From Thermoanaerobaculia bacterium (GTDB lineage: Bacteria > Acidobacteriota > Thermoanaerobaculia > UBA5066), in NCBI GenBank assembly GCA_963719225.1, contig CAVRAY010000001.1, positions 1,984,001 through 2,048,000 of the forward strand: DNA of 64,000 bases. Direction: 5' to 3'. The position numbers and the translations under genes are program-made. The notes below the pieces were generated by a model that ran no database searches, was not told where the DNA came from, and saw nothing but the letters and a program-made list of their open reading frames with translations. The first letter of the stretch is position 1. The number at the start of each line of letters is the position of its first letter. This document shows, piece by piece, positions 1 to 64,000 of this stretch.

Positions 1-1
1 C

Positions 2-565
2 TTTCTCATCGGGCTCGTGGGTCTCTACTCCGAGCTGTCGCACCCGGGCGGGATCCTGCCCGGCGTCCTCGGGGCGATCTGTCTCCTCGTCGCGCTCTTC
101 GCGATGTCCGTCCTGCCCGTGAACGGAGCCGGGATGGGCCTCCTCGTCCTCGGAGCCCTGTTCTTCTTTCTCGAGATCAAGCTCGCGTCCCACGGCGTCC
201 TCGCCGTGGGCGGCGCCGTCGCAATCGTGCTCGGCGCCATCCTGCTGTTTCCCGACCGGCCCGGGGCGCCGCGCGGCGAGCTCGCGACGCTCGTGGCGGG
301 CGCCATTACGACCGCCGTGATCCTGGCGCTCCTGTCCTTCCGGGCGCTCGCCGTGAAGCGGCTTCCGGACCGCACGGGCGCTGGCGTGCTCGTGGGCCAG
401 ATCGTCGCGGCGCGCACCGCCCTCACGCCGACGGGCAAGATCTTCGTCGATGGCGCGATCTGGGAAGCGCGCTCGACCGCGCCCGTCGCCGCCGGCGAGA
501 ACGTCGAGATCACGGGTCTCGACGGCTTGTCCGTGCTCGTTCGCCCCGCCCCGAAAGGGGCTTAA
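2..565 (+). CDS. nfeD: NfeD family membrane protein (5' truncated by window)
   Basis: Hydrophobic TM block (ELSHPGGILPGVLGAICLL) plus C-terminal OB-like 'GKIFVDGAIWEARS'; directly upstream of an SPFH gene, the usual nfeD-stomatin pairing. Confidence 0.85.
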   Translation, partial: FLIGLVGLYSELSHPGGILPGVLGAICLLVALFAMSVLPVNGAGMGLLVLGALFFFLEIKLASHGVLAVGGAVAIVLGAILLFPDRPGAPRGELATLVAGAITTAVILALLSFRALAVKRLPDRTGAGVLVGQIVAARTALTPTGKIFVDGAIWEARSTAPVAAGENVEITGLDGLSVLVRPAPKGA

Positions 566-574
566 GGAGACTCG

Positions 575-1339
575 ATGTCGAATCTGCCGATCCTCATTCC
601 GATCGTCTTCGTCGGACTGGTTTTCCTGTCGAAGTGGATCAACGTCCTGAACGAATACGAGCGGGCCGTCACGTTCTGGCTCGGGCGCCTCTCGCCGGCC
701 CCGAAGGGCCCTGGCCTGACCCTCATCTTCTGGCCGTTCGAGACGATGGTGCGGATCTCGCTCCGCACGGTGGTCCTCGACGTGCCGCCGCAGGACGTCA
801 TCACGCGCGACAACGTGTCCGTGAAGGTGAACGCGGTCGTTTACTTCCACGTCATGGATCCGGCGAAGGCCGTCGTGAAGGTCGAGAACTACCTCTACGC
901 CACTTCGCAGCTGTCCCAGACCACGCTCCGGTCGATCCTCGGCCAGGCGACTCTGGACGAGCTGCTCTCTTCCCGCGACAAGCTGAACGAGAGCCTGCAG
1001 GAAATCCTCGACAAGCACACGGACCCGTGGGGCATCAAGGTTACGATGGTCGAGCTGAAGGGCGTCGACCTGCCGATCGAGATGCAGCGCGCCATGGCCA
1101 AGCAGGCCGAGGCCGAGCGCGAGAAGCGCGCGAAGATCATTCACGCCTCCGGCGAGTTCGAGGCTGCCAAGCAGCTGTCGGAAGCGGCCGCGATCATCGG
1201 CCGCGAGCCCGCCACGCTTCAGCTTCGGTATCTCCAGACCCTCACGGAGATCGCAACGGAGAAGAACTCCACGATCATCTTCCCGCTGCCGATGGACCTC
1301 ATTTCGGCATTCCTGAAGAAAGGCGGGACCCCGGGATGA
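575..1339 (+). CDS. SPFH/slipin (stomatin-like) family protein
   Basis: [46 protein letters not shown] motifs; RBS AAGGAG upstream. Confidence 0.95.
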
Positions 1340-2031
1340 CGGCTCTAGGGCTTTCGGAAGGCCCGGAGGAACGACAGGACCGGCCGCCCGTCCATTACCA
1401 GATCTCCGTCACGGGGCGGCAGGCCGCTTTCTTCTTCCTCCTCCTTCTCGTCGCTCTCGCGCTCTCCTTTTTCTTCGGGATGAAGACGGGCGCCGCGGCG
1501 CGGAAGGGTCCGGGCGCAGTTGCGACTCTGGCAAACGCGTCAGATCTTCCCGTTCCGACGATGGCACCCTCGGAAAACCCCCGCGAGGAGAAGAAGCCTT
1601 CCGAGGAGACGCTCGGGTTCGCGGCCGACAAGCGTGCGGCGCTGAAGGAAACGGCGGCCGCGCCGACGCCGGCCCCCGCGCCCACCGCGATGCCGACGAA
1701 GCCTCCCGCGCCGACCGCGCCCGCGCCCGCGCCCGCGAAGGAGACCCCGCCAAAAGCGGCGTCGGCGAAAGCCGCACCGGCGAAGGCTGGGCCGAAAGGG
1801 CCGTTCTGGGTCCAGGTGCTCGCGACGAAAAAAGCCCAGGCCGCCGACGAACTGATGAAGCGGCTCAAGGGGGAAGGCTTCGCGGCGGACGTCTCGGCCG
1901 TGCCGGGTAAAGACGGCTGGTTCCGCGTACGCGTGGGCCCGTTCAAGGAACGCTCCAAGGCCGAGGCGACCGCGCGGAAGATCAAGTTGACCGACAAGCA
2001 GATCAAGAACACGCCTCTGGTAGTGCCTTGA
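1336..2031 (+). CDS. SPOR domain-containing membrane protein (FtsN/DedD-like)
   Basis: ATG overlaps upstream stop (ATGA); N-terminal TM, Pro/Ala linker, C-terminal FWVQV...[13 protein letters not shown] motif. Confidence 0.85.
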
Positions 2032-2909
2032 GCCGTCCTCTTCCCGTTCGCGGAACGCCCGCCCTGCCCGTCTGGATTCGCGAAAAGAAGCTGCGGCTCG
2101 CCGACCTCCACGAAATGAAGGCGCGGATGCGGCGCGGGAGCCTCTCGACGGTCTGCGAGGAGGCCCGCTGTCCGAATCGTACCGAGTGCTTCGAGAGGAA
2201 GACGGCCACGTTTCTCATCGCGGGCGACGTCTGTACGCGTGCCTGCGGCTTCTGCCACATCACGTCCGGCCGGCCCGCGCCCCTGGATCCCGACGAGTCC
2301 GTACGCCTCGTCCGCGCCGCCAACGAGATGGGGATCCGGCACATCGTGGTGACCTCCGTGGATCGCGACGACCTCCCCGACGGCGGCTCGGCGCATTGGG
2401 CGGCAGTCGTCTGGGCGCTGAAGCAGGACGACGCCGCCCGGACGGTCGAGGTCCTGACGCCGGACTTCCAGGGAGCCGCGGACGCGATCGACCGTGTCGC
2501 CGATTCCGGTCCGGACGTCTACAACCACAACGTCGAGACCGTTCCGCGTCTCTACGACACGGTCCGGCCGAAATCTCAGTTCCGCCGCTCGGTTGATCTT
2601 CTCGCGAGGGTGAAGGCGCGCCATCCCGCGATGACGACGAAATCCGGCCTCATGCTCGGCCTCGGGGAGAGAGACGAGGAGGTCGTGGAGCTCTTTCGCG
2701 CACTGCGCGGCGCCGGCGTCGACGTGGTCACGGTGGGGCAGTACCTCAGGCCCTCCGCGTGGAACCTCCCGGTCGTGGAGTACGCGACGCCGGAGCGCTT
2801 CGCGGGGCTCGAGGCGCGGGGGATGGAGATGGGCTTTGCAGCCGTGTTCTCCGGCCCCTTCGTCCGCTCGAGCTACCGGGCGGAAGAGTTCGCGCCGAAG
2901 AGAGATTGA
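2028..2909 (+). CDS. lipA: Lipoyl synthase
   Basis: TVCEEARCPNRTEC, CTRACGFC, RSSY motifs. Confidence 0.97.
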   Translation: MSRPLPVRGTPALPVWIREKKLRLADLHEMKARMRRGSLSTVCEEARCPNRTECFERKTATFLIAGDVCTRACGFCHITSGRPAPLDPDESVRLVRAANEMGIRHIVVTSVDRDDLPDGGSAHWAAVVWALKQDDAARTVEVLTPDFQGAADAIDRVADSGPDVYNHNVETVPRLYDTVRPKSQFRRSVDLLARVKARHPAMTTKSGLMLGLGERDEEVVELFRALRGAGVDVVTVGQYLRPSAWNLPVVEYATPERFAGLEARGMEMGFAAVFSGPFVRSSYRAEEFAPKRD

Positions 2910-3053
2910 TCTTGCTTAGGACCCGAGCGTCTGGCGACGGAGGGCGCGCGGAGACAGGTTCCCGCCTGTTCCGGGGACGTGGCCCGATTTCTTCGATGGA
3001 GGATGTTGCAGTTCGCGTGTGCGCCGCCGGGCGCCACGCGGCTCGGCCGCCGC

Positions 3054-4607
3054 ATGTTGCCTCTCTTACCTTCTAAGAAAATCTCCCGTCTTTTCTTCTC
3101 TCTCGCTTCCGGCGTCCTTCTGGCCCTCTGTTTCCCGAATTTCTCGATTCTTCCTCTTCTCCCCGTCGCGCTGATTCCGCTGCTCGCCGCGCTCGATGGC
3201 GCGCGGCCTCGAAACGCCGCGGTCCTCGGCTACGCCTTCGGGCTCGCCTTCTGGATCGTCACGATTCCCTGGATCGCGTACACGGTGCACCGATTCGGAG
3301 GCGTGCCGTGGGTCGTGGCGGGACTCGCGCTCGTGCTCGCCGCGGCCATCTGCGCGGTCCCGATGGCCGTCCTGGGGCTTCTGTACGCGTGGGCGGCGCC
3401 CCGCACCGCCGCCGGCGTCGTGGCGACGTTCGCCGCGGCGTGGGTCGTCCAGGAGTTCTTTCGCACGACCGTCTGGATCTTCGGCGGTTTTCCGTGGGCT
3501 CTCCTCGCGAACCCGCTCGCCGACGTCCCGCAGCTCCTCGGCACGGCCGCTCTCGGCGGCGTTCTCCTGTCGTCGTTTCTCGTGGCCTCCTTGAACGCCG
3601 CGCTGTACGTCGCGCTCACGAGACCCGCCCGGAATCTGCGGCTGGCGTGGCTCGCCGGCGCGGCGCTCGCCGCCGTGATCGCGGGGGCGGCCAGGCCCGG
3701 CCGCCCGGCGGCTCCAGTCGAGTTCCTGAGGGTGGGCGTCGTTCAGCCGAACGTCCCGCAGGACCTCCGCTGGGAGGCCGGCACCGCGGAACGGCTGCTC
3801 GCCGATCTGGAGGACCAGACGCGCGGCCTCTGTCACCACGGGCGGCCGGCCCTCGTGCTGTGGCCCGAGAGCGCCGCTCCCTATTCGTGGTCTTTCACAC
3901 CGGCTTTCCGCGAGCGGGTCGTCGCGCTTTGTCGAGAGCTCGACATCGCGATCCTCTTGAGCACCGTGTGGTCGGACGCGCCGGACGACCCGGGCGCCCC
4001 GTTCTACAACGCCGCTCTCCTCGTGACGAAGGACGGACCCGTGACGCCGCCCTATTTCAAGCAGCGGCTCGTGCCCTTCGGCGAGTACGTCCCGATGGCC
4101 GGCCTCCTCCGGAGGATCAGGCCCATCAGCCGCGCGGTGCCTTCGGCGTTCACACCCGGCGCCGGACCGGCTCTCCTGAGGCTCGGCACCTGGAGGCTCG
4201 GCGGCGCCGTGTGCTACGAGGTCGTCTACCCGTGGATCGCGCGGGAAGAGACGCGGGCGGGGGCCGACGTCCTCTTCACGCTCACGAACGATGCGTGGTA
4301 CGGCCGGGCCGGCGCTCAGCGGCAGCACTGGCAGTCGGCCGTCGTGCGCGCGATCGAGACGGGGCGCCCCCTCGTGCGCGCCGCGATCACGGGAATCAGC
4401 GGAGCCGTGGACGGAAGCGGGCGCGTTCTCGTCACCCTCGGCCCCGACACGAAAGGCGCTTTCGCGGTGCCGCTCGAGCGGCGCGCCGCGCCTGCGCCCG
4501 CGGCCGCCGCAGGCGACGCGGCGGCCTGGGTTTGCACGGCGGGGCTGGTGGCCGGTATTCTCCGTGCGCGGCTTCTCAAGCCCCGAGAGCCCGCGGCGGC
4601 CGGCTGA
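3054..4607 (+). CDS. lnt: Apolipoprotein N-acyltransferase
   Basis: GGFPW, VQPNV, WPESA, KQRLVPFGEYVP, VCYE, TNDAWYG motifs; start codon uncertain. Confidence 0.95.
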   Translation: MLPLLPSKKISRLFFSLASGVLLALCFPNFSILPLLPVALIPLLAALDGARPRNAAVLGYAFGLAFWIVTIPWIAYTVHRFGGVPWVVAGLALVLAAAICAVPMAVLGLLYAWAAPRTAAGVVATFAAAWVVQEFFRTTVWIFGGFPWALLANPLADVPQLLGTAALGGVLLSSFLVASLNAALYVALTRPARNLRLAWLAGAALAAVIAGAARPGRPAAPVEFLRVGVVQPNVPQDLRWEAGTAERLLADLEDQTRGLCHHGRPALVLWPESAAPYSWSFTPAFRERVVALCRELDIAILLSTVWSDAPDDPGAPFYNAALLVTKDGPVTPPYFKQRLVPFGEYVPMAGLLRRIRPISRAVPSAFTPGAGPALLRLGTWRLGGAVCYEVVYPWIAREETRAGADVLFTLTNDAWYGRAGAQRQHWQSAVVRAIETGRPLVRAAITGISGAVDGSGRVLVTLGPDTKGAFAVPLERRAAPAPAAAAGDAAAWVCTAGLVAGILRARLLKPREPAAAG

Positions 4608-4652
4608 CCGATCCTCCAACTCGAACCGTGCGCCGCCGAGAGGAAGTTCCAC

Positions 4653-5802
4653 GTGAACGAAGAACGCATTGAGCGCCTGCTCGAACTCGCGTCGTCCGTG
4701 AGCGCCCTCCGGGGCTATCTTTGACGTCCGCAAGGCGGCGAAAGAGAAGGAAGAGCTCGAGCGGAAGACCGGCGAGCCCGGCTTCTGGACGAACGCTCTC
4801 GAGGCGCAGGAGACGCTGCGCAAGCTGAAGCGCGCCGAGCGCGTCCTGGACGACGACAAGGACCTCAAGGAACGACAGGACGAGCTCGAGATCCTCGCGG
4901 AGTTCCTGCGCTCGGGCGAAAAGGTGGAGTCGGACGCCGACCAGGCGCTCGCCACGATCGGCCCCTGGGCGCGCCACAAGGAGCTCACCTTCAAGCTCAC
5001 GCACGACGAGGATCCGCTGCCGGCGATCGTCGAGATCCACGCGGGCGCGGGCGGGACGGAGGCGCAGGACTGGGCGGAGATGCTCATGCGCATGTATCTC
5101 CGGTACGGGGAGCGGCGGGGATGGAAGACGGACGTCCTCGAGGCGACGTACGCCGAGGACGCGGGCATCAAGACCGCGACGCTGCGCTTCGAGGGGGAGT
5201 ACGCGTACGGACACATGAAGGCCGAGCGCGGCGTGCACCGGCTCGTGCGCATCTCGCCGTTCGACGCCGCGGCACGGCGCCACACGTCTTTCGCCGCGGT
5301 CTACGTCTCGCCGGAGATCGACGACACGATCCAGGTCGAGATCGGCGACAAGGACCTGAGGATCGACACCTTCCGGGCCGGCGGCAAGGGCGGACAGCAC
5401 GTCAACAAGACGGAGTCGGCGATCCGCATCACGCACCTGCCGTCGGGGCTCGTCGTGCAATGCCAGAACGAGCGTTCCCAGCACAAGAACAAGGACGCGG
5501 CGATGAAGGTCCTGAGGTCGCGTCTCTACCAGCGCGCCCTCGAAGAGCGCCAGGCGAAGGACGCCGAGCGCGCCGGCACGAAGATGGAGATCGGGTTCGG
5601 ATCGCAGATCCGTTCGTACGTTCTCGCGCCCTACAGGCTCATCAAGGACCACCGCACGAACTTCGAGGTCGGAGACGTGGACCGGGTGCTCGACGGGGAC
5701 CTCGACGGCTTCATCGAGGCGTATCTCCAGACTTTCGTGAAGAGAGGCGAGAAGGCCGCCACCGAGCGGCAGGGGTTCGGCGCGCCCGACGCGGCTCCAT
5801 GA
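4653..5802 (+). CDS. prfB: Peptide chain release factor 2, programmed +1 frameshift: join(4653..4721,4723..5802)
   Basis: GTG 4653 opens a 23-codon frame ending GGGGC-TAT-CTT-TGA-C; the +1 frame continues into RF2 with SPF and GGQ motifs. Confidence 0.97.
4711..4725 (+). promoter_or_regulatory. prfB +1 frameshift site (SD-like GGGG plus CTT TGA C)
   Basis: Sequence ggggctatctttgac matches the conserved RF2 autoregulatory shift site. Confidence 0.95.
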
Positions 5803-6428
5803 CGGATACGGACGGCGCGTACAGCCCCTGGATGGAAGAGCTGAGGACGCGTCTCGGCCGGGGCTTTGCTCCGCGGGCCCGCACTTCCGAGAGGGAAGAC
5901 GAATCCCGTCCGCTTCGTCAGGCGGCGGTGCTGATTCCGCTCTACGTGCGGGGGAAGGGCCTGTGGACGCTCTTCACGAAGCGGACGGACATGGTCGAGC
6001 ACCACAAGGGCCAGATCTCGTTCCCGGGGGGCGGGAAATCCGACCGGGACGCGAATCTCTGGGAGACGGCGACCCGCGAGACGGAGGAGGAGATCGGCGT
6101 CCCGCGCGCGAGCGTCCGCATCCTCGGCGTCCTGCCGAAGCTCGAGACCGTCACCGACTTCGAGGTCTCGCCGTTCGTCGGCGCGATTCCCTATCCGATC
6201 GACTTCGCGCCGCGCGCGGGCGAGGTGGAATCCATCATCGAGGTTCCCATGTCGTACCTCCTCGATCCGATGGTCGTCGAAGAGCGTGCCGTGAAGTGGA
6301 AGGGCCGGGACGTCAAGACGCTCGTCTACCACTACCGCGGCCATGCGATCTGGGGCGCGACCGCCCGCATCCTCGCGGACCTGCTGGCCGCGATGCGGGA
6401 CGAAGGCGGCCTCGTTTCACCGGGGTGA
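5799..6428 (+). CDS. CoA pyrophosphatase, Nudix (NudL-like)
   Basis: AAVLIPL, HKGQISFPGG, RETEEEIG Nudix box, IWGATA. Confidence 0.92.
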   Translation: MTDTDGAYSPWMEELRTRLGRGFAPRARTSEREDESRPLRQAAVLIPLYVRGKGLWTLFTKRTDMVEHHKGQISFPGGGKSDRDANLWETATRETEEEIGVPRASVRILGVLPKLETVTDFEVSPFVGAIPYPIDFAPRAGEVESIIEVPMSYLLDPMVVEERAVKWKGRDVKTLVYHYRGHAIWGATARILADLLAAMRDEGGLVSPG

Positions 6429-6446
6429 CGTCCGGCAGGCCGGCGC

Positions 6447-8093
6447 TCAGCGTTCGGCGACCGTGAGGCCCGACCCCTTCAGGAATGCGGCGGCCGCCAT
6501 GGCCTTTTCACGGTTCGCCTTGTAGAGCGCCGAGTCCGGATCCTTCGCGAGCGCCTTCTCGAAGAAGGTCACCGCCTCCTCGTACCGGCCGCGCTCGTAG
6601 GCGATGGCGCCGGCCTCGTCGTCGAGCAGCCCCTTGTCGGGGGCGGTGGACCGCGCCAGGCTCTCGGCAGCTTCCTTCAGGGCGCCGGTCTGCCGCAACG
6701 CGCGGGCGAGCGCCCATGCGCCTTCGAGGTTCGCCGGGTCGCGAAGCACGGCTTTCCGGAGGGGCTCGACCGCCTCGGCGGCCTGTCCGCGCTCCAGGAG
6801 CAGCGAGCCGAGGCCGCGCAGGGCGGGGGCGTAGTCGGGATCGGAGCGGATCGCCTCGCGGTATTCCTTTTCGGCGTCCTTCCAAAGACCTTTTTTCCGA
6901 AGCGCCGAAGCGAGATTGGCGCGCACGATCTCGCGGTCCGGGTCGGCGGCCGCTGCCTTCATCAGCGGATCGAGCGCCGCGTCGACGTCGCGCGCCTGCA
7001 GGAGAACGATCGCGTATTCGGTCAGCACGGAAACGTCCTTCGGAGACGCCGCCGCTGCGGTCGCGAAGACCTGTCGGGCGTGCGCGAGATCTCCCTCCGC
7101 GTAGGCCTTCCGGCCGAGGGCGAGAAGCCGGGCGCCGTTCTGGGGATTCACCGCGGTGGCGCGCCGAAGGGCATCGAGGGCGGCCTCCCAGTTCTTGTCC
7201 CCGATCGAGAGCTCGTAGAGGTCGAGCAGCGCCCCTTCGTTCTTGTCGTTGTACTTGAGCGACTGCCTGAGCGTCGCCTCGGCGAAGGCCCTCTCCCCGC
7301 GCAGCGCATAGGCGTTCCCGAGGAGGCGATAGGCATCGCTCGACTGCGGGTCGATCTCGAGGAGGCGGTTTGCCGCCGACTGGGCATTCAGAGCGTCGCC
7401 GCGCGCGAGGGCGGCGCGGCCGAGAGAGAGGTAATCCGTCGCTGGTGCAGCAGGGGCGGCCGCGACGACGCCGGACTGAGGCCGCGCACCCGTGGGCGCA
7501 GCAGGGGAAGCCTTCGGAGAGTCCGGCCCGGAGGCGCGAACCTTCGCGGCCTCGGTGAACTTTCCCTGCTTCTCGTAGGCCTGCGCGAGGATGTCGAGGG
7601 CCTCGGCGTCGAGCTTCTCGCGCGGGACGTTGTAGAGGAGGTCGTGGATGACGTCCTCGGTATTGCCGTCCGCGAGCTTCTCCTTCGCGACACGTTTCAT
7701 CTCCCCGAGGTCAGCCTGGGGAGACGGCATCGCGGCGCGCGCGGCCGTGCTCACCTCCCCGGCGAGCTTGACGAAGTCCGGCGAGTAGAAATCGGGCACG
7801 ATCTCGAAGTCGGGGAGGGCGCCGAACGCGCGTCGAAGTGCCTCCTGAGCCTCGGATTTCTTTCCGTCGTTGAAGTGCGCCCAGGCGGCCTGGACGAGCA
7901 TGCGCGAGCGGCGACGCGGATCGCTCGCCGCCGAGGCAGAGCTCTCGAACTTGAGCGCGGCCTTCCGGAACTGGCCGGCGTTGACGGCCTTGCGCGCTTC
8001 CTTCTCGAGCGCCTCGGAGCCCTCCTGGGCGACGAGAGGCGCACCAAGGAGGAGAACCACCCCGACCGCTACGAGGATCAGGCGCGTCCGCAT
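6447..8093 (-). CDS. Secreted tetratricopeptide repeat protein
   Basis: Signal peptide followed by multiple TPR-like repeats. Confidence 0.85.
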   Translation of the reverse strand: MRTRLILVAVGVVLLLGAPLVAQEGSEALEKEARKAVNAGQFRKAALKFESSASAASDPRRRSRMLVQAAWAHFNDGKKSEAQEALRRAFGALPDFEIVPDFYSPDFVKLAGEVSTAARAAMPSPQADLGEMKRVAKEKLADGNTEDVIHDLLYNVPREKLDAEALDILAQAYEKQGKFTEAAKVRASGPDSPKASPAAPTGARPQSGVVAAAPAAPATDYLSLGRAALARGDALNAQSAANRLLEIDPQSSDAYRLLGNAYALRGERAFAEATLRQSLKYNDKNEGALLDLYELSIGDKNWEAALDALRRATAVNPQNGARLLALGRKAYAEGDLAHARQVFATAAAASPKDVSVLTEYAIVLLQARDVDAALDPLMKAAAADPDREIVRANLASALRKKGLWKDAEKEYREAIRSDPDYAPALRGLGSLLLERGQAAEAVEPLRKAVLRDPANLEGAWALARALRQTGALKEAAESLARSTAPDKGLLDDEAGAIAYERGRYEEAVTFFEKALAKDPDSALYKANREKAMAAAAFLKGSGLTVAER

Positions 8094-8106
8094 GCGCGGA
8101 TTGTAG

Positions 8107-9807
8107 CTATTCCTTCTTCAGCTCGATGGGAGAAAGGACGTAGACATCGCCTTCCTTGAGGTCCACGGACCGTGCCTCGGTCCTGTAGCCCTTCAGGCTC
8201 AGAGTGATTTCGTGGGGACCGGCCCGCAGCGACTTCCGGACTGATGCCCCGGAGGATGCTCCGATGAGAACGCCGTCGATGCGGATCTCGGCACCCACGG
8301 GACGGGCGGTGATCGACACGATCGAACGCGGCGGAAACTTGCCCGTGATGGTCAGGGGGGCCGGATTCGCCGCGGAAATATCGAATTCCTGCTCAACCTT
8401 CGTGAACCCCGGGGCGTCGAACACGGCCACGTAGTGCCCGGGCTTGAGCGTGACGCGCGTCGCAGCCGGCAGGCTGGCCGGGTACTTTCTCCCGTTGATC
8501 GAGAGCTCTGCGTACATGTTCGACTTGAACGTGACGACGGCGGTCGTCGGGACTTCCTTCACCACGACCGTCGGCTCGGGTGGAGCCGTCGGTGTCGGCT
8601 CGGGCGGCGCCGTCGGGGCGGGAGCGGCTGTCGGGACGGGCACGGGCGTGGGCGCGGGTGGAGCCACGGTTCGTCGCTGCTGCACGACGAACCAGACGCC
8701 TCCCGCGACGGCCAGGAGAACCACGGCCGCCAGCAGGACCTTCAGCGCCGAGCCGCCCTCTTCACTTGCGCTGACGCGAACCCCCGCGCCGGTGTTCGTA
8801 TGGAGCCGCACGTCCCCGATGCCTCCGGCCGTGGGTCGCGCGGCTCCCGTTCCGAGCGGCGTATCGAGGACGCGTGACGCCCTTGCGCCGACGGGCGTCC
8901 GGGGCGACACGGAGGCCGAGACCGGAAAACCCGACGACGGGGTCGCGACTGTTTTCTCGGTGTCGCCGTCAGGCATCTGGAAAGCGGGACCCTCGGGCAC
9001 GGTCTGAAGAAGCGCCTGGCACTCGGCGCGCATCTCGGCGCACGAGGCGAAGCGTTTCGTGCGGTCCTTTTCGAGAGCCTTGAGGATCATGGCGTCGAGG
9101 CCCCGCGGCAGCGCCGGGTCGAGCGAGCTCGGCGGGGGCGGCGCCTCGTTCATGATCTTGTAGAGGACAGTCGAGATGTGGTCTCCACCGAAGGGCTTCT
9201 GGCCCGTCAGCATCTCGTAGGCGAGGACGCCGAGCGAAAAGATGTCGGTTCGCGGATCGAGGTCCTCTCCGCGGATCTGCTCCGGCGCGAGGTACGAAGC
9301 CGTGCCGAGCGTGATGCCGGTCTGCGTCAGAGTCGACTGGGAGACCATCGACTTCGCGATGCCGAAGTCCATGATCTTCACGGTTCCGTCCTCGAGAATG
9401 CGGATGTTCGAGGGCTTGATGTCGCGATGAATGATTCCGGTCGAGTGCGCGTAACCGAGCCCGTCGCAGACGTCGATGAGGATCTGAAGCTTGCGCCGGA
9501 GAGTGAGCGGCTCCTTCTTCTTGATCGCCTTGTCGAGGTCGTCGCCGGTGAGGAACTCCTGCACGATGTAGGGGGTGCCGTCTTCCGTCACGCCGAAGTC
9601 GTAGATCGTGGTGACGTTCCGGTGATGCAGATTTCCCGCGAACTCTGCCTCGCGGAAGAAACGTTTCTTGATCTCCTCTTCCTCGCTTTGGCAGGTCTTG
9701 ATCGCGACGGACCGCTTGATGAAGGGATCCCGGCCCTTGTAGACGGTTCCAAAACCGCCCACACCGATTTTCTCGACGATCTGGTACTTCCCGACCTGAG
9801 TCAGCAT
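8107..9807 (-). CDS. Hanks-type Ser/Thr protein kinase with TM and C-terminal PEGA-like domain
   Basis: IGVGGFGTVY, VAIK, HRDIKPSN, DFG, APE motifs; TM segment; 'ARPVGAEIRIDG...GPHEITLSLKGY' PEGA. Confidence 0.93.
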   Translation of the reverse strand: MLTQVGKYQIVEKIGVGGFGTVYKGRDPFIKRSVAIKTCQSEEEEIKKRFFREAEFAGNLHHRNVTTIYDFGVTEDGTPYIVQEFLTGDDLDKAIKKKEPLTLRRKLQILIDVCDGLGYAHSTGIIHRDIKPSNIRILEDGTVKIMDFGIAKSMVSQSTLTQTGITLGTASYLAPEQIRGEDLDPRTDIFSLGVLAYEMLTGQKPFGGDHISTVLYKIMNEAPPPPSSLDPALPRGLDAMILKALEKDRTKRFASCAEMRAECQALLQTVPEGPAFQMPDGDTEKTVATPSSGFPVSASVSPRTPVGARASRVLDTPLGTGAARPTAGGIGDVRLHTNTGAGVRVSASEEGGSALKVLLAAVVLLAVAGGVWFVVQQRRTVAPPAPTPVPVPTAAPAPTAPPEPTPTAPPEPTVVVKEVPTTAVVTFKSNMYAELSINGRKYPASLPAATRVTLKPGHYVAVFDAPGFTKVEQEFDISAANPAPLTITGKFPPRSIVSITARPVGAEIRIDGVLIGASSGASVRKSLRAGPHEITLSLKGYRTEARSVDLKEGDVYVLSPIELKKE

Positions 9808-9845
9808 GGAGTCAAAAAATCGTACCACGCGGCTATCATCCGGGC

Positions 9846-10496
9846 GTGCGGCGTCGCGTCCGGGAGCTCCTGACCGTTCTCGCGGCTGCGGGCGTCGGCT
9901 GCGGCTCACCCGACGCGAATCCGGCGGCGCCCTCGAGCGCGCCTGTCGCGCGCGCGGCCGAGGCGCGCGACGTCTATCGTCCTCCGGCCGACGGGCGCGT
10001 CACGACAGTCCAGGTGGAGATATTCCTGTCCGTTCTCGACCGCGTCCGCCTCGACCGGAGAGGGGAGAAACCCACCCCCGCCGGCGATCCTCTGTCGAGC
10101 GTTCCCGCCGACGTCGCCGCGGCCCGTGCTCGAGGCGTGAACGTCGAGGAGTTCCTCTGGGTCAAGGAGAGGGTGCTCGAAGCCGAGGCGGCGACCATGA
10201 CCGCCCGGCTCAACGCATCGGCTCTCGCGATGCTAGACAAGACGCTGGCCGACCTGAAGGCCCGGAGGTCGGACGCGGCGGACGAGGGGTCGCGAAAGCT
10301 CCTCGCAGAGCAGACGGCGCAGTTCGAGGCTGAAGCCGAACGGGTGCGCCGGGAGTCGAAGGTGCGCGAGAACGATGCCGTGCGCGCGAACATGAAGACT
10401 CTCGAGCCGTACCGCATGCGCCTCGCGGCGGCGCAGGACGCGCTCGAAAAGCCGCTTCTCAAGGAAGCGGAGAAGAAGAGCACCAAAGATTCTTAG
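9846..10496 (+). CDS. Hypothetical lipoprotein, helical
   Basis: Lipobox-like 'AAAGVGC'; GC3-rich codon usage; tight junction with the next gene. Confidence 0.7.
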   Translation: MRRRVRELLTVLAAAGVGCGSPDANPAAPSSAPVARAAEARDVYRPPADGRVTTVQVEIFLSVLDRVRLDRRGEKPTPAGDPLSSVPADVAAARARGVNVEEFLWVKERVLEAEAATMTARLNASALAMLDKTLADLKARRSDAADEGSRKLLAEQTAQFEAEAERVRRESKVRENDAVRANMKTLEPYRMRLAAAQDALEKPLLKEAEKKSTKDS

Positions 10497-10497
10497 A

Positions 10498-11367
10498 ATG
10501 GAGATACGGAGAGTCGGAATCCTGGGCGCGGGGCTGATGGGGTCGGGCATCGCGGAGGTGTGCGCGAAGGCGGGCTACGAAGTCGTCGTCCGTGAACCCA
10601 CGGACGAGCTGCTCGCGAAAGGGCGCAACCGCGTCACGCAATCCCTTTCTAAGGCAAGGCAGCGAGGCAAGCTGCGAGAAGAAGATGAATCCGCGATCCT
10701 CTCGCGGCTGCTCTTCTCCTCTTCACTCGAAGAAATCTCTTCTTCGGATCTCATCCTCGAGGCGATCGTCGAGAGCCTCCAGGCCAAGAAAGAGGCCTTC
10801 GAAGCACTCGACAAGTCGTGCGCGCCGCACGCGATCTTCTGCTCGAACACGTCGTCGCTGACGATCGCCGAGATTGCGGCGGCGACCGCGCGGCCGGATC
10901 GCTTCGCCGGATTGCACTTCTTCAACCCCGTCCCCGTGATGAAGCTCGTGGAGGTCGTGCGGGCGATCGGGACTTCCGACGAGACTCTCGCGCGCGTGAC
11001 GGCGTTCGCTCGAACCCTCGGCAAGGAGCCCATCGCGGCGCGCGACAACTCGGGATTCGTCGTCAACCGGCTGCTCGTGCCCTACCTTCTCGACGCGATC
11101 CGCGCGCACGAGCAGGGCGTGGGCACGCTCGAGGACGTCGATACCGGCATGAAGCTGGGCTGCGCGCAGCCCATGGGACCGTTCGAGCTTCTCGATTACG
11201 TCGGGCTCGACACCGTGTATGCGATCGCGGAGATCATGTTCACCGAGTATCGCGAGGCTCGCTTCGCGCCGCCGCCGCTGCTCAAGAGGATGGTGATGGC
11301 CGGGCGTTTTGGCAGGAAGTCGGGAAGGGGATTCTATGAATACGACGAGAAGGGGAACCGAAGATGA
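10498..11367 (+). CDS. hbd: 3-hydroxybutyryl-CoA (3-hydroxyacyl-CoA) dehydrogenase
   Basis: GAGLMGSGIA, SNTSSL, GLHFFNPVPVMKLVE, PMGPFEL. Confidence 0.93.
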   Translation: MEIRRVGILGAGLMGSGIAEVCAKAGYEVVVREPTDELLAKGRNRVTQSLSKARQRGKLREEDESAILSRLLFSSSLEEISSSDLILEAIVESLQAKKEAFEALDKSCAPHAIFCSNTSSLTIAEIAAATARPDRFAGLHFFNPVPVMKLVEVVRAIGTSDETLARVTAFARTLGKEPIAARDNSGFVVNRLLVPYLLDAIRAHEQGVGTLEDVDTGMKLGCAQPMGPFELLDYVGLDTVYAIAEIMFTEYREARFAPPPLLKRMVMAGRFGRKSGRGFYEYDEKGNRR

Positions 11368-11867
11368 GGCTGATTGACCCCTCCATCATGGAGCTCGACC
11401 GGGAGGCGTCCTCGACTCGCAAGATGCTCGAGCGCGTGCCCGAGGGGAAGAACGAGTGGGCGCCGCATGCGAAATCGATGACCCTCGGAAGGCTGGCCAC
11501 GCACGTCGCGACGCTCCCGCGCTGGGCGGGCTTCCTGGTGGAGGACGCCTTCGATCTGGTCCTGAATTCGGTCGCCACTCCGACCCCGCCTCCCACGACG
11601 GCAGGCCTCGTGGCGCTCTTCGACAAGACGATCGCGGACGCCAAGAGCGTCCTCGCCGGATTCGACGACGGGCGCGCCATGGGAATGTGGACGCTCTCGA
11701 TGAAGGGAAAGACGATTTTCTCGATGCCGCGCCTTGCGGTCGTGCGGATGATGATCCTCAACCACTCCGTGCATCACCGCGGGCAGCTCTCCGTCTATCT
11801 CCGCCTCCTCGACGTCCCCGTGCCCGGCATGTACGGCCCGAGCGCGGACGAGAATCCGTTCGTCTGA
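11364..11867 (+). CDS. DinB family protein
   Basis: NHSVHHRGQLSVYLR..VPGMYGPSADE motif. Confidence 0.9.
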   Translation: MRLIDPSIMELDREASSTRKMLERVPEGKNEWAPHAKSMTLGRLATHVATLPRWAGFLVEDAFDLVLNSVATPTPPPTTAGLVALFDKTIADAKSVLAGFDDGRAMGMWTLSMKGKTIFSMPRLAVVRMMILNHSVHHRGQLSVYLRLLDVPVPGMYGPSADENPFV

Positions 11868-11881
11868 AAAGAGGTACCGAC

Positions 11882-12655
11882 ATGTCCGTCGTTCTCAGCG
11901 AAGTCTCGGACCGCATCCTCACGGTCACGATCAACCGGCCCGAAAAACTCAACGCCCTCAACGCGGAGGTGATGGAGGGGCTCGCCGCTGCTTTCGAGAG
12001 AGCGCGCGGCGACGACGTCGGCGGGGTGATCCTGACCGGGGCCGGTGAGAAAGCGTTCATCGCGGGCGCGGACGTCTCGACGTTCCCGGGGTTCACGCCG
12101 GTCTCGGCCCGCACGTTCGCGCGCCAGGGGCAGGCGTTCCTGGACTCGGTCGAAAACCTCGGCAAGCCGGTGATCGCGGCCGTCAACGGCTTCGCGCTCG
12201 GCGGCGGCTGCGAGGTCGCGCTCGCCTGTACCCTGCGCGTCGCGTCGAAGAACGCCCGGCTCGGGCAGCCGGAAGTCAACCTCGGCATCATTCCCGGTTA
12301 CGGCGGGAGCCAGCGGCTGCCGCGCCTCGTGGGGAAAGGCCGGGGGCTGGAGATGCTCCTGACCGGAGACATGGTTTCGGCGGACGAGGCGTGGCGCATC
12401 GGCCTCGTGAACCGGGTCGTCGAGCCTGCCGAGCTGCTCCCGGCGTGCCGGGAAATCCTGAGGAAGATTCTCGCGAAGGCACCGGTCGCGATCCGCTGCG
12501 TCCTCGACGCCGTGAACGCGGGCCTCGAGATGCCGTTCGCCGCCGCCGAGGACCACGAGGGAAGCCTTTTCGCGCTGTGCTTCGCCACGGAGGACATGAA
12601 AGAAGGCGTGTCCGCCTTCCTCGAGAAGCGGCCGGCGAAGTTCACCGGCCGCTGA
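11882..12655 (+). CDS. Enoyl-CoA hydratase/crotonase
   Basis: NRPEKLNALN, AFIAGAD, GFALGGGCE, GQPEVNLG; RBS GAGG. Confidence 0.93.
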   Translation: MSVVLSEVSDRILTVTINRPEKLNALNAEVMEGLAAAFERARGDDVGGVILTGAGEKAFIAGADVSTFPGFTPVSARTFARQGQAFLDSVENLGKPVIAAVNGFALGGGCEVALACTLRVASKNARLGQPEVNLGIIPGYGGSQRLPRLVGKGRGLEMLLTGDMVSADEAWRIGLVNRVVEPAELLPACREILRKILAKAPVAIRCVLDAVNAGLEMPFAAAEDHEGSLFALCFATEDMKEGVSAFLEKRPAKFTGR

Positions 12656-12670
12656 AGAGCTCCGGCGCTT

Positions 12671-14074
12671 CTACGGCTGGCCGGCGGGCGGCTGATACGG
12701 CTTGAGCTGGTCGTCGATCAGCTTGCGATCTCCGACGACGACGAGGGTCGTCTGCTCGGGCCGGATGTACGCCTTCGCGAGCCGCGTGACCTCCTGGGGC
12801 GTGACGGCCTGGACGCGCGTCACGAAGCCGGAGAGGTACGAGTCCGGCAAGCCGTGGAGCGCGAGGAACTGAAGCTGGTTCGCGATGCCGTTGCGCGAGG
12901 AGTTCTGGAGGACGAACGTTCCCGCGAGGTAGTTCTGGATGCCCTTGAGCTCGGAGGCAGAAGGGGGCTCCGCGCGGAGGCGGTCGATCTCCCCGAAGAT
13001 TTCCTTGATCGACGCGCCCGTGACGTTCGTCGTGACGTCCGCCGTCTCCGCCCAGTACGCGCCCTGACGGCGCACCGAGACCTGGCTGAAGGGCGAATAC
13101 GTATAGCCCTTCTGCTCCCGGATGTTGCTCGTGATGCGCGACCCGAAGGAGCCGCCGAGGAGCGCGTTCGTGACGACGAGCGGGACGTAGTCGGCGTTCG
13201 AAGGATCGACGACCGGCATCCCGAGGACGACCGTGGATTGGGAGGCGCCCGGACGATCCAGGACCGTGAGCGTGCGCTTCGGGGACGGCTTCGGGGTCGC
13301 AGCCGCCGGGGCCGACGCTTTGCCCCAGCCGTCGAACGCCTTTCGGATCGCCGCCTCCGTCGCCTTCGCGTCGAAGACGCCGACGACGTAGAGAGTGGAG
13401 CGGTCCGCTCCGAAGTGCCCGGACCAGAAGCTCTTTGCGTTCGCGAGCGTGTAGCCCTGCAACGCCTCGGCGGCGGGGTAAAGCCGGCCGTACGGCTGGC
13501 CGGGATACATCGCGGCGCGGAAGGCCTCGGCGGCCATCTGCTGGGACTGGCTCTTCGCGATCGAGAGACGGCGCCCGAGGTTCGCCTTGAGGCGCGCCAG
13601 CTCGCTCTCCGGGAACGTCGGGTTGCGGGCGACGTCGGCCACCAGGCCGACCATCGCCGGGGTGAACTCGGACAGCACCTCGCCGCCGACGGTCGTCAGG
13701 TTCTCGGCGACCTGCACGGCGACTTCGCCGCCCATCGCGGCCGCGTCCTGCGCGATCTTGCTCGCGCTGCGGGTCTTCGTGCCCTCGAGAAGCAGGTCGC
13801 CCGTGAGGTCGGCCATCCAGACCTGTCCGGCGGCCTCGTCCGCGTTTCCGGCCTGGACGGTGAGCCGCACGAGAGCCTTGGGGATCGTGCCGTAGGACAC
13901 GAGCGAGACCTTCATTCCGCTTGGAAGCGTGAACCGGGTGGGCGCCGGGAGCTTGAACGGCCGGGCCGCCTCGGGCTCCGGCGGCTTTTCCCGCTCCTGG
14001 GAGCGGGCGGGTGAGGGCTGCAGGGCGAGAAGGGCCGAGGCGGCCAGAAGCGGGAGAGTGCGTCGGAGCGTCAT
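12671..14074 (-). CDS. M16 family peptidase, non-catalytic subunit
   Basis: Signal peptide; M16 C-domain SRITSNIREQKGYTY; no HXXEH. Confidence 0.88.
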   Translation of the reverse strand: MTLRRTLPLLAASALLALQPSPARSQEREKPPEPEAARPFKLPAPTRFTLPSGMKVSLVSYGTIPKALVRLTVQAGNADEAAGQVWMADLTGDLLLEGTKTRSASKIAQDAAAMGGEVAVQVAENLTTVGGEVLSEFTPAMVGLVADVARNPTFPESELARLKANLGRRLSIAKSQSQQMAAEAFRAAMYPGQPYGRLYPAAEALQGYTLANAKSFWSGHFGADRSTLYVVGVFDAKATEAAIRKAFDGWGKASAPAAATPKPSPKRTLTVLDRPGASQSTVVLGMPVVDPSNADYVPLVVTNALLGGSFGSRITSNIREQKGYTYSPFSQVSVRRQGAYWAETADVTTNVTGASIKEIFGEIDRLRAEPPSASELKGIQNYLAGTFVLQNSSRNGIANQLQFLALHGLPDSYLSGFVTRVQAVTPQEVTRLAKAYIRPEQTTLVVVGDRKLIDDQLKPYQPPAGQP

Positions 14075-14085
14075 GTCATCCTTCC

Positions 14086-15483
14086 TCAGAGCTTCTGGCC
14101 GGGAACCTTGGGGGCCTCCGGCTTCGGCTCGATCGCGAGGATCGTGCGGTTCGTCGGGCGGAGGTATTCCTCCGCGGTCTTTCGGATCAGCTCGGGCGTG
14201 ACCTTCGCGAATTCCTTCTCGAGGCCGTTGATCCGCGCCGGGTCGTCGTCGAACAGGGCGAAGGACGCGAGGAGGTCGGCGCGGCCGAAGCCGAAGAGGC
14301 TTTCCTGCACCGCATAGAGGTCGGAGCGCATCTTGACCATGGCGCGGTCGAGGGTCGCCTTGTCGACCGGCGTCGTCCGGAGCTTCTCGATCTCGGCGTC
14401 GAGCACCTTGAGGATCGCCTCCGGGGTCTTGTCGCGGTCGTGGAAGAGCGAAACCGTGAAGAGCGTGGGGCCGGCGATGTTGAACTGGTTGCCGAGCCCG
14501 TTGATCGACGAATTCACCTCGCCCGTCAACGCGGCCTTGCGGACGAGCGCTTCGTAAAGCCGGCTGTCGTTGCCGCCCGCGAGGATCTGCTCGAGGACGC
14601 CCAGCGCGTAGTACTCGGGAGTGTTGCGCTTCGGTGCATGGTACGCGACAGCGAGGGCGGGGCGGGGCGCCTGCGCGTCCTGCTTGGAGGTCTTCTTCTC
14701 TTTCTCTTGGCGCGGCTCGGAGATGTCGGGGATCTCCTGATGCGGCGCCGAGGGGATGGGTCCGAAGTACTCCTGGATCCACTTGAAGGCCGCCTCCGTC
14801 TCGAAGTCGCCCGTCACGACGAGCGCGGCGTTCCCCGGCGAGTAGAACGACTTGAAGAACGCCTCGGCGTCCTTCAGCGTCGCCGCGTCGAGGTCCTTGA
14901 GGTCGCCGTAGAAGTTGTGGGCGTTGTACCAGTTCTCGTTCGCGACCTGCGGCATGTCGAGCCAGGGGAACCCGCCGTAGGGGCGGTTCAGGACGTTGAC
15001 CTTGACCTCGTTCTTGACGACGCCCTGCTGGTTCGCGAGGTTCTCCTGGGTGATCGCGAGGCCGCGCATCCGGTCGGCCTCGGCCCACAGGGCGGTCTTG
15101 AGCACGTTCGCGGGCACGACCTCGAAGTAATTCGTGAAGTCGAAGCGCGTCGAGCCGTTCAGGATGCCGCCGTTGGACTGGACGAGCTTGATGAACTCCA
15201 TCTTCCCGAGGTTCTTCGAGCCCTGGAACATGAGGTGCTCGAAGAGGTGGGCGAAGCCGGTCCGGTCCCGGGGCTCGATGCGGAACCCGATGTTGTAGTA
15301 CACGGCCACGACCACGGTGGGCGAGGTGTGGTCGGGCGAGAGGACCACCTTCAGCCCGTTCGGGAGCTTCCGGTAGTCGACGGGAATCGGGGCGCGGCCG
15401 GGGGCGGAAGGCCCCGTGGCGGGTGCGACCGGCCCGATAGCCGCCGCGAGGGCGAGTGCGGCAAGGGCGAGGCGTGGCTTCAT
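14086..15483 (-). CDS. M16 family zinc peptidase, catalytic subunit
   Basis: TGFAHLFEHLMFQGS (HXXEH); RBS GGAGG before ATG 15483. Confidence 0.92.
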   Translation of the reverse strand: MKPRLALAALALAAAIGPVAPATGPSAPGRAPIPVDYRKLPNGLKVVLSPDHTSPTVVVAVYYNIGFRIEPRDRTGFAHLFEHLMFQGSKNLGKMEFIKLVQSNGGILNGSTRFDFTNYFEVVPANVLKTALWAEADRMRGLAITQENLANQQGVVKNEVKVNVLNRPYGGFPWLDMPQVANENWYNAHNFYGDLKDLDAATLKDAEAFFKSFYSPGNAALVVTGDFETEAAFKWIQEYFGPIPSAPHQEIPDISEPRQEKEKKTSKQDAQAPRPALAVAYHAPKRNTPEYYALGVLEQILAGGNDSRLYEALVRKAALTGEVNSSINGLGNQFNIAGPTLFTVSLFHDRDKTPEAILKVLDAEIEKLRTTPVDKATLDRAMVKMRSDLYAVQESLFGFGRADLLASFALFDDDPARINGLEKEFAKVTPELIRKTAEEYLRPTNRTILAIEPKPEAPKVPGQKL

Positions 15484-15536
15484 CGTTCCTCCGATCAAGG
15501 TCATTGGGGAAGATACGCAGTCCCGGGCAGGAGGTT

Positions 15537-16049
15537 TCAGGAGCGCTGGAAACCGAGCGCGTCGAGCCCGGCTGCGAGCTTCTTCCGGGCGAGGTGGAGC
15601 CGGGACCAGACGGTGCCTTCCGGAATGCCGAGAATCTCGGCGATCTCGCGATGGGTGAGGCCGTCGAGAGAGAAGAGGGCGAGGACGGTCCGGTGCTCGG
15701 CCGTCAGCCTCGCCAGGCACTCACGAACTTGCCGCGAGCGCTCGCGGACGAGGGCGGGGTCGCGGACGTCGACCGCCGGGTCGCCGTCGAGGGCCTCCGT
15801 GCGAGGCCGGCGCGCTCGGACCCGAAAAGCGCACCGGACGGCGATCCGATAGATCCACGTCGAGACCGCGCAATCTCCCCGAAACCCGGGGAGCCCGCGA
15901 TATACGGCAAGGAAAGTCTCCTGGGTGGCGTCCTCGGCGTCCGCATGGTTTCCGGTGAGATGCAGCGACAGCCCGAACACGCGGCTCCGAAGCGCCGAGA
16001 AGATCTCGTCGAAGGGGGGCGGGTCAGAAGAGATGGGGGAAGTCGTCAA
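15537..16049 (-). CDS. ECF RNA polymerase sigma factor
   Basis: DAEDATQETF, TWIYRIA, EIAEILGIPEGTVWSRLHLAR; start uncertain. Confidence 0.92.
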   Translation of the reverse strand: MTTSPISSDPPPFDEIFSALRSRVFGLSLHLTGNHADAEDATQETFLAVYRGLPGFRGDCAVSTWIYRIAVRCAFRVRARRPRTEALDGDPAVDVRDPALVRERSRQVRECLARLTAEHRTVLALFSLDGLTHREIAEILGIPEGTVWSRLHLARKKLAAGLDALGFQRS

Positions 16050-16728
16050 AGAAGGGGAGATCCTGCTCCTCCCGTTCGAGCCGCGGCACGACGACGAAGC
16101 GTTCCCACACGAGACCTCCGATCACCGCCGCGCTGAAGATCTTCGCGACGATCCCTTCGAAGCCGGAGGCGTTTTCGACGAACCCGAGCAGAATAGAGAG
16201 GCAGAGCGTCGGGGCACCCCATATGAGGATGCGACCCGATCGGATCCGTCGGGCGAGGTCCTGCCGGTAGAAGTGGGTCAGGTATCGGGGCGACGTCGCT
16301 TTGCGGACGTCCCTCCACTGGGTCCACACATGCCACACGATGAAGCCGATCACGGCGGCATTGAAGAGGACTTCGACCGGGAACGCTGTGATCCCAGGAG
16401 CGCCGCTGGATGGTCGCGCGATCCGGTCGAGCCAGTGTTTCAGGGAACCGGCGAGAACGAGCGCGCCGACGGCGATCACGGCCAGCAGGCTCTGCGAGCG
16501 CCAGCCTCGCACGCGGGCTCGGAGCGCGCTCCAATCCACGTCTTTTTCCTCTTCGATCGCCGCGTCTCTCAAGGTGCGATCGATGGTCCGGGCTCGGGAT
16601 TCGAATTCGCGGCAGGATGGGCACGACGCGAGGTGGGCATCCAGGTCGGCGCCGGCCTCCGGCCCCAGCTCCCCGTGAAGGCGCATCTCGATGGCCAGTT
16701 CGAAGCGGTCACAGGGAACTTCGCTCAC
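16024..16728 (-). CDS. zf-HC2 anti-sigma factor-like membrane protein
   Basis: HLASCPSC (HxxxCxxC) plus about four TM segments; adjacent to the ECF sigma. Confidence 0.8.
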   Translation of the reverse strand: MSEVPCDRFELAIEMRLHGELGPEAGADLDAHLASCPSCREFESRARTIDRTLRDAAIEEEKDVDWSALRARVRGWRSQSLLAVIAVGALVLAGSLKHWLDRIARPSSGAPGITAFPVEVLFNAAVIGFIVWHVWTQWRDVRKATSPRYLTHFYRQDLARRIRSGRILIWGAPTLCLSILLGFVENASGFEGIVAKIFSAAVIGGLVWERFVVVPRLEREEQDLPFFDDFPHLF

Positions 16729-16803
16729 GGCCCTCCACCTCCTGTTCTTTCGTACCCCTCTCGCGCGGTTTCCTTCACCGCCAGCGAGGAAAATGACCTG
16801 GAA

Positions 16804-17487
16804 TCAGGGGTTGGCAGCCGGGACGGCCGCGAGATCCCGAAGGAATGCGAGGGTCGAGTCGTCATCCCATCGAGCGGCGCCGGTGTGGCGGAAGACGATC
16901 CGGCCGTCCGGCGCGAGGATGAACGTGGCCGGAATGCCTTCGGACTGGTAGGCCGTGGGGCGGCTCCTCGTGGCGCGGTAGAAGGGCATCGTGAGGGAGT
17001 TCGTCTTCAGGTACTCGGCGATCTTCTCGGGCCTCTCTTCGGACACGAGCAGAAAAACGACGCCGAGATCCCGGGTCTTGTCGTAGAGCCGCTGGATTGC
17101 CGGCATCTCCTTCCGGCAAGGCCCGCACCACGTCGCCCAGTAATTGAGGAACACGACCTTGCCGTGGGCGGAGGACGTGTCGAAAGGCGTCCCGTCCGGG
17201 CTCTCGAGTCCGAGTCCGTAGTCGGAAGAGACGGCGGCTGCGGCAGGAAAGGGCGGTGCCGAAAGGCCCCCTACCGGCGTGGAACCCGGGTTGGTCCGTC
17301 CCATCACTTTCATCATCCACAGGCCGATAACCAGTGACCCCCCGACGAGGAGAACGAAGGAAGCGAGGATGCCGAACCCGAAGCCGGTCCAGAACTGCGG
17401 GCCGATGAATCGGGGCTTCGGCGGCGGAGGAGGGCCTGCAGGATTCACGGGCGTCGGGTCGGGTTGCGGCGGCGGGTCCTCGTTCAT
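16804..17487 (-). CDS. TlpA family thiol-disulfide oxidoreductase
   Basis: FLNYWATWCGPCRKEMP; N-terminal TM anchor. Confidence 0.92.
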   Translation of the reverse strand: MNEDPPPQPDPTPVNPAGPPPPPKPRFIGPQFWTGFGFGILASFVLLVGGSLVIGLWMMKVMGRTNPGSTPVGGLSAPPFPAAAAVSSDYGLGLESPDGTPFDTSSAHGKVVFLNYWATWCGPCRKEMPAIQRLYDKTRDLGVVFLLVSEERPEKIAEYLKTNSLTMPFYRATRSRPTAYQSEGIPATFILAPDGRIVFRHTGAARWDDDSTLAFLRDLAAVPAANP

Positions 17488-17497
17488 CGCAAGAAGC

Positions 17498-18649
17498 TCA
17501 GCCAGGGATCCAGCTGTCGTGGTAGCCGGGGTGCTCGAGTGCGAGGGCCTGCTCCGTGAGGTGGAGCGGGACGAACGTGTCCATCATGACCGCGAGCTCG
17601 TCGGTCGACCGCGAGCCGATCGATCCCTCGTAGGCGCCGGGGTGCGGGCCGTGGGGAACCCCCGAGGGATGCAGGGAGACGGCCTTCGGCCCCACGCCCT
17701 TGCGGCTCGTGAACGTGCCGTCCACGTAATAGATGACCTCGTCGCAGTCGACCGAGGCGTGCGGGTACGGACACGGGATCGCGTCGGGATGCGTGTCCGT
17801 GACGCGCGGAACGAACGAGCAGATGAGCGCGTTGCGCGCGCCGAAAGTGGAGTGGATGGTAGGCGGAAGGTGGATGAGGCCGGTCTTCGGCTGGTACTTC
17901 CGGATGTCGAACGCGAAGGGCCAGACCGTGCCGTCCCACCCGACGACGTCGAACGGCGAGACGAGGGGAGCGCGTTCGACGAACGCGTCGTCCTTCTTGA
18001 CGAGGATGCGCTTCGGCCCGGAGCGCGGACCCTTGAAAACGGGCCGGACGAAGTCGCGGTGCGTGTAGGGGGCATCCATGCGCAGCTGGCCGACGGGATT
18101 TCTGAACTCGCGGGGCAGGTGTAGTCCGGCGCGCAGTTCAAAGAGAACTCCTTCGAAAGGCGAAGAGATCCGGAAACGCGCGACGACCCCGCGGGGCACG
18201 AGCACGTAGTCGTTCTTCCGGACCGGAAGATCTCCGAAGGGCGACTCCAGCGTTCCCTCACCTTCGTAGAAAAAATACAGGTCGTCCCCGTCGCCGTTGC
18301 TGAACCCGTCGGGGCTCTCCGCCTCCCGGGGCACCTTGAACAGCGAGACCGTCACGTCGGAGTTGAAGAGGATCGGCGTGAATCCCTCGGGGGCCTTTTC
18401 CCCGAGGACGAGGCGGCGGCGCAGCGGTTGATGCCCCGCGGGCCGGGGAACCTGCCGGTCGAACCGGCCGGGCTTCGCCGGGCCGATGAGGGTGTCCGTC
18501 ATCGGCGGCCCCTCGTGGTAGAGGATCGAGAACTCCCCGTCGAAGCCGCGGCGTGTCAGGCACTCCTCGTAGCGCAGCGCCCCGGACGAGGAGCGAAACG
18601 CGGTGTGCGGCTTCGGAGGCACCTCCCCGAGCTGCATCCGATCGATCAT
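17498..18649 (-). CDS. hmgA: Homogentisate 1,2-dioxygenase
   Basis: NGDGD, PFDVVGWDG, HLPP, PYPH, HPSGVPHGPHPG, ELAVMMDTF; downstream of hppD. Confidence 0.92.
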   Translation of the reverse strand: MIDRMQLGEVPPKPHTAFRSSSGALRYEECLTRRGFDGEFSILYHEGPPMTDTLIGPAKPGRFDRQVPRPAGHQPLRRRLVLGEKAPEGFTPILFNSDVTVSLFKVPREAESPDGFSNGDGDDLYFFYEGEGTLESPFGDLPVRKNDYVLVPRGVVARFRISSPFEGVLFELRAGLHLPREFRNPVGQLRMDAPYTHRDFVRPVFKGPRSGPKRILVKKDDAFVERAPLVSPFDVVGWDGTVWPFAFDIRKYQPKTGLIHLPPTIHSTFGARNALICSFVPRVTDTHPDAIPCPYPHASVDCDEVIYYVDGTFTSRKGVGPKAVSLHPSGVPHGPHPGAYEGSIGSRSTDELAVMMDTFVPLHLTEQALALEHPGYHDSWIPG

Positions 18650-19809
18650 CAGCCCACGACCTCGAGAGCGGGGGAGGCCTCACGCTGCGTCGCCTCGATG
18701 GATTCGAAGAGCGCGCGGAAGTTCCCGTACCCGAACCCGCGGTCGCCCTCGCGCTGGATGATCTCGTAGAAAAAGGGCCCGGCTTTCTCGTCGCCGTACA
18801 TCGCCATGGCGTCGAGCATGAAGATCTGGAGCATGTACTTGTCGTCGGCGCCGTCCAGGAGGATGTGGTTGCGCCTCAGAGCGTCCATCGGCTCCTTGAC
18901 GTTCGTGATCTTCACGTCCTCGAGGCGCTTCGGCAGCCTGTCGTAATAGGCCCCGGGTGCTTTCAGGAACTGAATGCCATGCTCGCGAAGGGCCTCGACC
19001 GCGGGAATGATCTCCTTCACGAGGAACGCGATGTGCTGCACGCCCGCGCCGTGATGGTCCTCGCAGAAACGATTGATCTGGCTGTCGCGGAAGAACGGCC
19101 GCATGGGCTCGTTCGTGGCGAGCTTCACGCCGCTCTCGGGATCGGCCATGACGATGGAGCGCAGGCCGGAGCCGGCGAGCCGCTTGCCCGTCCCCATCTC
19201 GGCGGTGTGGAACTCGACGTCCCAGTAGTGCGTGAACCCGAGGACGTCGCGATACCAGTTGACGACGGGCAGCATCGTGTAGGCGTTCGACGTCACGTGG
19301 TCGATCGTCGCGAAGCCGTGCGGGTTCTCGCGCGGCTTCCCGTCACCCACGTCGTCGAAATCAGGGGCGAAGCGCGGGTAGGTCCCTTGCCGCTCGATGA
19401 ACCGGAACGTGACGTCGTCGAGCGGCGTCGCGATGTTGAACGTCTTGAAGGTGCCGCCCGGAGCCTCGTCCACCGCGATGTCCGACAGAAACGTGGCGTT
19501 GCGCGCGGCGAGGAAATCCCAGGCGCCCTGGATGTCGCGCACGCGGAACGCGAGCGAGGAGATGCCGTCGGGATGGATCCTCAGGAAGCGGGCGGCGCGC
19601 GAATCTTTGCGCTCGGGGCTGGAGACGAGCACCCGGATCTGCCCGGCACCGAAGACGGAGGCCACCTCGCCCCCTTTTTCGATCTTCGAGGCGGACGCGC
19701 GCGCCACCTCGGAGAAGCCGAGCCCCGCGTAAAACCCGCGGCTCCGCCCGAGATCGGCCACGACGAAGTGGAACGAGTCGTAACCCACGATGCCGAGCGA
19801 ATCGACCAT
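18649..19809 (-). CDS. hppD: 4-hydroxyphenylpyruvate dioxygenase
   Basis: IDHVT, GVQHIAF, LQIF, FFYEIIQREGDRGFGYGNFRALFESIE. Confidence 0.95.
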   Translation of the reverse strand: MVDSLGIVGYDSFHFVVADLGRSRGFYAGLGFSEVARASASKIEKGGEVASVFGAGQIRVLVSSPERKDSRAARFLRIHPDGISSLAFRVRDIQGAWDFLAARNATFLSDIAVDEAPGGTFKTFNIATPLDDVTFRFIERQGTYPRFAPDFDDVGDGKPRENPHGFATIDHVTSNAYTMLPVVNWYRDVLGFTHYWDVEFHTAEMGTGKRLAGSGLRSIVMADPESGVKLATNEPMRPFFRDSQINRFCEDHHGAGVQHIAFLVKEIIPAVEALREHGIQFLKAPGAYYDRLPKRLEDVKITNVKEPMDALRRNHILLDGADDKYMLQIFMLDAMAMYGDEKAGPFFYEIIQREGDRGFGYGNFRALFESIEATQREASPALEVVG

Positions 19810-19869
19810 AATGCGATCTTAGTCCGCGGGAGCGCCGGGCGGGAAGATCGACCCGGCGGGGAAGGCGCG

Positions 19870-21165
19870 ATGGATCCGCAACGCCTCGTGTATGACTGGA
19901 ACCGCGCAGGAGGGGAGGGCCGGCCCCGCCACGTTCCCGTCGAGCTCGTCGACGAAACTCTTCGGGACGGTCTTCAGTCTCCGTCGGCTGTCGCGCCGAC
20001 GCTCGACGAGAAGTTCGACCTTCTCGTCTTGATGGAGCGCCTCGGCGTGGATACGGCCGTCATCGGGATTCCCGCCGCGGGCGGCAGCTCCGTCTCGGAC
20101 CTGTCGTGGCTCGTCCGGCGCATGACGGATTCGGGGCTTTCGCTCCGGCCGTGCTGCGCGGCGCGCACGCTCACGTCCGACATCGAGCCGATCATCGAGA
20201 TCTCCCAGGACACGGGCCGGGAAATGGAGATGACGACGTTCATCGGGTCTTCGCCGATCCGCCAGTACGTCGAGGACTGGGACCTCTCGCGAATGATGAA
20301 GCTCACCCGGGACGCCGTGTCGCTCGGTGTCCGCAACTCCCTTCGGGTCACCTTCGTCACCGAGGACACGACGCGCGCCCGCCCCGAGGACCTCGTCTCG
20401 CTCTACGGGACCGCTATCGCCGCTGGCGCCAGCCGGATCTGCGCCTGCGACACCGTGGGCCATGCAACGCCCGAAGGTGCCGCGGCGCTCGTCGGCTTTC
20501 TGGCGGAGTTCGTGGCGCGCGAGAACCCGGACGTGCTCATCGACTGGCACGGTCATGAAGACCGCGGACTCTCCGTCGCGAACTCGCTGGCCGCCCTGCG
20601 GGCCGGCGCGCACCGGGTGCACGGCTGCGGGCTGGGAGTCGGCGAGCGCGTCGGGAACACGCCGCTCGACCAGCTCCTCGTGAACCTCCAGCTCCTGGGC
20701 TGGATCGACCGCGACCTGTCCGCCCTCGCGACCTACGTCGGAAAGGTCTCCAGCTACCTGAAAGTCCCGGTCCCCGACGGGTACCCGGTGGTCGGCCGCG
20801 ACGCCTTCCGGACAGGGACCGGCGTCCACGCCGCGGCGATCGTCAAGGCCCGCGCGAAGGGCGACGACTGGCTCGCGGACAGGATCTACTCGGGTGTGCC
20901 CGCGGCCATGGTGGGCCTGACCCAGCTCATCGAGGTGGGACCGATGTCCGGCGAATCGAACGTGTTCTTCTGGCTGCGGGCTCGCGGCATCGACCCGACC
21001 CCGAGCCGGGTTGCCGCGCTCTACCGGGCCGCGAAGGCGTCCGACCACGTGCTTTCGGAGCCGGAAATCCGCACGGTGCTCTCGGCCCTGCCGGACGCGG
21101 GCGCCTCCGGGGTGTCCGCCCTCGAAGGCTCCCTGAACGAAACGCGAAAGGCTCTGCTTCCGTAG
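19870..21165 (+). CDS. LeuA/homocitrate synthase-like DRE-TIM acyltransferase lacking a C-terminal regulatory domain
   Basis: DETLRDGLQ, HGHEDRG, GERVGN motifs; 431 aa. Confidence 0.85.
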   Translation: MDPQRLVYDWNRAGGEGRPRHVPVELVDETLRDGLQSPSAVAPTLDEKFDLLVLMERLGVDTAVIGIPAAGGSSVSDLSWLVRRMTDSGLSLRPCCAARTLTSDIEPIIEISQDTGREMEMTTFIGSSPIRQYVEDWDLSRMMKLTRDAVSLGVRNSLRVTFVTEDTTRARPEDLVSLYGTAIAAGASRICACDTVGHATPEGAAALVGFLAEFVARENPDVLIDWHGHEDRGLSVANSLAALRAGAHRVHGCGLGVGERVGNTPLDQLLVNLQLLGWIDRDLSALATYVGKVSSYLKVPVPDGYPVVGRDAFRTGTGVHAAAIVKARAKGDDWLADRIYSGVPAAMVGLTQLIEVGPMSGESNVFFWLRARGIDPTPSRVAALYRAAKASDHVLSEPEIRTVLSALPDAGASGVSALEGSLNETRKALLP

Positions 21166-21166
21166 A

Positions 21167-22102
21167 ATGGCCCGAGTGAGTTCGGGATCTCCTGCCAAAG
21201 CGCCGGCCGGCGTCTTCTTTCAAAGGCACCTCCCGCTCTTCCTCGACTATCTCTCGGCGGAGAAAGGTCTCGCCCCGAACACGTTGGAGGCCTATCGCCG
21301 TGACCTTGCTGGATTTGGCCGGTTTCTCGCCTCGTCGCGCACGAATCCCGCGGGCGTCACCCGGCGGGACATCGTCGCGTTTCTCGGCGCGCGGCGCGCG
21401 GACGGCATGTCACCGCGGACGCTGGCGCGGGTGACTTCGGCCCTGCGGGGCCTCTACGGGTTCCTGGCGGCGGAGAAGGTCCTCGAGGCCGACCCCACGG
21501 CCGACCTCACGAATGCCCGCCGGTGGGCGATGCTTCCGAAGGTGCTGTCGCCCGAGGACGTGACGCGCCTTCTCGACGCGCCCGACGTCGCGACGCCGAG
21601 GGGCCTGCGAAACCGCGCTCTTTTCGAGCTGCTCTATGCGTGCGGCCTGCGCGTCTCCGAGCTCGCGGAGCTCCCCGTCGAGGCGCTCCGTCTCCCCGAG
21701 GGGTTTCTCGTCGTCCGCGGAAAAGGCTCGAAAGAGCGCGTCGTGCCGATCGCCGACTCGTCCGCCCGCTGGGTCGCGCGCTACCTCGAAGCGCTTCGGG
21801 CCGAAAAACCGGGCGCGGCGACGAGATGGGTCTTCCCCGGCGGACGCGGAAAGCCGATCACCCGGCAGACGGTCTTTCTCGCTCTGAAAGCCGCCGCGCG
21901 AAAAGCCGGCCTGCCGGCGGCCTCGGTGTCCCCGCACGTCCTGAGGCATGCGTTCGCGACGCATCTGGTGGATAATGACGCCGACCTGCGCGCCGTGCAG
22001 ATGATGCTCGGCCATGCGGACATCGCGACGACCGAGATCTACACGCATGTGTCCCGCTCCCGTGTCCGGAAGGTCTACGACCGGACGCACCCGCGGGCAT
22101 GA
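21167..22102 (+). CDS. xerD: Site-specific tyrosine recombinase XerD
   Basis: LLYACGLRVSEL, GKGSKERVVP, SPHVLRHAFATHL, DLRAVQMMLGHADIATTEIYTHV, HPRA C-terminus. Confidence 0.93.
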   Translation: MARVSSGSPAKAPAGVFFQRHLPLFLDYLSAEKGLAPNTLEAYRRDLAGFGRFLASSRTNPAGVTRRDIVAFLGARRADGMSPRTLARVTSALRGLYGFLAAEKVLEADPTADLTNARRWAMLPKVLSPEDVTRLLDAPDVATPRGLRNRALFELLYACGLRVSELAELPVEALRLPEGFLVVRGKGSKERVVPIADSSARWVARYLEALRAEKPGAATRWVFPGGRGKPITRQTVFLALKAAARKAGLPAASVSPHVLRHAFATHLVDNDADLRAVQMMLGHADIATTEIYTHVSRSRVRKVYDRTHPRA

Positions 22103-22123
22103 AAGGCCGGGAAGAGGAAGATT

Positions 22124-22939
22124 TTGCTCAAGAGGGGAACCGAAGAAGAAGATTTCCTTAGAAGGGTTGCGAGAGCTGCCGGCGTTTGGGGCGGGCTCTT
22201 GCTCTTCATGTTTTCGGCACCCTCCGCGGCCGCGTCCCTCGTCGTCTTCGAGGACGGGCGGCACATTCGGGTCGCGAGCTACGAGGTCGTCGAGGAGGAC
22301 CGCCTGGCCGTGAACCTCGTCGGAGGGGGGTCGATCACGATTCCCCTCGACGTCGTGGAGCGCATCGTCGACGAGGAATACGAGCGGCCGGCACCGGTTC
22401 CCGAGAGCGTTGCCGCGGGCCTCGCGAGCGAGCCGCCGGCGCCGGAGAGACGTTCCGTCCGCGCCTTCTCGGAAAATGTCTCTTCTCCTTCGGCTCTCTC
22501 TTCCTCCTCAGCAGCCGCTTTCTCTTCCTCGACGCCTTCCCCCTTCTCCTCCCAGATCCTGGAGGCCGCGAAACAGCACCACATCGACCCGGCCCTCATC
22601 GCTGCGGTCATTCGCGCGGAGTCGAACGGCTATCCGCGCGCCGTTTCCCGAAAAGGAGCGCGCGGGCTGATGCAGCTCATGCCGGCGACGGCGCGGCGGC
22701 TCGGGGTGAAGAGCGCCTTCGACCCGCGGGAGAACATCCGGGCGGGCACGGCGTACCTCGCCGAGCTCGCCAAGCGATTCGGCGAGACGAACGCGGACCT
22801 CATCCTCGCGGCGTACAACGCCGGGGAGCACGCCGTCGAGGAGCACGGCGGCGTTCCGCCATATCGCGAGACGCGCGATTACGTCAGGCGCGTCCTCGCG
22901 TTCTGGGCCTTGCTCGCGGCGTCCCGATCGGCTCTCTGA
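22124..22939 (+). CDS. Lytic transglycosylase (SLT domain)
   Basis: AVIRAES, SRKGARGLMQLMP, AAYNAG, PPYRETRDYV; start uncertain. Confidence 0.92.
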   Translation: MLKRGTEEEDFLRRVARAAGVWGGLLLFMFSAPSAAASLVVFEDGRHIRVASYEVVEEDRLAVNLVGGGSITIPLDVVERIVDEEYERPAPVPESVAAGLASEPPAPERRSVRAFSENVSSPSALSSSSAAAFSSSTPSPFSSQILEAAKQHHIDPALIAAVIRAESNGYPRAVSRKGARGLMQLMPATARRLGVKSAFDPRENIRAGTAYLAELAKRFGETNADLILAAYNAGEHAVEEHGGVPPYRETRDYVRRVLAFWALLAASRSAL

Positions 22940-22942
22940 CGG

Positions 22943-23473
22943 ATGTTCCGCATCGCGCGCGCCTTCCTCGTCGCGGCGCCCGCGGCTTTCCTGCTCGTCC
23001 TCGTTTCGTTTCTCGCGATGCATCCGCGCGCGGCCGAGGCCTTCGTGCCCTATCCGTTGCTGGCCGACGCGCTCGGCGCGGCCCTTTCGAAGAGACCTTT
23101 CGTGCGGTTCGTCGCCGCCTCGATCCTGTTTTTCCTTCCTCTCTATCTCATGTCGGGCGTCCTGCTGCTCTTCGCGGACCTGGGAGTCTCGGCCGCGGCG
23201 CCACTGTGGTCGCGCGGCCCACGTCGGCGGTCCGATGCGTCGATTCCTCCCGAGAGCCGGTGGGGGTTCCTCGCGATCACGGTCCTGGCGGCCGTGGCGT
23301 TCGGCGTCTCGCTTCACCGCGTGGCGCACGGAGGTGACCTTCCGGGCGGGATCAACATCGGACCCCTCCTCGTCGTGCTCGCCTCCTTCGCCGCCCTGAT
23401 CTCGGCCCTCGTCGTGGCGGGTCTTCTCGCGGTGCCGCGCGCGGTCATCGGACGCCTTCGCACCCCCGCCTGA
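22943..23473 (+). CDS. Hypothetical membrane protein
   Basis: About four hydrophobic segments; fills the operon gap. Confidence 0.7.
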   Translation: MFRIARAFLVAAPAAFLLVLVSFLAMHPRAAEAFVPYPLLADALGAALSKRPFVRFVAASILFFLPLYLMSGVLLLFADLGVSAAAPLWSRGPRRRSDASIPPESRWGFLAITVLAAVAFGVSLHRVAHGGDLPGGINIGPLLVVLASFAALISALVVAGLLAVPRAVIGRLRTPA

Positions 23474-23504
23474 GGGGCCGAACGCCGTCCGTATACTCGG
23501 CGCC

Positions 23505-25043
23505 GTGAACGCCAGCGCCGATACGGTCGTCGTCCTCGACTTCGGCTCCCAGTACACGCAGGTGATCGCCCGGCGGATCCGCGAGGCGAGGGTGCGATCG
23601 GTCGTCCTTCCGTTCGACGCGAAGGTGGGAGAGATCGCGGCGCAGTCCCCGAAGGGGATCATCCTGTCGGGAGGCCCCTCGAGCGTGTACGACGTGGGAG
23701 CGCCGCAGGGCGACCCGGGACTGTTCGACCTCGGTGTGCCGGTGCTCGGCCTTTGCTACGGGATGATGTGGATCGCCCAGCGCTGCGGCGGCAAGGTGGG
23801 GAGCGCACCGGGTCGCGAATACGGCCGCGCGCACGTGAAGGTTTCGGGGGGCCGGCTCTTTCGCGGTCTCGGCCCGAACGAAACGATCTGGATGAGCCAC
23901 GGGGACCATGTCGAGACCGCTCCTCCCGGCTTCGCCGTCACCGCCACGACCGAGAACGCGCCCGTCGCCGCATTCGAGGACCCCGCGCGCGCTCTCTACG
24001 GAATCCAGGGCCATCCGGAGGTCCATCACTCCGAGCACGGAGCCCAGATGCTCGAGAACTTCCTCTACGACGTCTGCGGCGCGAAGGCCTCGTGGACGAT
24101 GGCCGGCTTCCGAGCTGCGGCGGTCTCGCGCCTGAGAGGCGAGGTTAAGCACGGGGTCGTCCTGGGAGCCCTGTCCGGCGGCGTGGACTCGACGGTGGCG
24201 GCGGTCCTGACGCGCGAGGCGGTGGGCGACCGCTTTCGCGGCGTCTTCGTGGACACGGGTCTCCTGAGAAAGAACGAAGGGCGTCAGGTTCTCGAAGCTT
24301 TCCGCCACCTGGACCTGCCCGTGACGGGAGTCGACGCCTCGGAGGTTTTCTTCAGGTCTCTCGCGGGCGTGTCCGAGCCCGAAAGGAAGCGGAAGATCAT
24401 CGGGGGGCTCTTCATCGACGTCTTCACCGAGAACGCGAAGGCCGTGGACGGCGCCGAGTGGCTCCTTCAGGGCACGCTCTATCCGGACGTGATCGAGTCC
24501 GTTTCGATCAAGGGGCCTTCGGCGGTCATCAAGACGCATCACAACGTGGGCGGGCTGCCCGAAAAGCTCGGGTTCCGCCTGCTCGAGCCTCTCCGTGAAT
24601 TGTTCAAGGACGAGGTCCGGCGCCTCGGCGAGGAACTTGGAATCCCCGGCGAGATGCTCTCGCGCCATCCGTTTCCGGGCCCCGGTCTCGCCGTGCGCAT
24701 CCCGGGCGAGATCACGAGGGACCGTGTCCGGATCCTGCAGGACGCCGACGCGATCTTCCTCGAGGAGCTGCGCTCGGGCGGCTTCTACGAGAGGACCTCC
24801 CAGGCCTTCGCGGTGCTCCTGCCCGTGAAGAGCGTCGGCGTCATGGGCGACGGCCGCACCTACGAGAGCGTCATCGCGCTGCGGGCCGTCACGACGGAGG
24901 ACTTCATGACGGCTGACTGGGCCCGCCTGCCGCACGACCTCCTCGACCGGGCTTCCCGCCGCATCGTGGGCGAGGTGCGCGGCGTGAACCGCGTCGTCTA
25001 CGACGTCACGTCGAAGCCGCCCGGCACGATCGAGTGGGAGTGA
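23505..25043 (+). CDS. guaA: GMP synthase (glutamine-hydrolysing)
   Basis: LDFGSQYTQ, SGGVDS, IKTHHNVGGLP, SKPPGTIEWE. Confidence 0.98.
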   Translation: MNASADTVVVLDFGSQYTQVIARRIREARVRSVVLPFDAKVGEIAAQSPKGIILSGGPSSVYDVGAPQGDPGLFDLGVPVLGLCYGMMWIAQRCGGKVGSAPGREYGRAHVKVSGGRLFRGLGPNETIWMSHGDHVETAPPGFAVTATTENAPVAAFEDPARALYGIQGHPEVHHSEHGAQMLENFLYDVCGAKASWTMAGFRAAAVSRLRGEVKHGVVLGALSGGVDSTVAAVLTREAVGDRFRGVFVDTGLLRKNEGRQVLEAFRHLDLPVTGVDASEVFFRSLAGVSEPERKRKIIGGLFIDVFTENAKAVDGAEWLLQGTLYPDVIESVSIKGPSAVIKTHHNVGGLPEKLGFRLLEPLRELFKDEVRRLGEELGIPGEMLSRHPFPGPGLAVRIPGEITRDRVRILQDADAIFLEELRSGGFYERTSQAFAVLLPVKSVGVMGDGRTYESVIALRAVTTEDFMTADWARLPHDLLDRASRRIVGEVRGVNRVVYDVTSKPPGTIEWE

Positions 25044-25058
25044 AGCCGGGAGATCCGG

Positions 25059-25200
25059 TCAGTCGGAGACGACCCGGATCTCGTTGACGACCGAGCGGAC
25101 GCCGGCCGCGCGACCCGCCTCCGCAGCCGCCCGAGGCCGGTCCACGTCGCTGTTCAGCGTCCCTTCCGGCCACCGAAGCCTCCCGCGTCTCGGAAGGCAA
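25059..25200 (-). pseudogene. Degraded BON-domain gene remnant
   Basis: C-terminal 'EGTLNSDVDRPRAAAEAGRAAGVRSVVNEIRV' resembles a BON end; the preceding 'ETREASV' is in another frame; no credible start. Confidence 0.5.
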
Positions 25201-25299
25201 TGAGCGTGCCGCGATGAGCCCGCCGGGCCGGGGACCAGCGCTCGGACAGCACGGGTACAATGCCGCTCCTTCGCCAACCGCCATTCCAGGGAGAAAACC

Positions 25300-28200
25300 G
25301 TGGTGAAGAGAGTCGTCAAGAGCGCGCAGCGGAGCACCCGGGCGGCACGGGCTCGCCCTTCGCCGAAAGTGCGCCGGCCAAGAGCCGTTGCTCCGGACGC
25401 GGCGCGCTCGCCCGAAGACTTCCCGATCGTGGCCGTGGGTGCGTCCGCGGGCGGTCTCGAGGCGATGACCGAGCTCCTGTCGAACATCCCCTCGGACTCC
25501 GGGATGGCTCTCGTCGTTCTCCAGCATCTCGATCCCTCACGCGCGAGCCTTCTCGGGGACCTCCTGGCGCGTTCGAGCGCGATGCCGGTCCGCCAGATCC
25601 GGACCGGGCTGCGGATGGAATCCGGGCACGTCTACGTCGCTCCGGCCGCGACGCGAATCGACCTCGACGGCGAAGCGTTCGTCGTGACGCCCCTCCAGAA
25701 GGGCCATGCCCGCGACCTTCCGATCGACCGACTCTTCGAGCGCCTCGCGACGCTCCACGGAAGCCGCGTCGCGGGCGTCATTCTCTCCGGCACGCTGTCC
25801 GACGGCGCCCGGGGGCTCCAGGTCATCAAGTCGGCCGGGGGCGTGACGTTCGCCCAGGACGAGGTCTCCGCGAAATTCCCCGACATGCCGCACGCCGCCG
25901 CCGCGACGGGCAGCGTCGATTTCGTTCTCCCTCCCAAGGAGATCGCCTCGCATCTCGTGACGCTCGCGAGCCATCCTCTCGTTCGTCGCGAGACGCCCGA
26001 AGGCGGAACTCAATCCGCGTACCAGCGGATTCTGGCGATGCTGCGCGTGGCGAGCGGAGTGAGCTTCGCGCACTACCGGCAAACGACCGTCCGGCGGCGG
26101 ATCCTCCGGCGTCTGGTCCTGAACAAGATCCAGGATCTCTCCGAGTACGTCGCCTATCTGCGGGAGCATCCCGAGGAAGCCGTCGCGGCCTACGAGGACA
26201 TCCTGATCAGGGTGACCTCCTTCTTCCGCGATCCCGAGACGTTCGACGCGCTCAAGAAGACGGTCTTCCCGGCGTTCGTCCAGGAGCCCCGGCACGACCG
26301 GATTCGCGTCTGGGTTCCGGGGTGCTCGACCGGCGAGGAGGCTTACTCGCTCGCCATCGCTCTTCTCGAGTTCCTCCCCGAGGCGGAAGGGATTCGCGTC
26401 CAGATCTTCGGCACGGACATCAGCGAGAAAGCCATCGGGAAGGCGCGCGCCGGCATCTACCCGGAGGACGCTTTCTCCTCGGTGTCGCCCGAGCGAAAGC
26501 GCCGTTTCTTCACGCGCGTGAACGAGGGATATCAGATCGCACGACAGGTCCGCGACCTGTGCATCTTCGCCCGGCAGAACGTCATCGAGGATCCCCCGTT
26601 CTCGAACATCGGCCTCGTGAGCTGCCGCAACCTTCTCATCTATCTCGAGCCCGTTCTGCAGAGCAAGGTCATCGGTCTTTTCCATTACGCCTTGAAGCCG
26701 TCCGGTTTCCTCCTTCTCGGCAGCGCCGAGGCGCTCGGTGACTTCGACGACTATTTTTCTCCGCTCGACAGGGGCAACCGCATTTTCGTGAAGCACGCGG
26801 TCCCGACGCCTGTCCTCCGGGGCCTCCCGGGCCCGACGCGGCCGGCGGAAGCGGTGCCCTCGAGGCCGGACGCCGGGCTCGGCGGAACGGCCACGACCCT
26901 GGAGCTCCAGCGCCGCGCCGACCAGCTCGTGCTCCATGAATACGCTCCCCCGGGAGTCCTCGTGGACGATGCGTTCAACGTGATCCAGTTTCGCGGACGC
27001 ACGAGCCCCTATCTCGAGCCGGCGTCCGGCACCGCCAGCCTCAACGTGCTGAAGATGGCGCGTGAAGGCCTGATGGCCGAGCTCCGCTCGGCACTGCTGA
27101 AAGCGCGCAAGACGGGTCGCGGCGTGAGGACCGAGGGCCTTTCGATTCGCGAGGACGGGAAGACCCGCTCGGCGGCCCTCGACGTGACGCCGGTCAGGGA
27201 CGAGCCGTCGGGGATGCGGTGTTTTCTCGTCTTGTTCGAAGGGGCGCCGGAACGCCGCGGGGAGCCCCGCAAGCCGAAGCCCGCTTTCCGGAAGAAGGAG
27301 CCCGCTCCGGAGCGCTCGCCCGGCCGACTCAGGCGGGAGCTGGCCGAGACGAAGGACTATCTCCAGTCGATGATCGAGCAGCTCCAGGCCTCCAACGAGG
27401 AGCTGAGATCCGCGAACGAGGAGATTCTCTCGTCGAACGAAGAGCTTCAATCCACGAACGAAGAGCTCGAGACCACGAAGGAAGAGCTCCAATCCACGAA
27501 CGAGGAGCTCACGGTCGTCAACGAGGAGCTGAACACGCGCAATGCGCTGCTGTCCCGCAGCCTCGAGGATGTCGAGAAGAGCCGCGATTTCGCCGTGTCG
27601 ATCCTCGAAACGATGAGAGAACCACTGGCCGTCCTGGACGACCGCTGGCGCCTCACGTCCGTCAACCGCGCGTTCCAGGACATGTTCCGGACCACTCCCG
27701 AATCTCTTCGCGGCGTCTCCCTCTTCGAGCTCGGGGAATGGCGCGAGCACGCGGCGCTTCTTCGCGATCGCCTCGACTCCATCGCCGGAACGCCCATGGT
27801 GATCACGGATTTTCCTCTGGAGCTCGTGGTCGCGGGGGTCCCGCGGAAGTTCATGGTGAACGCGTCGCGGGTCCGGCGCGGCCCGCTGATCCTCCTCGCC
27901 CTCGACGACGTCACGGAGCGGACGCTCCTCGAGGACGAGCTCCGCCAGGTGCAGAGGCTCGAATCGATCGGGACGCTCGCGGGCGGCGTCGCGCACGACT
28001 TCAACAACATCCTGAACATCATCCTGGCGCACACGTCTCTCGCCAGGCGGCTGCCGGGAGACCCCGAGAAAAGGGACGCGAGCCTTGCCGCCGTCGAAGG
28101 GGCCGTCAAGCGGGGGTCGGCGGTCGTGCGCCAGCTCCTGACGTTCGCGCGTCGGTCGGCGGCGGCGAACGCCCCGATCCAGCTGAACGAGCTGGTCGAG

Positions 28201-29097
28201 GAGCTCGTCGCCATGCTCCGCGAGACCTTTCCCCGGTCGATCGAGATCGAGACGTACCTCGAGCCGGGGCTGCCCCCGTTGCCCGTGGACTCCGGCCAGA
28301 TCCACCAGGTTCTCCTCAACGTGTGCGTCAATTCGCGTGACGCGATGCCGGATGGCGGGCACCTTCAGATCACGACGCGACTCCTCCCCGGAGACCAGGT
28401 GCGGCGGCAGTACCCCGAAGCCCAGGCTCCCTGGTACGCGGCCATCGCGGTTTCCGACACGGGTCTCGGTATGGACGAGGAGACCAAGCGGCACATGTTC
28501 GAGCCCTTCTTCACGACGAAGCCGATGGGAAGCGGGAGCGGTCTCGGGCTTGCCGTCGTCTACGGCGTCGTCAGGGCGCACCGGGGATTCGTGGACATCG
28601 TTTCGGATCGGGAGAAGGGCACGACGGTCCGCCTCCTGCTGCCGATCGAGGAGGTCGCCACGAAGCCCGCGATCGCAGCGGCAATTCCGGAGCGGACGGC
28701 CTCGGGCTCGGAGACCATTCTCCTCGTGGAGGACGAGGCGCCGCTTCGCGACGCGGTCAAGGAGCTGCTCGAGGAAGAAGGTTACGCCGTCCTGACGGCC
28801 GGGGACGGAGTCGAAGCCCTCCGGATCTTCGCCGAGAGGCCGGACTTGAAGCTGGTCGTGATGGACCTGGGCCTGCCCCACGTGTCGGGCCTGGAAACTC
28901 TGCAGCGGATGAAGGCGACGAACCCGGCCGTGCGGTGCGTCATCGTGAGCGGGAACCTCGACACCGAGCGCCGTAAGGAGCTGCACAACGCCGGAGTTCT
29001 CGCGACGCTCCGGAAGCCGTATCAGCCGTCCGAGCTCTTCGAAACCGTCCGAAGAGCCCTGGACGAGCCCAAGCCGGAAAAGAACGCTCCCGCCTGA
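25300..29097 (+). CDS. CheB-CheR-PAS hybrid histidine kinase with receiver domain
   Basis: GASAGG (CheB), VWVPGCSTGEEAYS (CheR), SNEELQSTNEEL coiled coil, AHDFNNIL, GSGLGL, C-terminal REC. Confidence 0.95.
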   Translation: MVKRVVKSAQRSTRAARARPSPKVRRPRAVAPDAARSPEDFPIVAVGASAGGLEAMTELLSNIPSDSGMALVVLQHLDPSRASLLGDLLARSSAMPVRQIRTGLRMESGHVYVAPAATRIDLDGEAFVVTPLQKGHARDLPIDRLFERLATLHGSRVAGVILSGTLSDGARGLQVIKSAGGVTFAQDEVSAKFPDMPHAAAATGSVDFVLPPKEIASHLVTLASHPLVRRETPEGGTQSAYQRILAMLRVASGVSFAHYRQTTVRRRILRRLVLNKIQDLSEYVAYLREHPEEAVAAYEDILIRVTSFFRDPETFDALKKTVFPAFVQEPRHDRIRVWVPGCSTGEEAYSLAIALLEFLPEAEGIRVQIFGTDISEKAIGKARAGIYPEDAFSSVSPERKRRFFTRVNEGYQIARQVRDLCIFARQNVIEDPPFSNIGLVSCRNLLIYLEPVLQSKVIGLFHYALKPSGFLLLGSAEALGDFDDYFSPLDRGNRIFVKHAVPTPVLRGLPGPTRPAEAVPSRPDAGLGGTATTLELQRRADQLVLHEYAPPGVLVDDAFNVIQFRGRTSPYLEPASGTASLNVLKMAREGLMAELRSALLKARKTGRGVRTEGLSIREDGKTRSAALDVTPVRDEPSGMRCFLVLFEGAPERRGEPRKPKPAFRKKEPAPERSPGRLRRELAETKDYLQSMIEQLQASNEELRSANEEILSSNEELQSTNEELETTKEELQSTNEELTVVNEELNTRNALLSRSLEDVEKSRDFAVSILETMREPLAVLDDRWRLTSVNRAFQDMFRTTPESLRGVSLFELGEWREHAALLRDRLDSIAGTPMVITDFPLELVVAGVPRKFMVNASRVRRGPLILLALDDVTERTLLEDELRQVQRLESIGTLAGGVAHDFNNILNIILAHTSLARRLPGDPEKRDASLAAVEGAVKRGSAVVRQLLTFARRSAAANAPIQLNELVEELVAMLRETFPRSIEIETYLEPGLPPLPVDSGQIHQVLLNVCVNSRDAMPDGGHLQITTRLLPGDQVRRQYPEAQAPWYAAIAVSDTGLGMDEETKRHMFEPFFTTKPMGSGSGLGLAVVYGVVRAHRGFVDIVSDREKGTTVRLLLPIEEVATKPAIAAAIPERTASGSETILLVEDEAPLRDAVKELLEEEGYAVLTAGDGVEALRIFAERPDLKLVVMDLGLPHVSGLETLQRMKATNPAVRCVIVSGNLDTERRKELHNAGVLATLRKPYQPSELFETVRRALDEPKPEKNAPA

Positions 29098-29103
29098 GCG
29101 GTT

Positions 29104-31782
29104 TCATTCTCGTCGAAGCGAGCCTGGCGGGTCGCGCGGAAGCGTGGCCAGGAGGTTCACGAGGGCGTCGTAGTCCAGGGGCTTGACCATGTGTTCGTCG
29201 AACCCCGCTTCCTTGGACTTCCGGCGATCCCCGTCCTGGCCCCACCCGGTCAGCGCCACGAGCACCATGTGCTTGCCCCAGGGCTGGCGCCGGATGCGGC
29301 GGGCCGCCTCGTAGCCGTTCAGCACCGGCAGGCCGATGTCGAGCAAGACGACCTCGGGTCGAAACCGCTCCGCCGCCTCGACGGCTTCGAGGCCGTCGTG
29401 AGCCGACACCGTTTCGTTTCCCGTGACCTCCAGGAGCGTGGCAAGCGACTCGGCGCTGTCTTCATCGTCGTCGACGACGAGGATGCGATGAGGCAGCGCC
29501 GGCCGGTCGAATGAGGCCACCGCCGCTTGATCGGGCAGCGACGTGTCGGTCGGGAGCGGCAGGCGCACGACGAACTCGCTTCCCAGACCCGCCCCGTCGC
29601 TGTGGGCTTCCACCTTTCCCTCGTGCAGCTCCACGAGGCGTTTCACGAGCGTGAGGCCGATGCCGAGCCCGCCTTGCGAGCGCTCCCGCGTCCCGGGCGC
29701 CTGCATGAACATGTCGAAGACGTCAGTCAGAGCGTCGGGCGAGATTCCGATGCCCTCGTCCTTGACGGCGATGACGACGTCGTTTCCCTCGCGGGCGGCC
29801 GTCAACCGAATGGGGCTTCCCGGCTCGGAGTACTTGGAGGCGTTGCTCAGGACGTTGCCGAGGACCTGAGCCAGCCGGACGGGATCCGCAAACAGATGGA
29901 TCGGGTCCGCCGGAAGGGTCACCACGACTTCCTGGCGGCGGCTCTCCATCGCCGGACGACAGAGCTCGACGGCGTCGTTCACGACGCGGGCGAGCTCCAC
30001 GTTCTCCCGGCGCAGCTCCAGGCGGTCGCGGGTGATCCGGCTCACGTCGAGAAGGTCGTCCACGAGCCGCGTCACCTGCGTGAGCTGGCGGTCCATGGTC
30101 GCGCGGGCGCGCAGCAGCACCTCGTCGCCGCCGCCCGTGCGCTTGGCGATCTCCAGCGCGTTCCGGAGCGGAGCGAGCGGACTTCTCAGCTCGTGGGCCA
30201 GCAACGCGAGGAACTCGTCCTTCCGCCGGTCGGCTTCCTTGAGCTCGATGAGGAGCCCGTACATCTGCTTCTCGGAGCGCTTGCGCTCCGTGATGTCGCG
30301 GACGATGCCGGTGAAGAAGAGGCGCTCTCCCAGGCGGAACTCGCTCACGGCGAGCTCCATCGGGAACGTGCTGCCGTCCTTCCGGCGGCCCTCGACTTCG
30401 CGCCCGATTCCGATGATCCTCGGCTGTCGCGTGCGGACGTAGCTCGCGACGTAGCCGTCGTGCTCGGCGTGGTACGGCGCTGGCATGAGCATGTTGACGT
30501 TCTGCCCGATCGTCTCCTTCGCCGGGTACCCGAACAGCCGTTCCGCGGCGCGATTGAAGGTCTGGATGCGGCCGCGGTCGTCGATCGTGATGATCCCGTC
30601 CACGACGTTGTCGACGATCGACCGCGTGCGCTCCTCGGCGTCGGCGAGCCGGTCGACCCGCGTCCTTCGGTCCTCCTCTTCGCGCTTTCGGGCCGAGATG
30701 TCCCGGAAGACGAGGACGACGCCGGCAACGCGCCCGATCTGATCGCGGATCGGTGCGGCGCTATCGTCGATCGGCCATTCCTGCCCGGTTTTGGAGATGA
30801 GGATGGTGTGATTCGCAAGGCCGACGACCTGTCCCTTTTCGAGCGCGCGCAGGACCGGGTTCCCGGCGGGCTCCCCGGTTTTCTCGTTGACGATGCGGAA
30901 GACCGTTTCCAAAGGCAGCCCTCGGGCTTCGTCCTCCGTCCATCCGGTCAGGGTCGCCGCCACGGAGTTCAGGAACGTGACTCGCGCCTGGGTGTCCGTC
31001 GCGATCACGGCGTCTCCGATGCTCGTCAACGTCGTCCTGAACCATTCCCGCTGCTCGTGAAGCGCGGCCGCGGCCCGCTGGCGCGCGCCCAGATGTCCCC
31101 GCAGGATCCCGACGAAGCCGGCGAGCGCGGCCAGCCCGAGGAGAGCGGTGGCGACGACGCTCAGGAGCGACGTCTTGTAGCCGCGCTCGCTGGCGTCCCT
31201 GCGTTCCCTCAGCAACGCCCGCTCGTCCGTCTCCATCGCGGCGATGAACGCACGGATCGCGTCCATCCGGCTCGTTCCGAGATGAGTCAGCACCTCGTTT
31301 TGCGCGGCCTCGAGGCCTGCTTTTTTCAGCAGAGCGATCGTGCGGGCAAGCTCGTCCAGCTTCTCGCGGACGAGCACACGAAGCCGCGGGATCCGCGCCG
31401 CCTGCCGGGGGTCGCCGGCGGTCAGGCGCTCGACCGTCGCGAGGCGCTCTTCGACGACGCCAATGGCGTGGCGATACGGCTCGAGATAGCGCTCGTCACC
31501 GGTGATGAGGAAGCCGCGCTCGCCGGTCTCGGCGTCCTTCATCGTGGAGAGAAGGCCGTCGAGCGCGCCCAGAACTTCGTTCGTGTGGGCGACCAGGGCG
31601 GTATCGCTGCGTAGCTGCCGCGTGTTGCGTAACGAGACGCCAGCGACGACCACCATCAGGAGGGCGACGATCCCGAGGCCGGCGATCAGCCACTTGTCGA
31701 ACCTCGGGCTCCCCGGCGTGTCCGCAGGGGAGGGACTCTGGGGCGTAAAGATACGCCCACCTGAGGTGCGACCCAGTCGCAT
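29104..31782 (-). CDS. CHASE3-PAS-PAS hybrid histidine kinase with receiver domain
   Basis: DAETGERGFLITG (CHASE3), FixL-like PAS (HAEHDGY..IIGIGREV), AHELRSPL, GGLGIGL, REC. Confidence 0.93.
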   Translation of the reverse strand: MRLGRTSGGRIFTPQSPSPADTPGSPRFDKWLIAGLGIVALLMVVVAGVSLRNTRQLRSDTALVAHTNEVLGALDGLLSTMKDAETGERGFLITGDERYLEPYRHAIGVVEERLATVERLTAGDPRQAARIPRLRVLVREKLDELARTIALLKKAGLEAAQNEVLTHLGTSRMDAIRAFIAAMETDERALLRERRDASERGYKTSLLSVVATALLGLAALAGFVGILRGHLGARQRAAAALHEQREWFRTTLTSIGDAVIATDTQARVTFLNSVAATLTGWTEDEARGLPLETVFRIVNEKTGEPAGNPVLRALEKGQVVGLANHTILISKTGQEWPIDDSAAPIRDQIGRVAGVVLVFRDISARKREEEDRRTRVDRLADAEERTRSIVDNVVDGIITIDDRGRIQTFNRAAERLFGYPAKETIGQNVNMLMPAPYHAEHDGYVASYVRTRQPRIIGIGREVEGRRKDGSTFPMELAVSEFRLGERLFFTGIVRDITERKRSEKQMYGLLIELKEADRRKDEFLALLAHELRSPLAPLRNALEIAKRTGGGDEVLLRARATMDRQLTQVTRLVDDLLDVSRITRDRLELRRENVELARVVNDAVELCRPAMESRRQEVVVTLPADPIHLFADPVRLAQVLGNVLSNASKYSEPGSPIRLTAAREGNDVVIAVKDEGIGISPDALTDVFDMFMQAPGTRERSQGGLGIGLTLVKRLVELHEGKVEAHSDGAGLGSEFVVRLPLPTDTSLPDQAAVASFDRPALPHRILVVDDDEDSAESLATLLEVTGNETVSAHDGLEAVEAAERFRPEVVLLDIGLPVLNGYEAARRIRRQPWGKHMVLVALTGWGQDGDRRKSKEAGFDEHMVKPLDYDALVNLLATLPRDPPGSLRRE

Positions 31783-31893
31783 TTGTAAGAAGACGATATC
31801 ACCCGTGGCAACGCCGTGGTCCGGACTTTGCTCACTATCGGCGGGTCGCGTGCAAATCGGAAAGGAGTTCTCGCAGGAGAAAGGAGGGCACCG

Positions 31894-32111
31894 ATGTACG
31901 ACACAGGGCTCGTCTACATTCGCCTTCGTCGCGCCGCGCTCTGCTGTGAAGAGAGCTGTGAAGCTCTTTTCGAGCTGGGCGGACGTGAGGCTCTCGTCGA
32001 CCTGCCGTGTCCCGGCTGCGGGGAACGGCGTGGGTGCCCCTCACGTCCTTCGTGATGCCCATCGGCCTCGCCGAGGAGCGCGTCGAACCTCCGTTCCCGC
32101 GGCAGATCTGA
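31894..32111 (+). CDS. Small Cys-rich putative zinc-ribbon protein, probably split by a 1-nt frameshift near 32020-32023
   Basis: Strong RBS AAGGAGG; CCEESC...CPGCG; annotated frame stops at 32055, but the alternative frame continues GC3-rich TAWVPLTSFV... to TGA 32111. Confidence 0.55.
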
Positions 32112-32156
32112 AGTTTCAGCGGCTGGCCTCGTCCTCGCGCGGCGCGGATCGGAGGA

Positions 32157-32549
32157 CTACGTTTTAGGGGCGCTCCCGCCCGTCGTCACGGTGCGCACCC
32201 GCGCCAGGACGCCGTCGAAGTTGAGCGGCTTGCGGAAGAACCCGAGGTCCCCTTCCCGGAGTGGAGCGCGGTCTTCCTCAACGATGCCCGACATGATCGC
32301 AAGCGGGATCGCGGCGAGGTCCGCGTCCCGCGAAAGACCTTCGACCACCCCCCAGCCGTTCAACCCCGGCATGTCGAGGTCGAGGAGGATGACGAGCGGC
32401 CTGAGCCCCCGGTTCAGGAGCGAGAGCGCCTCGAGACCGTTCGAGGCCGCGAGCGCCGAGAAGCCCTCCATTCGGAAAAGCTCGACAAGTCCCTCGCCCA
32501 GGGCGCGGTCGTCGTCCACGACGAGGACATCGCATTCCTGTTCCGTCAC
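32157..32549 (-). CDS. Single-domain response regulator
   Basis: VLVVDDD, LLDLDMPGLNG, FRKP; GTG overlaps the upstream stop. Confidence 0.88.
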   Translation of the reverse strand: MTEQECDVLVVDDDRALGEGLVELFRMEGFSALAASNGLEALSLLNRGLRPLVILLDLDMPGLNGWGVVEGLSRDADLAAIPLAIMSGIVEEDRAPLREGDLGFFRKPLNFDGVLARVRTVTTGGSAPKT

Positions 32550-33196
32550 GGCCTGCCTTTCGTCCGGAGACGCGCCGCGACAGCCGCGAGATCCTTCAGG
32601 AGCCGCTTCCTGCCGGCGAGGCGAGACTCGTCGTCGGGGGCGCGAAGGACGGCCGCGGGATGCAGAGTCACGAGCACGAAGGGCGCGAACGGCGCCTCGA
32701 CGACCCGGCCCGCTTCGCGCCCGATGCGCACGCTCGGCCCAAGCAGCGCCTGCGCCGCCGTCGCACCGAGCAGGACGACCGCCTCGGGGCGGATCGCCTG
32801 GAGCTCGGCGTCCAGCCATGGCCGGCAGGCGGCGATCTCGCGCGCATTCGGCTTCTTGTGGATGCGGGCTTTCCCGCGCGGCTCCCACTTGAAGTGCTTC
32901 ACGGCATTGGTGACGTAGACGCTGCGGCGGTCCAGCCCCGCTTCCTCCATCACTTCGTCGAGCAGCGCGCCGGCCGGCCCGACGAAAGGCGCCCCTTCCA
33001 GATCTTCCTTGTCGCCCGGCTGCTCGCCCACGAGGATGACGCCCGCGGACGCGGGCCCCGCTCCGAAGACGGTCTGGGTGGCGTTCGCCCAGAGAGGGCA
33101 TGCCCGACACGATCGCGCCTCCGCGGCGAGCTCGCGCACGGAACGCGACGCGGGCGCGGCTCGCTCCGGAAAAAGCTCCCTCTGTGATCCGGGCAC
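32546..33196 (-). CDS. udgX: UdgX-like family-4 uracil-DNA glycosylase
   Basis: CRACPLW, GEQPGDKED, TNAVKHFKW..GKARIHKKP (R-loop), HPAA; start uncertain. Confidence 0.85.
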   Translation of the reverse strand: MPGSQRELFPERAAPASRSVRELAAEARSCRACPLWANATQTVFGAGPASAGVILVGEQPGDKEDLEGAPFVGPAGALLDEVMEEAGLDRRSVYVTNAVKHFKWEPRGKARIHKKPNAREIAACRPWLDAELQAIRPEAVVLLGATAAQALLGPSVRIGREAGRVVEAPFAPFVLVTLHPAAVLRAPDDESRLAGRKRLLKDLAAVAARLRTKGRP

Positions 33197-33397
33197 GGGC
33201 CGACGCACGCAAGCGGCCTGCCGGCCGATCCGTGTAACCCTTCCATTCGGCAGCCTGTAACCCATTCCAAATGGCGCGGGGAGGGTTCGCAACAGTCGCC
33301 AGCCGCCTCTTAGCCGGCCGATGCGACCGTGGCCCACTCATTGCTGGTTCCAGATGGGCAGGTTCGGTCGTCGAGGCTGCACGAAGGGTTGGAGGGA

Positions 33398-34087
33398 ATG
33401 TCCGCGAAAGGAGCCAGGGTCGCCAGGGAAATCCGCTCGAGCGGGGTCCGGATCCCGTCGGGCGGCGTGACGCTGGAAGGAGACCTTGCTCTTCCGGACG
33501 GCGCGACAGGCGTCGTCCTTTTTGCCCATGGGAGCGGCAGCAGCCGCCACAGCTCGCGAAACCAGCTCCTCGCGCGCTCCCTGGAAAACCTCGGCCTCGG
33601 GACGTTGCTCTTCGACCTCCTGACCCCCGAAGAGGAGTCCGTCGACCTCATCACCCGCCATCTCCGGTTCGACATCGGTCTGCTCGCCGATAGGCTGGTC
33701 CACGCGACGAGATGGCTCGTGAGGCAACCGGAAACAGCCTCGCTCGGAATCGGCTTTTTCGGAGCGAGCACCGGCGGCGGCGCGGCTCTCGTCGCGGCGG
33801 CGGAGCTCCGCGAGCGCGTCGGCGCCGTCGTCTCCAGGGGAGGCCGCCCCGATCTGGCCGGCGAAGCGCTCGAGGGCGTGAGGTCTCCGACCCTGCTCAT
33901 CGTCGGGGGCCTGGACGACGTCGTCCTCGAGCTGAACCGGATGGCCTACGAGAGGCTCGCCTGCGAGAAAGCCATCGAGATCGTGCCGGGTGCGACGCAT
34001 CTCTTCGAGGAGCCGGGAGCGTTGGAGGACGTGGCACGCCGCGCAGGAGCCTGGTTCGGGCGGTACCTCCGGACGGTCGGACGATAG
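33398..34087 (+). CDS. Dienelactone hydrolase-family alpha/beta hydrolase
   Basis: FAHGSGSSRHS, FGASTGGGAAL, SRGGRPDLA, PGATHLFEEPG; RBS GGAGG. Confidence 0.9.
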   Translation: MSAKGARVAREIRSSGVRIPSGGVTLEGDLALPDGATGVVLFAHGSGSSRHSSRNQLLARSLENLGLGTLLFDLLTPEEESVDLITRHLRFDIGLLADRLVHATRWLVRQPETASLGIGFFGASTGGGAALVAAAELRERVGAVVSRGGRPDLAGEALEGVRSPTLLIVGGLDDVVLELNRMAYERLACEKAIEIVPGATHLFEEPGALEDVARRAGAWFGRYLRTVGR

Positions 34088-34091
34088 GGGG

Positions 34092-34778
34092 ATGTGCATG
34101 TTGTTCGAGAACCGCGCTGAAGGCGGACGGGCGCTCGCCGCGAGGCTCCGGCATTACGCGGGCAGGAGCGACGTCTTGGTGCTCGCCCTTCCGCGCGGAG
34201 GAGTTCCGGTCGGATACGAAGTCGCGCGTGCCCTCGACGCTCCGCTCGACGTCTTCCTGGTGAGAAAGCTCGGGGTCCCGGGCCACGAGGAATACGCGAT
34301 GGGAGCGATCGCGAGCGGGGGAGTCCGCTTCCTCGACGACGAGGTCGTCAGGCAGCTCGGCATCTCTCCTCTCGCCGTCGAGCGCGTAGCCCAGGCCGAG
34401 CAGCTCGAGCTCGAGCGCCGCGAGCGGGCCTATCGCGGCTCGAAGCCTGAGCCGGCGGTGGAGGGACGAACGGTCATCCTCGTCGACGACGGGCTCGCCA
34501 CCGGATCCACGATGCGCGCCGCCGTCGAGGCTCTTCGGCGCCAGAAGCCGAAGAGCCTCGTCATCGGCGCCCCCGTCGGCGCTCCGGAGACGTGCGCGGA
34601 GCTGGCGAGCGAGGTGGACGAGATCGTCTGTGCCGAGACCCCGCGCCCGTTTCGGGCGGTCGGACTGTGGTACCGAAGCTTCCCGCAAACGACGGACGAG
34701 GAGGTTCACGAGCTCCTCGCCCGGGCGCAGGACGACTGGCGGAAACCTTGCTACGAATCTGCCGGGAGGATGCCGTGA
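34092..34778 (+). CDS. Phosphoribosyltransferase family protein
   Basis: LALPRGGVPV, VRKLGVPGHEE, ILVDDGLATGSTM. Confidence 0.92.
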   Translation: MCMLFENRAEGGRALAARLRHYAGRSDVLVLALPRGGVPVGYEVARALDAPLDVFLVRKLGVPGHEEYAMGAIASGGVRFLDDEVVRQLGISPLAVERVAQAEQLELERRERAYRGSKPEPAVEGRTVILVDDGLATGSTMRAAVEALRRQKPKSLVIGAPVGAPETCAELASEVDEIVCAETPRPFRAVGLWYRSFPQTTDEEVHELLARAQDDWRKPCYESAGRMP

Positions 34779-35020
34779 AGAAAGAGCTCGTCGCCGTGAA
34801 GAAAGTGGACCTTTCTCTTCCTCAATTTGGTTTCGTCGTCGCGACACGGGCCGCTCTTGGCGCCGGGATCGGCCTCCTGGCGGCGGACAAGCTCCGCCAA
34901 CGGAATCGCCATCGGCTGGGTGCCGCATTGGTGGCCGTTGGAATCCTGACGACGATCCCGGCCATGTTCCTGCTCTTCGGTCAGCACTCCCGCGCGGGCT
35001 CCGAAGAGGCCGCGCTCTGA
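34775..35020 (+). CDS. Small hypothetical membrane protein
   Basis: GTGA overlap; ATRAALGAGIGLL and LVAVGILTTIP hydrophobic segments. Confidence 0.7.
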   Translation: MKKELVAVKKVDLSLPQFGFVVATRAALGAGIGLLAADKLRQRNRHRLGAALVAVGILTTIPAMFLLFGQHSRAGSEEAAL

Positions 35021-35808
35021 CCGGCGTCACCGGTCTCGCCGGGAGGCTGCTCGTCTGCGGCGGCTTGCTCATTTCGCCGCGCGGAGCGTTCGCGGAGCCC
35101 GTGGCGGTGCGTTATCCGGAAGGCCTCGTCCACGGGTTCCTCTCTCTGAGTAACCTCGATGGGAGCAAGCTCGCCGATGGCGAGCTGATCCAATTCAGCA
35201 AGGGCAACCGGGTCACGAGCCGTCTCGTCTTTCGCTTCAAGGACGGTTCGCTGCACGACGAGACCGTCGTGTTTTCCCAGCGCGGACGATTCCGGATGCT
35301 GCACGATCACCTCGTCCAGAAGGGGCCCGCCTTTCCGCATCCGTTGGAAGCCGAGATCGACGGCACGAGAGGCGAGGTCGAGATCCGGTATCGAGACGAG
35401 GATGGAAAGGAAAAGCTCGTCGCGAAACACTTCGATCTGCCCCCGGACGTCGCCAACGGCCTGATCCTCACGCTCATGAAGAACATTTCGCCGGACGCGC
35501 CGCGCACGACGATCTCGATGGTCGCGGCAGCCGCCAAACCCCGCGTCGTCACGCTCGTCGTCACGCCGATGGGGGAGGAGCCGTTCGCGACCGGAGGCAC
35601 CGAGCGCAAGGCCATGCACTACCTCGTCAAGGTCGAGATCGGCGGCATCGCCGGTGTCGTGGCTCCCCTCGTGGGCAAGCAGCCCCCCGACTCCCACGTC
35701 TGGGTTCTGGAGGGGGAAGCGCCCGCCTTCGTGAAATCGGAAGGCCCTCTTGCCATGGATGGCGATTCCTGGCGCATCGAGCTCGTCAGTCCGGTCTGGC
35801 CGAGGTGA
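35017..35808 (+). CDS. Hypothetical secreted protein
   Basis: Signal-peptide-like start then EGLVHGFL...GKQPPDSHVW...FVKSEGP; start uncertain. Confidence 0.7.
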   Translation: MTGVTGLAGRLLVCGGLLISPRGAFAEPVAVRYPEGLVHGFLSLSNLDGSKLADGELIQFSKGNRVTSRLVFRFKDGSLHDETVVFSQRGRFRMLHDHLVQKGPAFPHPLEAEIDGTRGEVEIRYRDEDGKEKLVAKHFDLPPDVANGLILTLMKNISPDAPRTTISMVAAAAKPRVVTLVVTPMGEEPFATGGTERKAMHYLVKVEIGGIAGVVAPLVGKQPPDSHVWVLEGEAPAFVKSEGPLAMDGDSWRIELVSPVWPR

Positions 35809-35842
35809 GGACAGCCGTCCGTCCGGCGCGTTCCGCCCACCT

Positions 35843-38386
35843 TTACGTCGTTCCGTGCTCTTGGTGAAAGCCCTTCTCGCAATCCGGACAGATGCCGTGC
35901 GTGAACTCCGCCTCCGAGTGATCGCGGATGTAGGCCTCGATCTGCTTCCAGTAGCCGGCGTCGTCCCGGACCTTCTTGCACCAGGCGCAGATGGGCAGGA
36001 GACCGCTCAGGATGCGCACGCGCGCGATCTCCTCGGCGACGCGCCGTTTCAGCTCCTCCTCCCGCAGGCGGAGGCTCCGAACGCGCACCTGGAAGATCGC
36101 GATTGCCGCAAGGGCGACGAGGCCGAAGGCGAGAATCGAGAACCAGAGCGTCTGCCAGAAGAAGGGCCGCACCGAGAAAGGAAGCGTCGCGCCGGTCTGG
36201 TTCCAGACCCCGTCGCTGTTGCTCGCGATGACCCGGAAGACGTAGCGGCCTGGCCTCAAGCTCGTGTAGTAGGCGGCGCGGCGCGGACCCGCGTCCACCC
36301 AGTCGGAGTCGACCCCCTCGAGGCGGTACTTGAAGCGCATCCTTTCGGGAGAAACGAAGGAGAGCGCTGCGTAGTCGAGCTCGATCGACCGGCTGCCGGG
36401 CGCGAATGCCTGTCCCGCCCCGGCGCCGAGGTCGCGGCCGTCCACGATGACCCTTTCGAATGCCACGGGCGGCAACTCGCGATTGACGCGGATCGCCTTC
36501 GGATCGACGACGGCGACGCCGCGGATCGTCGCAAACCACAGCCGGCCGTCGCGGCCTCGCCAGGCCGACGGCTGAAAACCGCCGTTGCATTCTGCCGATT
36601 TCATTCCGTCCGCTTCGCCGTACGCCGCCGAGGTCACGGCTGCTCTCTTCCCGGCGAAGAACTCCTCGAGTTCCTGCCGCGCGACCCGGAAGATGCCGCG
36701 GTTGCAGCTCATCCAGAGACTGCCGGCACCGTCGTCGAGGATTGCGAAGACGACGTCGTCGTAGAGGCCCTGCCGCGCCGTCACGGGGGAAGCTCGCCCG
36801 TCGCGCATCCGGAGGAGGCCGCCTCCCGACGTTCCGATCCAGAGGGTTCCGTCCGGATCCGATTTGAGCGCCCGGACCGCGTAGGACACGCCTTCCCCTT
36901 CTCGAAACGCCCGGAACGCGCCGTTTCGAAAGCGCGACAGCCCTGTCGTCGTCCCGATCCATAGCGCGCCGTCACGGTCCTCGCAAAGGTCCACGACGGT
37001 GTCCCCCGCGAGGCCATCCGCAGTCGAGTAGGCCGTGACGCGACCCTGATCGAGCCGATCGAGACCACCGCCGCTGGTCCCGATCCAGAGAGCGCCGCTC
37101 CGGTCCTCCAGCAGTACGCGGATCAGATTCGAGGAGAGCCCGTCCTCCTTCGCGTAGACCCGCACGTGTCCGTCCTTCAGGCGCGCGATTCCGCCACCGG
37201 AAGTCCCGACCCACAGACCGCCATCCCGCGCCTGCGTCAGAGCCGAAACCGAGTCGTGGGGCAGCCCGTCGCGCGTGGTCAACGCCGACATGCGGCCGTC
37301 CTTCAGCCGGTTCAGACCGCCACCGCGTGTCCCGACCCAGACCGCCCCCTGAGGATCCTCGAACACGGCATGAACGAACTCCTTCGTCAGGCCGTCGCGT
37401 TTTCCGTACGTCACGATCGGCGCGTCGCGCAAGCGCAGCAGGCCGTCACCGTCGGTTCCGATCCAGAGGCCGCCTTCGTGATCTTCGAGAATGCAGACTA
37501 CGACCACGCCGTGCGGAGGCCCGTCGGACGCGTCGAAGGAATCCACGGCGCCGCTTCGAACGCGTGTCAGTCCCCGGCCTGTCCCGGTCCAGATCGTTCC
37601 GCCTCGGTCCTGGCGCAGCGCATTGATGCTGGAGAACTCCTTGCTCTTCGTGACTGCGATCGCTCGGCCCTCGGACAGGCGGGCGAGGCCGCCGGTCGTC
37701 GCCACCCAGACTTGGCCGTTGCTCTCCTCGAGGATGTCGTTCACGCGGTTCGCGGGCAGACCCTCGCGGGCCGTCGTCTGCGAGACGACGCGTCCTTCCC
37801 GCACGCGCGCCAGCCCCGCATCGGTGCCGATCCAGAGTGAGCCGTCGCGCGAACGGCAAAGAGCCGTCACCATGTCCCCGGGAAGTCGTTCCTGGCGGGT
37901 GAGGCGGGAAACGAACCGCTCGTCCTTCCAGCACGCGAGCCCGCCGCGTTGTGTTCCGATCCAAAGCGATCCGTCAGGCTCCGCGTAAAGGGCCAGGATC
38001 GTCTCGTTCGGCAGCCCGTCGGCGACGCCATACGCCGTGAAGTCGTCCCCCCTCTTCCGGAGGAGACCATCCACGGTTCCGATCCAGAGGCTGCCGTCGA
38101 TTCCTTCGGCAAGCGCCTCGATCCTGTTTTGCCGAAACGCGGGCGTGTTGCGCGTGCTGTAGACGGTGAAGCGCACGCCGTCGAAGCGCACGAGCCCTTC
38201 CTCGGTACCCATCCACAGATAGCCGTTGCGGGTCTGGAGGAGCGCCTGGACGGAATTCTGGGGCAGGCCCTCCCGCGTGCCCCACGCATCGAGACCGAAC
38301 TGGGCGATCGACTTCGACGGATCGAGAGCCTGCAGTCTCGTCGAGAAGACGAGGAGCGCAATGACCAGCGGGATCTTGCGATTCAT
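35843..38386 (-). CDS. Two-component regulator propeller / Y_Y_Y sensor with a short Cys-rich cytoplasmic tail (no kinase)
   Basis: Repeated GLP.N.V..D..G.LWIGT..GL; YYTSLRPGRYVFRV; TM; LPICAWCKK...HGICPDC. Confidence 0.88.
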   Translation of the reverse strand: MNRKIPLVIALLVFSTRLQALDPSKSIAQFGLDAWGTREGLPQNSVQALLQTRNGYLWMGTEEGLVRFDGVRFTVYSTRNTPAFRQNRIEALAEGIDGSLWIGTVDGLLRKRGDDFTAYGVADGLPNETILALYAEPDGSLWIGTQRGGLACWKDERFVSRLTRQERLPGDMVTALCRSRDGSLWIGTDAGLARVREGRVVSQTTAREGLPANRVNDILEESNGQVWVATTGGLARLSEGRAIAVTKSKEFSSINALRQDRGGTIWTGTGRGLTRVRSGAVDSFDASDGPPHGVVVVCILEDHEGGLWIGTDGDGLLRLRDAPIVTYGKRDGLTKEFVHAVFEDPQGAVWVGTRGGGLNRLKDGRMSALTTRDGLPHDSVSALTQARDGGLWVGTSGGGIARLKDGHVRVYAKEDGLSSNLIRVLLEDRSGALWIGTSGGGLDRLDQGRVTAYSTADGLAGDTVVDLCEDRDGALWIGTTTGLSRFRNGAFRAFREGEGVSYAVRALKSDPDGTLWIGTSGGGLLRMRDGRASPVTARQGLYDDVVFAILDDGAGSLWMSCNRGIFRVARQELEEFFAGKRAAVTSAAYGEADGMKSAECNGGFQPSAWRGRDGRLWFATIRGVAVVDPKAIRVNRELPPVAFERVIVDGRDLGAGAGQAFAPGSRSIELDYAALSFVSPERMRFKYRLEGVDSDWVDAGPRRAAYYTSLRPGRYVFRVIASNSDGVWNQTGATLPFSVRPFFWQTLWFSILAFGLVALAAIAIFQVRVRSLRLREEELKRRVAEEIARVRILSGLLPICAWCKKVRDDAGYWKQIEAYIRDHSEAEFTHGICPDCEKGFHQEHGTT

Positions 38387-38435
38387 GGGGGTGCGTCCGC
38401 GCCCAGTGTAGGCGCGTTCGACGCGGGAGGACGGT

Positions 38436-38774
38436 TCAGGCGGAGGCTTCCTGTCCTCTCACGCCGAGCCTTGCGGGCAGCACGCGAGCGGAGCAGGCGC
38501 CCGGCGAACCCGCGAGCTGGGAACGGCACGCCTGGTCGCAACCTTGCTTTGCAGGCCAGCGCGAGCAGGACTTCAAGCGCAGCTCGTTGCCGCCGGTGAT
38601 GCGGCTGGCGATCGCGTGCGCGACTTGAATCCTTACCTGGACGGATTCTTCGGTCTCCGGACAGGTGATCTCTCGGAGGCCTCCGAAAACACGATACGCG
38701 CGAACACCGGCGGCGGCCGCGGGGACTGAGAACGCAAACGAAGCGGTGGCGACGATCGTCGAGGCGGCGTCCAT
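38436..38774 (-). CDS. Small Cys-rich membrane-anchored hypothetical protein
   Basis: RBS GGAGGA; ITCPET...CSRWP..CDQAC pattern. Confidence 0.7.
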   Translation of the reverse strand: MDAASTIVATASFAFSVPAAAAGVRAYRVFGGLREITCPETEESVQVRIQVAHAIASRITGGNELRLKSCSRWPAKQGCDQACRSQLAGSPGACSARVLPARLGVRGQEASA

Positions 38775-38804
38775 AGGTTCGAGTTCCTCCTGAACCCGTG
38801 TCCT

Positions 38805-38820
38805 AGCAATTCGCGTTCCG
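38805..38820 (-). promoter_or_regulatory. Putative sigma-54 (-24/-12) promoter
   Basis: Minus strand CGGAACGCGAATTGCT = GG-N10-GC with TTGCT, about 30 bp before ATG 38774. Confidence 0.55.
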
Positions 38821-38920
38821 CGCCGGACAGACAGCGAAACACTTACCCACAAAGGCCCCGCAGCATTCGAGTGCGAACGGAGTGTGCCTCTTTACGCCTC
38901 GTCGCTGTGTCCTGCGTGTG

Positions 38921-39643
38921 TCAGGACACACCAGCATGCCGAGGGTCGAGTGTCCGGTCGAACCACGCCGCCGCGTGCCGCGCCACCTGTTCGAGGGCGC
39001 CCGGCTCTTCGAAAAGGTGCGAAGCACCGGGAACAATCTCTTGCTCTTTCTCGCACGTGAGCTTTCCGTAAGCTTCCACGTTCCGCTCGAGAACCCAATC
39101 GTCCTCCCCACCCACGATCAGAAGCGTCGGAACCCGGACGTTCTGGAGCGCCTCGCCCGCCAGATCGGGACGGCCGCCGCGCAAGACCACGCTTCTCGCG
39201 GCCGAGAGGGGCTCGGCGGCGGCCACGAGCGCCGCCGCCCCGCCCGTCGAGGCGCCGAAAAAGCCCAGGGGCAGCGGGCGCGTCTCGTCGGCTTTCCGGC
39301 ACCACTCGACTACGCCGAAAAGGCGGTGTGCGAGCAGGTCGATGTCGAACCGCAGATGTTGAGTCTTCATGTCGACGGCTTCCTCGCCAGGCGTCAGGAG
39401 GTCGAAGAGGAGCGTCCCCATCCTCGCGCCGTGCAAGAGGTGCGCGAGGTGTCGATTCCGGGCACCGTGTCGGCTGTCGCCGCCCCCGTGCGCGAGGACC
39501 ACGAGACCCACCGCGTCGAAGGGAATGGCCAGATCGCCTCTGAGGGATACCGACTCGATGGGAATCCACACATCGCGACGGATCGGCAATGTTTTGGAGC
39601 CTGCGTGCGAAATTGCGACATCCGGAGCCATGACCGCGGGCAT
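38921..39643 (-). CDS. Dienelactone hydrolase-family protein (paralog of 33398..34087)
   Basis: TLLFDLLT, LRFDIDLLA, FGASTGGAAAL, RGGRPDLAGEAL, HLFEEPG. Confidence 0.88.
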   Translation of the reverse strand: MPAVMAPDVAISHAGSKTLPIRRDVWIPIESVSLRGDLAIPFDAVGLVVLAHGGGDSRHGARNRHLAHLLHGARMGTLLFDLLTPGEEAVDMKTQHLRFDIDLLAHRLFGVVEWCRKADETRPLPLGFFGASTGGAAALVAAAEPLSAARSVVLRGGRPDLAGEALQNVRVPTLLIVGGEDDWVLERNVEAYGKLTCEKEQEIVPGASHLFEEPGALEQVARHAAAWFDRTLDPRHAGVS

Positions 39644-39740
39644 CGACGCACAGCCATTCGTGCCAGCAGACTCTTCTGCGCTCCTGAAGGCGACACCGCG
39701 TGCCTAAGTTAGGCACCTCCCGACCTCCGCACTTCGTTCC

Positions 39741-40214
39741 GTGAGGCTGACGGCAGCCAGAGTCGTTCCGCGGGCCGGCGTCTGGGGATTCGCGCGCGTC
39801 TTCGCAGCGGCGGCTCTTTTCCTGGTCGCGTGCGGGCGATCGTCTCCGACGGAGCCGGATTCGTCGATGCGAACGCTCACCGGGACGTGGAACGCGTCGC
39901 TCGTTCGGGGGCCGTGCGAGGACTGGAGCTCGGTTGTTCTGACGCTCGTCGAAATCGGGTCGTCCCTGACCGGCGAGATCGGCTCGCCCGCTGGCGTACG
40001 GCATCCGGTCACGGGAACCGTCATGACGGACCACTCGGTTTTCAGCGTGGGCAACCTGTCGGCGATCGGCGAATGCTCGTTCATGGGTTTCGACGCGACC
40101 GTCTTCGAGTACGACGCTCGGGGCCGGCTCATCGCGTTCGCAGGCGACGTCCAGGGGCGCTGCTGCGGCACGATCGCCGGCTCCTTCCGCTTCGTGCGGC
40201 AGCCGGGCGGTTGA
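39741..40214 (+). CDS. Hypothetical lipoprotein
   Basis: Lipobox LVAC followed by GRSSPTEP and a beta-rich domain. Confidence 0.65.
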   Translation: MRLTAARVVPRAGVWGFARVFAAAALFLVACGRSSPTEPDSSMRTLTGTWNASLVRGPCEDWSSVVLTLVEIGSSLTGEIGSPAGVRHPVTGTVMTDHSVFSVGNLSAIGECSFMGFDATVFEYDARGRLIAFAGDVQGRCCGTIAGSFRFVRQPGG

Positions 40215-40336
40215 GGCGCGGCGCCCCCGCCTTCCTCTCTCGGCCCGCATCTTCGAAGGACGATCTCGTGATCGACACGGCGCAGCAGGAGGATTCTCCA
40301 GAGAGCCTCCGCGCGAACGCTACAATCGCCGGCCGG

Positions 40337-43300
40337 ATGTCCGGCGACTTCGTCCACCTTCACCTCCACACCCAGTATTCCCTCCTCGACGGCGCGAACC
40401 GGCTCAAGGATCTGATCAAGCAGGTGAAGGTGTCCGGGATGGACGCCGTGGCGGTGACCGACCACGGGAACATGTTCGGGGCATACGAGCTCCAGACGAC
40501 CGCGCTCGAGGCCGGCATCAAACCCATCCTCGGAGTCGAGGCGTACATCGCTCCCGGATCGCGCTTCGACCGCGAGAGCACGAGGACGTTCGACGGCGAA
40601 GGGAACAACTATCACCTGACGCTGCTCGTCGAGACGCCGGACGGCTACCGGAACCTGGCGCGTCTCGTGTCCGAGGCGTTTCTCTCCGGCTTCTATTACA
40701 AACCGCGCATGGACTGGGAGCTCCTCGAGAGGTACCACGAGGGAATCATCGCGCTGTCGGGGTGCCTGAACTCGGAGGTTTCGAAACGCCTGAGGATGGG
40801 CGACTACGAGGGCGCGAAAAAAACGGCCCTGAGGTATCGAGACCTCTTCGGCAAGGATCGCTACTTCATCGAGATCATGGACCACGGGCTCCCGGAGCAG
40901 CGGCAGATCCTGCCGGACCTGCTGCGGCTCTCCTCGGAGACCGGCATTCCGCCGGTCGCGACGAACGACGCGCATTACCTGACGCGTGACGACGCCGCGG
41001 CGCAGGACGTCCTCCTCTGCATCGGCATGGGGAAGACGCTCAATGACGCGAAGCGGATGAAGTTCTACAACTCCGAGTTCTACGTGAAGGACCCCGACGA
41101 GATGAGCGACGTGTTCCGCCCGCTCACGCTCGAGGCCGTGAAGAACACTGCCGCCATCGCCGAGCGCGTGACCCCCAGCGTCATCGTGGACACGGGTCTC
41201 AAGATCCCCATGTTCCCCGTCCCCGGCGGCGACCGGACGCCCGAGGCTTATCTCGAGGACCTCGCGAAGGAAGGGCTCGAGAGGCGCCTCGAGCCTCAAC
41301 GCGCGGCCTTCGAGAGCGGCACGGCGAAGAAACCGCGTCAGGAGTACGACGAGCGGCTCGCCTGGGAGCTCTCGGTGATCCGGAAGATGGGTCTCTCGAG
41401 CTACTTCCTGATCGTGTGGGATTTCATCAAGTTCGCGAAGGACGAGGGGATCCCCGTGGGACCCGGCCGTGGGAGCGCGGCCGGCTCGCTCGTCGCGTAC
41501 GCGCTCGCGATCACCGACGTCGACCCGCTTCTCTACGACCTCCTCTTCGAGCGCTTCCTAAATCCGGACCGCATCTCGATGCCCGACATCGACGTCGACC
41601 TCTGCGAGCGACGCCGCGGCGAAGTCATCGAATACGTGCGCGGCAAGTACGGGCGCGAGAACGTCGGCCAGATCATCACGTTCAACTCGATGAAGGCGCG
41701 CGCCGTCATTCGCGACGTGGGCCGCGTCCTCGACGTCCCGCTCGCCGAGGTGAACCGCCTCTGCTCCCTCATCCCCGCGAACCCGGGCAAGCCGACGATG
41801 CTGGCCGAAGCGCGGCGCGACGTGAAGGAGCTGGCCGAAGCCTTGAAGGGCAACGAGACCTACCGCCGGCTCTTCGACCTGGGCGAACGCCTCGAGGGCG
41901 TGTCACGCCACGCGGGCGTCCACGCGGCCGGGGTCCTCATCGCCCCGAGGCCTCTCGTCGAGTACCTGCCGCTCTACCGAAACAGCAACGACGAGATCAC
42001 GACCCAGTTCGAGATGAAGTCGGTCGACCGGATGGGCCTTCTCAAGATGGACTTCCTCGGGCTCATCACGCTGACGATCCTCGACGACGCCCTGCGCTTC
42101 GTGGCGAAGAAGGCCGGGAAACGACCGGACCTCGAGACGATCCCTCTCGACGACCCCGAGGTGTACCGGCTCTTCGCGGACGGTCGCACGGACGGCGTCT
42201 TCCAGTTCGAATCGTCCGGGATGCGCGACCTGCTCCGAAGGGTGAAGCCCGAAGTCTTCGACGACCTCGCCGCCCTCAACGCGCTGTACCGTCCGGGCGC
42301 GCTCGACGCAGGCACCGTGGAGGTCTACATCCAGCGCCGCCGCGGGACCAAGTTCGAATACCCCCTGCCGCAGCTCGAGCCGATCCTGAGGGAGACCCAC
42401 GGCGTCCTCGTCTACCAGGAGCAGGTCATGCTCGCCGCGCGTGCCGTGGCCGGGTATTCGCCCGGCGAGGCGGACAAGCTTCGAAAGGCGATCGGCAAGA
42501 AGGACGAAGCGCTCCTCAAGGCCGAGGGCGACAAGTTCATCCGTAAGGCGGTCGCGGCCGGGACACCGAAGAAGAAGGCCGAGGAGCTGTGGACGCTCAT
42601 CCTGCCGTTCGGCCGATACGGCTTCAACAAGTCCCATTCCGTCGTGTACGCGCTCCTCGCGTACCGGACCGCATGGATGAAGGTTCACCACCCGGTCGAG
42701 TTCCTCGCGGCCACGCTCACCGCCAACTCGGGCAGCTCGGACGACGTCGTCAAGTACGTGAACACCTGCCGGGACATGAAGATCCCGGTGCTGCCCCCGG
42801 ACGTCAACGCGTCGGACCTCTCGTTCACGCCGGACGGAGCCGCGATCCGGTTCGGACTCGGAGCCGTCAAGGGCGTCGGGGAGGGCGCCGTCGCCTCCGT
42901 CCTCGCCGCCCGCGCCGGCGACGGTCCGTTCAAGTCGCTCACGGATTTCTGCTCGCGCGTCGACCTTCGTCTGAACAACCGGCGAGTCGTCGAGGCGTTG
43001 ATCAAGTCGGGTTGTTTCGATTCCCTCGGGAAGAGCCGCGCCGCGTTTCTCGACGGGCTCGACCATGCGATCGCAGTCGCGACCGACGCGCGCGAGGCCG
43101 CCTCCTCGACTCAGACCCTCCTCTTCGACGTCCCGAAGGAGACGCGGATCGAGGACCAGTTTCCCGACAAGCCCGAATGGAGCGTCGACGAGAAGATCCG
43201 GTACGAAAAGGAGACGCTCGGCTTCTACATCACGGGCCATCCGCTCGCGCGATTCGAAGACGAGATCCGGTTGTTCGGCGACGTGACGTGCGAGACGCTG

Positions 43301-43882
43301 CGCGAGCGCCTCGACGCGCAGGTCAAGCTCGTCGGGCTCGTCGGCGCGGTCAAGAAGAGCCAGATCAAGAAGGGCCAGAACGAGGGCAAGATGATGGCGA
43401 AGGCCGTCGTCGAGGACCTCACGGGTTCCGTGCCCGTGACCGTTTTCGCGGGCCTCCTCGAGCGCGTGGGGTCGTGGCTCGCTCCGGGCCGGCCCGTGCT
43501 CGTCACCGGAACGGTGCGCCTCGCGATGGCACCGGGCGGCGCGACGCACGACCCGTCGGAGAACGAATCCGCCGGCATGCCGATCGAGATCATCGCCAGA
43601 GAGATCCAGCTCGTCGAGGGCATGAAGGAGCAGAGCGCGAAAGAGGTCCTGATCGCGCCTTCCAACTTCGACACCTTCGACGAGGCGGCGATGGGAGAGA
43701 TTCTTCGAAAGTATCCCGGGTCGATTCCCGTCACGCTCGAGATGCGGCGCGCGGGTCAATTCGCAGCGCCTCTCAGGCTTTCTTCTCGATTCTGGGTGCG
43801 ACCGAGCCCCGAATTCACGGCGTCGATGGAGACCCTCCTCGGTCCCGACTCCGTCCGATACTCCTACGCGGCTTCTCAATGA
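40337..43882 (+). CDS. dnaE: DNA polymerase III alpha subunit
   Basis: FVHLHLHTQYSLLDG, GPGRGSAAGS, MPDIDVD, YGFNKSH. Confidence 0.98.
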   Translation: MSGDFVHLHLHTQYSLLDGANRLKDLIKQVKVSGMDAVAVTDHGNMFGAYELQTTALEAGIKPILGVEAYIAPGSRFDRESTRTFDGEGNNYHLTLLVETPDGYRNLARLVSEAFLSGFYYKPRMDWELLERYHEGIIALSGCLNSEVSKRLRMGDYEGAKKTALRYRDLFGKDRYFIEIMDHGLPEQRQILPDLLRLSSETGIPPVATNDAHYLTRDDAAAQDVLLCIGMGKTLNDAKRMKFYNSEFYVKDPDEMSDVFRPLTLEAVKNTAAIAERVTPSVIVDTGLKIPMFPVPGGDRTPEAYLEDLAKEGLERRLEPQRAAFESGTAKKPRQEYDERLAWELSVIRKMGLSSYFLIVWDFIKFAKDEGIPVGPGRGSAAGSLVAYALAITDVDPLLYDLLFERFLNPDRISMPDIDVDLCERRRGEVIEYVRGKYGRENVGQIITFNSMKARAVIRDVGRVLDVPLAEVNRLCSLIPANPGKPTMLAEARRDVKELAEALKGNETYRRLFDLGERLEGVSRHAGVHAAGVLIAPRPLVEYLPLYRNSNDEITTQFEMKSVDRMGLLKMDFLGLITLTILDDALRFVAKKAGKRPDLETIPLDDPEVYRLFADGRTDGVFQFESSGMRDLLRRVKPEVFDDLAALNALYRPGALDAGTVEVYIQRRRGTKFEYPLPQLEPILRETHGVLVYQEQVMLAARAVAGYSPGEADKLRKAIGKKDEALLKAEGDKFIRKAVAAGTPKKKAEELWTLILPFGRYGFNKSHSVVYALLAYRTAWMKVHHPVEFLAATLTANSGSSDDVVKYVNTCRDMKIPVLPPDVNASDLSFTPDGAAIRFGLGAVKGVGEGAVASVLAARAGDGPFKSLTDFCSRVDLRLNNRRVVEALIKSGCFDSLGKSRAAFLDGLDHAIAVATDAREAASSTQTLLFDVPKETRIEDQFPDKPEWSVDEKIRYEKETLGFYITGHPLARFEDEIRLFGDVTCETLRERLDAQVKLVGLVGAVKKSQIKKGQNEGKMMAKAVVEDLTGSVPVTVFAGLLERVGSWLAPGRPVLVTGTVRLAMAPGGATHDPSENESAGMPIEIIAREIQLVEGMKEQSAKEVLIAPSNFDTFDEAAMGEILRKYPGSIPVTLEMRRAGQFAAPLRLSSRFWVRPSPEFTASMETLLGPDSVRYSYAASQ

Positions 43883-44850
43883 CCGAAGAGGCGGCCATTG
43901 CCCCTGCGTTCGCCGCCGAGGAGGTCACCGCCCAGCTCGCCCGCGCAGGTGAGGTCGCCGACCGGCGGGAAGTGGGGCTGTGGTTCGTCGGGGGGGCGCT
44001 GCGCGACCTGCTCCTCGGGCGCCCTCTTCACGACGTCGATCTCGCCGTGGAGGCGGGCGCCGCGAACGCGCTCGAGCTCGCGACGCGGCTCGGAGCGCTG
44101 TCGGGCTGGACGCTGGAGAAATCCCACGCGCGGTTCGGAACGGCCCAGCTCAGGGCGCCCGGCGGCCTCCGTGTGGACATTGCCGCCACTCGCCGCGAGG
44201 AGTATCCGGCGCCGGCGAGCCTGCCGGTCGTCACCGGCACGACCACGATCGAGGAAGACCTCGGTCGCCGGGACTTCACGATCAACTCGATGGCCCGGCG
44301 GGTCGGCAAGCGCGGCCTGACGGGAATCATCCTCGACCCCTTCGGCGGCAGAAAGCACCTCGTCTCGAAGACGCTTCGCCTCCTGCACCCGAAGTCCCTC
44401 GTCGACGACCCGACGCGCGCCTACCGGGCGGTAAAATACGCGCTCAGGCTCGGATTCGAATGGGACGGGGATTTCGAAAAAGCAATCAAGAAGGCCCGTA
44501 CCGCGGGCGCCTTCGGAGCTCTTTCCGGCGACCGGATGAGGAGAGGAATAGAAGAGATTTTCTTGGAAGGGGCATGGGACCGCGCGGCGCGGCTCGTCGA
44601 GGAGCTCGAACTCCTGGGCGACGTCCTTCCCGGCTGGAGAATTCCCCATTCACCTTCTAAGAAGAAAACGTCCTCTCGCTCTGCACCGGCATTCCTCGAC
44701 GCATCCCGCCCGGAGGCCGAGCGTCCGAAAGCAGAAATCTCCTGGAAGCGCCTCCTCGCGCCGCTGACGCCGGTCGAGCGCGCCGCCGTCGCCTCTCGCC
44801 TGAACTTCCCGAAAGTCCTGCGGCGCGCCGCGGACGCGGAAGTGCGATGA
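43879..44850 (+). CDS. CCA/poly(A) polymerase-family tRNA nucleotidyltransferase
   Basis: VGGALRDLLLG..DVDL, DLGRRDFTINSMA, DDPTR. Confidence 0.88.
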   Translation: MTEEAAIAPAFAAEEVTAQLARAGEVADRREVGLWFVGGALRDLLLGRPLHDVDLAVEAGAANALELATRLGALSGWTLEKSHARFGTAQLRAPGGLRVDIAATRREEYPAPASLPVVTGTTTIEEDLGRRDFTINSMARRVGKRGLTGIILDPFGGRKHLVSKTLRLLHPKSLVDDPTRAYRAVKYALRLGFEWDGDFEKAIKKARTAGAFGALSGDRMRRGIEEIFLEGAWDRAARLVEELELLGDVLPGWRIPHSPSKKKTSSRSAPAFLDASRPEAERPKAEISWKRLLAPLTPVERAAVASRLNFPKVLRRAADAEVR

Positions 44851-45590
44851 CCCGGGTCCTTCTCCTCTCGGCGCTGCTCGCGGCAAGTCCCTCTCCGTCG
44901 CCCGCTCCGACGCCGAGCCCGATTCCGACACCGACGCCCGAAAAGCGGGATCCTCATCTCATCGCCGCGCTCGAGTCCCGGCAGGGCATCGGGATGGAGC
45001 GCGTGGCGCTCTTCGACGACGGCACTCTCGTGAAGGTCACCGGATACCGCGCCGAGCGGATCGTCGACCGCAAGGCGATTTCGCCGGAAGAGATCGACGT
45101 TGTGCGAAGAGTCTGTCTCGAGGCTCTGGCCGTGCGCGCCAGAGACGTAGAAGATCCGCGCCGCTCGGCGCTCGGGGACGCGCAGGCCCGGCGCATCACG
45201 ATCGAGATCACCGATCCGGCCGGCGGCTCGCGCATCTACACGTACGACGATCTCACCTCCCTTCCACTGGCGGTCGGGAGGGCCCGGGGAGCGCTCGAGG
45301 ACCTGCGCTCCCGCTTCGAGAAGCAGGATCTCGCCGAGACGAAGTGGGACACGACGGTCCTGAAGTCGGGCACCTTTCTCCGAAGGCGGGCGGACGGCGT
45401 CTGGTACCGCGTCGTTCACGACGACGTGCTGGATCACGATTTCGAGCTCGAGGAGCTCGGCGCCAGCGGCGAGCAGGGGAGCCACAAGCTGAGGATCTTC
45501 GTCTACCGCGGCGACATTCCGCGCCTCTTCGAGGATCCCGCCGTCGCGGGTCCGCGGCCGGCCGCTCCCTCCCCGGCCAGGAGGCGCTGA
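44847..45590 (+). CDS. Hypothetical secreted protein
   Basis: ATGA overlap; signal peptide and Pro-rich linker. Confidence 0.7.
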   Translation: MTRVLLLSALLAASPSPSPAPTPSPIPTPTPEKRDPHLIAALESRQGIGMERVALFDDGTLVKVTGYRAERIVDRKAISPEEIDVVRRVCLEALAVRARDVEDPRRSALGDAQARRITIEITDPAGGSRIYTYDDLTSLPLAVGRARGALEDLRSRFEKQDLAETKWDTTVLKSGTFLRRRADGVWYRVVHDDVLDHDFELEELGASGEQGSHKLRIFVYRGDIPRLFEDPAVAGPRPAAPSPARRR

Positions 45591-45592
45591 GC

Positions 45593-46153
45593 GTGGTGCG
45601 CCTGACCGCCGGTACCTGGCGCGGGCGGAAGCTCGCGGTTCCGCAAGGCATCCGGCCGACGACCGAGCTCGCGCGCAAGGCGGCGTTCGACATCCTGGGC
45701 GACGCCGTCGTCGGCGCGAGGGTGCTGGACGCGTGCGCGGGCTCGGGAGCGTACGGCCTCGAGGCGCTCTCTCGCGGCGCGGCGCACGCGACGTTCGTCG
45801 AGGCGGATCGGGAGGTCGCGAGAGTCTTGAGGGGGAATGTGGAGAGGCTGCTCGCGGGGGAGCGGGCAACCATCGAAGAGACGTCCGTGGCCCGTTTTTC
45901 TTCGAAGGTGAAAGAGAGGAAGGCGCCGGATGCGCTGGAGCGTCCGTCGTTCGATGTGGTCTTTCACGATCCCCCTTTCAAAGAAATCTCCGAATCGTCC
46001 GAATCTGACCTTCGGCTCCTGCTTTCTCTCGTGGGGGCGGGAGGCTGGTTGTTTCACGAGCGCGGCGACGACGAGGTCCTTCGTCCTTCGGGCCTCGAAC
46101 CGGCCGACCGCCGGCGCTACGGCACGACGCGCTACCTGGTTTTTCGTCCTTGA
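45593..46153 (+). CDS. rsmD: RsmD family rRNA methyltransferase
   Basis: [40 protein letters not shown]. Confidence 0.88.
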
Positions 46154-46214
46154 GCGATTTGCCGGCCTGCTAAACTTCGCGCTTCGCCGCAACGCGGCTT
46201 TGGAGCACAGAAAC

Positions 46215-47381
46215 ATGGGCAAGAACCGCAGTCTCTTCACGTCGGAGTCCGTCACCGAAGGCCATCCGGACAAGATCGCCGACCAGATCTCGGATTCGAT
46301 CCTCGACGCGATCCTCCGGGACGATCCTCTCGGGCGCGTCGCGTGCGAGACGCTCGTCACGACGGGCCTCGCGCTCATCGCGGGCGAGATCACGACGAAG
46401 ACCTACGTGGACATCCCGGGCATCGTGAGAGAGACGATCCGCGACGTCGGCTATACGCGCGCGAAGTACGGATTCGACCATGAGACCTGCGCCGTCATCT
46501 CGACGATCGACAAGCAGTCGCCGGACATCGCGATGGGGGTCGACACCGGCGGCGCCGGAGATCAGGGGCTCATGTTCGGGCTCGCCGTACGCGAGACCGA
46601 GGAGTTCATGCCTCTTCCGATCACGCTCGCGCACAAGCTCACGATGCGCCTGGCGGAGGCCCGGAAGTCGAAGACGCTCGAATGGCTGCGCCCCGACGGG
46701 AAGAGCCAGGTCACGGTGGAGTACGAGGGCGATCGGCCGGTGCGTGTGGAGGCGGTCGTCATCTCGACGCAGCATGCCGAGACGGTTCCCACGCCCGAGC
46801 TGCGTGAGGCCGTCCGTGAGGAAATCATCCGGCCGGTCGTGCCCGCCGCGCTCCTCGACGACAACACGAAGTTTCACATCAATCCGACGGGCCGGTTCGT
46901 CGTCGGCGGGCCGCAGGGCGACACGGGCCTGACCGGCCGCAAGATCATCGTCGACACGTACGGCGGGTACGGGCGCCATGGCGGCGGCGCGTTCTCGGGC
47001 AAGGATGCGACGAAGGTCGACCGCTCGGCGTCCTACATGGCGCGCTACATCGCGAAGAACCTCGTTGCCGCCGGCCTCGCCGACAAGGTCGAGGTCCAGC
47101 TCGCCTACGCGATCGGCGTCGCGGACCCGGTCTCGGTCCTCGTCGAGACGTTCGGGACTTCGAACGTCGACCCGGCGGCGCTCTCGAAGCTCGTACGCGA
47201 GCACTTCACGCTCACGCCGAAGGGCATCATCGATGCCCTCGACCTGAGGCGCCCCATTTTCAAGAAAACCGCGGCCTATGGCCATTTCGGCCGACGCCTC
47301 CCGGAGTTCACGTGGGAGCGCACCGACAAGGCCGAGTCCCTCGCGGCGGCTTTCCGCTCCGCGGTGCCCACGACCGTCTGA
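46215..47381 (+). CDS. metK: S-adenosylmethionine synthetase
   Basis: [28 protein letters not shown]. Confidence 0.98.
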
Positions 47382-47446
47382 GAAAGAGAAAGAGATTGAC
47401 GCCCAGCCCTCCCTGACCCCCTGTGAGAAGATTTCGCCTTCCTTCT

Positions 47447-47466
47447 ATATCACGCCAGCATGATCA
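47447..47466. promoter_or_regulatory. Putative SahR operator
   Basis: ATATCA-N8-TGATCA, 14 bp before the regulator's start; resembles the ATCA-N8-TGAT palindromes I recall for SahR. Confidence 0.55.
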
Positions 47467-47480
47467 TATGATATGATTTC

Positions 47481-49789
<2,309 letters not shown>

Positions 49790-51118
49790 CAGGCTGCTGA
49801 AAAAGGGCTCCTGAAAATCGCGGCGAGGCATTGACTGCTGCGCGATGCGGCTGCACCTTGATGTGCATGCGTGGAGACAACGAAAAGCAGGTCGATCTTG
49901 TCGTGACGATGACGCCCGAGGAGCTCGTGCCGCGGGACCACCCGATCCGCAAGGTGAAGGCGCTTGCAGACGAAGCGCTCAGGCGTCTCGAGCCCAAGCT
50001 CGCCAGGCTGTACTCGGAGCGAGGGCGTCCATCGATTCCGCCCGAGATGCTTCTCAAGGCGCAGATCCTCATCGCGCTGTACAGCGTGAGAAGCGAGCGG
50101 CTCTTCTGCGAGCGGCTCGGGTACGACTTTCTCTTCCGCTGGTTCCTGGACATGCCGGGGCTTGCACCGGCCTTCGATCCGACGACCTTCTCGAAGAACC
50201 GCCAGAGACTGTTGGAGGCCGAGGTCTTCGAGGAGTTCTTCTCGGAAGTCGTCGCACAGGCCCGCAAGAAGTTTCTTCTCTCGGACGAGCACTTCACCGT
50301 GGACGGCACGCTGATCGAAGCGAACGCCTCCTTGAAGAGCTTCCAGCCCCGGAAGGACAAGGACGGTAAGGGCGGCGATGAGCCGCCAGCTCCTGGCGGC
50401 CGCAACGCCGATGTCGACTTTCGCGGCCAGAAGAGGCGCAACGACACGCACGCCTCGACGACCGATCCCGACGCCAAGCTCTACAAGAAGGGAGACGGCC
50501 AGCCTTCGCAGCTGTGCTACCTCGGCCACGTCTTGATGGAGAACAGAAACGGACTGTGCGTGAAGGCGCGCGTAACGACGGCCGACGGCTACGGGGAGAG
50601 GTCGGCCGCACTGGGCATGGTCGACGAGCTGGGCTCGGACAAGCGCATCACGCTGGCCGGCGACAAGGGCTACGACACGAGGGATTTCATCGAAAGGCTC
50701 CGAGAGAGAGGCGTCACGCCCCACGTGGCCCAGAACACCACCAACAGGCGCAGCGCCATCGACCGAAGGACGACGAGACACGCGGGCTACGCCGTGAGCC
50801 AGCGAATCAGGAAGCGCGTCGAAGAAATCTTCGGCTGGAGTAAGACCATCGGAGGCCTGGCCAAGACGCGCTTCCGAGGACTCGCCCGCGTGGCGGCTCA
50901 CGTCCTCAGCGTGATGACGGCCTACAACCTCGTCCGAATGGCGCGAATGGAGTCCTCGACCGCCTGATTCCCCCTGAAGCGCCCCTCGGTGCGACCGAAG
51001 CGGGCCGAAAAAGGCGAGCAGCACGGACTCACTCTCTCGAAGCAATCCCCTCTTTCAGCTTGACGTGTCTTCTCCCGCTCAAGCTCCTTTGAAAAAGAGC
51101 CCTTTCTTCAGCAGCCTG
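49790..51118 (+). mobile_element. IS5-family insertion sequence, 1329 bp, CTAG target duplication
   Basis: IRL caggctgctgaaaaagggctc (49790-49810); IRR gagccctttcttcagcagcctg (51097-51118); CTAG at 49786-49789 and 51119-51122. Confidence 0.95.
49867..50967 (+). CDS. IS5 family DDE transposase
   Basis: GRPSIPPEMLL, FTVDGTLIEA, AGDKGYD, RKRVEEIFGW. Confidence 0.95.
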   Translation: MRGDNEKQVDLVVTMTPEELVPRDHPIRKVKALADEALRRLEPKLARLYSERGRPSIPPEMLLKAQILIALYSVRSERLFCERLGYDFLFRWFLDMPGLAPAFDPTTFSKNRQRLLEAEVFEEFFSEVVAQARKKFLLSDEHFTVDGTLIEANASLKSFQPRKDKDGKGGDEPPAPGGRNADVDFRGQKRRNDTHASTTDPDAKLYKKGDGQPSQLCYLGHVLMENRNGLCVKARVTTADGYGERSAALGMVDELGSDKRITLAGDKGYDTRDFIERLRERGVTPHVAQNTTNRRSAIDRRTTRHAGYAVSQRIRKRVEEIFGWSKTIGGLAKTRFRGLARVAAHVLSVMTAYNLVRMARMESSTA

Positions 51119-53416
51119 CTAGGTCCTCACTCCGAGCAGGCCCCACGCCGCACCGAGGCCGAAGAAAACGTTCGGAGCCCAGGCCGCGAGGAACGGCGGG
51201 ATCGCCCCCTGCTGCCCGAAGGAGACGAGGAGCGCGGACAGGAAGAGGTACGTGAGGCCGAGGAAGAGCGCGACGCCGACTCCGGCCACGGCGCCGCGCT
51301 TGCCGTACGTGAACGCGAAGGGGAGTCCGATGAGTGTCAGGAGAAGGGCGGACGCGGCCGCCGCGGTCTTCTGGTGGAGACCCGTCGCGAGCGCGGCCGT
51401 GTCGGCGCCGACCTTGCGACGCACGTCGATGAACCGGGACAGTTCGCGAAACGTCATCTGACGCGGGTCCGCACGCCCCGCTGCGAAGCCCGCCGCGGCC
51501 TCTGGAGCTTCGATGAAGAAGGGACCGTCGCGCCGGATGGCCAGCGAGTTGTCCGGCGAGAACGTCCGGATCCAGCCGCGTTCCGCGAGAAGGCCTCTCC
51601 CGGGCGCGAGGCGCGCGAGGGCTGCGTCCTGGCGCGAGACGAGCTTCCAGGTCGCCGGGTCGATTTGAAGCACGGTGACGCCGCTCGCGACGAGCGACAC
51701 GGGGTCGTACGCATCCGCCGCGAGAAAGCGGCCGCCGTCGCCTCGGAACCAGGACCCGCTTGCGCCGCTGACCGGCGGCTTCTGGCCTTTGAGCAGGAAG
51801 CGAATCCGGTCGGACTCGGACGCGGCCGCCGGAACGACACGCTCGGCGAACACGAAAAGCCCTGCTCCCGCGGCGACGGCGAGGACGAGGAGGGGGGCCG
51901 TGATCCGATGAAGGGAAACGCCGTGCGCCAGGAGCGCGGTCGTCTCGGAGGAGCGCACGAGGCTCGCGACCGTCACGAGCGCCGCCACGAGAAACGCGAA
52001 CGGCACGATGTCCAGAATGATCGGCGGGAGAAATGCCTGGTAGTAACGGAGGATGAGCGCGGTCGGAGACCGGTGCCGCGCGATGTCGTCGGAGATCTCG
52101 AGGTAATCGATCAGGACGTAAAGCGTTGCGATCGATACGACGACGAGAGCGAAGATTCCGAGAAACCGCCGGGCGACGTACCGGTCGATGAGGAGAATTC
52201 CCCTGAGGGAAGCGCGCCGCCCTTGGACGCTCGGGACGTCGAGAGAGGGCTGACCCGGGGCGGCGGCGATGGCCGAAACGGCGGGAGCGACCACCGTCGT
52301 GGGAAGCGAGAACACGGCCTTGTCCCGCCGCACGCGTGAGAGCGCGAAAACGCCGAACGCCAGGAGGAGGAGGTTCGGCAGCCACATGGCGAGAGCCGGG
52401 GAGGTGCTTCCCTCGATCGCGCGGGCCTCGCCCGTGGCGAGAAGAGAGTAGTAGAGCAGCACGATCGCGACCGAGACCGCGAACCCTGCAGCCCGCCCGC
52501 CTCGCCGGTTGACGATTCCGAGAGGGAGCCCGATGAGGCCGAAGACGAGGCAGGCCGCGGGCAACGCGAACTTCTTGTGGACCTCGGTGAGCGCGAGCCT
52601 GCGGTCCTCGGGCCGCCGGGTGCTCGCCGCGGCTCGCTCCAGGAGCTCGCGGAGCGTCTGCTCGCGAATCTGTTTCTCCGTCACGCCGCGCGACGGCCCG
52701 TTGTCCTGCAGCACCATGCGGTGACGCGAGAAGGACGTCACGTCGTATCGGCCGCCGGCGTCCTGCACGTGGTGGGTTTCGGCGTCCTCGACGCTCAGCC
52801 AGAGACGACCCTGGTCCTCCTCCAGCTCGAGCCAGCCTCGCTTCGCGAGCGTCAGCCTTTCACCTTCCGGGCTGGAGCGGTCTGAAATGATGAGGCCCGT
52901 GAGCTCCCGGCGATCGGGCGAAGCCCCCTCGGCGTAGACGCGGAGACCGGCGATTTCCGGGCTGAAGACACCTGGTTGGATCCGCTGGGCGAAGGCGAAG
53001 CTCGAGAGGCGGAGCTTCATCCCGTAGAGCAGGTGGTTTGTCCGCGGGACGACACCGAGCATCAGCGCCAGGGTGGCCGCGCCGATGCCCACGGCCAGGA
53101 AGCCGATCGGCCGGTAGAGGGACAGGAGATCGACGCCCGAAGCGCGGAGCGCCGTCAGCTCGAGGTCCGCCGATAGGCGGCCGATCCCGATCAGGAGGCC
53201 GAGGAGGAAGGCGATGGGCAGCGTGAGGACGATGATGTGAGGGAGCGAGAGGGCGACAACCAGCCCGGCCTCGACGAAAGGTTGCTCGCTCTGTACGAGG
53301 AGCTCCGAGAACTGCACGAGCCCCCGGACGGCCATAAACCCCGTGTAGGCGAGGAAGCCCACGATCGTGGGCGCGAGAACCTCCCGGAAGACATAACGGT
53401 CCAGCAGCCGCCGCAC
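51119..53416 (-). CDS. lptFG: Fused LptF/LptG LPS export permease
   Basis: Two tandem YjgP/YjgQ halves (LLDRYVFRE...WLPN; LIDRYVARR...WAPN). Confidence 0.92.
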   Translation of the reverse strand: MRRLLDRYVFREVLAPTIVGFLAYTGFMAVRGLVQFSELLVQSEQPFVEAGLVVALSLPHIIVLTLPIAFLLGLLIGIGRLSADLELTALRASGVDLLSLYRPIGFLAVGIGAATLALMLGVVPRTNHLLYGMKLRLSSFAFAQRIQPGVFSPEIAGLRVYAEGASPDRRELTGLIISDRSSPEGERLTLAKRGWLELEEDQGRLWLSVEDAETHHVQDAGGRYDVTSFSRHRMVLQDNGPSRGVTEKQIREQTLRELLERAAASTRRPEDRRLALTEVHKKFALPAACLVFGLIGLPLGIVNRRGGRAAGFAVSVAIVLLYYSLLATGEARAIEGSTSPALAMWLPNLLLLAFGVFALSRVRRDKAVFSLPTTVVAPAVSAIAAAPGQPSLDVPSVQGRRASLRGILLIDRYVARRFLGIFALVVVSIATLYVLIDYLEISDDIARHRSPTALILRYYQAFLPPIILDIVPFAFLVAALVTVASLVRSSETTALLAHGVSLHRITAPLLVLAVAAGAGLFVFAERVVPAAASESDRIRFLLKGQKPPVSGASGSWFRGDGGRFLAADAYDPVSLVASGVTVLQIDPATWKLVSRQDAALARLAPGRGLLAERGWIRTFSPDNSLAIRRDGPFFIEAPEAAAGFAAGRADPRQMTFRELSRFIDVRRKVGADTAALATGLHQKTAAAASALLLTLIGLPFAFTYGKRGAVAGVGVALFLGLTYLFLSALLVSFGQQGAIPPFLAAWAPNVFFGLGAAWGLLGVRT

Positions 53417-53440
53417 GGAAGAGATGGTAAGGCGAAGGAG

Positions 53441-53458
53441 AAGATTCTCTTAGAAGGG
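53441..53458 (-). repeat. TTCTAAG-core motif, dif-left pair, copy A
   Basis: Reverse complement CCCTTCTAAGAGAATCTT. Confidence 0.85.
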
Positions 53459-53511
53459 AATATGGCGGGCGAGCGCAGTCCGGATGGCGAGCCTGGTGCG
53501 GGCGGCCCAGG

Positions 53512-53527
53512 CACCTTCTAAGGAATC
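53512..53527 (+). repeat. TTCTAAG-core motif, dif-left pair, copy B
   Basis: CACCTTCTAAGGAATC. Confidence 0.85.
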
Positions 53528-53567
53528 CCCGGTGCTCGTTTCGGTCGGATTCCCACGCCAATGTACA

Positions 53568-53595
53568 ACGTCCGATAATATTTATTATGTTAAAT
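53568..53595 (+). other. dif: dif site (XerC/XerD chromosome dimer resolution)
   Basis: ACGTCCGATAA-TATTTA-TTATGTTAAAT: 11-6-11 layout, XerD arm identical to E. coli dif; intergenic AT-rich island at the gene-orientation convergence. Confidence 0.93.
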
Positions 53596-53690
53596 ATTAG
53601 ATGACCCTTGCCTAATGAAATAAGGCGACCCTCGCGGGCCCGCACTTCCCTGCGCACGCCGACAAAAATCGATGCGCAAGACGTGAGGGA

Positions 53691-53707
53691 GTATTTCTTA
53701 GAAGGTG
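53691..53707 (-). repeat. TTCTAAG-core motif, dif-right pair, copy A
   Basis: Reverse complement CACCTTCTAAGAAATAC. Confidence 0.85.
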
Positions 53708-53766
53708 AATGAGTAGGAAGGCTCTGGGGATCTCGCAGAGCGCTTCGGTGTGCGGGGGCTCCACGT

Positions 53767-53784
53767 ACCCTTCTAAGAGATCTT
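53767..53784 (+). repeat. TTCTAAG-core motif, dif-right pair, copy B
   Basis: ACCCTTCTAAGAGATCTT. Confidence 0.85.
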
Positions 53785-53864
53785 TTGCGGCGGTTCAGGA
53801 CGCTCCGGCCGAGCAGCTGGAGTCCAGCCTCGAAGCTGGGAGGGTGTTACTCCGAGAGCAAGAA

Positions 53865-54770
53865 CTATTTCTTCGCCTTGACCGCTTTCGCCTTCACAAA
53901 GCGACCCTGCGTCTCGAGGTCGATATCTCCCGCTTCGATCCGCCGTGCGAGATCGCGGATCGCCTCGAGGATTTCATCCTTCTTGTGGAGGCGGCCCTTG
54001 AGGACGAGGCTCACCTTGTAGCGCTTGTCCTCCGGAGCAAAGTCGAGCGTGTACGCTCTCTTCAGTCCGCCCAGCTTCGAGCTGGTGCCGCGTCGCGCGT
54101 CCTTCTTCACTTCGCGCAGGACGTCGCGGCTCAGCGTGTCGCCGTTCGCCAGCGCCATGACGGCGGCGAGCATGAGGTCTTCGTCCTTCAGTCTTCCAAG
54201 CTCGAGCAGGAACGATCTTGACCCGATGTCGGCACGCCGACATTCGGCCTGAACGCGCTCGGGAAGCCTCGCAATCGACAAGGCTTCCGTGATCGTCACG
54301 CGCGACTTCCCCACGGCATCCGCGATCTGCTCGTGCGTGTAACCGTGGCGCTCCTGTAGAGCCTTGTAGCCGTCCGCTTCCTCGAACGGGCTCAGGTCCT
54401 TGCGCTGGAGATTCTCGACGAGCGCGATCTCGAGCAGCTCGTTGTCGGCAACGTCCATCTCGATGCAGGGAATCTCCGAGAGACCCGCTTCGAGGGACGC
54501 GCGAAAGCGCCTCTCTCCCGAGATGATCGTGAAGCGCCCGTCTCCCCGTGGACGCACGAGAATCGGCTCGAGGACGCCCTTGTCCAGGATGGATTTCGTT
54601 AGGTCGGCGAGGTCGCCCATAGCGCTTCGAGGCTGATCGGGATTTGCCTCGATGAGATGGATCGGGATACGACGACCGACCGGCAGTTCGTCGGCGCGGA
54701 CGAGCTGCTCGACGAAATGCGAGTCGTGGCGCATGCGCGAAGTCTCGGGAAGGCCGCGGCGTTTAGACAC
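53865..54770 (-). CDS. parB: ParB/Spo0J-family CTPase with atypical DNA-binding region
   Basis: NPDQPR, GVLEPILVR, ISGERRFRA, ALVENLQRKDL; HTH 'THEQIADAVGKSRVTITEAL'. Confidence 0.92.
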   Translation of the reverse strand: MSKRRGLPETSRMRHDSHFVEQLVRADELPVGRRIPIHLIEANPDQPRSAMGDLADLTKSILDKGVLEPILVRPRGDGRFTIISGERRFRASLEAGLSEIPCIEMDVADNELLEIALVENLQRKDLSPFEEADGYKALQERHGYTHEQIADAVGKSRVTITEALSIARLPERVQAECRRADIGSRSFLLELGRLKDEDLMLAAVMALANGDTLSRDVLREVKKDARRGTSSKLGGLKRAYTLDFAPEDKRYKVSLVLKGRLHKKDEILEAIRDLARRIEAGDIDLETQGRFVKAKAVKAKK

Positions 54771-55524
54771 GAGAGAGGATCTCCTCCGTCAGGCTGTAGT
54801 ACTCGAGCGCGCCTGACGAGCGCGGAGCGAATGTGAAGATGGATTCCCGATACGCCGGCGATTCCTCCAGCCGGATGGACTTCGAGATCGTCGTCTTGAA
54901 GAGCTTTCCCTTGAAGACCTCGTTGATCTGGCTCTGAATGTCCTTGCCGAGCGTCGTCCGCTTGTCGTGAAGCGTGATCACGACACCCAGGATCTGGAGA
55001 TTCGGATTCGGCCGGCTCTTGATCTTCTCGATCGTCTCGAGGAGATCATCGGTCCCTTCGAGCGCGAAGTACGAAGACTGAATCGGAATCAGGATGTGCG
55101 TCGAGGCGACGAGGGCGTTCACCGTGATCATGCCGAGCGTGGGCGGCGTGTCGATGAGGATCGCGTCGTATTCGCCCGACTCGCGCACGACCTGGAGCTT
55201 GTCCTTCAGCCGGAAGTGCCCGTCGAGTTCGCCGAGGAGCTTCGACTCCACCTTCGCGAGCGAGATGCGCGCAGGCGCGACCGTCAGCTTCGGGAGGCTC
55301 GTCTGCTTGACGATGTCGAAGAACGATACGCTCGGGTCGGTGAGCACGTCGTACATCGACTTTTCCACGTCCTTGCGATCCACGAAAGACATCGTGGAGT
55401 TGCCCTGGGGATCCAGGTCGATGAGCAGCGTCCGGAGACCTTTTTGCGCAAGAGCCGCTGCGAGATTGATCGCGGTGGTGGTCTTCCCCACTCCGCCCTT
55501 CTGATTTGCAACGGTGATGATCAT
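54763..55524 (-). CDS. parA: ParA/Soj-family ATPase
   Basis: NQKGGVGKTTT deviant Walker A, IDLDPQGN, IDTPPTLG. Confidence 0.95.
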   Translation of the reverse strand: MIITVANQKGGVGKTTTAINLAAALAQKGLRTLLIDLDPQGNSTMSFVDRKDVEKSMYDVLTDPSVSFFDIVKQTSLPKLTVAPARISLAKVESKLLGELDGHFRLKDKLQVVRESGEYDAILIDTPPTLGMITVNALVASTHILIPIQSSYFALEGTDDLLETIEKIKSRPNPNLQILGVVITLHDKRTTLGKDIQSQINEVFKGKLFKTTISKSIRLEESPAYRESIFTFAPRSSGALEYYSLTEEILSRV

Positions 55525-55596
55525 GCGCTGGCGACGCGGATGATACGGAGGGGGCGAGGAGGCATCAAGGACGAAAGGTACGTCCCGCCCGGAAAA

Positions 55597-56082
55597 TCAC
55601 ATCCGGTACTTGCCGAGGGTGTCGGGATCGGCTTCCTCGAGCCACTTCTTGAGACGTTCCGCGTTCTGCGCTTCGGCGGTGTCCTCGCCGCTCCGGCTCA
55701 TCTCGAGAACCGACTCCTCCACGAAGACCGGCGCCTGGAGCCGGAGCGCGAGCGCGATCGCATCCGACGGGCGGCTGTCGACGAGGACGTCCTTGTTCGC
55801 GACGCGGAGGTGAATCTGGGCGTAGAACGTGTTTTCCTTGAGGCTGTTGATCACGACGCGCAACACGTTGCCCTCGATCTGGGTGATGAGGTTCTTCAGG
55901 AGGTCGTGCGTCATCGGCCTCGGCGTCGTCACGCCTTCCATTTGAAGAGCGATGGCATTCGCCTCGAAGACCCCGACCCAGATCGGCAGAAAGTTCTTCT
56001 CCTCGGCGTCCCGCAGGATCACGACCGGCATGTTTGCGATCGGATCGACGATGAGCGCTTTCACATCCATTTTGACGCTCAA
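55597..56082 (-). CDS. Bifunctional nuclease family protein (DUF151)
   Basis: LPIWVGVFEANAI, PRPMTHDL, DSRPSDAIALA; RBS AGGAG 8 nt before TTG. Confidence 0.92.
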   Translation of the reverse strand: MSVKMDVKALIVDPIANMPVVILRDAEEKNFLPIWVGVFEANAIALQMEGVTTPRPMTHDLLKNLITQIEGNVLRVVINSLKENTFYAQIHLRVANKDVLVDSRPSDAIALALRLQAPVFVEESVLEMSRSGEDTAEAQNAERLKKWLEEADPDTLGKYRM

Positions 56083-56117
56083 GGTAGTTTCTCCTGGGAC
56101 TCAATCTAGGGAGGAAT

Positions 56118-56126
56118 TGTGGATAA
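56118..56126 (-). promoter_or_regulatory. Perfect DnaA box
   Basis: TGTGGATAA = reverse complement of TTATCCACA; a second variant box TCATTCACA lies at 56143-56151. Confidence 0.6.
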
Positions 56127-56220
56127 AGCAAGGAAGAGCCCTTCATTCACAGGGCATGATTTGCTATTAAGTGCTTTTAATAGAATGAATTAAAAGAGAT
56201 TTTCAGAAGACGGGAAACCG

Positions 56221-56306
56221 AAGACTTCTTAGAAAGTGCCCGTGCCGGAGTCAGCGCCGGTGGCGAGCGTGCTACGGCCGCGCTCGTAGACCCTTCTAAG
56301 AGGATT
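56221..56306. repeat. TTCTAAG-core motif inverted pair upstream of the DUF151-parAB operon
   Basis: CTTAGAA 56228-56234 (contains the miaB stop) and TTCTAAG 56294-56300. Confidence 0.8.
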
Positions 56307-57662
56307 CTCTTCTCCCTCTTCGACCGCTTCTCTTCTTCCGAGCAAAGAATTCGGAAATCCCCGCTCGATCCGCACGTTCACGAGCGTGCCTGGTTTGAGA
56401 TCCGATTCCCCCGCGATGTTGACGACGCGGTTGCAGCGCGATCGGCCGGAGCTGATGCGCCGTCTTCGATCGAGCCCTTCCACGAGCACCTCGAGAACGC
56501 GACCCTCCATCTCGCCGTTCACCTGCCGCTGGATCTCCTGCTGGATCGACATGAGGCGGGCGAGTCGGGCAGACGCCACACGCGGCGTGACGTCGTGCTC
56601 CCAGCGCAGCGCGGCAGTCTGCGGGCGAGGCGAATACGTGAAAGAGAAGACGCCGGCGAACCTCACCTCTTCGAGGAGCGAGAGCGTGGCGGCAAAGTCT
56701 TCGTCCGTCTCGCCGGGGAACCCCACGATCACGTCGGTCGAAAGCGCCAGGTTGGGGATGGCATCGCGAAGAGACGCCGCGAGGTCGAGGTATTCCGCGC
56801 GCGTGTACTGGCGCTTCATGCGGCGCAGCACCGCGTCGGAGCCGGACTGGACCGGCAGGTGCAGCGCGGGAACGACCACGGGCGTCTCGGCCATCGCGGC
56901 TATGAGGCGCGCGGAGAAATTGCGCGGGTGGGACGTCACGAATCGGAGGCGCCGGAGACCCGGCAGAGCGCCGACCGCGCGCAGCAGGTCGGCGAGATCC
57001 TCCCCGGTCTCGGGGTCGCGGAACGCATTCACGGTTTGTCCGAGAAGCTCGATCTCCAGAGCTCCCTCGTCGATCAGGCGACGGGACTCGTCCACGACGT
57101 CGTTGAGTCGCCGATTACGTTCGCGCCCGCGCGTGCGGGGAACGACGCAGAACGTGCAGTTCTTGTTGCAGCCCTCGATGACGGTGATCGCGGCGCGATA
57201 CGGCACCGAGCGTGCGATCGCGCCGGGGGTGTAGACGACCTCGTCCGGATCGAAGCCTGTCTCGCAAGGTCGGTCTTCCTCTTCTTCGACCCGGCGCAGA
57301 ACCGACGGCAGGGCCTCGATGCGTCCCGTACCGAGCACGAAATCGACCTGCGGCAACCGCTCGAGCAGCTTCTCCCCTTCCTGCTGCGCAACACAGCCGC
57401 AGACGCCGAGCACCGTCTCCGGGCGCTCTCGCTTCAGTTTCGCGAGACGCCCGAGACGGTCGTAGACCTTCTGCTCGGCCTTGTCGCGAACGGAGCACGT
57501 GTTCAGGAGGATCACGGCGGCTTCCTCGGGCGACGCGACTTCCGAGAACCCTTCACGCGCGAGGAGCCCGACGAAACGCCTCCCGTCGAGAACGTTCATC
57601 TGGCAGCCCCAGGTCTCGACGAAGACTTTTCGGGCCGCGCGGCGGAAGGTAGGAACGCTCAC
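56229..57662 (-). CDS. miaB: tRNA-2-methylthio-N6-isopentenyladenosine synthase
   Basis: TWGCQMN, NTCSVRDKAEQK, GCNKNCTFC, HLPVQSGS, TRAM domain. Confidence 0.97.
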   Translation of the reverse strand: MSVPTFRRAARKVFVETWGCQMNVLDGRRFVGLLAREGFSEVASPEEAAVILLNTCSVRDKAEQKVYDRLGRLAKLKRERPETVLGVCGCVAQQEGEKLLERLPQVDFVLGTGRIEALPSVLRRVEEEEDRPCETGFDPDEVVYTPGAIARSVPYRAAITVIEGCNKNCTFCVVPRTRGRERNRRLNDVVDESRRLIDEGALEIELLGQTVNAFRDPETGEDLADLLRAVGALPGLRRLRFVTSHPRNFSARLIAAMAETPVVVPALHLPVQSGSDAVLRRMKRQYTRAEYLDLAASLRDAIPNLALSTDVIVGFPGETDEDFAATLSLLEEVRFAGVFSFTYSPRPQTAALRWEHDVTPRVASARLARLMSIQQEIQRQVNGEMEGRVLEVLVEGLDRRRRISSGRSRCNRVVNIAGESDLKPGTLVNVRIERGFPNSLLGRREAVEEGEENPLRRVYERGRSTLATGADSGTGTF

Positions 57663-57684
57663 ACGGCGAGCTTACAGGCTCTTT

Positions 57685-58395
57685 CTACCTCAACCAACCC
57701 GGAGGGGCGTTCGACCTGCGGGCCTCCTCGGAGAGGTCTTCGAGCCCCTTGCGCGCGTCCTCGAGCTCCTGGCGCGCCTTCGAGAGCTCTTCGCGCGCCT
57801 TGTCCCACGCGGGCTTGACGACGGCGTCGCGCCGGTTGCCGTCGCTCATCGCGTAGAAGTCGTTCTCGAGCTGCTTCGATCTCGTCTCCAGCTCGCGCAC
57901 GCGCAGCTCGCCATTCTGGACGGATGCCTTCGAACGCTCGACGAGGGCTCTCCAGTCGTCTTCGCTTCGGCCCTTGTCGTCGCGAGAGACGTCGGGCGGA
58001 ACCGGCGGCGCTGCGGCCGACGCGGCCTGCTTTCCGGAGGTCTTGGCGGGCGGACTCTTGCCGGCCGCCCCCTTGGGAGTCGGCGCCGGAGCGGCGCCTT
58101 TCCGCAGGGTTTCGTTCGTGATCGTTCCCAGGGATTTCTTGCGCGGCTGGTCCTTGCGCGCTTCCTTCGAGAGCTTCACGACGTCCGCGAGAGAACGCCC
58201 GGCGCCCGCGCTCTGCGTCTTCCCCCCGGACAGAACGGGTGCGACGGGCGTTGGGGCCGGCGTGAGCGACGTCGCGGATGCGGGAGTCGCCTCCGGGGAC
58301 ATCCCCGACAGCGCCGGGTCCTGCGCGACGGCCGCGAGCGCGACCGCACCCAGAATTGCGAGGGAGATCAGCGCCTCTCGCGCGATTCGGGTCAT
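57685..58395 (-). CDS. Hypothetical secreted coiled-coil protein
   Basis: Signal peptide, ITNETL, C-terminal EEARRSNAPPGWLR. Confidence 0.75.
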   Translation of the reverse strand: MTRIAREALISLAILGAVALAAVAQDPALSGMSPEATPASATSLTPAPTPVAPVLSGGKTQSAGAGRSLADVVKLSKEARKDQPRKKSLGTITNETLRKGAAPAPTPKGAAGKSPPAKTSGKQAASAAAPPVPPDVSRDDKGRSEDDWRALVERSKASVQNGELRVRELETRSKQLENDFYAMSDGNRRDAVVKPAWDKAREELSKARQELEDARKGLEDLSEEARRSNAPPGWLR

Positions 58396-58775
58396 GGCGT
58401 CGAGGTTCCTTCCCGCCCGTAGCGGTCGGAGAGCCGGACGACATCGTCGAGCTCCGGCGTCGAGACCTCGACGACGAGACAGTCGGTTTCGCCCGCGTAC
58501 ATCCGGTGCCGCGTCCCGGGGTCGACGTGGAAGGACTCTCCCGGTGCGAGGTGAAGGTCCGCCTTCTCCCCCGCCCATTCGACTTCGAGCCCGAGAGTTC
58601 CTTCGAGGACGTGAACGGTCTCTTCCTTGCGGTTGTGGTACTGGTACGAAAGCGACTCGCCCGCCCGGATGAGGATCAGCTTGCCCGCGTATCGGCCGGT
58701 CTCGGCGAAGATGCGCTCTTCGCCCCAGGGCTTCGCGACGATCCGCGGCCGGCCCGCTCCCAGCTTCCTGCTCAT
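58392..58775 (-). CDS. Cupin domain protein (mannose-6-phosphate isomerase-like)
   Basis: KPWGEE, LSYQYHNRKEET, HRM, EVSTPELDDVVRLSDRYGR. Confidence 0.85.
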   Translation of the reverse strand: MSRKLGAGRPRIVAKPWGEERIFAETGRYAGKLILIRAGESLSYQYHNRKEETVHVLEGTLGLEVEWAGEKADLHLAPGESFHVDPGTRHRMYAGETDCLVVEVSTPELDDVVRLSDRYGREGTSTP

Positions 58776-60538
58776 GCGCGCACCGGAGAGAGGTCGCGCA
58801 GCTCCTGCGCGAGGAACGACGAGACTTCGTCCGCGGTCGACATCGACAGGGCCGCGCTCGCGACGCGCTCGGCGTCTTTCGTCGAAACTCCGCGCAGGAA
58901 CTCCTTCACGACCGGGACCGTGCGGGGCCCCATCGAGAATTCGCGAATTCCGAGGCCGAGAAAGAGCAGGACGAGCGCGGGGTCCGCCGCCATCTCGCCG
59001 CAAACGGAGAGCGGCTTCTGAGCGGCCCGGGCCGCTTCGGCCACCCGCGCGACGAGTCGAAGCACCGCAGGATGCGTCGGCCGGAACAGGTCCGAGACGG
59101 TCTCGTTCGCCCGGTCCACCGCGAGCGTGTACTGGATGAGGTCGTTCGTGCCGAGAGCGAGGAAATCCGCCTCCGGCGCGAGCAAGTCGGCGGTCATCGC
59201 CGCGGAGGGCACTTCGATCATCGCGCCGAGCGGAATGTCGTCTGGAACGGCGATGCCCCGCTCGAGCACGTCCTCCCGCGCTTCCTTCAGGAGCAGTCGG
59301 ACCCGGCGAATCTCCTCGACGCCCGAGACCATCGGGACGAGGATGCGGAGGTTGCCCGAGGAAGCCGCGGCGAGCAGCGCGCGGAGCTGCGTGGAGAACA
59401 TTTCCGGCCGCGCGAAGCACAGACGTACGCCTCGCAGCCCGAGGACGGGATTGACCTCTGCGGAACCGACGAGGTGGCGGGCCCCTTTCTTGCCGCCGAG
59501 GTCGTACGTCCGGATTACGACGGGTCGGGGCGCAAGGCCTTCGAGAAGCGCGCGGTACGCGCGTGACTGCTCTTCCTCGGACGGGAATTCGTCGCCTTCC
59601 TTCGAAAGGTAGAGGAACTCGGACCGGAAAAGGCCGACCCCGTCGGCTCCGTACTCCAGGACGTCGCGGACCTCGTTCGCGAGCTCGATGTTCGCGCGCA
59701 CGAAGACCTCGGCGCCGTCGGACGTGCGGGTGATCGCGTCGTGGCTGCGCTCCTTGAGCGACTTCTCGTGGCGCGCCTCCTGGTCGCGACGTTCCCGAAA
59801 GAGAGCGACGACGCTCTCGGAGGGCTCGCGCCAGACGAGACCGTCCCGCCCGTCGACCACGACCCGGTCGCCTTCTCCGACTTCCGCCAGAAGATGCGGC
59901 ACGCCGACCACGGCGGGAATTCCGAAGGACCGCGCGAGGATCGCAGCGTGCGACGTGCGGCCGCCGCGTTCTGTGACGAAGCCGACGACACGGTCGCGAG
60001 GAATACGCACGGCGTCGGACGGCGTGAGCTCGTCCGCGACGAGGACGATCGCTTCCCCCGCGAGGTCCTCCATCCTCATGCGCGAGTACTCCTCGCCCCC
60101 GAGATGCTTCTTGAGAATGCGGGCGACGTCGTCGATGTCGGCGCCCTGGTGCGCGAAGTTCTCGTCCGGCAGGCTCCGGAAGCGCGCGGAGAGGTCCGCG
60201 GCCGTTTCCGCGACCGCCCATTCGGCATTGACTTTCTCGTGCGCGATCCGGCGCTCGATCGGGCCGAGAAAGGTGCGGTCCTTCAGGAACAGGGCGTGGG
60301 CCTGGAAGATCCCGGCGTACTCCGTCCCGAGGCTCTCCTTCACGTGCTGCGCCGTGGACTCGATTTCGTGGGCAGCGGACTCGGCCGCCCGCCGGAAACG
60401 CTCGATCTCGGGCTCGATCTCTTCGGGCTCGAGAGCCCGCCTCGGCGAGGAGTCCTCTCGCGAGACCCAGAGCACGGCACGCCCGACGGCGATACCGGGT
60501 GATACGGGAATCCCGGTCAGCGAAAGGGAGCGTTTCAC
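58772..60538 (-). CDS. ptsI: PTS enzyme I
   Basis: GGRTSHAAILARS, GVGLFRSEFL, NPVLGLRG, GTNDLIQY, CGEMA. Confidence 0.97.
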   Translation of the reverse strand: MKRSLSLTGIPVSPGIAVGRAVLWVSREDSSPRRALEPEEIEPEIERFRRAAESAAHEIESTAQHVKESLGTEYAGIFQAHALFLKDRTFLGPIERRIAHEKVNAEWAVAETAADLSARFRSLPDENFAHQGADIDDVARILKKHLGGEEYSRMRMEDLAGEAIVLVADELTPSDAVRIPRDRVVGFVTERGGRTSHAAILARSFGIPAVVGVPHLLAEVGEGDRVVVDGRDGLVWREPSESVVALFRERRDQEARHEKSLKERSHDAITRTSDGAEVFVRANIELANEVRDVLEYGADGVGLFRSEFLYLSKEGDEFPSEEEQSRAYRALLEGLAPRPVVIRTYDLGGKKGARHLVGSAEVNPVLGLRGVRLCFARPEMFSTQLRALLAAASSGNLRILVPMVSGVEEIRRVRLLLKEAREDVLERGIAVPDDIPLGAMIEVPSAAMTADLLAPEADFLALGTNDLIQYTLAVDRANETVSDLFRPTHPAVLRLVARVAEAARAAQKPLSVCGEMAADPALVLLFLGLGIREFSMGPRTVPVVKEFLRGVSTKDAERVASAALSMSTADEVSSFLAQELRDLSPVRA

Positions 60539-60559
60539 CGTCCTATTGTAACGATCCCT

Positions 60560-60829
60560 TCAATCCGCCTCGTCGAACTTCCGATCCACGAGGTTGCGGA
60601 GGGCCTCGAGCGCCTGCTCCTCGTCGCTTCCTTCCACGCGCACGTGGAGGGGCGTGCCCTTGCCGGCCGCGAGCAGCAGGAGACCCAGGATGCTCTTGCC
60701 ATCCACCTCCTCGCCGTCCCGTGAGAGCGAGACTTTCGCATCGAACGAGGAGGCGGCGTGAACGAGCTTTGCGGCAGCGCGCGCGTGCAGGCCAAGCCTG
60801 TTCTTGAGCGTGAGCGTGGCCTCCTTCAC
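60560..60829 (-). CDS. ptsH: Phosphocarrier protein HPr
   Basis: GLHARAAAKLV, DGKSILGLL. Confidence 0.95.
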   Translation of the reverse strand: MKEATLTLKNRLGLHARAAAKLVHAASSFDAKVSLSRDGEEVDGKSILGLLLLAAGKGTPLHVRVEGSDEEQALEALRNLVDRKFDEAD

Positions 60830-61272
60830 CAGCGGGGGCCTCCGGGGGGCCCGTCCACGAGCTCCGCGGCCGCGACGATGGCGCGCCGCCCGCGCTCGAC
60901 GAGCACATGAGCGATTTCCCGCGGACTCTTGCCCTCGCGCACGAGGGCCCGCGCCTTCACGACCATGGGAAGGTTGACGCCCGAGACGATCTCGATCTCT
61001 CCCGGCTCGAGAAAGGCGAGCGCCAGATTCGACGGAGTGCCGCCGAACATGTCCGTCAGGAGGACGACGCCTTTCCCGTGGTTCGCTTCCGAGATGGCCT
61101 TCTCGAGGCGCCGGCTCGAGGACTCGGGCGACTCGTCCCAGGCGAGCGAGAGGGCCCCGAAGTCCTCGGGCTCGTCCGGCTCGAGCATGTGCACCGTCTC
61201 GCGCAACGCGTTCGCGAGCGGTCCGTGCGACAGAAGGAGCAGTCCCACGAAGGGGCCGGCGGAGATCGCCAT
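60826..61272 (-). CDS. PTS mannose/fructose-type EIIA component
   Basis: LSHGPLA, LTDMFGGTPSN, SGVNLPM. Confidence 0.92.
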   Translation of the reverse strand: MAISAGPFVGLLLLSHGPLANALRETVHMLEPDEPEDFGALSLAWDESPESSSRRLEKAISEANHGKGVVLLTDMFGGTPSNLALAFLEPGEIEIVSGVNLPMVVKARALVREGKSPREIAHVLVERGRRAIVAAAELVDGPPGGPRW

Positions 61273-61274
61273 GG

Positions 61275-62144
61275 TCAGTCGAGGGCCTCGTCCCGATGGG
61301 AGACCCGCACGGGATAGCCCATCGTGGTGAGATCGCGCGCGAGGCGCTCGGCGACGTAGACCGAGCGATGCCGGCCTCCCGTGCAGCCGATGCCGATCGT
61401 GAGATACGCGCGGTTCTCGCCGCGGTAGTTCGGAAGGCAGAACGCCAGGAAATCCTTGAGGTGCGCGTAGAAGGGTTCGGTCTGGGCTCCCGCCTCGATG
61501 AACTTCGCGACCTCGCTGTCGCGCCCGGTCCGGGGCCTCAGTCGCGCGTCGAAATGGGGGTTCGCGAGGAAGCGCACGTCGAAGCAGAGGTCGAGCGCGG
61601 CGGGATGGCCGTGCTTGAAGCCGAAGGAAACGAGCGAGACGGCGAGGACGCCGGGATCCCCGGGCTCGCGAAAATGCTGCGCGACCGCGGCCCTGAGCTC
61701 GTGCACCGTCATGGCCGTCGTGTCGATCACGAGGTCGGACCTGGCCTTCACCTCGGCGAGGAGGCGTCTTTCGAACGCGACCGCCTCCCCGAGCGAGCGC
61801 CCGTCCGCGAGCGGGTGCGGCCTGCGCGTCGCCGAGAAGCGGTTCAGAAGCGCGCGGTCGTCACAGTCGAGGAAGAGCACCGTGATCGGAAGTCGCTGTC
61901 GGAGCTTCTCGAGGAGTCCCGGAAAATGCTCGGCGAAGTCCGGGTTGCGCACGTCGAGGATGACGGCGTTCTTTCGCCGCGGCATGCGGCCCGCGGCAAC
62001 CTCTCCGGCGAACTCCTCGAGCAGGGAGAGCGGCAGGTTGTCCACGGTCGTGTAGCCGATGTCCTCGAGGGCATGAGCGACGAACGACTTCCCGGAGCCG
62101 GACAGTCCCGTGGCGACGACGAGGCGCGTCGCGCTCCCCGTCAA
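61275..62144 (-). CDS. rapZ: RNase adapter RapZ
   Basis: TGLSGSGKS, VDNLP, SFGFKHG, FDVRFL, IGCTGGRHRSV. Confidence 0.96.
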   Translation of the reverse strand: MTGSATRLVVATGLSGSGKSFVAHALEDIGYTTVDNLPLSLLEEFAGEVAAGRMPRRKNAVILDVRNPDFAEHFPGLLEKLRQRLPITVLFLDCDDRALLNRFSATRRPHPLADGRSLGEAVAFERRLLAEVKARSDLVIDTTAMTVHELRAAVAQHFREPGDPGVLAVSLVSFGFKHGHPAALDLCFDVRFLANPHFDARLRPRTGRDSEVAKFIEAGAQTEPFYAHLKDFLAFCLPNYRGENRAYLTIGIGCTGGRHRSVYVAERLARDLTTMGYPVRVSHRDEALD

Positions 62145-63163
62145 CGTGCCCTCTCGCGGGCGGAGATCTTGCGCCGGGTCCGCCGCGCGATCGTGAAGCG
62201 ATCCGACGCGGCCTTCCGCGCGATCTCGTCGTGGACCTTTGCGGCGATCTCGCGCGCCGCGTTGAAGCCGCGGCGCTTGAGGAGCTGGTTTCGCGCCGCG
62301 ATCTCGACGAGAAGAGCGACGTCGCGGCCCGTCGCGACGGGCATTTTCACGCGCGGCACGGCCACTCCGAGGATGTCTTCGAACTCCTCGTCGAGTCCGA
62401 GGCGGTCGACCTTCTGCTGCGAATCCCAGTCGGTCAGCTGAATGACGAACTCCACCGTATGCCTCTCCAGAACGGCGGCCACGCCGAACAGCATCGGGAC
62501 GTTGACGATGCCGAGTCCGCGCAGCTCCATGTGATGCCGGATGAGTCCGGACGAAGATCCGATGAGCACGTCATTCGGGAACCGCTGGATGACGACGAGG
62601 TCGTCCGCCACGAGCCGGTGCCCGCGCTGAACGAGAGCCAGGGCGCACTCGCTCTTGCCGACGCCCGATTCGCCGAGAAGGAGCGTTCCGAGGCCCCCGA
62701 CCTCGAGGAGAACCCCGTGAAGGCTCGCGCGCGGCGCGAGCGACTCTTCGAGGAAGGCGGTCAGGCCTTCGATGACGATGCTCGTCATGCGCGACGTCAC
62801 GAAAAGGGGGACACGCCGCCTGCGGCAAAAGCCCGTGAGAACCCGACCGGGATCGATTCCCTTCGTGACGACGACGCAGGCCATCGGAAGCGCCGTGAAG
62901 CCATCGAGACGCTCGCGGGCGATGTTCGGGGGAAGCGTCTTGAGGAACGCGAACTCGCTCTCGCCGAGGATCTGGACGCGGTTCGGCTTCACGTATGCCG
63001 TGAAGCCCGCGATCGCGAGGCCGGGCTTCTGGACCCGGGGCCAGTCGATGAGTCGGTCGAGGCCCTGCTGTCCCGTGACCAGCTTGAGGCCGAGCGACGC
63101 GAGGGCGGTCGCCTGCAGATCGCCCGCATGGAGCGAAGGCTTCGATCCGCTCGGCGGCTGCAT
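62141..63163 (-). CDS. hprK: HPr kinase/phosphorylase
   Basis: HGVLLEV, GESGVGKSECAL, HRLVADD, MELRGLGI. Confidence 0.96.
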   Translation of the reverse strand: MQPPSGSKPSLHAGDLQATALASLGLKLVTGQQGLDRLIDWPRVQKPGLAIAGFTAYVKPNRVQILGESEFAFLKTLPPNIARERLDGFTALPMACVVVTKGIDPGRVLTGFCRRRRVPLFVTSRMTSIVIEGLTAFLEESLAPRASLHGVLLEVGGLGTLLLGESGVGKSECALALVQRGHRLVADDLVVIQRFPNDVLIGSSSGLIRHHMELRGLGIVNVPMLFGVAAVLERHTVEFVIQLTDWDSQQKVDRLGLDEEFEDILGVAVPRVKMPVATGRDVALLVEIAARNQLLKRRGFNAAREIAAKVHDEIARKAASDRFTIARRTRRKISARERAR

Positions 63164-63166
63164 CGT

Positions 63167-63700
63167 CTACTCGGGGACGACGAGGCCGAGGGTTCCGTCG
63201 CGGCGGCGATAGAGAAAGCGCAACGCGTTGTCGAAAGCCGGATCGCGGAAGACCAGGACTTCGCGGCGCGACGCGGCAAACGTCGTGAGCGCGTCCTCCT
63301 CGAACATCGCGCGGGGAGCGAGCGTCTCACGCCGGGGCTCGGCGGCCGTTGCCGCCTCCGGTTGCTCGGCAGGCCAGACCGCTGGACTTCGGACCGCGGA
63401 CGGCGAGCGTTTCTTGACGCCCTTCACCTTCGTGTTCGTCTTGACGACCCGAGCGGCGACCCGGTCCATGACGTCCTGCGCGGCGCTCGGCTGGTCCGCG
63501 GCGCGCGCGGTGGCGGTGAAAATGCCCCGGCGTCCGGCCACGGTGACCTCGACCCCGACATCGTTGCGGCCTCCCGTCACCACGACGCGCGCCTCCGCGC
63601 GACCCGGCAGAACCCGTTCGAGCTTCGTGAGCTTCGTCTGGATGATCTCGCGCAAGCGCGGGTGCAGACGGATGTGCCGGGCCGTGAAAGTCGCCTTCAT
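63167..63700 (-). CDS. hpf: Ribosome hibernation factor (long HPF), divergent
   Basis: FTARHI..KL.KL; C-terminal M.EEDAL..VFRD...LYRRRDGTLGLV; downstream of rpoN. Confidence 0.8.
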   Translation of the reverse strand: MKATFTARHIRLHPRLREIIQTKLTKLERVLPGRAEARVVVTGGRNDVGVEVTVAGRRGIFTATARAADQPSAAQDVMDRVAARVVKTNTKVKGVKKRSPSAVRSPAVWPAEQPEAATAAEPRRETLAPRAMFEEDALTTFAASRREVLVFRDPAFDNALRFLYRRRDGTLGLVVPE

Positions 63701-64000
63701 GATTCCTCCTGCGGGCCGTCCGGATTCGGCCCGTCGGCCGGCTCCGGATCCGCCGCGTGCTCTTCGGACGCGGGCAGGGGTTCGCCGACGCGGCGAATGG
63801 AGCTCGCGGGGATGCGCAACTCCTCGCGATACTTTGCGACGGTGCGGCGCGCGATGCGGATCCCGTCCCTGAGGAGCAGCTCGGCCAGGCGCGCGTCCGA
63901 GAGCGGATGGGCCGGGTCCTCGGCTTCGACGAGGCTCCGGATCTTCCCCTTCACCGCGAGGGAGGACACGTCCTCTCCCATCGACGAGGCGATCGCAGAA
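63697..64000 (-). CDS. rpoN: RNA polymerase sigma-54 factor, C-terminal part (truncated by window)
   Basis: PLSD...IARRTVAKYRE RpoN box. Confidence 0.95.
   Translation of the reverse strand, partial: SAIASSMGEDVSSLAVKGKIRSLVEAEDPAHPLSDARLAELLLRDGIRIARRTVAKYREELRIPASSIRRVGEPLPASEEHAADPEPADGPNPDGPQEES

Follow-up and report, generated by a model that had tools for sequence, protein, structure and literature searches.

A genus-restricted, inward-facing polypurine motif dispersed through the genes and spacers of a Thermoanaerobaculia genome

Introduction

The DNA uptake sequences of Neisseriaceae (DUS) and their Pasteurellaceae counterparts (USS) are described, in the parts of two reports used here, as occurring in hundreds of copies, in similar numbers per strand and within single lineages (PMC2817400, PMC2397512). 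The same parts describe genic copies in several reading frames with enrichment of the encoded peptides, a higher frequency between genes, frequent dyad pairs, new copies thought to derive partly from recombination, and a maximum where the core genome is permissive (PMC2817400, PMC2397512); the dyad pairs are close-set terminator hairpins of 21 nt or less (PMC2397512). HIP1 of cyanobacteria is an 8-bp perfect palindrome linked to orphan methyltransferases. In the portions of its literature drawn on here, it is presented as a hyper-abundant, lineage-wide word of genes and spacers that is kept by selection and whose function has gone unexplained for decades (PMC5861425, PMC4390886).

The motif that we describe here, in a window of 64,000 nt (the whole stretch of DNA analysed) from a Thermoanaerobaculia bacterium, resembles DUS/USS in its hundreds of copies, similarly numerous on both strands, in being confined to one lineage, in entering genes in several frames and in being commoner between genes. 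It differs from them in its length (~40 bp against 9-12 bp) and polypurine composition, in its lower density (~1 per 5 kb against ~1 per kb), in a density that climbs towards the terminus, and in that pairing is its normal state, genes included, with arms 60-160 nt apart. Preferential uptake, which defines DUS/USS, would be a candidate property of our motif. It shares with HIP1 its hyper-abundance, lineage-wide occurrence and presence in and between genes, but is long, asymmetric and paired.

Rickettsia palindromic elements (RPEs) lie in frame within housekeeping genes and are translated, and REP elements are extragenic. Our motif recalls RPEs and MITEs in its inverted-repeat architecture, its overall length of 100-200 bp and its in-frame copies in housekeeping genes; unlike theirs, its copies share arms alone, overlie native sequence and have no cognate transposase that we could find. 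Short conserved inverted arms and vertical retention at orthologous places recall REP/REPIN elements with their RAYTs, but more than half of our units are genic, the arms are not themselves palindromic, the spacers are long and unique, and Y1_Tnp (RAYT) is matched in only 2 of 18 genus genomes and not at all in the present one (G000). Finally, matS, KOPS and Chi are over-represented chromosomal words recognised by DNA-handling machines, KOPS and Chi being strand-skewed. Compared by these properties, our motif is likewise an over-represented word, with a broad terminus-ward gradient, but it lacks strand skew, is not limited to a terminus domain, extends to a second replicon and is paired.

Results

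A sequence-only reading of the window had listed eleven exact TTCTAAG cores, at 3071(+), 10492(-), 10647(+), 22157(-), 44655(+), 53449(-), 53516(+), 53697(-), 53771(+), 56228(-) and 56294(+), and all of these coordinates and strands proved correct. Dinucleotide shuffles of the window contain 1.04 cores (sd 0.97), in agreement with the 1-2 copies that the reading had expected from mononucleotide composition, and none of 100 shuffles reached eleven. The shorter CTTAG/CTAAG words are depleted in the window (15 observed, 23.8 expected), and 11 of the 15 lie inside a TTCTAAG core, just as had been counted; a twelfth (2915, CTTAGGA) belongs to a degenerate partner arm. The conserved flank CATTCACCTTCTAAGAA at 44647-44663 is indeed identical to the reverse complement of 53695-53711, and the motif is, as described, over-represented, dispersed and unrecognised, its flanks conserved and its core quasi-palindromic.

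The eleven words are the cores of an asymmetric, purine-rich signal of ~40 bp, made of ~18 purines, WTTTCTTAGAARG and ~10 further purines, whose consensus extends from -22 to +17 relative to the core; the consensus first proposed, CCTTCTAAGRRWATC, corresponds, once reverse-complemented, to the middle of this longer genome-wide motif. The genome holds 384 exact cores, far above the 46-85 expected under Markov orders 1 to 4, and 873 units with a matrix score of 18 or more, our threshold, where an order-3 Markov genome has 10. The units show neither strand nor replication skew and occupy both replicons, with 9.1 units per 100 kb on the second, and the consensus is the same for 260 intergenic and 567 genic arms.

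Neighbouring units face one another: among those no more than 400 nt apart, 284 are arranged '><' and 17 '<>', and '><' pairs with a spacing of 60-300 nt contain 544 of 872 units. The usual spacing is 60-160 nt, and the whole paired unit measures 110-200 bp; pairs less than 60 nt apart are very rare, and intergenic pairs peak at 70-79 nt (20/81). Of the pairs, 159 lie wholly within genes; the spacers with units are convergent, divergent and tandem alike.

Genes were called with a home-made caller, with a Pfam check covering 33 ORFs; single arms are given with their strand and pairs without one. The '<' arm at 3060..3099 (minus strand, exact core 3071, score 44.4) lies within the Lnt gene, at codons 6-10 (MLPLLPSKKISRLFF...); Pfam LNT_N starts there at residue 19, counting from the ATG at 3054. 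Its probable partner, assigned by eye and below the matrix threshold, is a degenerate '>' arm at 2893..2932 (plus strand, core CTTAGGA at 2915, spacing 156) immediately past the lipoyl synthase stop codon. In the '>' arm at 10470..10509 (plus strand, exact core 10492, score 32.9), TAG terminates the upstream ORF, and the final core base is overlapped by the ATG of a 3-hydroxyacyl-CoA dehydrogenase gene, within which lies the probable partner, a '<' arm at 10715..10754 (minus strand, variant core CTCGAAG on the plus strand, score 31.9, spacing 234). The exact TTCTAAG at 10647..10653 (plus strand), in the same gene, lacks the conserved flanks and is missing from the matrix list; it is probably a chance or decayed copy and no unit, one such copy being close to chance expectation. 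A weak inward-facing pair at 18129..18291 (CTTCGAA at 18151, TTCGTAG at 18263, scores 19.1 and 22.0, spacing 112) lies within a minus-strand gene with a Pfam HgmA_N match. Between the genes for an XerC/D-type recombinase and an SLT transglycosylase, the '>' arm at 22135..22174 (plus strand, exact core 22157, score 27.8) has weak candidate partners only, at 22466 and 22505.

Five further pairs face inward. The one at 44540..44683 ('>' CTTGGAA at 44562, score 35.5; '<' exact core 44655, score 27.1; spacing 93) is translated as ...IPHSPSKKKTSSRS... within a PolyA_pol/CCA-adding enzyme gene, and both arms are present in all three relatives covering the site. The pair at 45878..46005 (CTTCGAA at 45900, TTCAAAG at 45977, spacing 77), found in variant forms in three relatives, lies in an RsmD-like methyltransferase gene, residues 2-184 of whose 186-residue product match positions 1-181 of 182 of Pfam Cons_hypoth95. 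Two intergenic pairs flank a dif-like 23-mer at 53573-53595. The left one, at 53427..53544 (exact cores 53449 and 53516, spacing 67), is upstream of a fused lptF/lptG gene and is also found in G003, with an unalignable interior, but is absent or a remnant in G007, G017 and G009; the right one, at 53675..53799 (exact cores 53697 and 53771, spacing 74), is downstream of parB and occurs in G000 only among the five aligned genomes. The pair at 56206..56322 (exact cores 56228 and 56294, spacing 66), beside which lies an additional degenerate '>' arm at ~56179, provides the final ~30 codons and the TAA stop of a minus-strand MiaB-like gene; in the corresponding spacer of 22 genus genomes, the '>' core is exact in 14 and the '<' core in 13.

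The motif is genus-specific, being at background level elsewhere among the sampled genomes. With up to one mismatch, its 15-mer has 41-200 copies in each of 18 genus genomes and none in 12 genomes of two sister families; in a second survey, it was dense in 10/10 genus genomes and absent from 6/6 same-family genomes of other genera. It occurs at most twice each in 134 other genomes of the class. Orthologous places retain arms without retaining interiors. In a 20-kb alignment of five genomes, arms are slightly better conserved (0.84/0.76/0.74) than third codon positions (0.77/0.70/0.71), and three relatives each have gaps in 110-149 of the 300 arm columns, so that indel turnover of arms is common.

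Genes, housekeeping genes among them, contain more than half of the units, in all three frames and both orientations. The canonical core never occurs in its own stop frame; A is substituted where a stop codon would arise, and the variant CTTCGAA occupies the stop frame in 36 of 57 sense-'>' and 55 of 70 sense-'<' cases. TTA makes up 0.2% of Leu codons, and 28% of all TTA codons fall within units, which account for 0.32% of all codons. Three genes, those for aconitase, AlaRS and the RsmD-like protein, carry arms superimposed on their native coding sequence with no gain in length. The '>' arm of aconitase is superimposed on a native LLEK segment retained in 6/6 sister-family genomes, G008 and the outgroup G024 agree in length at 225 nt, and the change was made with rare codons. 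In AlaRS, the '>' arm is superimposed on a native coiled coil, and both arms are present in 11/11 genus genomes and 0/9 outgroups; the RsmD-like gene carries both arms with zero added residues.

Discussion

What we say here of the function of the motif, we infer from these distributions. We hold with moderate confidence that it is a genus-restricted, ~40-bp paired polypurine signal, read as duplex DNA by a putative genus-specific protein and upheld by drive or selection, with neither transposition nor dif as its explanation.

Much of the above would also be expected of non-autonomous, MITE- or RPE-like transposons with 40-bp terminal inverted repeats, inserted between and inside genes of the genus ancestor and still occasionally mobile. 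The arm geometry is that of terminal inverted repeats, the paired unit has the usual size of a MITE, the family belongs to a single genus and is denser between genes and towards the terminus, and its in-frame genic copies are reminiscent of RPEs. Presence/absence differences and indels separate close species, and G017 carries a ~230-nt intergenic insertion with three arms, missing from four other genomes, that looks more like an insertion than a point mutation. We nevertheless think this origin unlikely. The interiors of 232 of 263 pairs match nothing else in the genome (the remaining 31 come mainly from one kinase paralogue family), and thus no two independent copies descend one from another as whole elements. 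Native coding sequence is overlain without change of length at three loci, and near-canonical variants occupy exactly the frames in which insertion of a canonical copy would kill the gene. The consensus is constant over the sampled species, a constancy that an old, dead family would lose. The one clean insertion (G017) shows no target-site duplication, no '><' pair around a transposase-sized interior is repeated in the genome, and no autonomous parent element was found there, G000 having neither a Y1 transposase nor a DUF559 gene (DUF559 has no match in 19 genus genomes).

Less likely still is that the arms act in RNA or single-stranded DNA as the stem of a long hairpin, serving as a REP-like stabiliser or a bidirectional terminator with a U/C-rich tract. 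Predicted folds of four window pairs do pair the arms together (z-scores -0.9 to -2.3), the '><' order would place a pyrimidine-rich tract past the stem in either direction of transcription, and the intergenic spacing has its peak; uptake-sequence dyad pairs are moreover reported as terminators, in the parts of the two reports cited (PMC2817400, PMC2397512). However, partner arms are no more complementary than arms of other pairs, with 21.14 identical positions against 20.96 +/- 0.19 (249 pairs), or 15.10 against 15.33 +/- 0.28 for intergenic partners (59 pairs), so that no covariation was found. Short loops make better hairpins, yet few pairs are closer than 60 nt; the fully genic pairs include those of aconitase and AlaRS, where a terminator would do harm; spacers of every orientation carry units, and the pairs have no Rfam match.

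The sequence-only reading had hinted at a link with dif, and we see little prospect for terminus-oriented organisation or segregation sites, be they MatP/matS-like or linked to Xer/FtsK. The dif-like 23-mer is single-copy in the genome and identical in five genus genomes, dif is located at the GC-skew maximum, six cores do lie within 3 kb of the 23-mer, and unit density rises broadly along the chromosome, with 6-22 per 200 kb close to the origin and 55-71 close to the terminus. The local association did not stand: the motif is genome-wide, the count of the window is ordinary (at least 11 exact cores occur in 59 of 477 64-kb chromosome windows, and in 44 of 213 between 1.2 and 2.9 Mb), and the dif-flanking pairs are lacking in three or four of four aligned relatives. 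Units are spread over the whole chromosome and the second replicon, without a KOPS- or Chi-like strand skew. The rise from origin to terminus is about fourfold within genes but stays below twofold over most of the intergenic DNA, a pattern that agrees better with units being tolerated in less constrained genes than with a role at the terminus.

Invertons, paired sites at which a site-specific recombinase flips the intervening DNA, in some cases within genes, would suit the prevailing inverted orientation, the flexible spacing with its floor of ~60 bp, and arms kept to the consensus rather than to their partner, as protein sites would be. We consider them very improbable: genic interiors encode conserved native protein segments that inversion would destroy, and no clear modulo 3 preference in spacing is left once the kinase paralogues are excluded. 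The copies at 10492, 22157 and 53449, just upstream of start codons, suggest a promoter or operator used by a global transcription factor or by an alternative sigma factor. The distribution comes close to refuting this, being far from promoter-only: more than half of the units are genic, in both orientations, and convergent spacers carry units too. Promoters facing each other at 60-160 bp would also be senseless, and the bifunctional-nuclease gene has, by eye, a conserved sigma-70-type -35/-10 of its own between the upstream pair and its start codon.

Returning to a duplex signal, the lack of covariation and of phasing suggests that each arm would be read singly, its double-stranded DNA likely being recognised by the putative genus-specific protein. 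Upkeep would likely proceed through genome-wide drive or selection, as for DNA uptake sequences; new arms would arise mainly via substitution or short-patch replacement, motif-bearing alleles may move between species through recombination, and genic copies would be tolerated by-products, not locus-specific regulators. Candidate roles of the reader are a bias in uptake or transfer, self-marking for a recombination or defence machine, and nucleoid architecture. None of the three accounts for the arrangement of facing arms at 60-160 bp, and the uptake-sequence model does not predict the inward-facing rule. The common indel turnover of arms, the G017 insertion and the uneven density along the chromosome also count against our reading. 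ComEC, DprA and secretins are present, but say little since they were also matched in 6-11 of 14 control genomes. Of these roles, we tentatively place first a drive linked to uptake or transfer. On the best reading, the closest known kinds of the signal of this genus are DNA uptake sequences and HIP1, with the difference that here it is paired.

Results

The sequence-only reading had reported eleven TTCTAAG cores in the window, and all of them are present on the strands it gave, whereas dinucleotide shuffles expect 1.04 and 0 of 100 reach 11. Its observation that CTTAG/CTAAG words fall mostly within this core also holds (11 of 15 in the window, the pentamer being below chance overall, at 15 vs 23.8 expected), and so does the conservation of the flanks, since the 17-mer common to window positions 44647 and 53695 was recovered. 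The core at window 10647, within a dehydrogenase gene, lacks the conserved flanks and is probably a single copy expected by chance. The window covers C1:1984001-2048000 of the studied genome (G000; two replicons of 3.88 and 0.87 Mb, 67.7% G+C), which contains 384 exact cores, 199 and 185 on the two strands, compared with 46-85 expected under Markov backgrounds of orders 1 to 4, so that the excess noticed in the window extends genome-wide; the maximal-order estimate is high (300) because the 6-mers within the core themselves belong to the motif. The consensus built from the 384 sites is asymmetric, spans positions -22 to +17 and reads, in the CTTAGAA ('>') sense, as about 18 purines, W-TTTCTT-A-GAA-R-G and about 10 further purines, with an equal profile in 260 intergenic and 567 genic arms. 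Searching with a 67-column nhmmer profile returned only 206 copies and was replaced by a position matrix, which found 873 units in G000 at a score of at least 18 and 616 at a score of at least 25, against 10 and 0, respectively, in an order-3 Markov genome of equal size. The latter was substituted for the reversed matrix, which is no valid control for an almost mirror-symmetric motif (305 sites at a score of at least 18, at the same places again and mostly in inward-facing '><' order). The most frequent cores are CTTAGAA (333), CTTCGAA (210), CTTTGAA (69), CTTCGAG (54) and CTTGGAA (54).

These units, or arms, are arranged predominantly as inward-facing pairs. Neighbours at most 400 nt apart comprise 284 '><' pairs, 17 outward-facing pairs, and 58 and 45 in the two tandem orders; 544 of 872 units belong to '><' pairs of at most 300 nt, and the pairing figures for exact cores only are 65 of 84. 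The core-to-core spacing has an abrupt onset near 60 nt and a broad spread from 60 to 160 nt, with a median of 82 for the 81 intergenic pairs (20 of which lie at 70-79) and of 118 for the 159 pairs wholly within genes, a further 44 pairs being of mixed location. A spike at 91 nt comes chiefly from one family of Ser/Thr kinase genes, at least 14 paralogues of which have a pair at one common position within the kinase domain with a spacing of exactly 91 nt (G000:C1:2295900-2319800 plus six other loci; nine genes in one array), and the pair is therefore older than the expansion of the family. No 10-11 bp period indicative of helical phasing was seen among 228 distances. The interiors, with a mean G+C of 71%, have no other match in the genome in 232 of 263 cases, and the remainder are mainly the kinase paralogues; with nothing found beyond paralogues, the idea that the interiors are captured or repeated DNA was rejected.

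The motif is confined to one genus. With at most 1 mismatch allowed, the 15-mer GATTTTCTTAGAAGG has 124 copies in G000 and 41-200 in every one of the 18 other genus genomes (18/18), compared with 0-2 for controls in which the 15-mer is read backwards, and two sister families, sampled with 12 genomes, have none. A draw of 151 genomes from across the class showed it to be dense in 10/10 further genus members, absent from 6/6 genomes representing four other genera within the family, and present at most twice in each of the remaining 134. The zero counts for the 15-mer, and those given below for Y1 and DUF559, include the unpublished genome G019, which contributed counts only and no alignment.

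Judged by cumulative GC skew and gene-strand bias, the chromosome of G000 has its origin close to position 0 and its terminus at about 2.05 Mb. Close to the origin 200 kb hold 6-22 units, and close to the terminus 55-71, without strand skew; this rise is about fourfold within genes and, the first bin excepted, less than twofold in intergenic DNA. Units number 9.1 per 100 kb on the second replicon vs 20.4 on the chromosome, and 59 of 477 chromosomal windows of 64 kb hold at least 11 exact cores. A 23-mer at window 53573-53595 (C1:2037573), which we take to resemble the dif consensus, lies at the GC-skew maximum, is unique in the genome and is identical in five genus genomes. About 300 bp from this dif-like site, at the predicted terminus, lies a parB-parA pair (window 53865-55524); such pairs are usually located near the origin. 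On the other side, a 765-residue ORF fuses LptF and LptG (window 51119-53416, two LptF_LptG stretches in Pfam), and an IS5-type transposase gene (DUF772 and DDE_Tnp_1, window 49867-50967) occupies a stretch found in G000 only and missing in four aligned relatives, hence a recent insertion. Elsewhere in the window, a single 1242-residue protein combines CheB methylesterase, CheR methyltransferase, PAS, histidine kinase and receiver domains (window 25369-29097).

On the chromosome, 494 units lie within and 299 between genes, as called by a home-made caller of which 33 ORFs were checked with Pfam; the per-base density is 2 to 10 times higher in intergenic than in genic DNA. Unit-bearing genes include those for aconitase, alanyl-tRNA synthetase (AlaRS), a class I tRNA synthetase, Lhr, RecG, an AddA/UvrD-type helicase-nuclease and an AcrB-type pump. 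The genic units occur in all frames and both orientations, and their translations are rich in Glu/Lys/Arg or in Ser (for example KEEKKEDLLRRRES, EEFLEGEEG and GHSPSKKSSSSSSS). The canonical core never stands in a frame that reads TAG or TAA. There its place is taken by variants with another base for the A: CTTCGAA fills 36 of the 57 sense-'>' and 55 of the 70 sense-'<' cases, and CTTTGAA and CTTCGAG are used in a similar way. Of the leucine codons, 0.2% are TTA, yet units, with 0.32% of codons, hold 28% of all TTA codons. A unit core ends 17 of the 3271 called genes, and in a MiaB-like radical-SAM gene the last 30 or so residues and the TAA stop are encoded by a repeat pair (window 56229-56320).

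Individual loci were compared for signs that arms arose within existing sequence or by insertion. The aconitase gene was aligned across 14 genus genomes and 11 outgroups. Its '>' arm encodes FLEKE or FLEGE in 13 of the 14 genus genomes, where the sister family has LLEKS or ILEKS (6/6), the pair interior codes for conserved aconitase residues, and the anchor-to-anchor length is 225 nt in both the genus genome G008 and the outgroup G024. The exception is G004, which has neither arm and carries outgroup-like residues there while the rest of the protein groups with G000; therefore either G004 acquired a motif-free segment or the arms passed from species to species, and the sequences suggest that part of the gene was replaced laterally or that alleles bearing the motif spread in this way. 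A search of genome contigs for aconitase relatives yielded only distant ones (at most 67% identity) and no near relative. In AlaRS both arms are present in 11/11 genus genomes aligned and 0/9 outgroups, with the '>' arm lying on a native coiled-coil segment and the '<' arm, together with a poly-Ser tract, in sequence missing from the outgroups. An RsmD-like gene of the window carries both arms and matches its Pfam model end to end, with zero extra residues. The length gain is thus 0 at three genic loci. Insertion of a MITE or RPE would lengthen its target and usually leave a target-site duplication; no duplication was seen.

The intergenic picture is more mixed than the genic one. Between the bifunctional-nuclease and MiaB-like genes, the spacer has an exact '>' core in 14 of 22 genomes and an exact '<' core (TTCTAAG or TTCGAAG) in 13 of 22, at corresponding places around interiors that can barely be aligned, and in one genome the spacer is 113 nt long and has neither core. 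When 20 kb were aligned across five genomes, the pair to the left of dif proved common to G000 and G003, with unalignable interiors, and the pair to its right occurs in G000 only; G017 alone has an insertion of about 230 nt with three arms, and there are other intergenic indels. A 19-codon ORF (window 53462-53521) that starts 6 nt past the left arm and ends in the right-arm TAA is probably incidental, because G003 does not conserve the interior. For the 12 units in this 20-kb stretch, arm columns are 0.84, 0.76 and 0.74 identical to G007, G017 and G003, respectively, and third codon positions 0.77, 0.70 and 0.71, with 110-149 of 300 arm columns gapped; the arms are therefore somewhat better kept than neutral sites, yet turnover is real.

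Discussion

We found no published description of this motif in the open-access papers searched. The 40-bp profile common to genic and intergenic arms, the variants that avoid stops, the overlay of arms on native coding sequence and the unique interiors speak against transposition as the chief origin of the copies and point to a force acting at the DNA level on each arm separately. The consensus is identical in every sampled species of the genus and missing next door, which would argue for a putative, conserved and genus-specific reader protein.

In behaviour, the motif comes closest to DNA uptake sequences (DUS/USS) and HIP1. Like DUS/USS, the motif is lineage-specific, is present in hundreds of copies about equally divided between the strands, and has genic copies within native coding sequence in several frames. 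The DUS dyad pairs are described, in a passage of one published account (PMC2397512), as close-set intergenic terminator hairpins of at most 21 nt, whereas the pairs here are spaced at 60-160 nt and 159 of 284 lie wholly within genes. Strict inward-facing pairing over such distances, genes included, is a property of neither DUS nor HIP1, and we therefore class the motif as a paired variant of the genome-wide recognition words. The competence genes of G000 (ComEC, DprA and two secretins) are unspecific, the same families matching in 6-11 of 14 control genomes. Among the candidate functions we place an uptake- or transfer-type drive first, improbable as we consider it when taken singly.

Mobile elements fit less well. 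MITEs and RPEs are copies related over their whole length, at least within subfamilies, unlike the present pairs (232 of 263 interiors unmatched in the genome). They also have a transposase gene with matching ends in the genome or in relatives; a search of G000 found no '><' pair, distant arms included, around a repeated transposase-sized interior. The motif also differs from REP/REPIN sequences in having no RAYT (Y1 transposase) gene alongside it in G000: PF01797 has 0 matches in this genome and is found in 2 of 18 genus genomes vs 6/6 in one sister family (f2). Chromosome-organizing words of the matS/KOPS/Chi kind are set apart by skew and location, since in each 200-kb bin about half of the arms are in the '>' sense, and units are found around the whole chromosome as well as on the second replicon rather than being restricted to the terminus.

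Partner arms pair in predicted folds because they are inverted copies of one consensus; they show no covariation, being no more alike than arms from different pairs, which is evidence against selection for a stem, and Rfam covariance models gave 0 matches at the gathering score in the 64-kb window. The BoxC/PIT triplex repeats are associated with a DUF559 endonuclease gene, an association that the motif lacks (PF04480 gave 0 matches across G000 and the other genus genomes searched, 19 in all). A triplex reading of the purine-pyrimidine-purine arm was set aside, the pyrimidine block of only 7 nt allowing at most a few triplets. Viral contigs show no enrichment: they contain 84 single matches, and the 80 loci examined have a median GC of 38% and no second core and are therefore background.

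Genome-wide DNA words that occur in genes against codon preference, such as uptake sequences, HIP1 and Chi, have each indicated a dedicated DNA-handling machine, although the role of HIP1 was unsettled for decades. The present word is long and asymmetric, and its strict pairing rule is seen in none of the known word classes. We think it a real possibility, if still short of an even chance, that this one genus possesses an undescribed DNA-reading system that recognizes inward-facing pairs of a 40-bp polypurine word, the pair rather than the single word being the functional unit, and that drive or selection has forced the word into some 300 sites in each genome, coding sequences of essential enzymes among them, against the genome's own codon usage; the machine, whether for transfer, self-recognition or chromosome folding, would be without a known counterpart. 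The fixation of the motif throughout the genus, as opposed to its absence in sister genera, provides a clean comparative handle for a search for the reader by phylogenetic profiling, and the motif itself offers defined oligonucleotides for pull-down. It also bears on the annotation of these genomes, in that it provides stop codons and C-terminal tails, as well as poly-Ser and Glu/Lys-rich loops in housekeeping proteins, and explains over a quarter of the TTA codons.

Follow-up and report, generated by a model that had tools for sequence, protein, structure and literature searches.

The window, a 64,000-nt stretch of one contig (C1) of a Thermoanaerobaculia genome, contains a BFN(DUF151)-parA2-parB2 operon and a dif site past its 3' end, 270 bp from the parB2 stop (Table 1). 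parA2 and parB2 overlap by 8 nt. ParA2 matches AAA_31 (E 1.6e-56) and CbiA (E 3.5e-28) in Pfam, is 44% identical to ParA1, the other ParA discussed below, and carries a deviant Walker A motif (QKGGVGKTT) that aligns with that of ParA1. Relatives have matches to TTGAC-N17-TAnAAT in the same BFN-parA2 spacer as the promoter-like site found here.

Table 1 Features of the locus, in window coordinates
Feature	Position	Strand	Description
lptFG	51119..53416	-	Fused lptF/lptG permease; Pfam LptF_LptG, two stretches; far side of dif
Inverted CCTTCTAAG pair 1	53449..53522		53449-53457 minus, 53514-53522 plus; separate from the par system
dif	53568..53595	+	XerC-type arm ACGTCCGATAA, 6-bp centre TATTTA, XerD-type arm TTATGTTAAAT
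Hairpin and stem	53610..53640	-	Hairpin GCCTAATGAAATAAGGC (53610-53626) and terminator-like stem (53627-53640); parB2-dif spacer
Inverted CCTTCTAAG pair 2	53697..53777		53697-53705 minus, 53769-53777 plus; separate from the par system
parB2	53865..54770	-	301 aa; ParB_N (GERRFRA, ENLQR), HTH_ParB and a C-terminal domain of its own (Pfam)
Candidate parS2	54227..54242	.	TGTCGGCACGCCGACA; within parB2, encoding C-R-R-A-D; 632 bp from dif
parA2	54763..55524	-	253 aa; Walker-type ParA/Soj ATPase (Pfam AAA_31/CbiA)
Promoter match	55540..55568	-	Sigma-70-like, TTGATG-17-TATCAT; BFN-parA2 spacer; consensus scan, consensus match only
BFN/DUF151	55597..56082	-	161 aa; bifunctional nuclease domain (Pfam BFN_dom, E 4e-42); upstream of parA2
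Inverted CCTTCTAAG pair 3	56229..56300		56292-56300 exact (+); 56229-56237 is CTTAGAAAG, one mismatch
MiaB-like gene	56229..57662	-	Radical-SAM methylthiotransferase (Pfam UPF0004, Radical_SAM and TRAM)

The dif site scores 19/20 against an order-level consensus of the arms and is the only site with at least 17/20 in the 4.75-Mb genome that was scanned; the runner-up sites score 16 and 15, with a background of one site scoring at least 16 per 9.5 Mb. Its XerD arm is identical to that of E. coli. On contig C1 dif lies at 2.0376 Mb, within a GC-skew plateau from 2.00 to 2.16 Mb, and the polarity of the oligomer CGGGGGAG, which was selected on DNA far from the terminus, switches between C1:2,031,832 and 2,042,565, a 10.7-kb interval that contains dif. 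The same flip at dif is seen in a second genome (G019). A XerD gene lies in the window, and a second Xer gene and an FtsK-gamma domain are encoded elsewhere in the genome. The 28-bp 11-6-11 layout, the single copy and the position where strand-biased oligomers converge are all shared with known XerCD/dif dimer resolution. dif itself is ordinary here, and the novelty is its fixed neighbour. This bears out the earlier description of a textbook dif beside a DUF151-parA-parB-like operon, and the skew maximum and polarity switch place the locus at the terminus, as had been proposed.

The genome has two ParB_N matches. One belongs to a canonical dnaN-dnaA...rsmG-parA1-parB1 locus on contig C2, near the skew minimum, which also holds the only perfect parS of the genome. 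In a whole-genome search this was the sole site with up to two mismatches to canonical parS TGTTNCACGTGAAACA (C2:333827, next to parA1), and none was found near parA2-parB2. Since contig C2 carries the canonical pair together with the sole perfect parS, the pair in the window is a second ParAB, as the earlier note had suggested. Instead of being origin-proximal, parA2-parB2 coincides with the skew maximum and the polarity switch. There are two paralogous ParAB pairs in one genome of two contigs, whose join is taken from the skew: one at the origin with a canonical parS, and one at the terminus. In ten out of 11 assemblies, the distance from dnaA to parB2 is 0.47-0.55 of the chromosome; in G019, a 3.9-Mb MAG, they are just 732 kb apart on one contig.

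ParB2 matches PF02195 (ParB_N, E 3.4e-26) and PF17762 (HTH_ParB, E 3.8e-15), and the CTPase motifs expected from the earlier reading of this protein as a ParB CTPase are kept, with GERRFRA and ENLQR/ENLHR invariant in 20 orthologues. It scores 147 bits against the NCBIfam model parB_part and 144.7 bits against the Noc model TIGR04285, for which the curated cut-off is 315. The 46% identity to ParB1 is limited to the N-terminal and HTH regions, and hhalign likewise covers only residues 32-218. The AF2 model (pLDDT 82) has a beta-beta-alpha domain at residues 240-280, and the best Foldseek matches are Noc, ParB and Spo0J. A Pfam search gave no ParB_C (PF23552) match for the C-terminal domain of ParB2, whereas ParB1 has one. 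The N-terminal peptide is also distinct (KRRGLP...MRHDxHFVE, where ParB1 has LGKGL), and an invariant Glu stands where ParB and Noc keep a DNA-contacting Asn (N178 in Caulobacter numbering; PMC7383237).

Adjacency of parAB and dif extends far beyond the genus in the compared genomes, which are kin and mostly MAGs. The block of miaB-like gene, BFN, parA2, parB2, dif and lptFG is kept in all 20 genus loci and all 12 order loci, and dif lies 3' of parB2 in 20/20, 12/12 and, at phylum level, 15/20 loci. Outside the genus, parA2 adjoins parB2 in 32/32 loci and BFN lies beside parA2 in 31/32, while the MiaB-like gene is present in 28/32 and lptFG in 25/32. In three loci (L040, L042 and L047) lptFG has been replaced and dif remains with parB2. 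In the five phylum-level loci that have no dif within 4 kb, lptFG is missing there too, and a wider pattern search of those genomes gave nothing convincing. Because the whole block, including the miaB-like gene and lptFG, is syntenic, part of the dif-parB2 adjacency may be inherited gene order.

The eye-catching repeats around dif are copies of CCTTCTAAG, at inverted pairs of which ParB2 had been proposed to load. Of the 8 exact copies in the window (0.11 expected), five lie no more than 3 kb from dif; only one other place in the genome matches the dif spacer in having at least four exact copies in 500 bp, and the core, TTCT-N-AGAA, forms a short palindrome. Inverted pairs do flank dif on both sides, as first described, but the third pair, upstream of the operon, is inexact and overlaps the 3' end of the MiaB-like ORF. 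Despite these points in its favour, we find loading at CCTTCTAAG scarcely credible. The genome has 207 dispersed copies (about 13 expected); a crude gene caller places 130 of these between genes. The sequences enclosed by the pairs are unrelated to each other. In the dif spacers of 20 congeners the left pair occurs in 3 and the right pair in 6, and 4 have no copy. The motif, as CCTTCTAAGAAA, has 21-210 copies in each of 25/25 genus genomes and none in 16/16 genomes of the two sister families, which keep ParB2 and dif. The element that tracks ParB2 is a different one, a palindrome described below. CCTTCTAAG is thus a genus-specific dispersed repeat, unrelated to the par system and a separate matter. 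Pair 2 can form a hairpin, with z scores of -3.4 and -5.1 for the two strands. REP/RAYT repeats were considered as a possible identity of the motif; the 97%-complete genome has no match to the Y1 (RAYT) transposase family (PF01797).

The palindrome that follows ParB2 is TGTCGGC-NN-GCCGACA, whose single exact copy in this genome lies within parB2. If one mismatch is allowed in each 8-nt half, 47 of 52 related loci have it. The exact form occurs in 130 of 175 ParB2-positive genomes, being missing from the other 45, and in 1 of 126 ParB2-negative genomes, while a reversed-pattern control matched in 8 of 301. Much of this co-occurrence is automatic, because the site lies inside parB2 in many lineages; the independent support comes from intergenic and multi-copy cases and from frozen synonymous sites. 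None of 107 loci departs from the codons TGT, CGG, GCC and GAC, while the Ile codon that follows varies (77/27/3), a pattern that indicates constraint at the DNA level. In other lineages the palindrome is intergenic or multi-copy and clustered around dif, and the CRRADI peptide decays where the palindrome is intergenic. Several lineages have 4-7 palindromes over 50-130 kb centred on dif; one 6.49-Mb genome has five exact and two one-mismatch copies, all within 130 kb around dif. In one family a single palindrome lies 41-51 kb from parB2. Comparative genomics therefore makes the palindrome a candidate binding site of ParB2.

We favour, with a probability of about 60%, a reading in which a second complete ParABS-type set lies 0.3-0.6 kb from the only dif, ParB2 loads at TGTCGGCACGCCGACA and not at CCTTCTAAG, and ParA2 likely positions or separates the terminus. 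ParB2 would bind the palindrome, clamp with CTP and spread over the nearby dif, and its own N-terminal peptide would activate ParA2 only. A ParA2 gradient would keep the single-copy terminus at mid-nucleoid, and the sister termini would then be drawn apart by ParA2, helping FtsK/XerCD at dif. More tentatively, and at slightly less than even odds, Acidobacteriota may possess a dedicated terminus partition machine doing a MatP-type job, in which a ParB2-CTP clamp nucleated at TGTCGGC-NN-GCCGACA coats dif, ParA2 holds it at mid-cell and separates sister termini, and dif is handed to FtsK/XerCD. If true, this would be the first known ParABS serving a terminus, not an origin or a plasmid; our literature searches found no description of a terminus-linked second ParABS. 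How the terminus is placed and separated has been worked out for only a handful of model groups, with MatP known from enterobacteria and ZapT from Caulobacter. In a major phylum of soil bacteria, a conserved orthogonal ParABS beside dif is a directly testable candidate for active terminus handling, in which both the protein pair and the 16-bp site are defined. It is also a natural case of one replicon that carries two insulated ParABS systems, and the new ParB/parS specificity pair could serve as an orthogonal DNA-labelling tool.

A rival reading gives ParB2 a local role, either in KorB-like autoregulation or silencing of the operon that encodes it or as half of a relic partition pair, with dif held nearby in an unbroken ancestral block miaB-BFN-parAB2-dif-lptFG. 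We regard this as unlikely, though it has to be taken seriously. The entire block, beyond parB2-dif, is syntenic across the phylum, and the five loci without dif are also without lptFG. In this genus the sole palindrome lies within the operon itself, and in many lineages an operator-like palindrome sits just upstream of parA2, by a promoter-like site. Yet selection-free retention of gene order is rare at phylum depth, and dif stays with parB2 where lptFG has been replaced. Nor does an operator explain the multi-site clusters over tens of kilobases around dif. A full ParA partner and the CTPase motifs are retained in 32/32 loci.

Distinctly improbable, in our view, is a ParB2 that marks the terminus without ParA-driven transport, either like Noc or MatP (division-site control, or a divisome or membrane tether) or by loading SMC at the terminus. 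The fold and sequence of ParB2 are equally close to Noc and ParB, its C-terminal domain is of its own type and the palindromes are confined to the dif region, all of which would suit such a role. A dedicated ParA2 is nevertheless always co-encoded, the Noc model scores far under its cut-off, and the conserved N-terminus of ParB2 is basic and ParA-peptide-like, with no hydrophobic amphipathic helix evident by eye. We give very little credence to the idea that an integrated mobile element (IMEX or plasmid), or a secondary replicon now fused to the chromosome, entered at dif and left its partition module there. XerCD-dependent elements are known to integrate at dif, some relatives have second dif-arm-like half sites near dif, and in one relative (L050) a XerC/D-type gene lies beside parB2. 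Here, however, no second full dif brackets the module, its flanks are housekeeping genes and no replication initiator lies beside parA2-parB2; moreover, the module occupies the same place in 175 of 301 sampled phylum genomes, with ParB2 identity declining gradually from 95% to about 43%.

The favoured terminus ParABS can be set against several known systems. ParABS is the textbook machine of origin or plasmid segregation. The canonical systems that we compared (Soj/Spo0J-parS; Thermus Spo0J 1vz0, Caulobacter ParB 6t1f and Myxococcus ParB 7bnk) have in common with the present one a Walker ParA of type-Ib size, a ParB_N CTPase domain (GERRxRA, ENLQR) with an HTH, a 16-bp palindrome starting with TGT and ending with ACA, and sites in or near the par genes, with multi-site clusters in several lineages. 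Unlike them, parA2-parB2 lies at the terminus beside dif and coexists with a canonical origin system, the inner half-site reads CGGC where theirs has TTCAC, Thr-Glu takes the place of Ala-Asn as the recognition-helix pair, the N-terminal peptide and C-terminal domain are of their own type, and a BFN/DUF151 gene is linked. Noc-NBS of Bacillota is likewise a ParB paralogue with changed DNA specificity alongside an origin ParB, and ParB2 resembles Noc in structure and sequence about as closely as it resembles ParB. A dedicated ParA is not known for Noc, whose sites are scattered and keep clear of the terminus, whereas here one site or a small cluster lies at the terminus and the Noc score stays under the cut-off.

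About 23 MatP sites are spread across 800 kb, compared with 1-7 palindromes within about 130 kb or less here. Both MatP-matS of enterobacteria and ZapT of Caulobacter (PMC7188993), which are terminus organisers, resemble the putative ParB2 system as sequence-specific DNA binders with sites confined around dif; they belong to unrelated protein families and are not known to have an NTPase clamp or a ParA motor. The second ParABS sets of multipartite genomes, such as Vibrio cholerae ParAB2-parS2 on chromosome 2 (PMC3688505), also provide two orthogonal systems with different parS in one cell. Those sets serve a second replicon at its origin, whereas here both systems lie on one chromosome, at opposite poles of the replication map.

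A minor feature of the spacer between parB2 and dif is the hairpin GCCTAATGAAATAAGGC with its neighbouring stem. Neither was seen in other families; within the genus, alignments of 20 loci show the hairpin to be conserved, and the stem is a terminator-like match.

We show, at the level of sequence, that this genome carries two paralogous, diverged ParAB pairs, one per pole of its replication map, together with a unique dif. One pair, parA2-parB2, lies in the window, and the arrangement that the earlier note described there, a dif site beside a DUF151-parA-parB operon and flanked by inverted pairs of the short motif CCTTCTAAG, is confirmed (Table).

Table. Coordinates of the dif-parAB locus and associated features in the window.
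Feature	Position	Strand	Remark
xerD	21167-22102	plus	
lptFG (fused permease gene)	51119-53416	minus	
CCTTCTAAG inverted pairs	53449/53514 and 53697/53769		
dif 28-mer ACGTCCGATAA-TATTTA-TTATGTTAAAT	53568-53595		270 bp beyond parB stop
Hairpin-forming word GCCTnAAnnnnTnAGGC and abutting terminator-like stem	53610-53640		
parB (parB2)	53865-54770	minus	
Exact palindrome TGTCGGC-NN-GCCGACA	54227-54242		inside parB2
parA (parA2)	54763-55524	minus	8-nt overlap with parB
BFN/DUF151 gene	55597-56082	minus	
Third CCTTCTAAG pair	56292		plus a copy at 56229 with one mismatch
MiaB-like gene	56229-57662	minus	

The 4.75-Mb genome is in two contigs, C1, which holds the window at 1,984,001-2,048,000, and C2, which we infer to be one chromosome on the basis of skew and of single-contig relatives. 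On C1, the cumulative GC skew climbs, levels off at 2.00-2.16 Mb and declines thereafter, and dif (2,037,568) is located on this plateau. Strand-biased 8-mers picked on DNA far from the terminus, a cleaner choice than the CGGGGGAG pick that split at dif, switch polarity at 1.92-2.085 Mb, and CGGGGGAG, the most frequent of the strand-biased 8-mers, switches between 2,031,832 and 2,042,565, an interval that includes dif. C2 carries dnaN-dnaA, rsmG-parA1-parB1 and the only perfect parS of the genome (at the start of parA1), and all of these lie 34-44 kb before the C2 skew minimum (~370 kb). ParB_N has exactly two matches in the whole genome. Both the terminus location and the second, separate ParAB that the earlier note had proposed are hence borne out. 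Outside the window, the start of C1 (C1:1-200,000) is rich in G runs: of the 25 on this contig with at least 8 nt, 19 fall there, and the cumulative skew is very steep over the first 100 kb. The region may be unusual in itself or may reflect how the contig was assembled.

Candidate dif sites were scored (maximum 20) against GTCCGATAA-N6-TTATGTAAAAT, the order-level consensus of the arms. The window site reaches 19 and the next best sites 16 and 15 over 9.5 Mb (both strands), so dif is unique. Genes for Xer recombinases and FtsK are also found: xerD is 31.5 kb from dif (TIGR02225, 334 bits, the cut-off being 330), C2 carries a second gene of the Xer type, and C1 encodes an FtsK that includes a gamma domain. 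The hairpin-forming word GCCTnAAnnnnTnAGGC, ~15 nt beyond dif on its XerD-arm side, is shared by the 20 genus loci but not by other families, and a minus-strand terminator-like stem abuts it. No Rfam family reaches its gathering threshold in the window, and the locus has weak, chance-level matches only. Of sequencing runs matching this DNA, no RNA run was listed, and the DNA runs contained small shares of it only.

Relatives for comparison fall in the Acidobacteriota, class Thermoanaerobaculia, and their counts include one unpublished genome, G025 (locus L030), on which no claim is based alone. The adjacency of dif and parB2 is conserved. Within the genus, dif (at most 2 mismatches) is directly 3' of parB2 in 20/20 loci, the window's own among them; in the remaining two families of the order, it lies between parB2 and lptFG in all 12 loci (arm score 18-20/20), oriented against parB2 in 7 and with it in 5; and in other families of the phylum, a site scoring at least 16 is found within ~1.8 kb of parB2 in 15/20 loci, most at <250 bp. 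A search with a degenerate dif pattern gave nothing convincing in the five phylum genomes whose parB2 has no such site nearby. Several of the order-level loci (L022-L033) have an extra XerD-arm-like half site 30-60 nt from dif. In L050 (G297:C1:1,497,983-1,506,789), a locus of a distant relative with no recognisable dif, a XerC/D-type recombinase gene (positions 2389-3270) adjoins parB2 and the palindrome is upstream of BFN. In L037 (from genome G141), tandem caggaGTCAGGAAACAGGA-like repeats, some in each orientation, take up the BFN-parA2 spacer (positions ~5602-5928). Expressed as a share of the chromosome, the distance from dnaA to parB2 comes to 0.53 in G109, 0.48 in G128, 0.47 in G144, 0.50 in G276, ~0.50 in G333, 0.50 in G028, 0.55 in G082, 0.51 in G040, 0.49 in G033 and ~0.49 in G027. 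The exception is G019, a same-genus MAG (3.9 Mb, three contigs) in which dnaA and parB2 share a 2.42-Mb contig and are separated by only 732 kb. Even there, CGGGGGAG changes polarity at dif and a second time at dnaA (G019:C2:90,001-890,000, L134-L173); the replichores are very unequal unless the assembly has been mis-joined.

The terminus proteins are diverged from the canonical pair on C2. ParA2 shares 44% identity with ParA1 and has the Walker A motif KGGVGKTT; ParB2 shares 46% with ParB1, the similarity being confined to the N-terminal and HTH domains. Across 20 ParB2 orthologues, with identity down to 41%, GERRFRA and ENLQR/ENLHR are invariant. The N-terminus of ParB2 is a conserved basic peptide, KRRGLP...MRHDxHFVE, in place of LGKGLSAL in ParB1, and its recognition helix reads SR-x-(S/T)-(I/V)-T-E versus R-x-T-V-A-N in Thermus, Myxococcus and ParB1. 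By our own mapping, from the offset to the GKSR motif, the Glu of ParB2 matches N178 (Caulobacter numbering), a parS-contacting residue that is conserved in ParB and Noc (excerpt of PMC7383237). The last 60 residues of ParB2 are predicted to fold as beta-beta-alpha and match no ParB_C model; hhalign against ParB1 and an ESM Atlas search gave no assignment for this C-terminal domain, and a homologue search with residues 176-301 returned close relatives only, all named generic ParB.

A palindrome scan of 52 loci yielded one common element, TGTCGGC-NN-GCCGACA, in 47 of them, which is the candidate ParB2 site. In the loci lacking the exact element, a search for variants near parB2 found none (L034, L036, L037, L042 and L046). 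The genome studied here has a single exact copy, inside parB2, and three one-mismatch copies against ~2.6 expected by chance (our estimate). On the coding strand the palindrome reads TGT CGG CGT GCC GAC and encodes the peptide C-R-R-A-D, which is invariant in ParB2. Among 107 motif-bearing loci (32 from the set of 52 and 75 from a set of 80 records, some records being in both sets), TGT, CGG, GCC and GAC are each used 107 times; the two central bases vary (CGC 103, CGT 2, CGG 2), and the codon after GAC, lying outside the palindrome, changes freely (ATC 77, ATT 27, ATA 3). Where the palindrome is absent from the gene, the peptide decays (VQALGI, CREAGI, CLEAGI, CRQAGI, CRAAKI). Palindromes outside the gene are found too: three loci (L044, L047 and L051) have one in the spacer between BFN and parA2, and in some lineages it lies 18-640 bp beyond parB2, reaching 46 nt from dif in genome G238. 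Given the fixed codons, the peptide decay elsewhere and the occurrences outside the gene, sequence comparison shows a palindrome constrained as DNA, beyond the peptide it encodes.

The palindrome is confined to the terminus and tracks ParB2. By hand cross-reading of the listed rows for 61 genomes, it is inside parB2 in 30, ~0.85-0.96 kb upstream (just upstream of parA2) in 12, at the parB2 5' end in 2, within 640 bp downstream in 9 and at 1.4-5.7 kb in 3; 3 have multi-site clusters and 2 have it on another contig only. In G144 (6.49 Mb, one contig), five exact and two one-mismatch sites lie at 875.5-1005.0 kb around a dif at 928.2 kb, with just two further one-mismatch sites elsewhere in the genome. 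G189 has four palindromes within 53 kb around parB2, and family f5 has a single one 41-51 kb from parB2. An exact palindrome is present in 130/175 ParB2-positive versus 1/126 ParB2-negative genomes, an association among kin that is partly automatic because the site is often inside parB2; a control with the reversed pattern matched in 8/301 genomes.

In the mechanism we propose, the palindrome would be the loading site for ParB2 dimers, which then close with CTP and slide and would thereby cover dif, at a distance of 0.6 kb. ParB2 would be coupled to ParA2 only, through its distinct N-terminal peptide, and nucleoid-bound ParA2 could hold the single terminus copy central; after replication, it may separate the sister termini, easing the action of FtsK and XerCD. 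The overall interpretation in the earlier note, a terminus-dedicated ParAB system, is partly supported: the second ParAB, the terminus site and the conserved dif adjacency stand, and loading at the CCTTCTAAG pairs is not supported. Full-text literature searches, subscription journals aside, and excerpts of PMC7022226 and PMC7383237 turned up no ParABS system described at a terminus or beside dif. The locus is a ParABS variant in an unexpected place, and is worth experiments.

Other readings of the locus have to be weighed against terminus transport by ParA2-ParB2. One is inherited synteny with a local regulatory role. By tblastn of five window proteins against 32 non-genus loci, with block counts confirmed with Pfam, ParA2 is present in 32, BFN in 31, the MiaB-like protein in 28 and LptFG in 25; dif stays by parB2 in three loci without lptFG there (L040, L042 and L047), and in the five loci without a recognisable dif lptFG is missing too. 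ParB2 might also mark the terminus as Noc or MatP would, without transport. Noc is among its closest solved relatives, with Thermus Spo0J (E 7.9e-39) and the Myxococcus and Caulobacter ParB, but ParB2 scores far below the cut-off of the Noc family model. As a further rival, the pair could be an old integrated element. A full-length ParB2-type match (E below 1e-55) is found in 175 of 301 genomes that are at least 90% complete, the remaining 126 having ParB1-level matches only, or none.

The last rival is loading of ParB2 at the CCTTCTAAG pairs, as the earlier note had proposed. The motif is strongly enriched, with 8 copies in the window against 0.11 expected and 207 genome-wide against ~13 expected, 130 of them intergenic (by a crude GC3 gene caller). 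However, by its distribution it is a genus-specific dispersed repeat and not the partner of a phylum-wide ParB: the 12-mer CCTTCTAAGAAA has 21-210 copies in 25/25 genus genomes and none in 16/16 sister-family genomes (two families), and in the dif spacer of 20 genus loci the left pair is kept in 3 and the right pair in 6, with zero copies in 4. The extended repeat consensus is ccctcttCA-CCTTCTAAG-AAAatcttctcttc; 23 inverted pairs have their two copies within 200 nt of each other, with interiors unrelated among the copies inspected, and the pairs fold as hairpins (z -1.8 to -5.1). No Rfam family accounts for them, and a REP/RAYT origin was rejected, as the genome has no Y1 transposase. A promoter role was likewise rejected, given an even orientation to downstream gene starts (63 vs 67), a profile without a -35 element and no fixed distance to start codons. 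Of 104 solo intergenic copies, 73 are flanked on the 5' side by the start of a divergent gene.

Repeat density is ~3-5x higher across the half of the chromosome that is centred on the terminus, with 161 copies at C1 0.8-3.2 Mb (~67/Mb), ~24/Mb in the rest of C1 and ~13/Mb on C2. Besides the dif spacer, the sole spot with four copies in 500 bp is C1:2,546,278. Three copies within 8 kb (C1:2,301,434, 2,304,013 and 2,309,313) have near-identical flanks, which suggests a small paralogous gene family carrying the motif. The MiaB-like ORF (477 aa, with the TRAM domain ending at residue 443) crosses the third repeat pair, its stop being inside the pair, and its reading frame seems to have been extended by the repeat.

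Follow-up and report, generated by a model that had tools for sequence, protein, structure and literature searches.

The parA2-parB2 operon studied here belongs to a second ParABS system of the chromosome, which lies opposite the pair at the origin, and it represents a conserved, apparently undescribed ParABS variant that is situated at the terminus and has a candidate site of its own. The window, meaning the whole stretch of 64,000 nucleotides that was analysed, comes from the source genome G000 (4.75 Mb in two contigs, C1 and C2; 97% complete, 6% contamination), and its relevant features, numbered from the first letter of the window, are as follows.

21167..22102, plus strand: xerD (TIGR02225, 334.2 bits; cut-off, 329.6), separated from the dif-like site by 31 kb
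51119..53416, minus strand: fused lptF-lptG, one 765-aa ORF, the conserved downstream neighbour past dif
53449/53516, 53697/53771 (span 53449..53777) and 56228/56294, unstranded: TTCTAAG inverted pairs, the first two flanking dif
53568..53595, plus strand: dif-like site, ACGTCCGATAA-TATTTA-TTATGTTAAAT, 28 bp, 269 bp past the parB2 stop
53865..54770, minus strand: parB2, GTG start, 301 aa, ParB family
54226..54243, unstranded: candidate parS2, ATGTCGGC-AC-GCCGACAT, inside parB2, with its 16-bp core at 54227-54242
54763..55524, minus strand: parA2, a 253-aa Soj-type ATPase with KGGVGKTT and DLDPQ and no N-terminal HTH
55597..56082, minus strand: bfn, bifunctional-nuclease domain (PF02577), conserved upstream neighbour
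56229..57662, minus strand: miaB, conserved upstream neighbour

The parA2 gene overlaps the start of parB2 by 8 bases, and the usual gene order is miaB-bfn-parA2-parB2-dif-lptFG, with miaB and bfn present in 80/102 wide loci. An SMC gene is also present in the source genome. The window further contains an insertion-sequence transposase (DUF772 + DDE_Tnp_1; 49831-50967) 2.6 kb from dif and, directly before xerD, an 870-aa ORF (18553-21165) whose isopropylmalate/homocitrate-synthase-like domain is confined to the C-terminal half (463-829). A third ParA-like ATPase of the source genome (C1:390,214-390,948) is 33% identical to ParA2 and has no ParB match adjoining it.

ParB2 is a member of the family that combines the ParB-CTPase fold with an HTH, and it has the Box I-III motifs. 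Domain profiles placed PF02195 (ParB_N) at residues 33-122 and PF17762 (HTH_ParB) at 124-207, and the score against TIGR00180 was 147 bits (cut-off, 58). The original prediction, which had noted a retained CTP motif, was borne out in that GERRFRA (85-91) and ENLQR (119-123) are both present and the CTP-motif residues are invariant; Q46, E86, R87, R88, E119, N120, R123, and R157 did not vary among the orthologues (n = 101 aligned). From these conserved motifs, we infer that ParB2 is a CTP clamp, and it should be considered that, according to the text of a ParB-fold survey, nucleotide choice is not reliably predictable from sequence in this fold (10.1101/2025.10.10.680097). The altered HTH, helix, and N-terminus described in the same prediction were also found in place: GKSRVTITEALSI at 154-166, SRSFLLEL at 184-191, and KRRGLP (3-8) followed by MRHDSHFV (13-20). 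In Caulobacter numbering, for which the register was taken from the Spo0J alignment, position 178, N in canonical ParBs, is E in 101/101 orthologues; position 204, canonically R, is L, I, or M in 101/101 (L in this ParB2); and position 201 is K or R in 100/101 and G in 0/101 (G201 to R in this ParB2). R173 is kept in 101/101, and positions 179 and 184 are variable. The canonical ParBs in the same alignment have N178 in 9/9, G201 in 8/9, and R204 in 8/9. Because the HTH changes are fixed across 101 aligned orthologues, they do not represent drift in a single genome. The N-terminal motif KRRGLP..MRHDxHFV is clade-specific and present in 93/97 ParB2 proteins, and the ParA-binding motif LG[R/K]GL (10.1101/2025.10.10.680097) is not intact in ParB2, G[RK]GL being found in 49/53 canonical ParBs.

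The AlphaFold model of ParB2 (45-row alignment) had a pLDDT of 85.4, with residues 1-30 at 54-67, a low-confidence helix at residues 19-26, and a small C-terminal domain predicted as two strands plus a helix. It matched Noc and ParB structures, the top Foldseek match being 7nfu (E 4.6e-15, TM 0.57). The gene is intact and under purifying selection, with dN/dS values of 0.03-0.12 against 19 congeners.

The position of the operon on the chromosome was determined relative to the canonical system, which in the source genome comprises parAB at C2:333,862-335,416 and a perfect parS at C2:333,827. The dnaA gene (C2:325,785-327,053) is 7 kb away, and the neighbours of the canonical pair are what we take by eye to be yidC, mnmE, mnmG, and rsmG before it and atp genes after it. 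Cumulative GC skew is lowest at C2:368,581, near which canonical parAB, parS, and dnaA all lie, and reaches its maximum at C1:2,098,827; parB2 is at C1:2,038 kb, and it and dif are 61 kb from this maximum. In nine near-complete replicons, which were picked for having both markers on one long contig (parS replaced parB1 in G042 and G107, and C1 of G168 was counted as a whole replicon), the distance from parB2 to parB1 or parS was 0.45-0.50 of the contig. There were two exceptions to this opposite placement: G019, in which parB1 and parB2 are 0.74 Mb apart in a 3.9-Mb assembly, and G118, in which they are 73 kb apart and parB2 is an orphan without parA, dif, or the site. The latter (L075, G118 C5:427 kb) is deep-branching, lacks the N-terminal motif, and has S at 201, and it possibly represents a decayed or ancestral state of ParB2. 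At the canonical locus L021, parS (7827-7845) and the earliest potential start codon of the canonical parA overlap; no other near-perfect parS lies by the origin in the source genome, and the canonical ParB there has S201 rather than G.

The 28-bp site downstream of parB2 is a predicted dif, the site of chromosome dimer resolution, as judged by its two arms, single copy, position near the skew switch, and the presence of xer. The arm consensus used was that of E. coli dif. With a matrix built without genomes of the source genus, it scored 41.1 bits and was the single such site in the source genome, the next best match being at 14.8. Generally, dif is located near the GC-skew switch (PMC3025954). 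The ParB2 loci fetched covered 40 of 83 outside the genus and order, long contigs being preferred. A dif site was found downstream of parB2 in 20/20 loci of the genus, in 44/56 wider loci, which were the matrix training set, and in 27/46 held-out loci (23 within 1 kb), compared with 0/53 loci of canonical parB; it was absent beside parB2 in the other 19/46 held-out loci, some of which are truncated. A dif-like match lies 37-39 kb from parB2 in G042, G084, and G168, and none was found in G071 and G107, two genomes of family f26. In G168, a second dif-like match is present on the other contig (C2:533,269), suggesting two replicons. A search of the source genome at 50 and 300 kb for a terminus-enriched, matS-like 8- or 10-mer yielded none that stood out.

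ParB2 is present in 87 of 151 Acidobacteriota genomes, each at least 95% complete. The 87 matches have E values of 1.3e-44 or lower and are mostly close to full length, whereas no canonical ParB scored better than 1e-39. The remaining 64 genomes were negative (G147 with a fragment only and three without any ParB match), so that ParB2 is dispensable at the scale of the phylum. Among the best 80 of 605 matches in a scan of named genomes, 46 were ParB2 loci, titled Thermoanaerobaculia, Vicinamibacteria, Blastocatellia, Acidiferrales/Terriglobia, Polarisedimenticolia, Aminicenantes, or Acidobacteriota and, in one case, 'bacterium'; the remaining 34 came from ParBs outside the phylum. In trees with canonical chromosomal ParB, one part of the phylogeny named as a check in the original prediction, ParB2 stood apart, on its own side of a branch with SH 98 (FastTree, 143 rows) and 100/100 (IQ-TREE, 51 rows: 26 vs 25), and ParA2 also formed its own clade (SH 98, 139 rows). 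These trees are unrooted and contain neither Noc nor plasmid sequences; near-duplicate genus and Collinsella rows and truncated or frameshifted ones were left out. Host families group together within the ParB2 tree. A ParB of a gammaproteobacterial MAG (L123:6001-6726), which adjoins parA and has E178 and K201 but Q173, fell near ParB2 on a long branch, without dif or the site, its placement being unsure; it may be distantly related to the clade, in a different phylum. A literature search at the level of abstracts, with subscription journals mostly outside it, found no description of a terminus ParABS or of ParAB2, and the site spellings had 0 full-text matches. The main text of the ParB-fold survey (10.1101/2025.10.10.680097) does not mention Acidobacteria, and these ParB2 proteins are probably included in the 80,326 homologues of its supplementary tables.

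The new DNA target that had been anticipated for this ParB was strongly indicated, and a canonical parS was found near 1/122 ParB2 loci compared with 46/53 canonical loci. Near parB2 itself, neither a canonical parS nor a Noc box was found. The top dyad of an unsupervised search in 53 loci was ATGTC-N8-GACAT, seen 32 times against 0.63 expected, and the signals nested in it spell a full palindrome, the candidate parS2 consensus (A)TGTCGGC-NN-GCCGACA(T), which in the source genome coincides with codons C177-R-R-A-D-I182 of parB2. The strict palindrome occurs once in the 4.75-Mb source genome, with 0.06 copies expected per spacing, and other arm spacings of 0 to 12 gave no copy there. The strict pattern was present in 68/87 ParB2-positive but only 1/64 ParB2-negative genomes, and a reversed control in 1/151; the genomes are kin, so these counts overstate independence and show a pattern rather than a P-value. 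The sole ParB2-negative genome with a strict site, G092, has no parB within the fetched 10 kb. G025 is one row in the genome tallies; without it, the count becomes 67/86 and the sister-family genomes mentioned below become 15, and no claim depends on it. A position weight matrix matched the palindrome in 25/46 held-out loci and 0/53 canonical loci. Over the training and held-out loci, the palindrome lay in the gene in 42, upstream in 19 (most of these 60-260 bp before the parA2 start), and downstream in 9.

The palindrome is constrained as DNA, the synonymous positions of CRRADI being frozen. Within the same genes, TGT was used as the Cys codon in 40/45 cases at the motif versus 31/152 elsewhere, and CGG as the Arg codon in 41/45 versus 721/2790. 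Furthermore, only 6 of 133 conserved codons never varied among 35 sequences, and 4 of them are inside the site. When CRRADI is missing from the protein or written in other codons, a copy of the palindrome is frequently found outside the gene, either upstream of parA2 or downstream of parB2. CRxAD occurs without the strict palindrome in 8 proteins, for 5 of which a copy is present upstream of parA2. The possibility that the palindrome is a by-product of the protein sequence was ruled out by the codon use and the intergenic copies. Taken together, it is likely, from comparison of the sequences, that ParB2 docks on TGTCGGC-NN-GCCGACA, and we are highly confident that ParAB2 and this site make up a cognate system at the terminus.

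The strict site is missing from 19 of the 87 ParB2-positive genomes. In genomes G066, G091, G151, and G186 of family f33, one-mismatch copies were not above the control; in the three of them whose loci were read, dif is nearby and the ParB2 HTH signature is the usual one. A search for a shared alternative dyad in 32 site-less ParB2 loci gave none that was convincing. In five site-less genomes, one-mismatch copies form clusters of 2-5 within 3-12 kb (24 matches vs 8 in the control). Such clusters lie away from parB2 in G188 (C16:354-361 kb), G191 (C6:39-52 kb), G189 (C1:218-223 kb), and G190 (C84 and C129), genomes that were reached via loci titled Acidiferrales, Acidoferrum, or Acidobacteriota, and the clustered copies in them are often altered at the outermost base. 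L068 has a variant perfect palindrome, ATGTCGACATGTCGACAT, in the usual upstream position, 824 bp upstream of the parB2 start.

The candidate site can be compared with the specificity code of ParB and Noc, in which R173Q and G201R convert ParB from recognising parS to recognising the Noc site, at bases 1 and 6, R201 reads C6:G-6, and N178 and R204 make contacts common to ParB and Noc (Jalal 2020, PMC7383237). When the site bases are numbered by our own reckoning from the Noc box, base 1 of the candidate site is G, as in parS, and base 6 is C, as in the Noc site. The residues of ParB2 would fit this arrangement, R173 with G1 and K/R201 with C6. At bases 3-5, TTC is replaced by CGG, alongside the fixed N178E and R204L, a link that we infer.

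As for the role of the system, we consider it fairly probable, on the basis of gene position and sequence, that a terminus-dedicated ParABS positions or separates the dif region, with canonical ParABS handling the origin, and active positioning of the terminus seems, to a similar degree, to be its main job. By analogy with ParABS, ParB2-CTP would load at the palindrome as a closed sliding clamp, extend across dif and the neighbouring DNA, and ratchet on ParA2-ATP at the nucleoid; stimulation of ParA2, as distinct from that of ParA1, may depend on the KRRGLP..MRHDxHFV N-terminus. The dif region would thereby be brought to the division plane, or sister termini would be drawn apart after XerCD resolution. 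With odds put slightly above even, the chromosome of many Acidobacteriota would have two orthogonal centromeres, of which the one at dif is served by a dedicated CTP-clamp/ATPase machine that actively positions the last-replicated DNA and maybe sets the division plane, in a phylum with no match to MinE.

It is also conceivable, although rather unlikely, that the main purpose of ParAB2-parS2 at the terminus is not DNA movement but the placing or timing of the division ring, a task that MipZ-ParB and PomXYZ perform by other routes. ParA2 has many clade-fixed surface substitutions (AKLE, EGTDDLLE, and EESPAY being fixed in the clade), which may form a new partner interface, and the source genome has no match to the Noc box within 2 mismatches. 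MinE had no match in 151/151 genomes of the phylum (the control matched in 4/14), but it is equally absent from ParB2-negative genomes, so that its absence does not discriminate; as a correlate of ParB2 loss, MinE was likewise uninformative (0/151). A division-ring role is opposed by the finding that ParA2 shares 44% identity with the Soj-type ParA of the same genome and scores 45 bits for MipZ versus 191 for AAA_31, and that parA2 is still translationally coupled to parB2.

Since there is typically one site per genome, with many copies in or just before the operon, an autoregulatory operator would look alike. ParB2 might accordingly be regarded as a KorB-like CTP-dependent regulator, with the palindrome as its operator and the adjacency to dif as inherited synteny, and the usual single copy, either upstream of parB2 (19) or in or just after it, is in line with this; we nevertheless hold it to be improbable. 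The palindrome lies 44-51 kb from the locus in G072, G085, G097, and G108, and it forms groups over 50-130 kb around the parB2 locus in G122, G129, and G168; in G129 (6.49 Mb, one contig), 5/5 copies are at 875-1,005 kb with parB2 at 928 kb, and in G168, 4/4 copies are within 53 kb, around parB2. ParA2, moreover, is retained in 121/122 ParB2 loci, where parA adjoins parB2, and six lineages that have lost the miaB-bfn neighbours (L043, L063, L067, L068, L094, and L102) have dif at most 60 bp from the stop of parB2. These arrangements argue against a regulator.

We regard it as still less credible that the operon is a remnant, the partition cassette of a plasmid or of a second replicon that fused at dif, retained without a role specific to the terminus. 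Xer-mediated fusion would leave a cassette directly beside dif, and secondary replicons typically have private sites, both of which agree with what is found here. Against such a relic, the operon is flanked by core genes whose order is conserved (miaB and bfn), host families cluster in the ParB2 tree, and dN/dS is low, as described above; furthermore, among the plasmid and phage matches listed, identity is 31-44% at best, which does not exceed that of ordinary ParBs, and none is a close relative of ParB2. Fusion of a plasmid or second replicon could, however, be the origin of the system, though not its present state.

The target put forward in the original prediction, TTCTAAG, was not upheld: the motif is confined to the genus, whereas sister families share the ParB2 HTH signature. 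Its observations of the protein stood, and dif, the terminus location, and the canonical origin system had been missed. TTCTAAG has 11 copies in the window and 384 spread over the genome. Of 80 close pairs, 65 are inverted; most copies belong to inverted pairs, whose members are separated by 35-290 bp, with 71-75 bp the commonest distance. The repeat arm is about CCYTTCTAAGAAGATC, approximately 20 bp, around unrelated GC-rich spacers, and is seen also at window positions 10492-10653 and 56228-56300. The extended form CYTTCTAAGAA has 50-329 copies per genome throughout the genus (25/25 genomes), whereas 16 genomes from two sister families have 0-2 each; 15 of these 16 genomes have ParB2, with the HTH signature unchanged in all 11 aligned. 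The motif is denser in the terminus half, with 77 copies within 400 kb of dif versus 11 in the farthest, partial bin, and control words binned in the same way gave 44 versus 15. It resembles REP/REPIN repeats, and a Y1/RAYT transposase that might explain it was sought in the source genome and not found. TTCTAAG is a separate, genus-specific dispersed repeat and not part of the ParB2 system. The reading in which ParB2 binds it genome-wide as a Noc-type nucleoid marker has next to no probability, even though the motif is near-palindromic, has four copies flanking dif and parB2, and is denser towards the terminus. ParB2 and its HTH signature span the phylum, whereas outside the genus nearly every locus has TTCTAAG once or not at all near parB2, and the inverted pairs, with their unrelated spacers, have the appearance of a dispersed repeat.

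ParABS is taught as a machine of origins and plasmids, with the terminus left to FtsK-XerCD, or to MatP or ZapT in a few proteobacteria. If the terminus-dedicated reading is true, a full ParABS fixed at dif in more than half of the genomes sampled from an abundant phylum of soil bacteria would represent a different mode of ending the cell cycle, and in many lineages a centromere would be encoded inside the gene of its own reader protein. The combination of R173 with K/R201, reading G1 and C6, would provide a natural third point for the ParB/Noc specificity code, and the system is a candidate orthogonal ParB-parS pair for locus labelling. The claim is testable in E. coli and in vitro, since each of its elements is specified: the site, the two proteins, and the contacts predicted between them.

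Among known systems, chromosomal ParABS (Soj/Spo0J-parS; Thermus Spo0J, 1vz0; Caulobacter ParB, 6t1f; Myxococcus ParB, 7bnk) shares with ParAB2 the parA-parB operon and the Soj-type ATPase, and its ParB shares ParB_N plus HTH_ParB, the Q, GERR, and ENxxR motifs, and R173; by sequence, 1vz0 is the best solved-structure match of ParB2 (E 7.9e-39). Canonical parS and candidate parS2 are both 16-bp TGT...ACA palindromes in or near the operon. ParAB2 differs in being at dif, additional to the canonical pair, and in a separate clade, in the candidate site TGTCGGC-NN-GCCGACA versus canonical parS TGTTYCACGTGRAACA, in N178E, G201K/R, and R204L, and in having KRGLP..MRHDxHFV for LG[R/K]GL. Noc of Firmicutes (7nfu, 6y93) is, as ParB2 probably is, a ParB paralogue with switched specificity, and it has in common with ParB2 a basic residue at 201 and, in the candidate site, C at base 6, whereas it has Q173 with K179/K184 rather than R173 with no fixed K179/K184, and it is an orphan, ParB2 having its own ParA; against the Noc model TIGR04285, ParB2 scored 144.7 bits (cut-off, 315). 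Noc sites are numerous and avoid the terminus, whereas the candidate sites of ParB2 number one to five and are at the terminus. ParABS of secondary replicons and plasmids (Vibrio ParAB2-parS2, RepAB, KorB-IncC) is, like the present ParAB2, a second system with a private site, but ParAB2 is on the main chromosome amid core genes in conserved order; KorB (8qa8) matched ParB2 at E 3e-13, and the ParAB2 pair scored 54.8 bits for the RepB model (cut-off, 201.5) and 101.7 for the RepA model (cut-off, 348). Finally, MatP-matS of E. coli and ZapT of Caulobacter involve proteins that are specific to a sequence or a region and dedicated to the terminus, as proposed for ParB2, although these are not NTPases, have no ParA partner, and have folds unrelated to that of ParB2.
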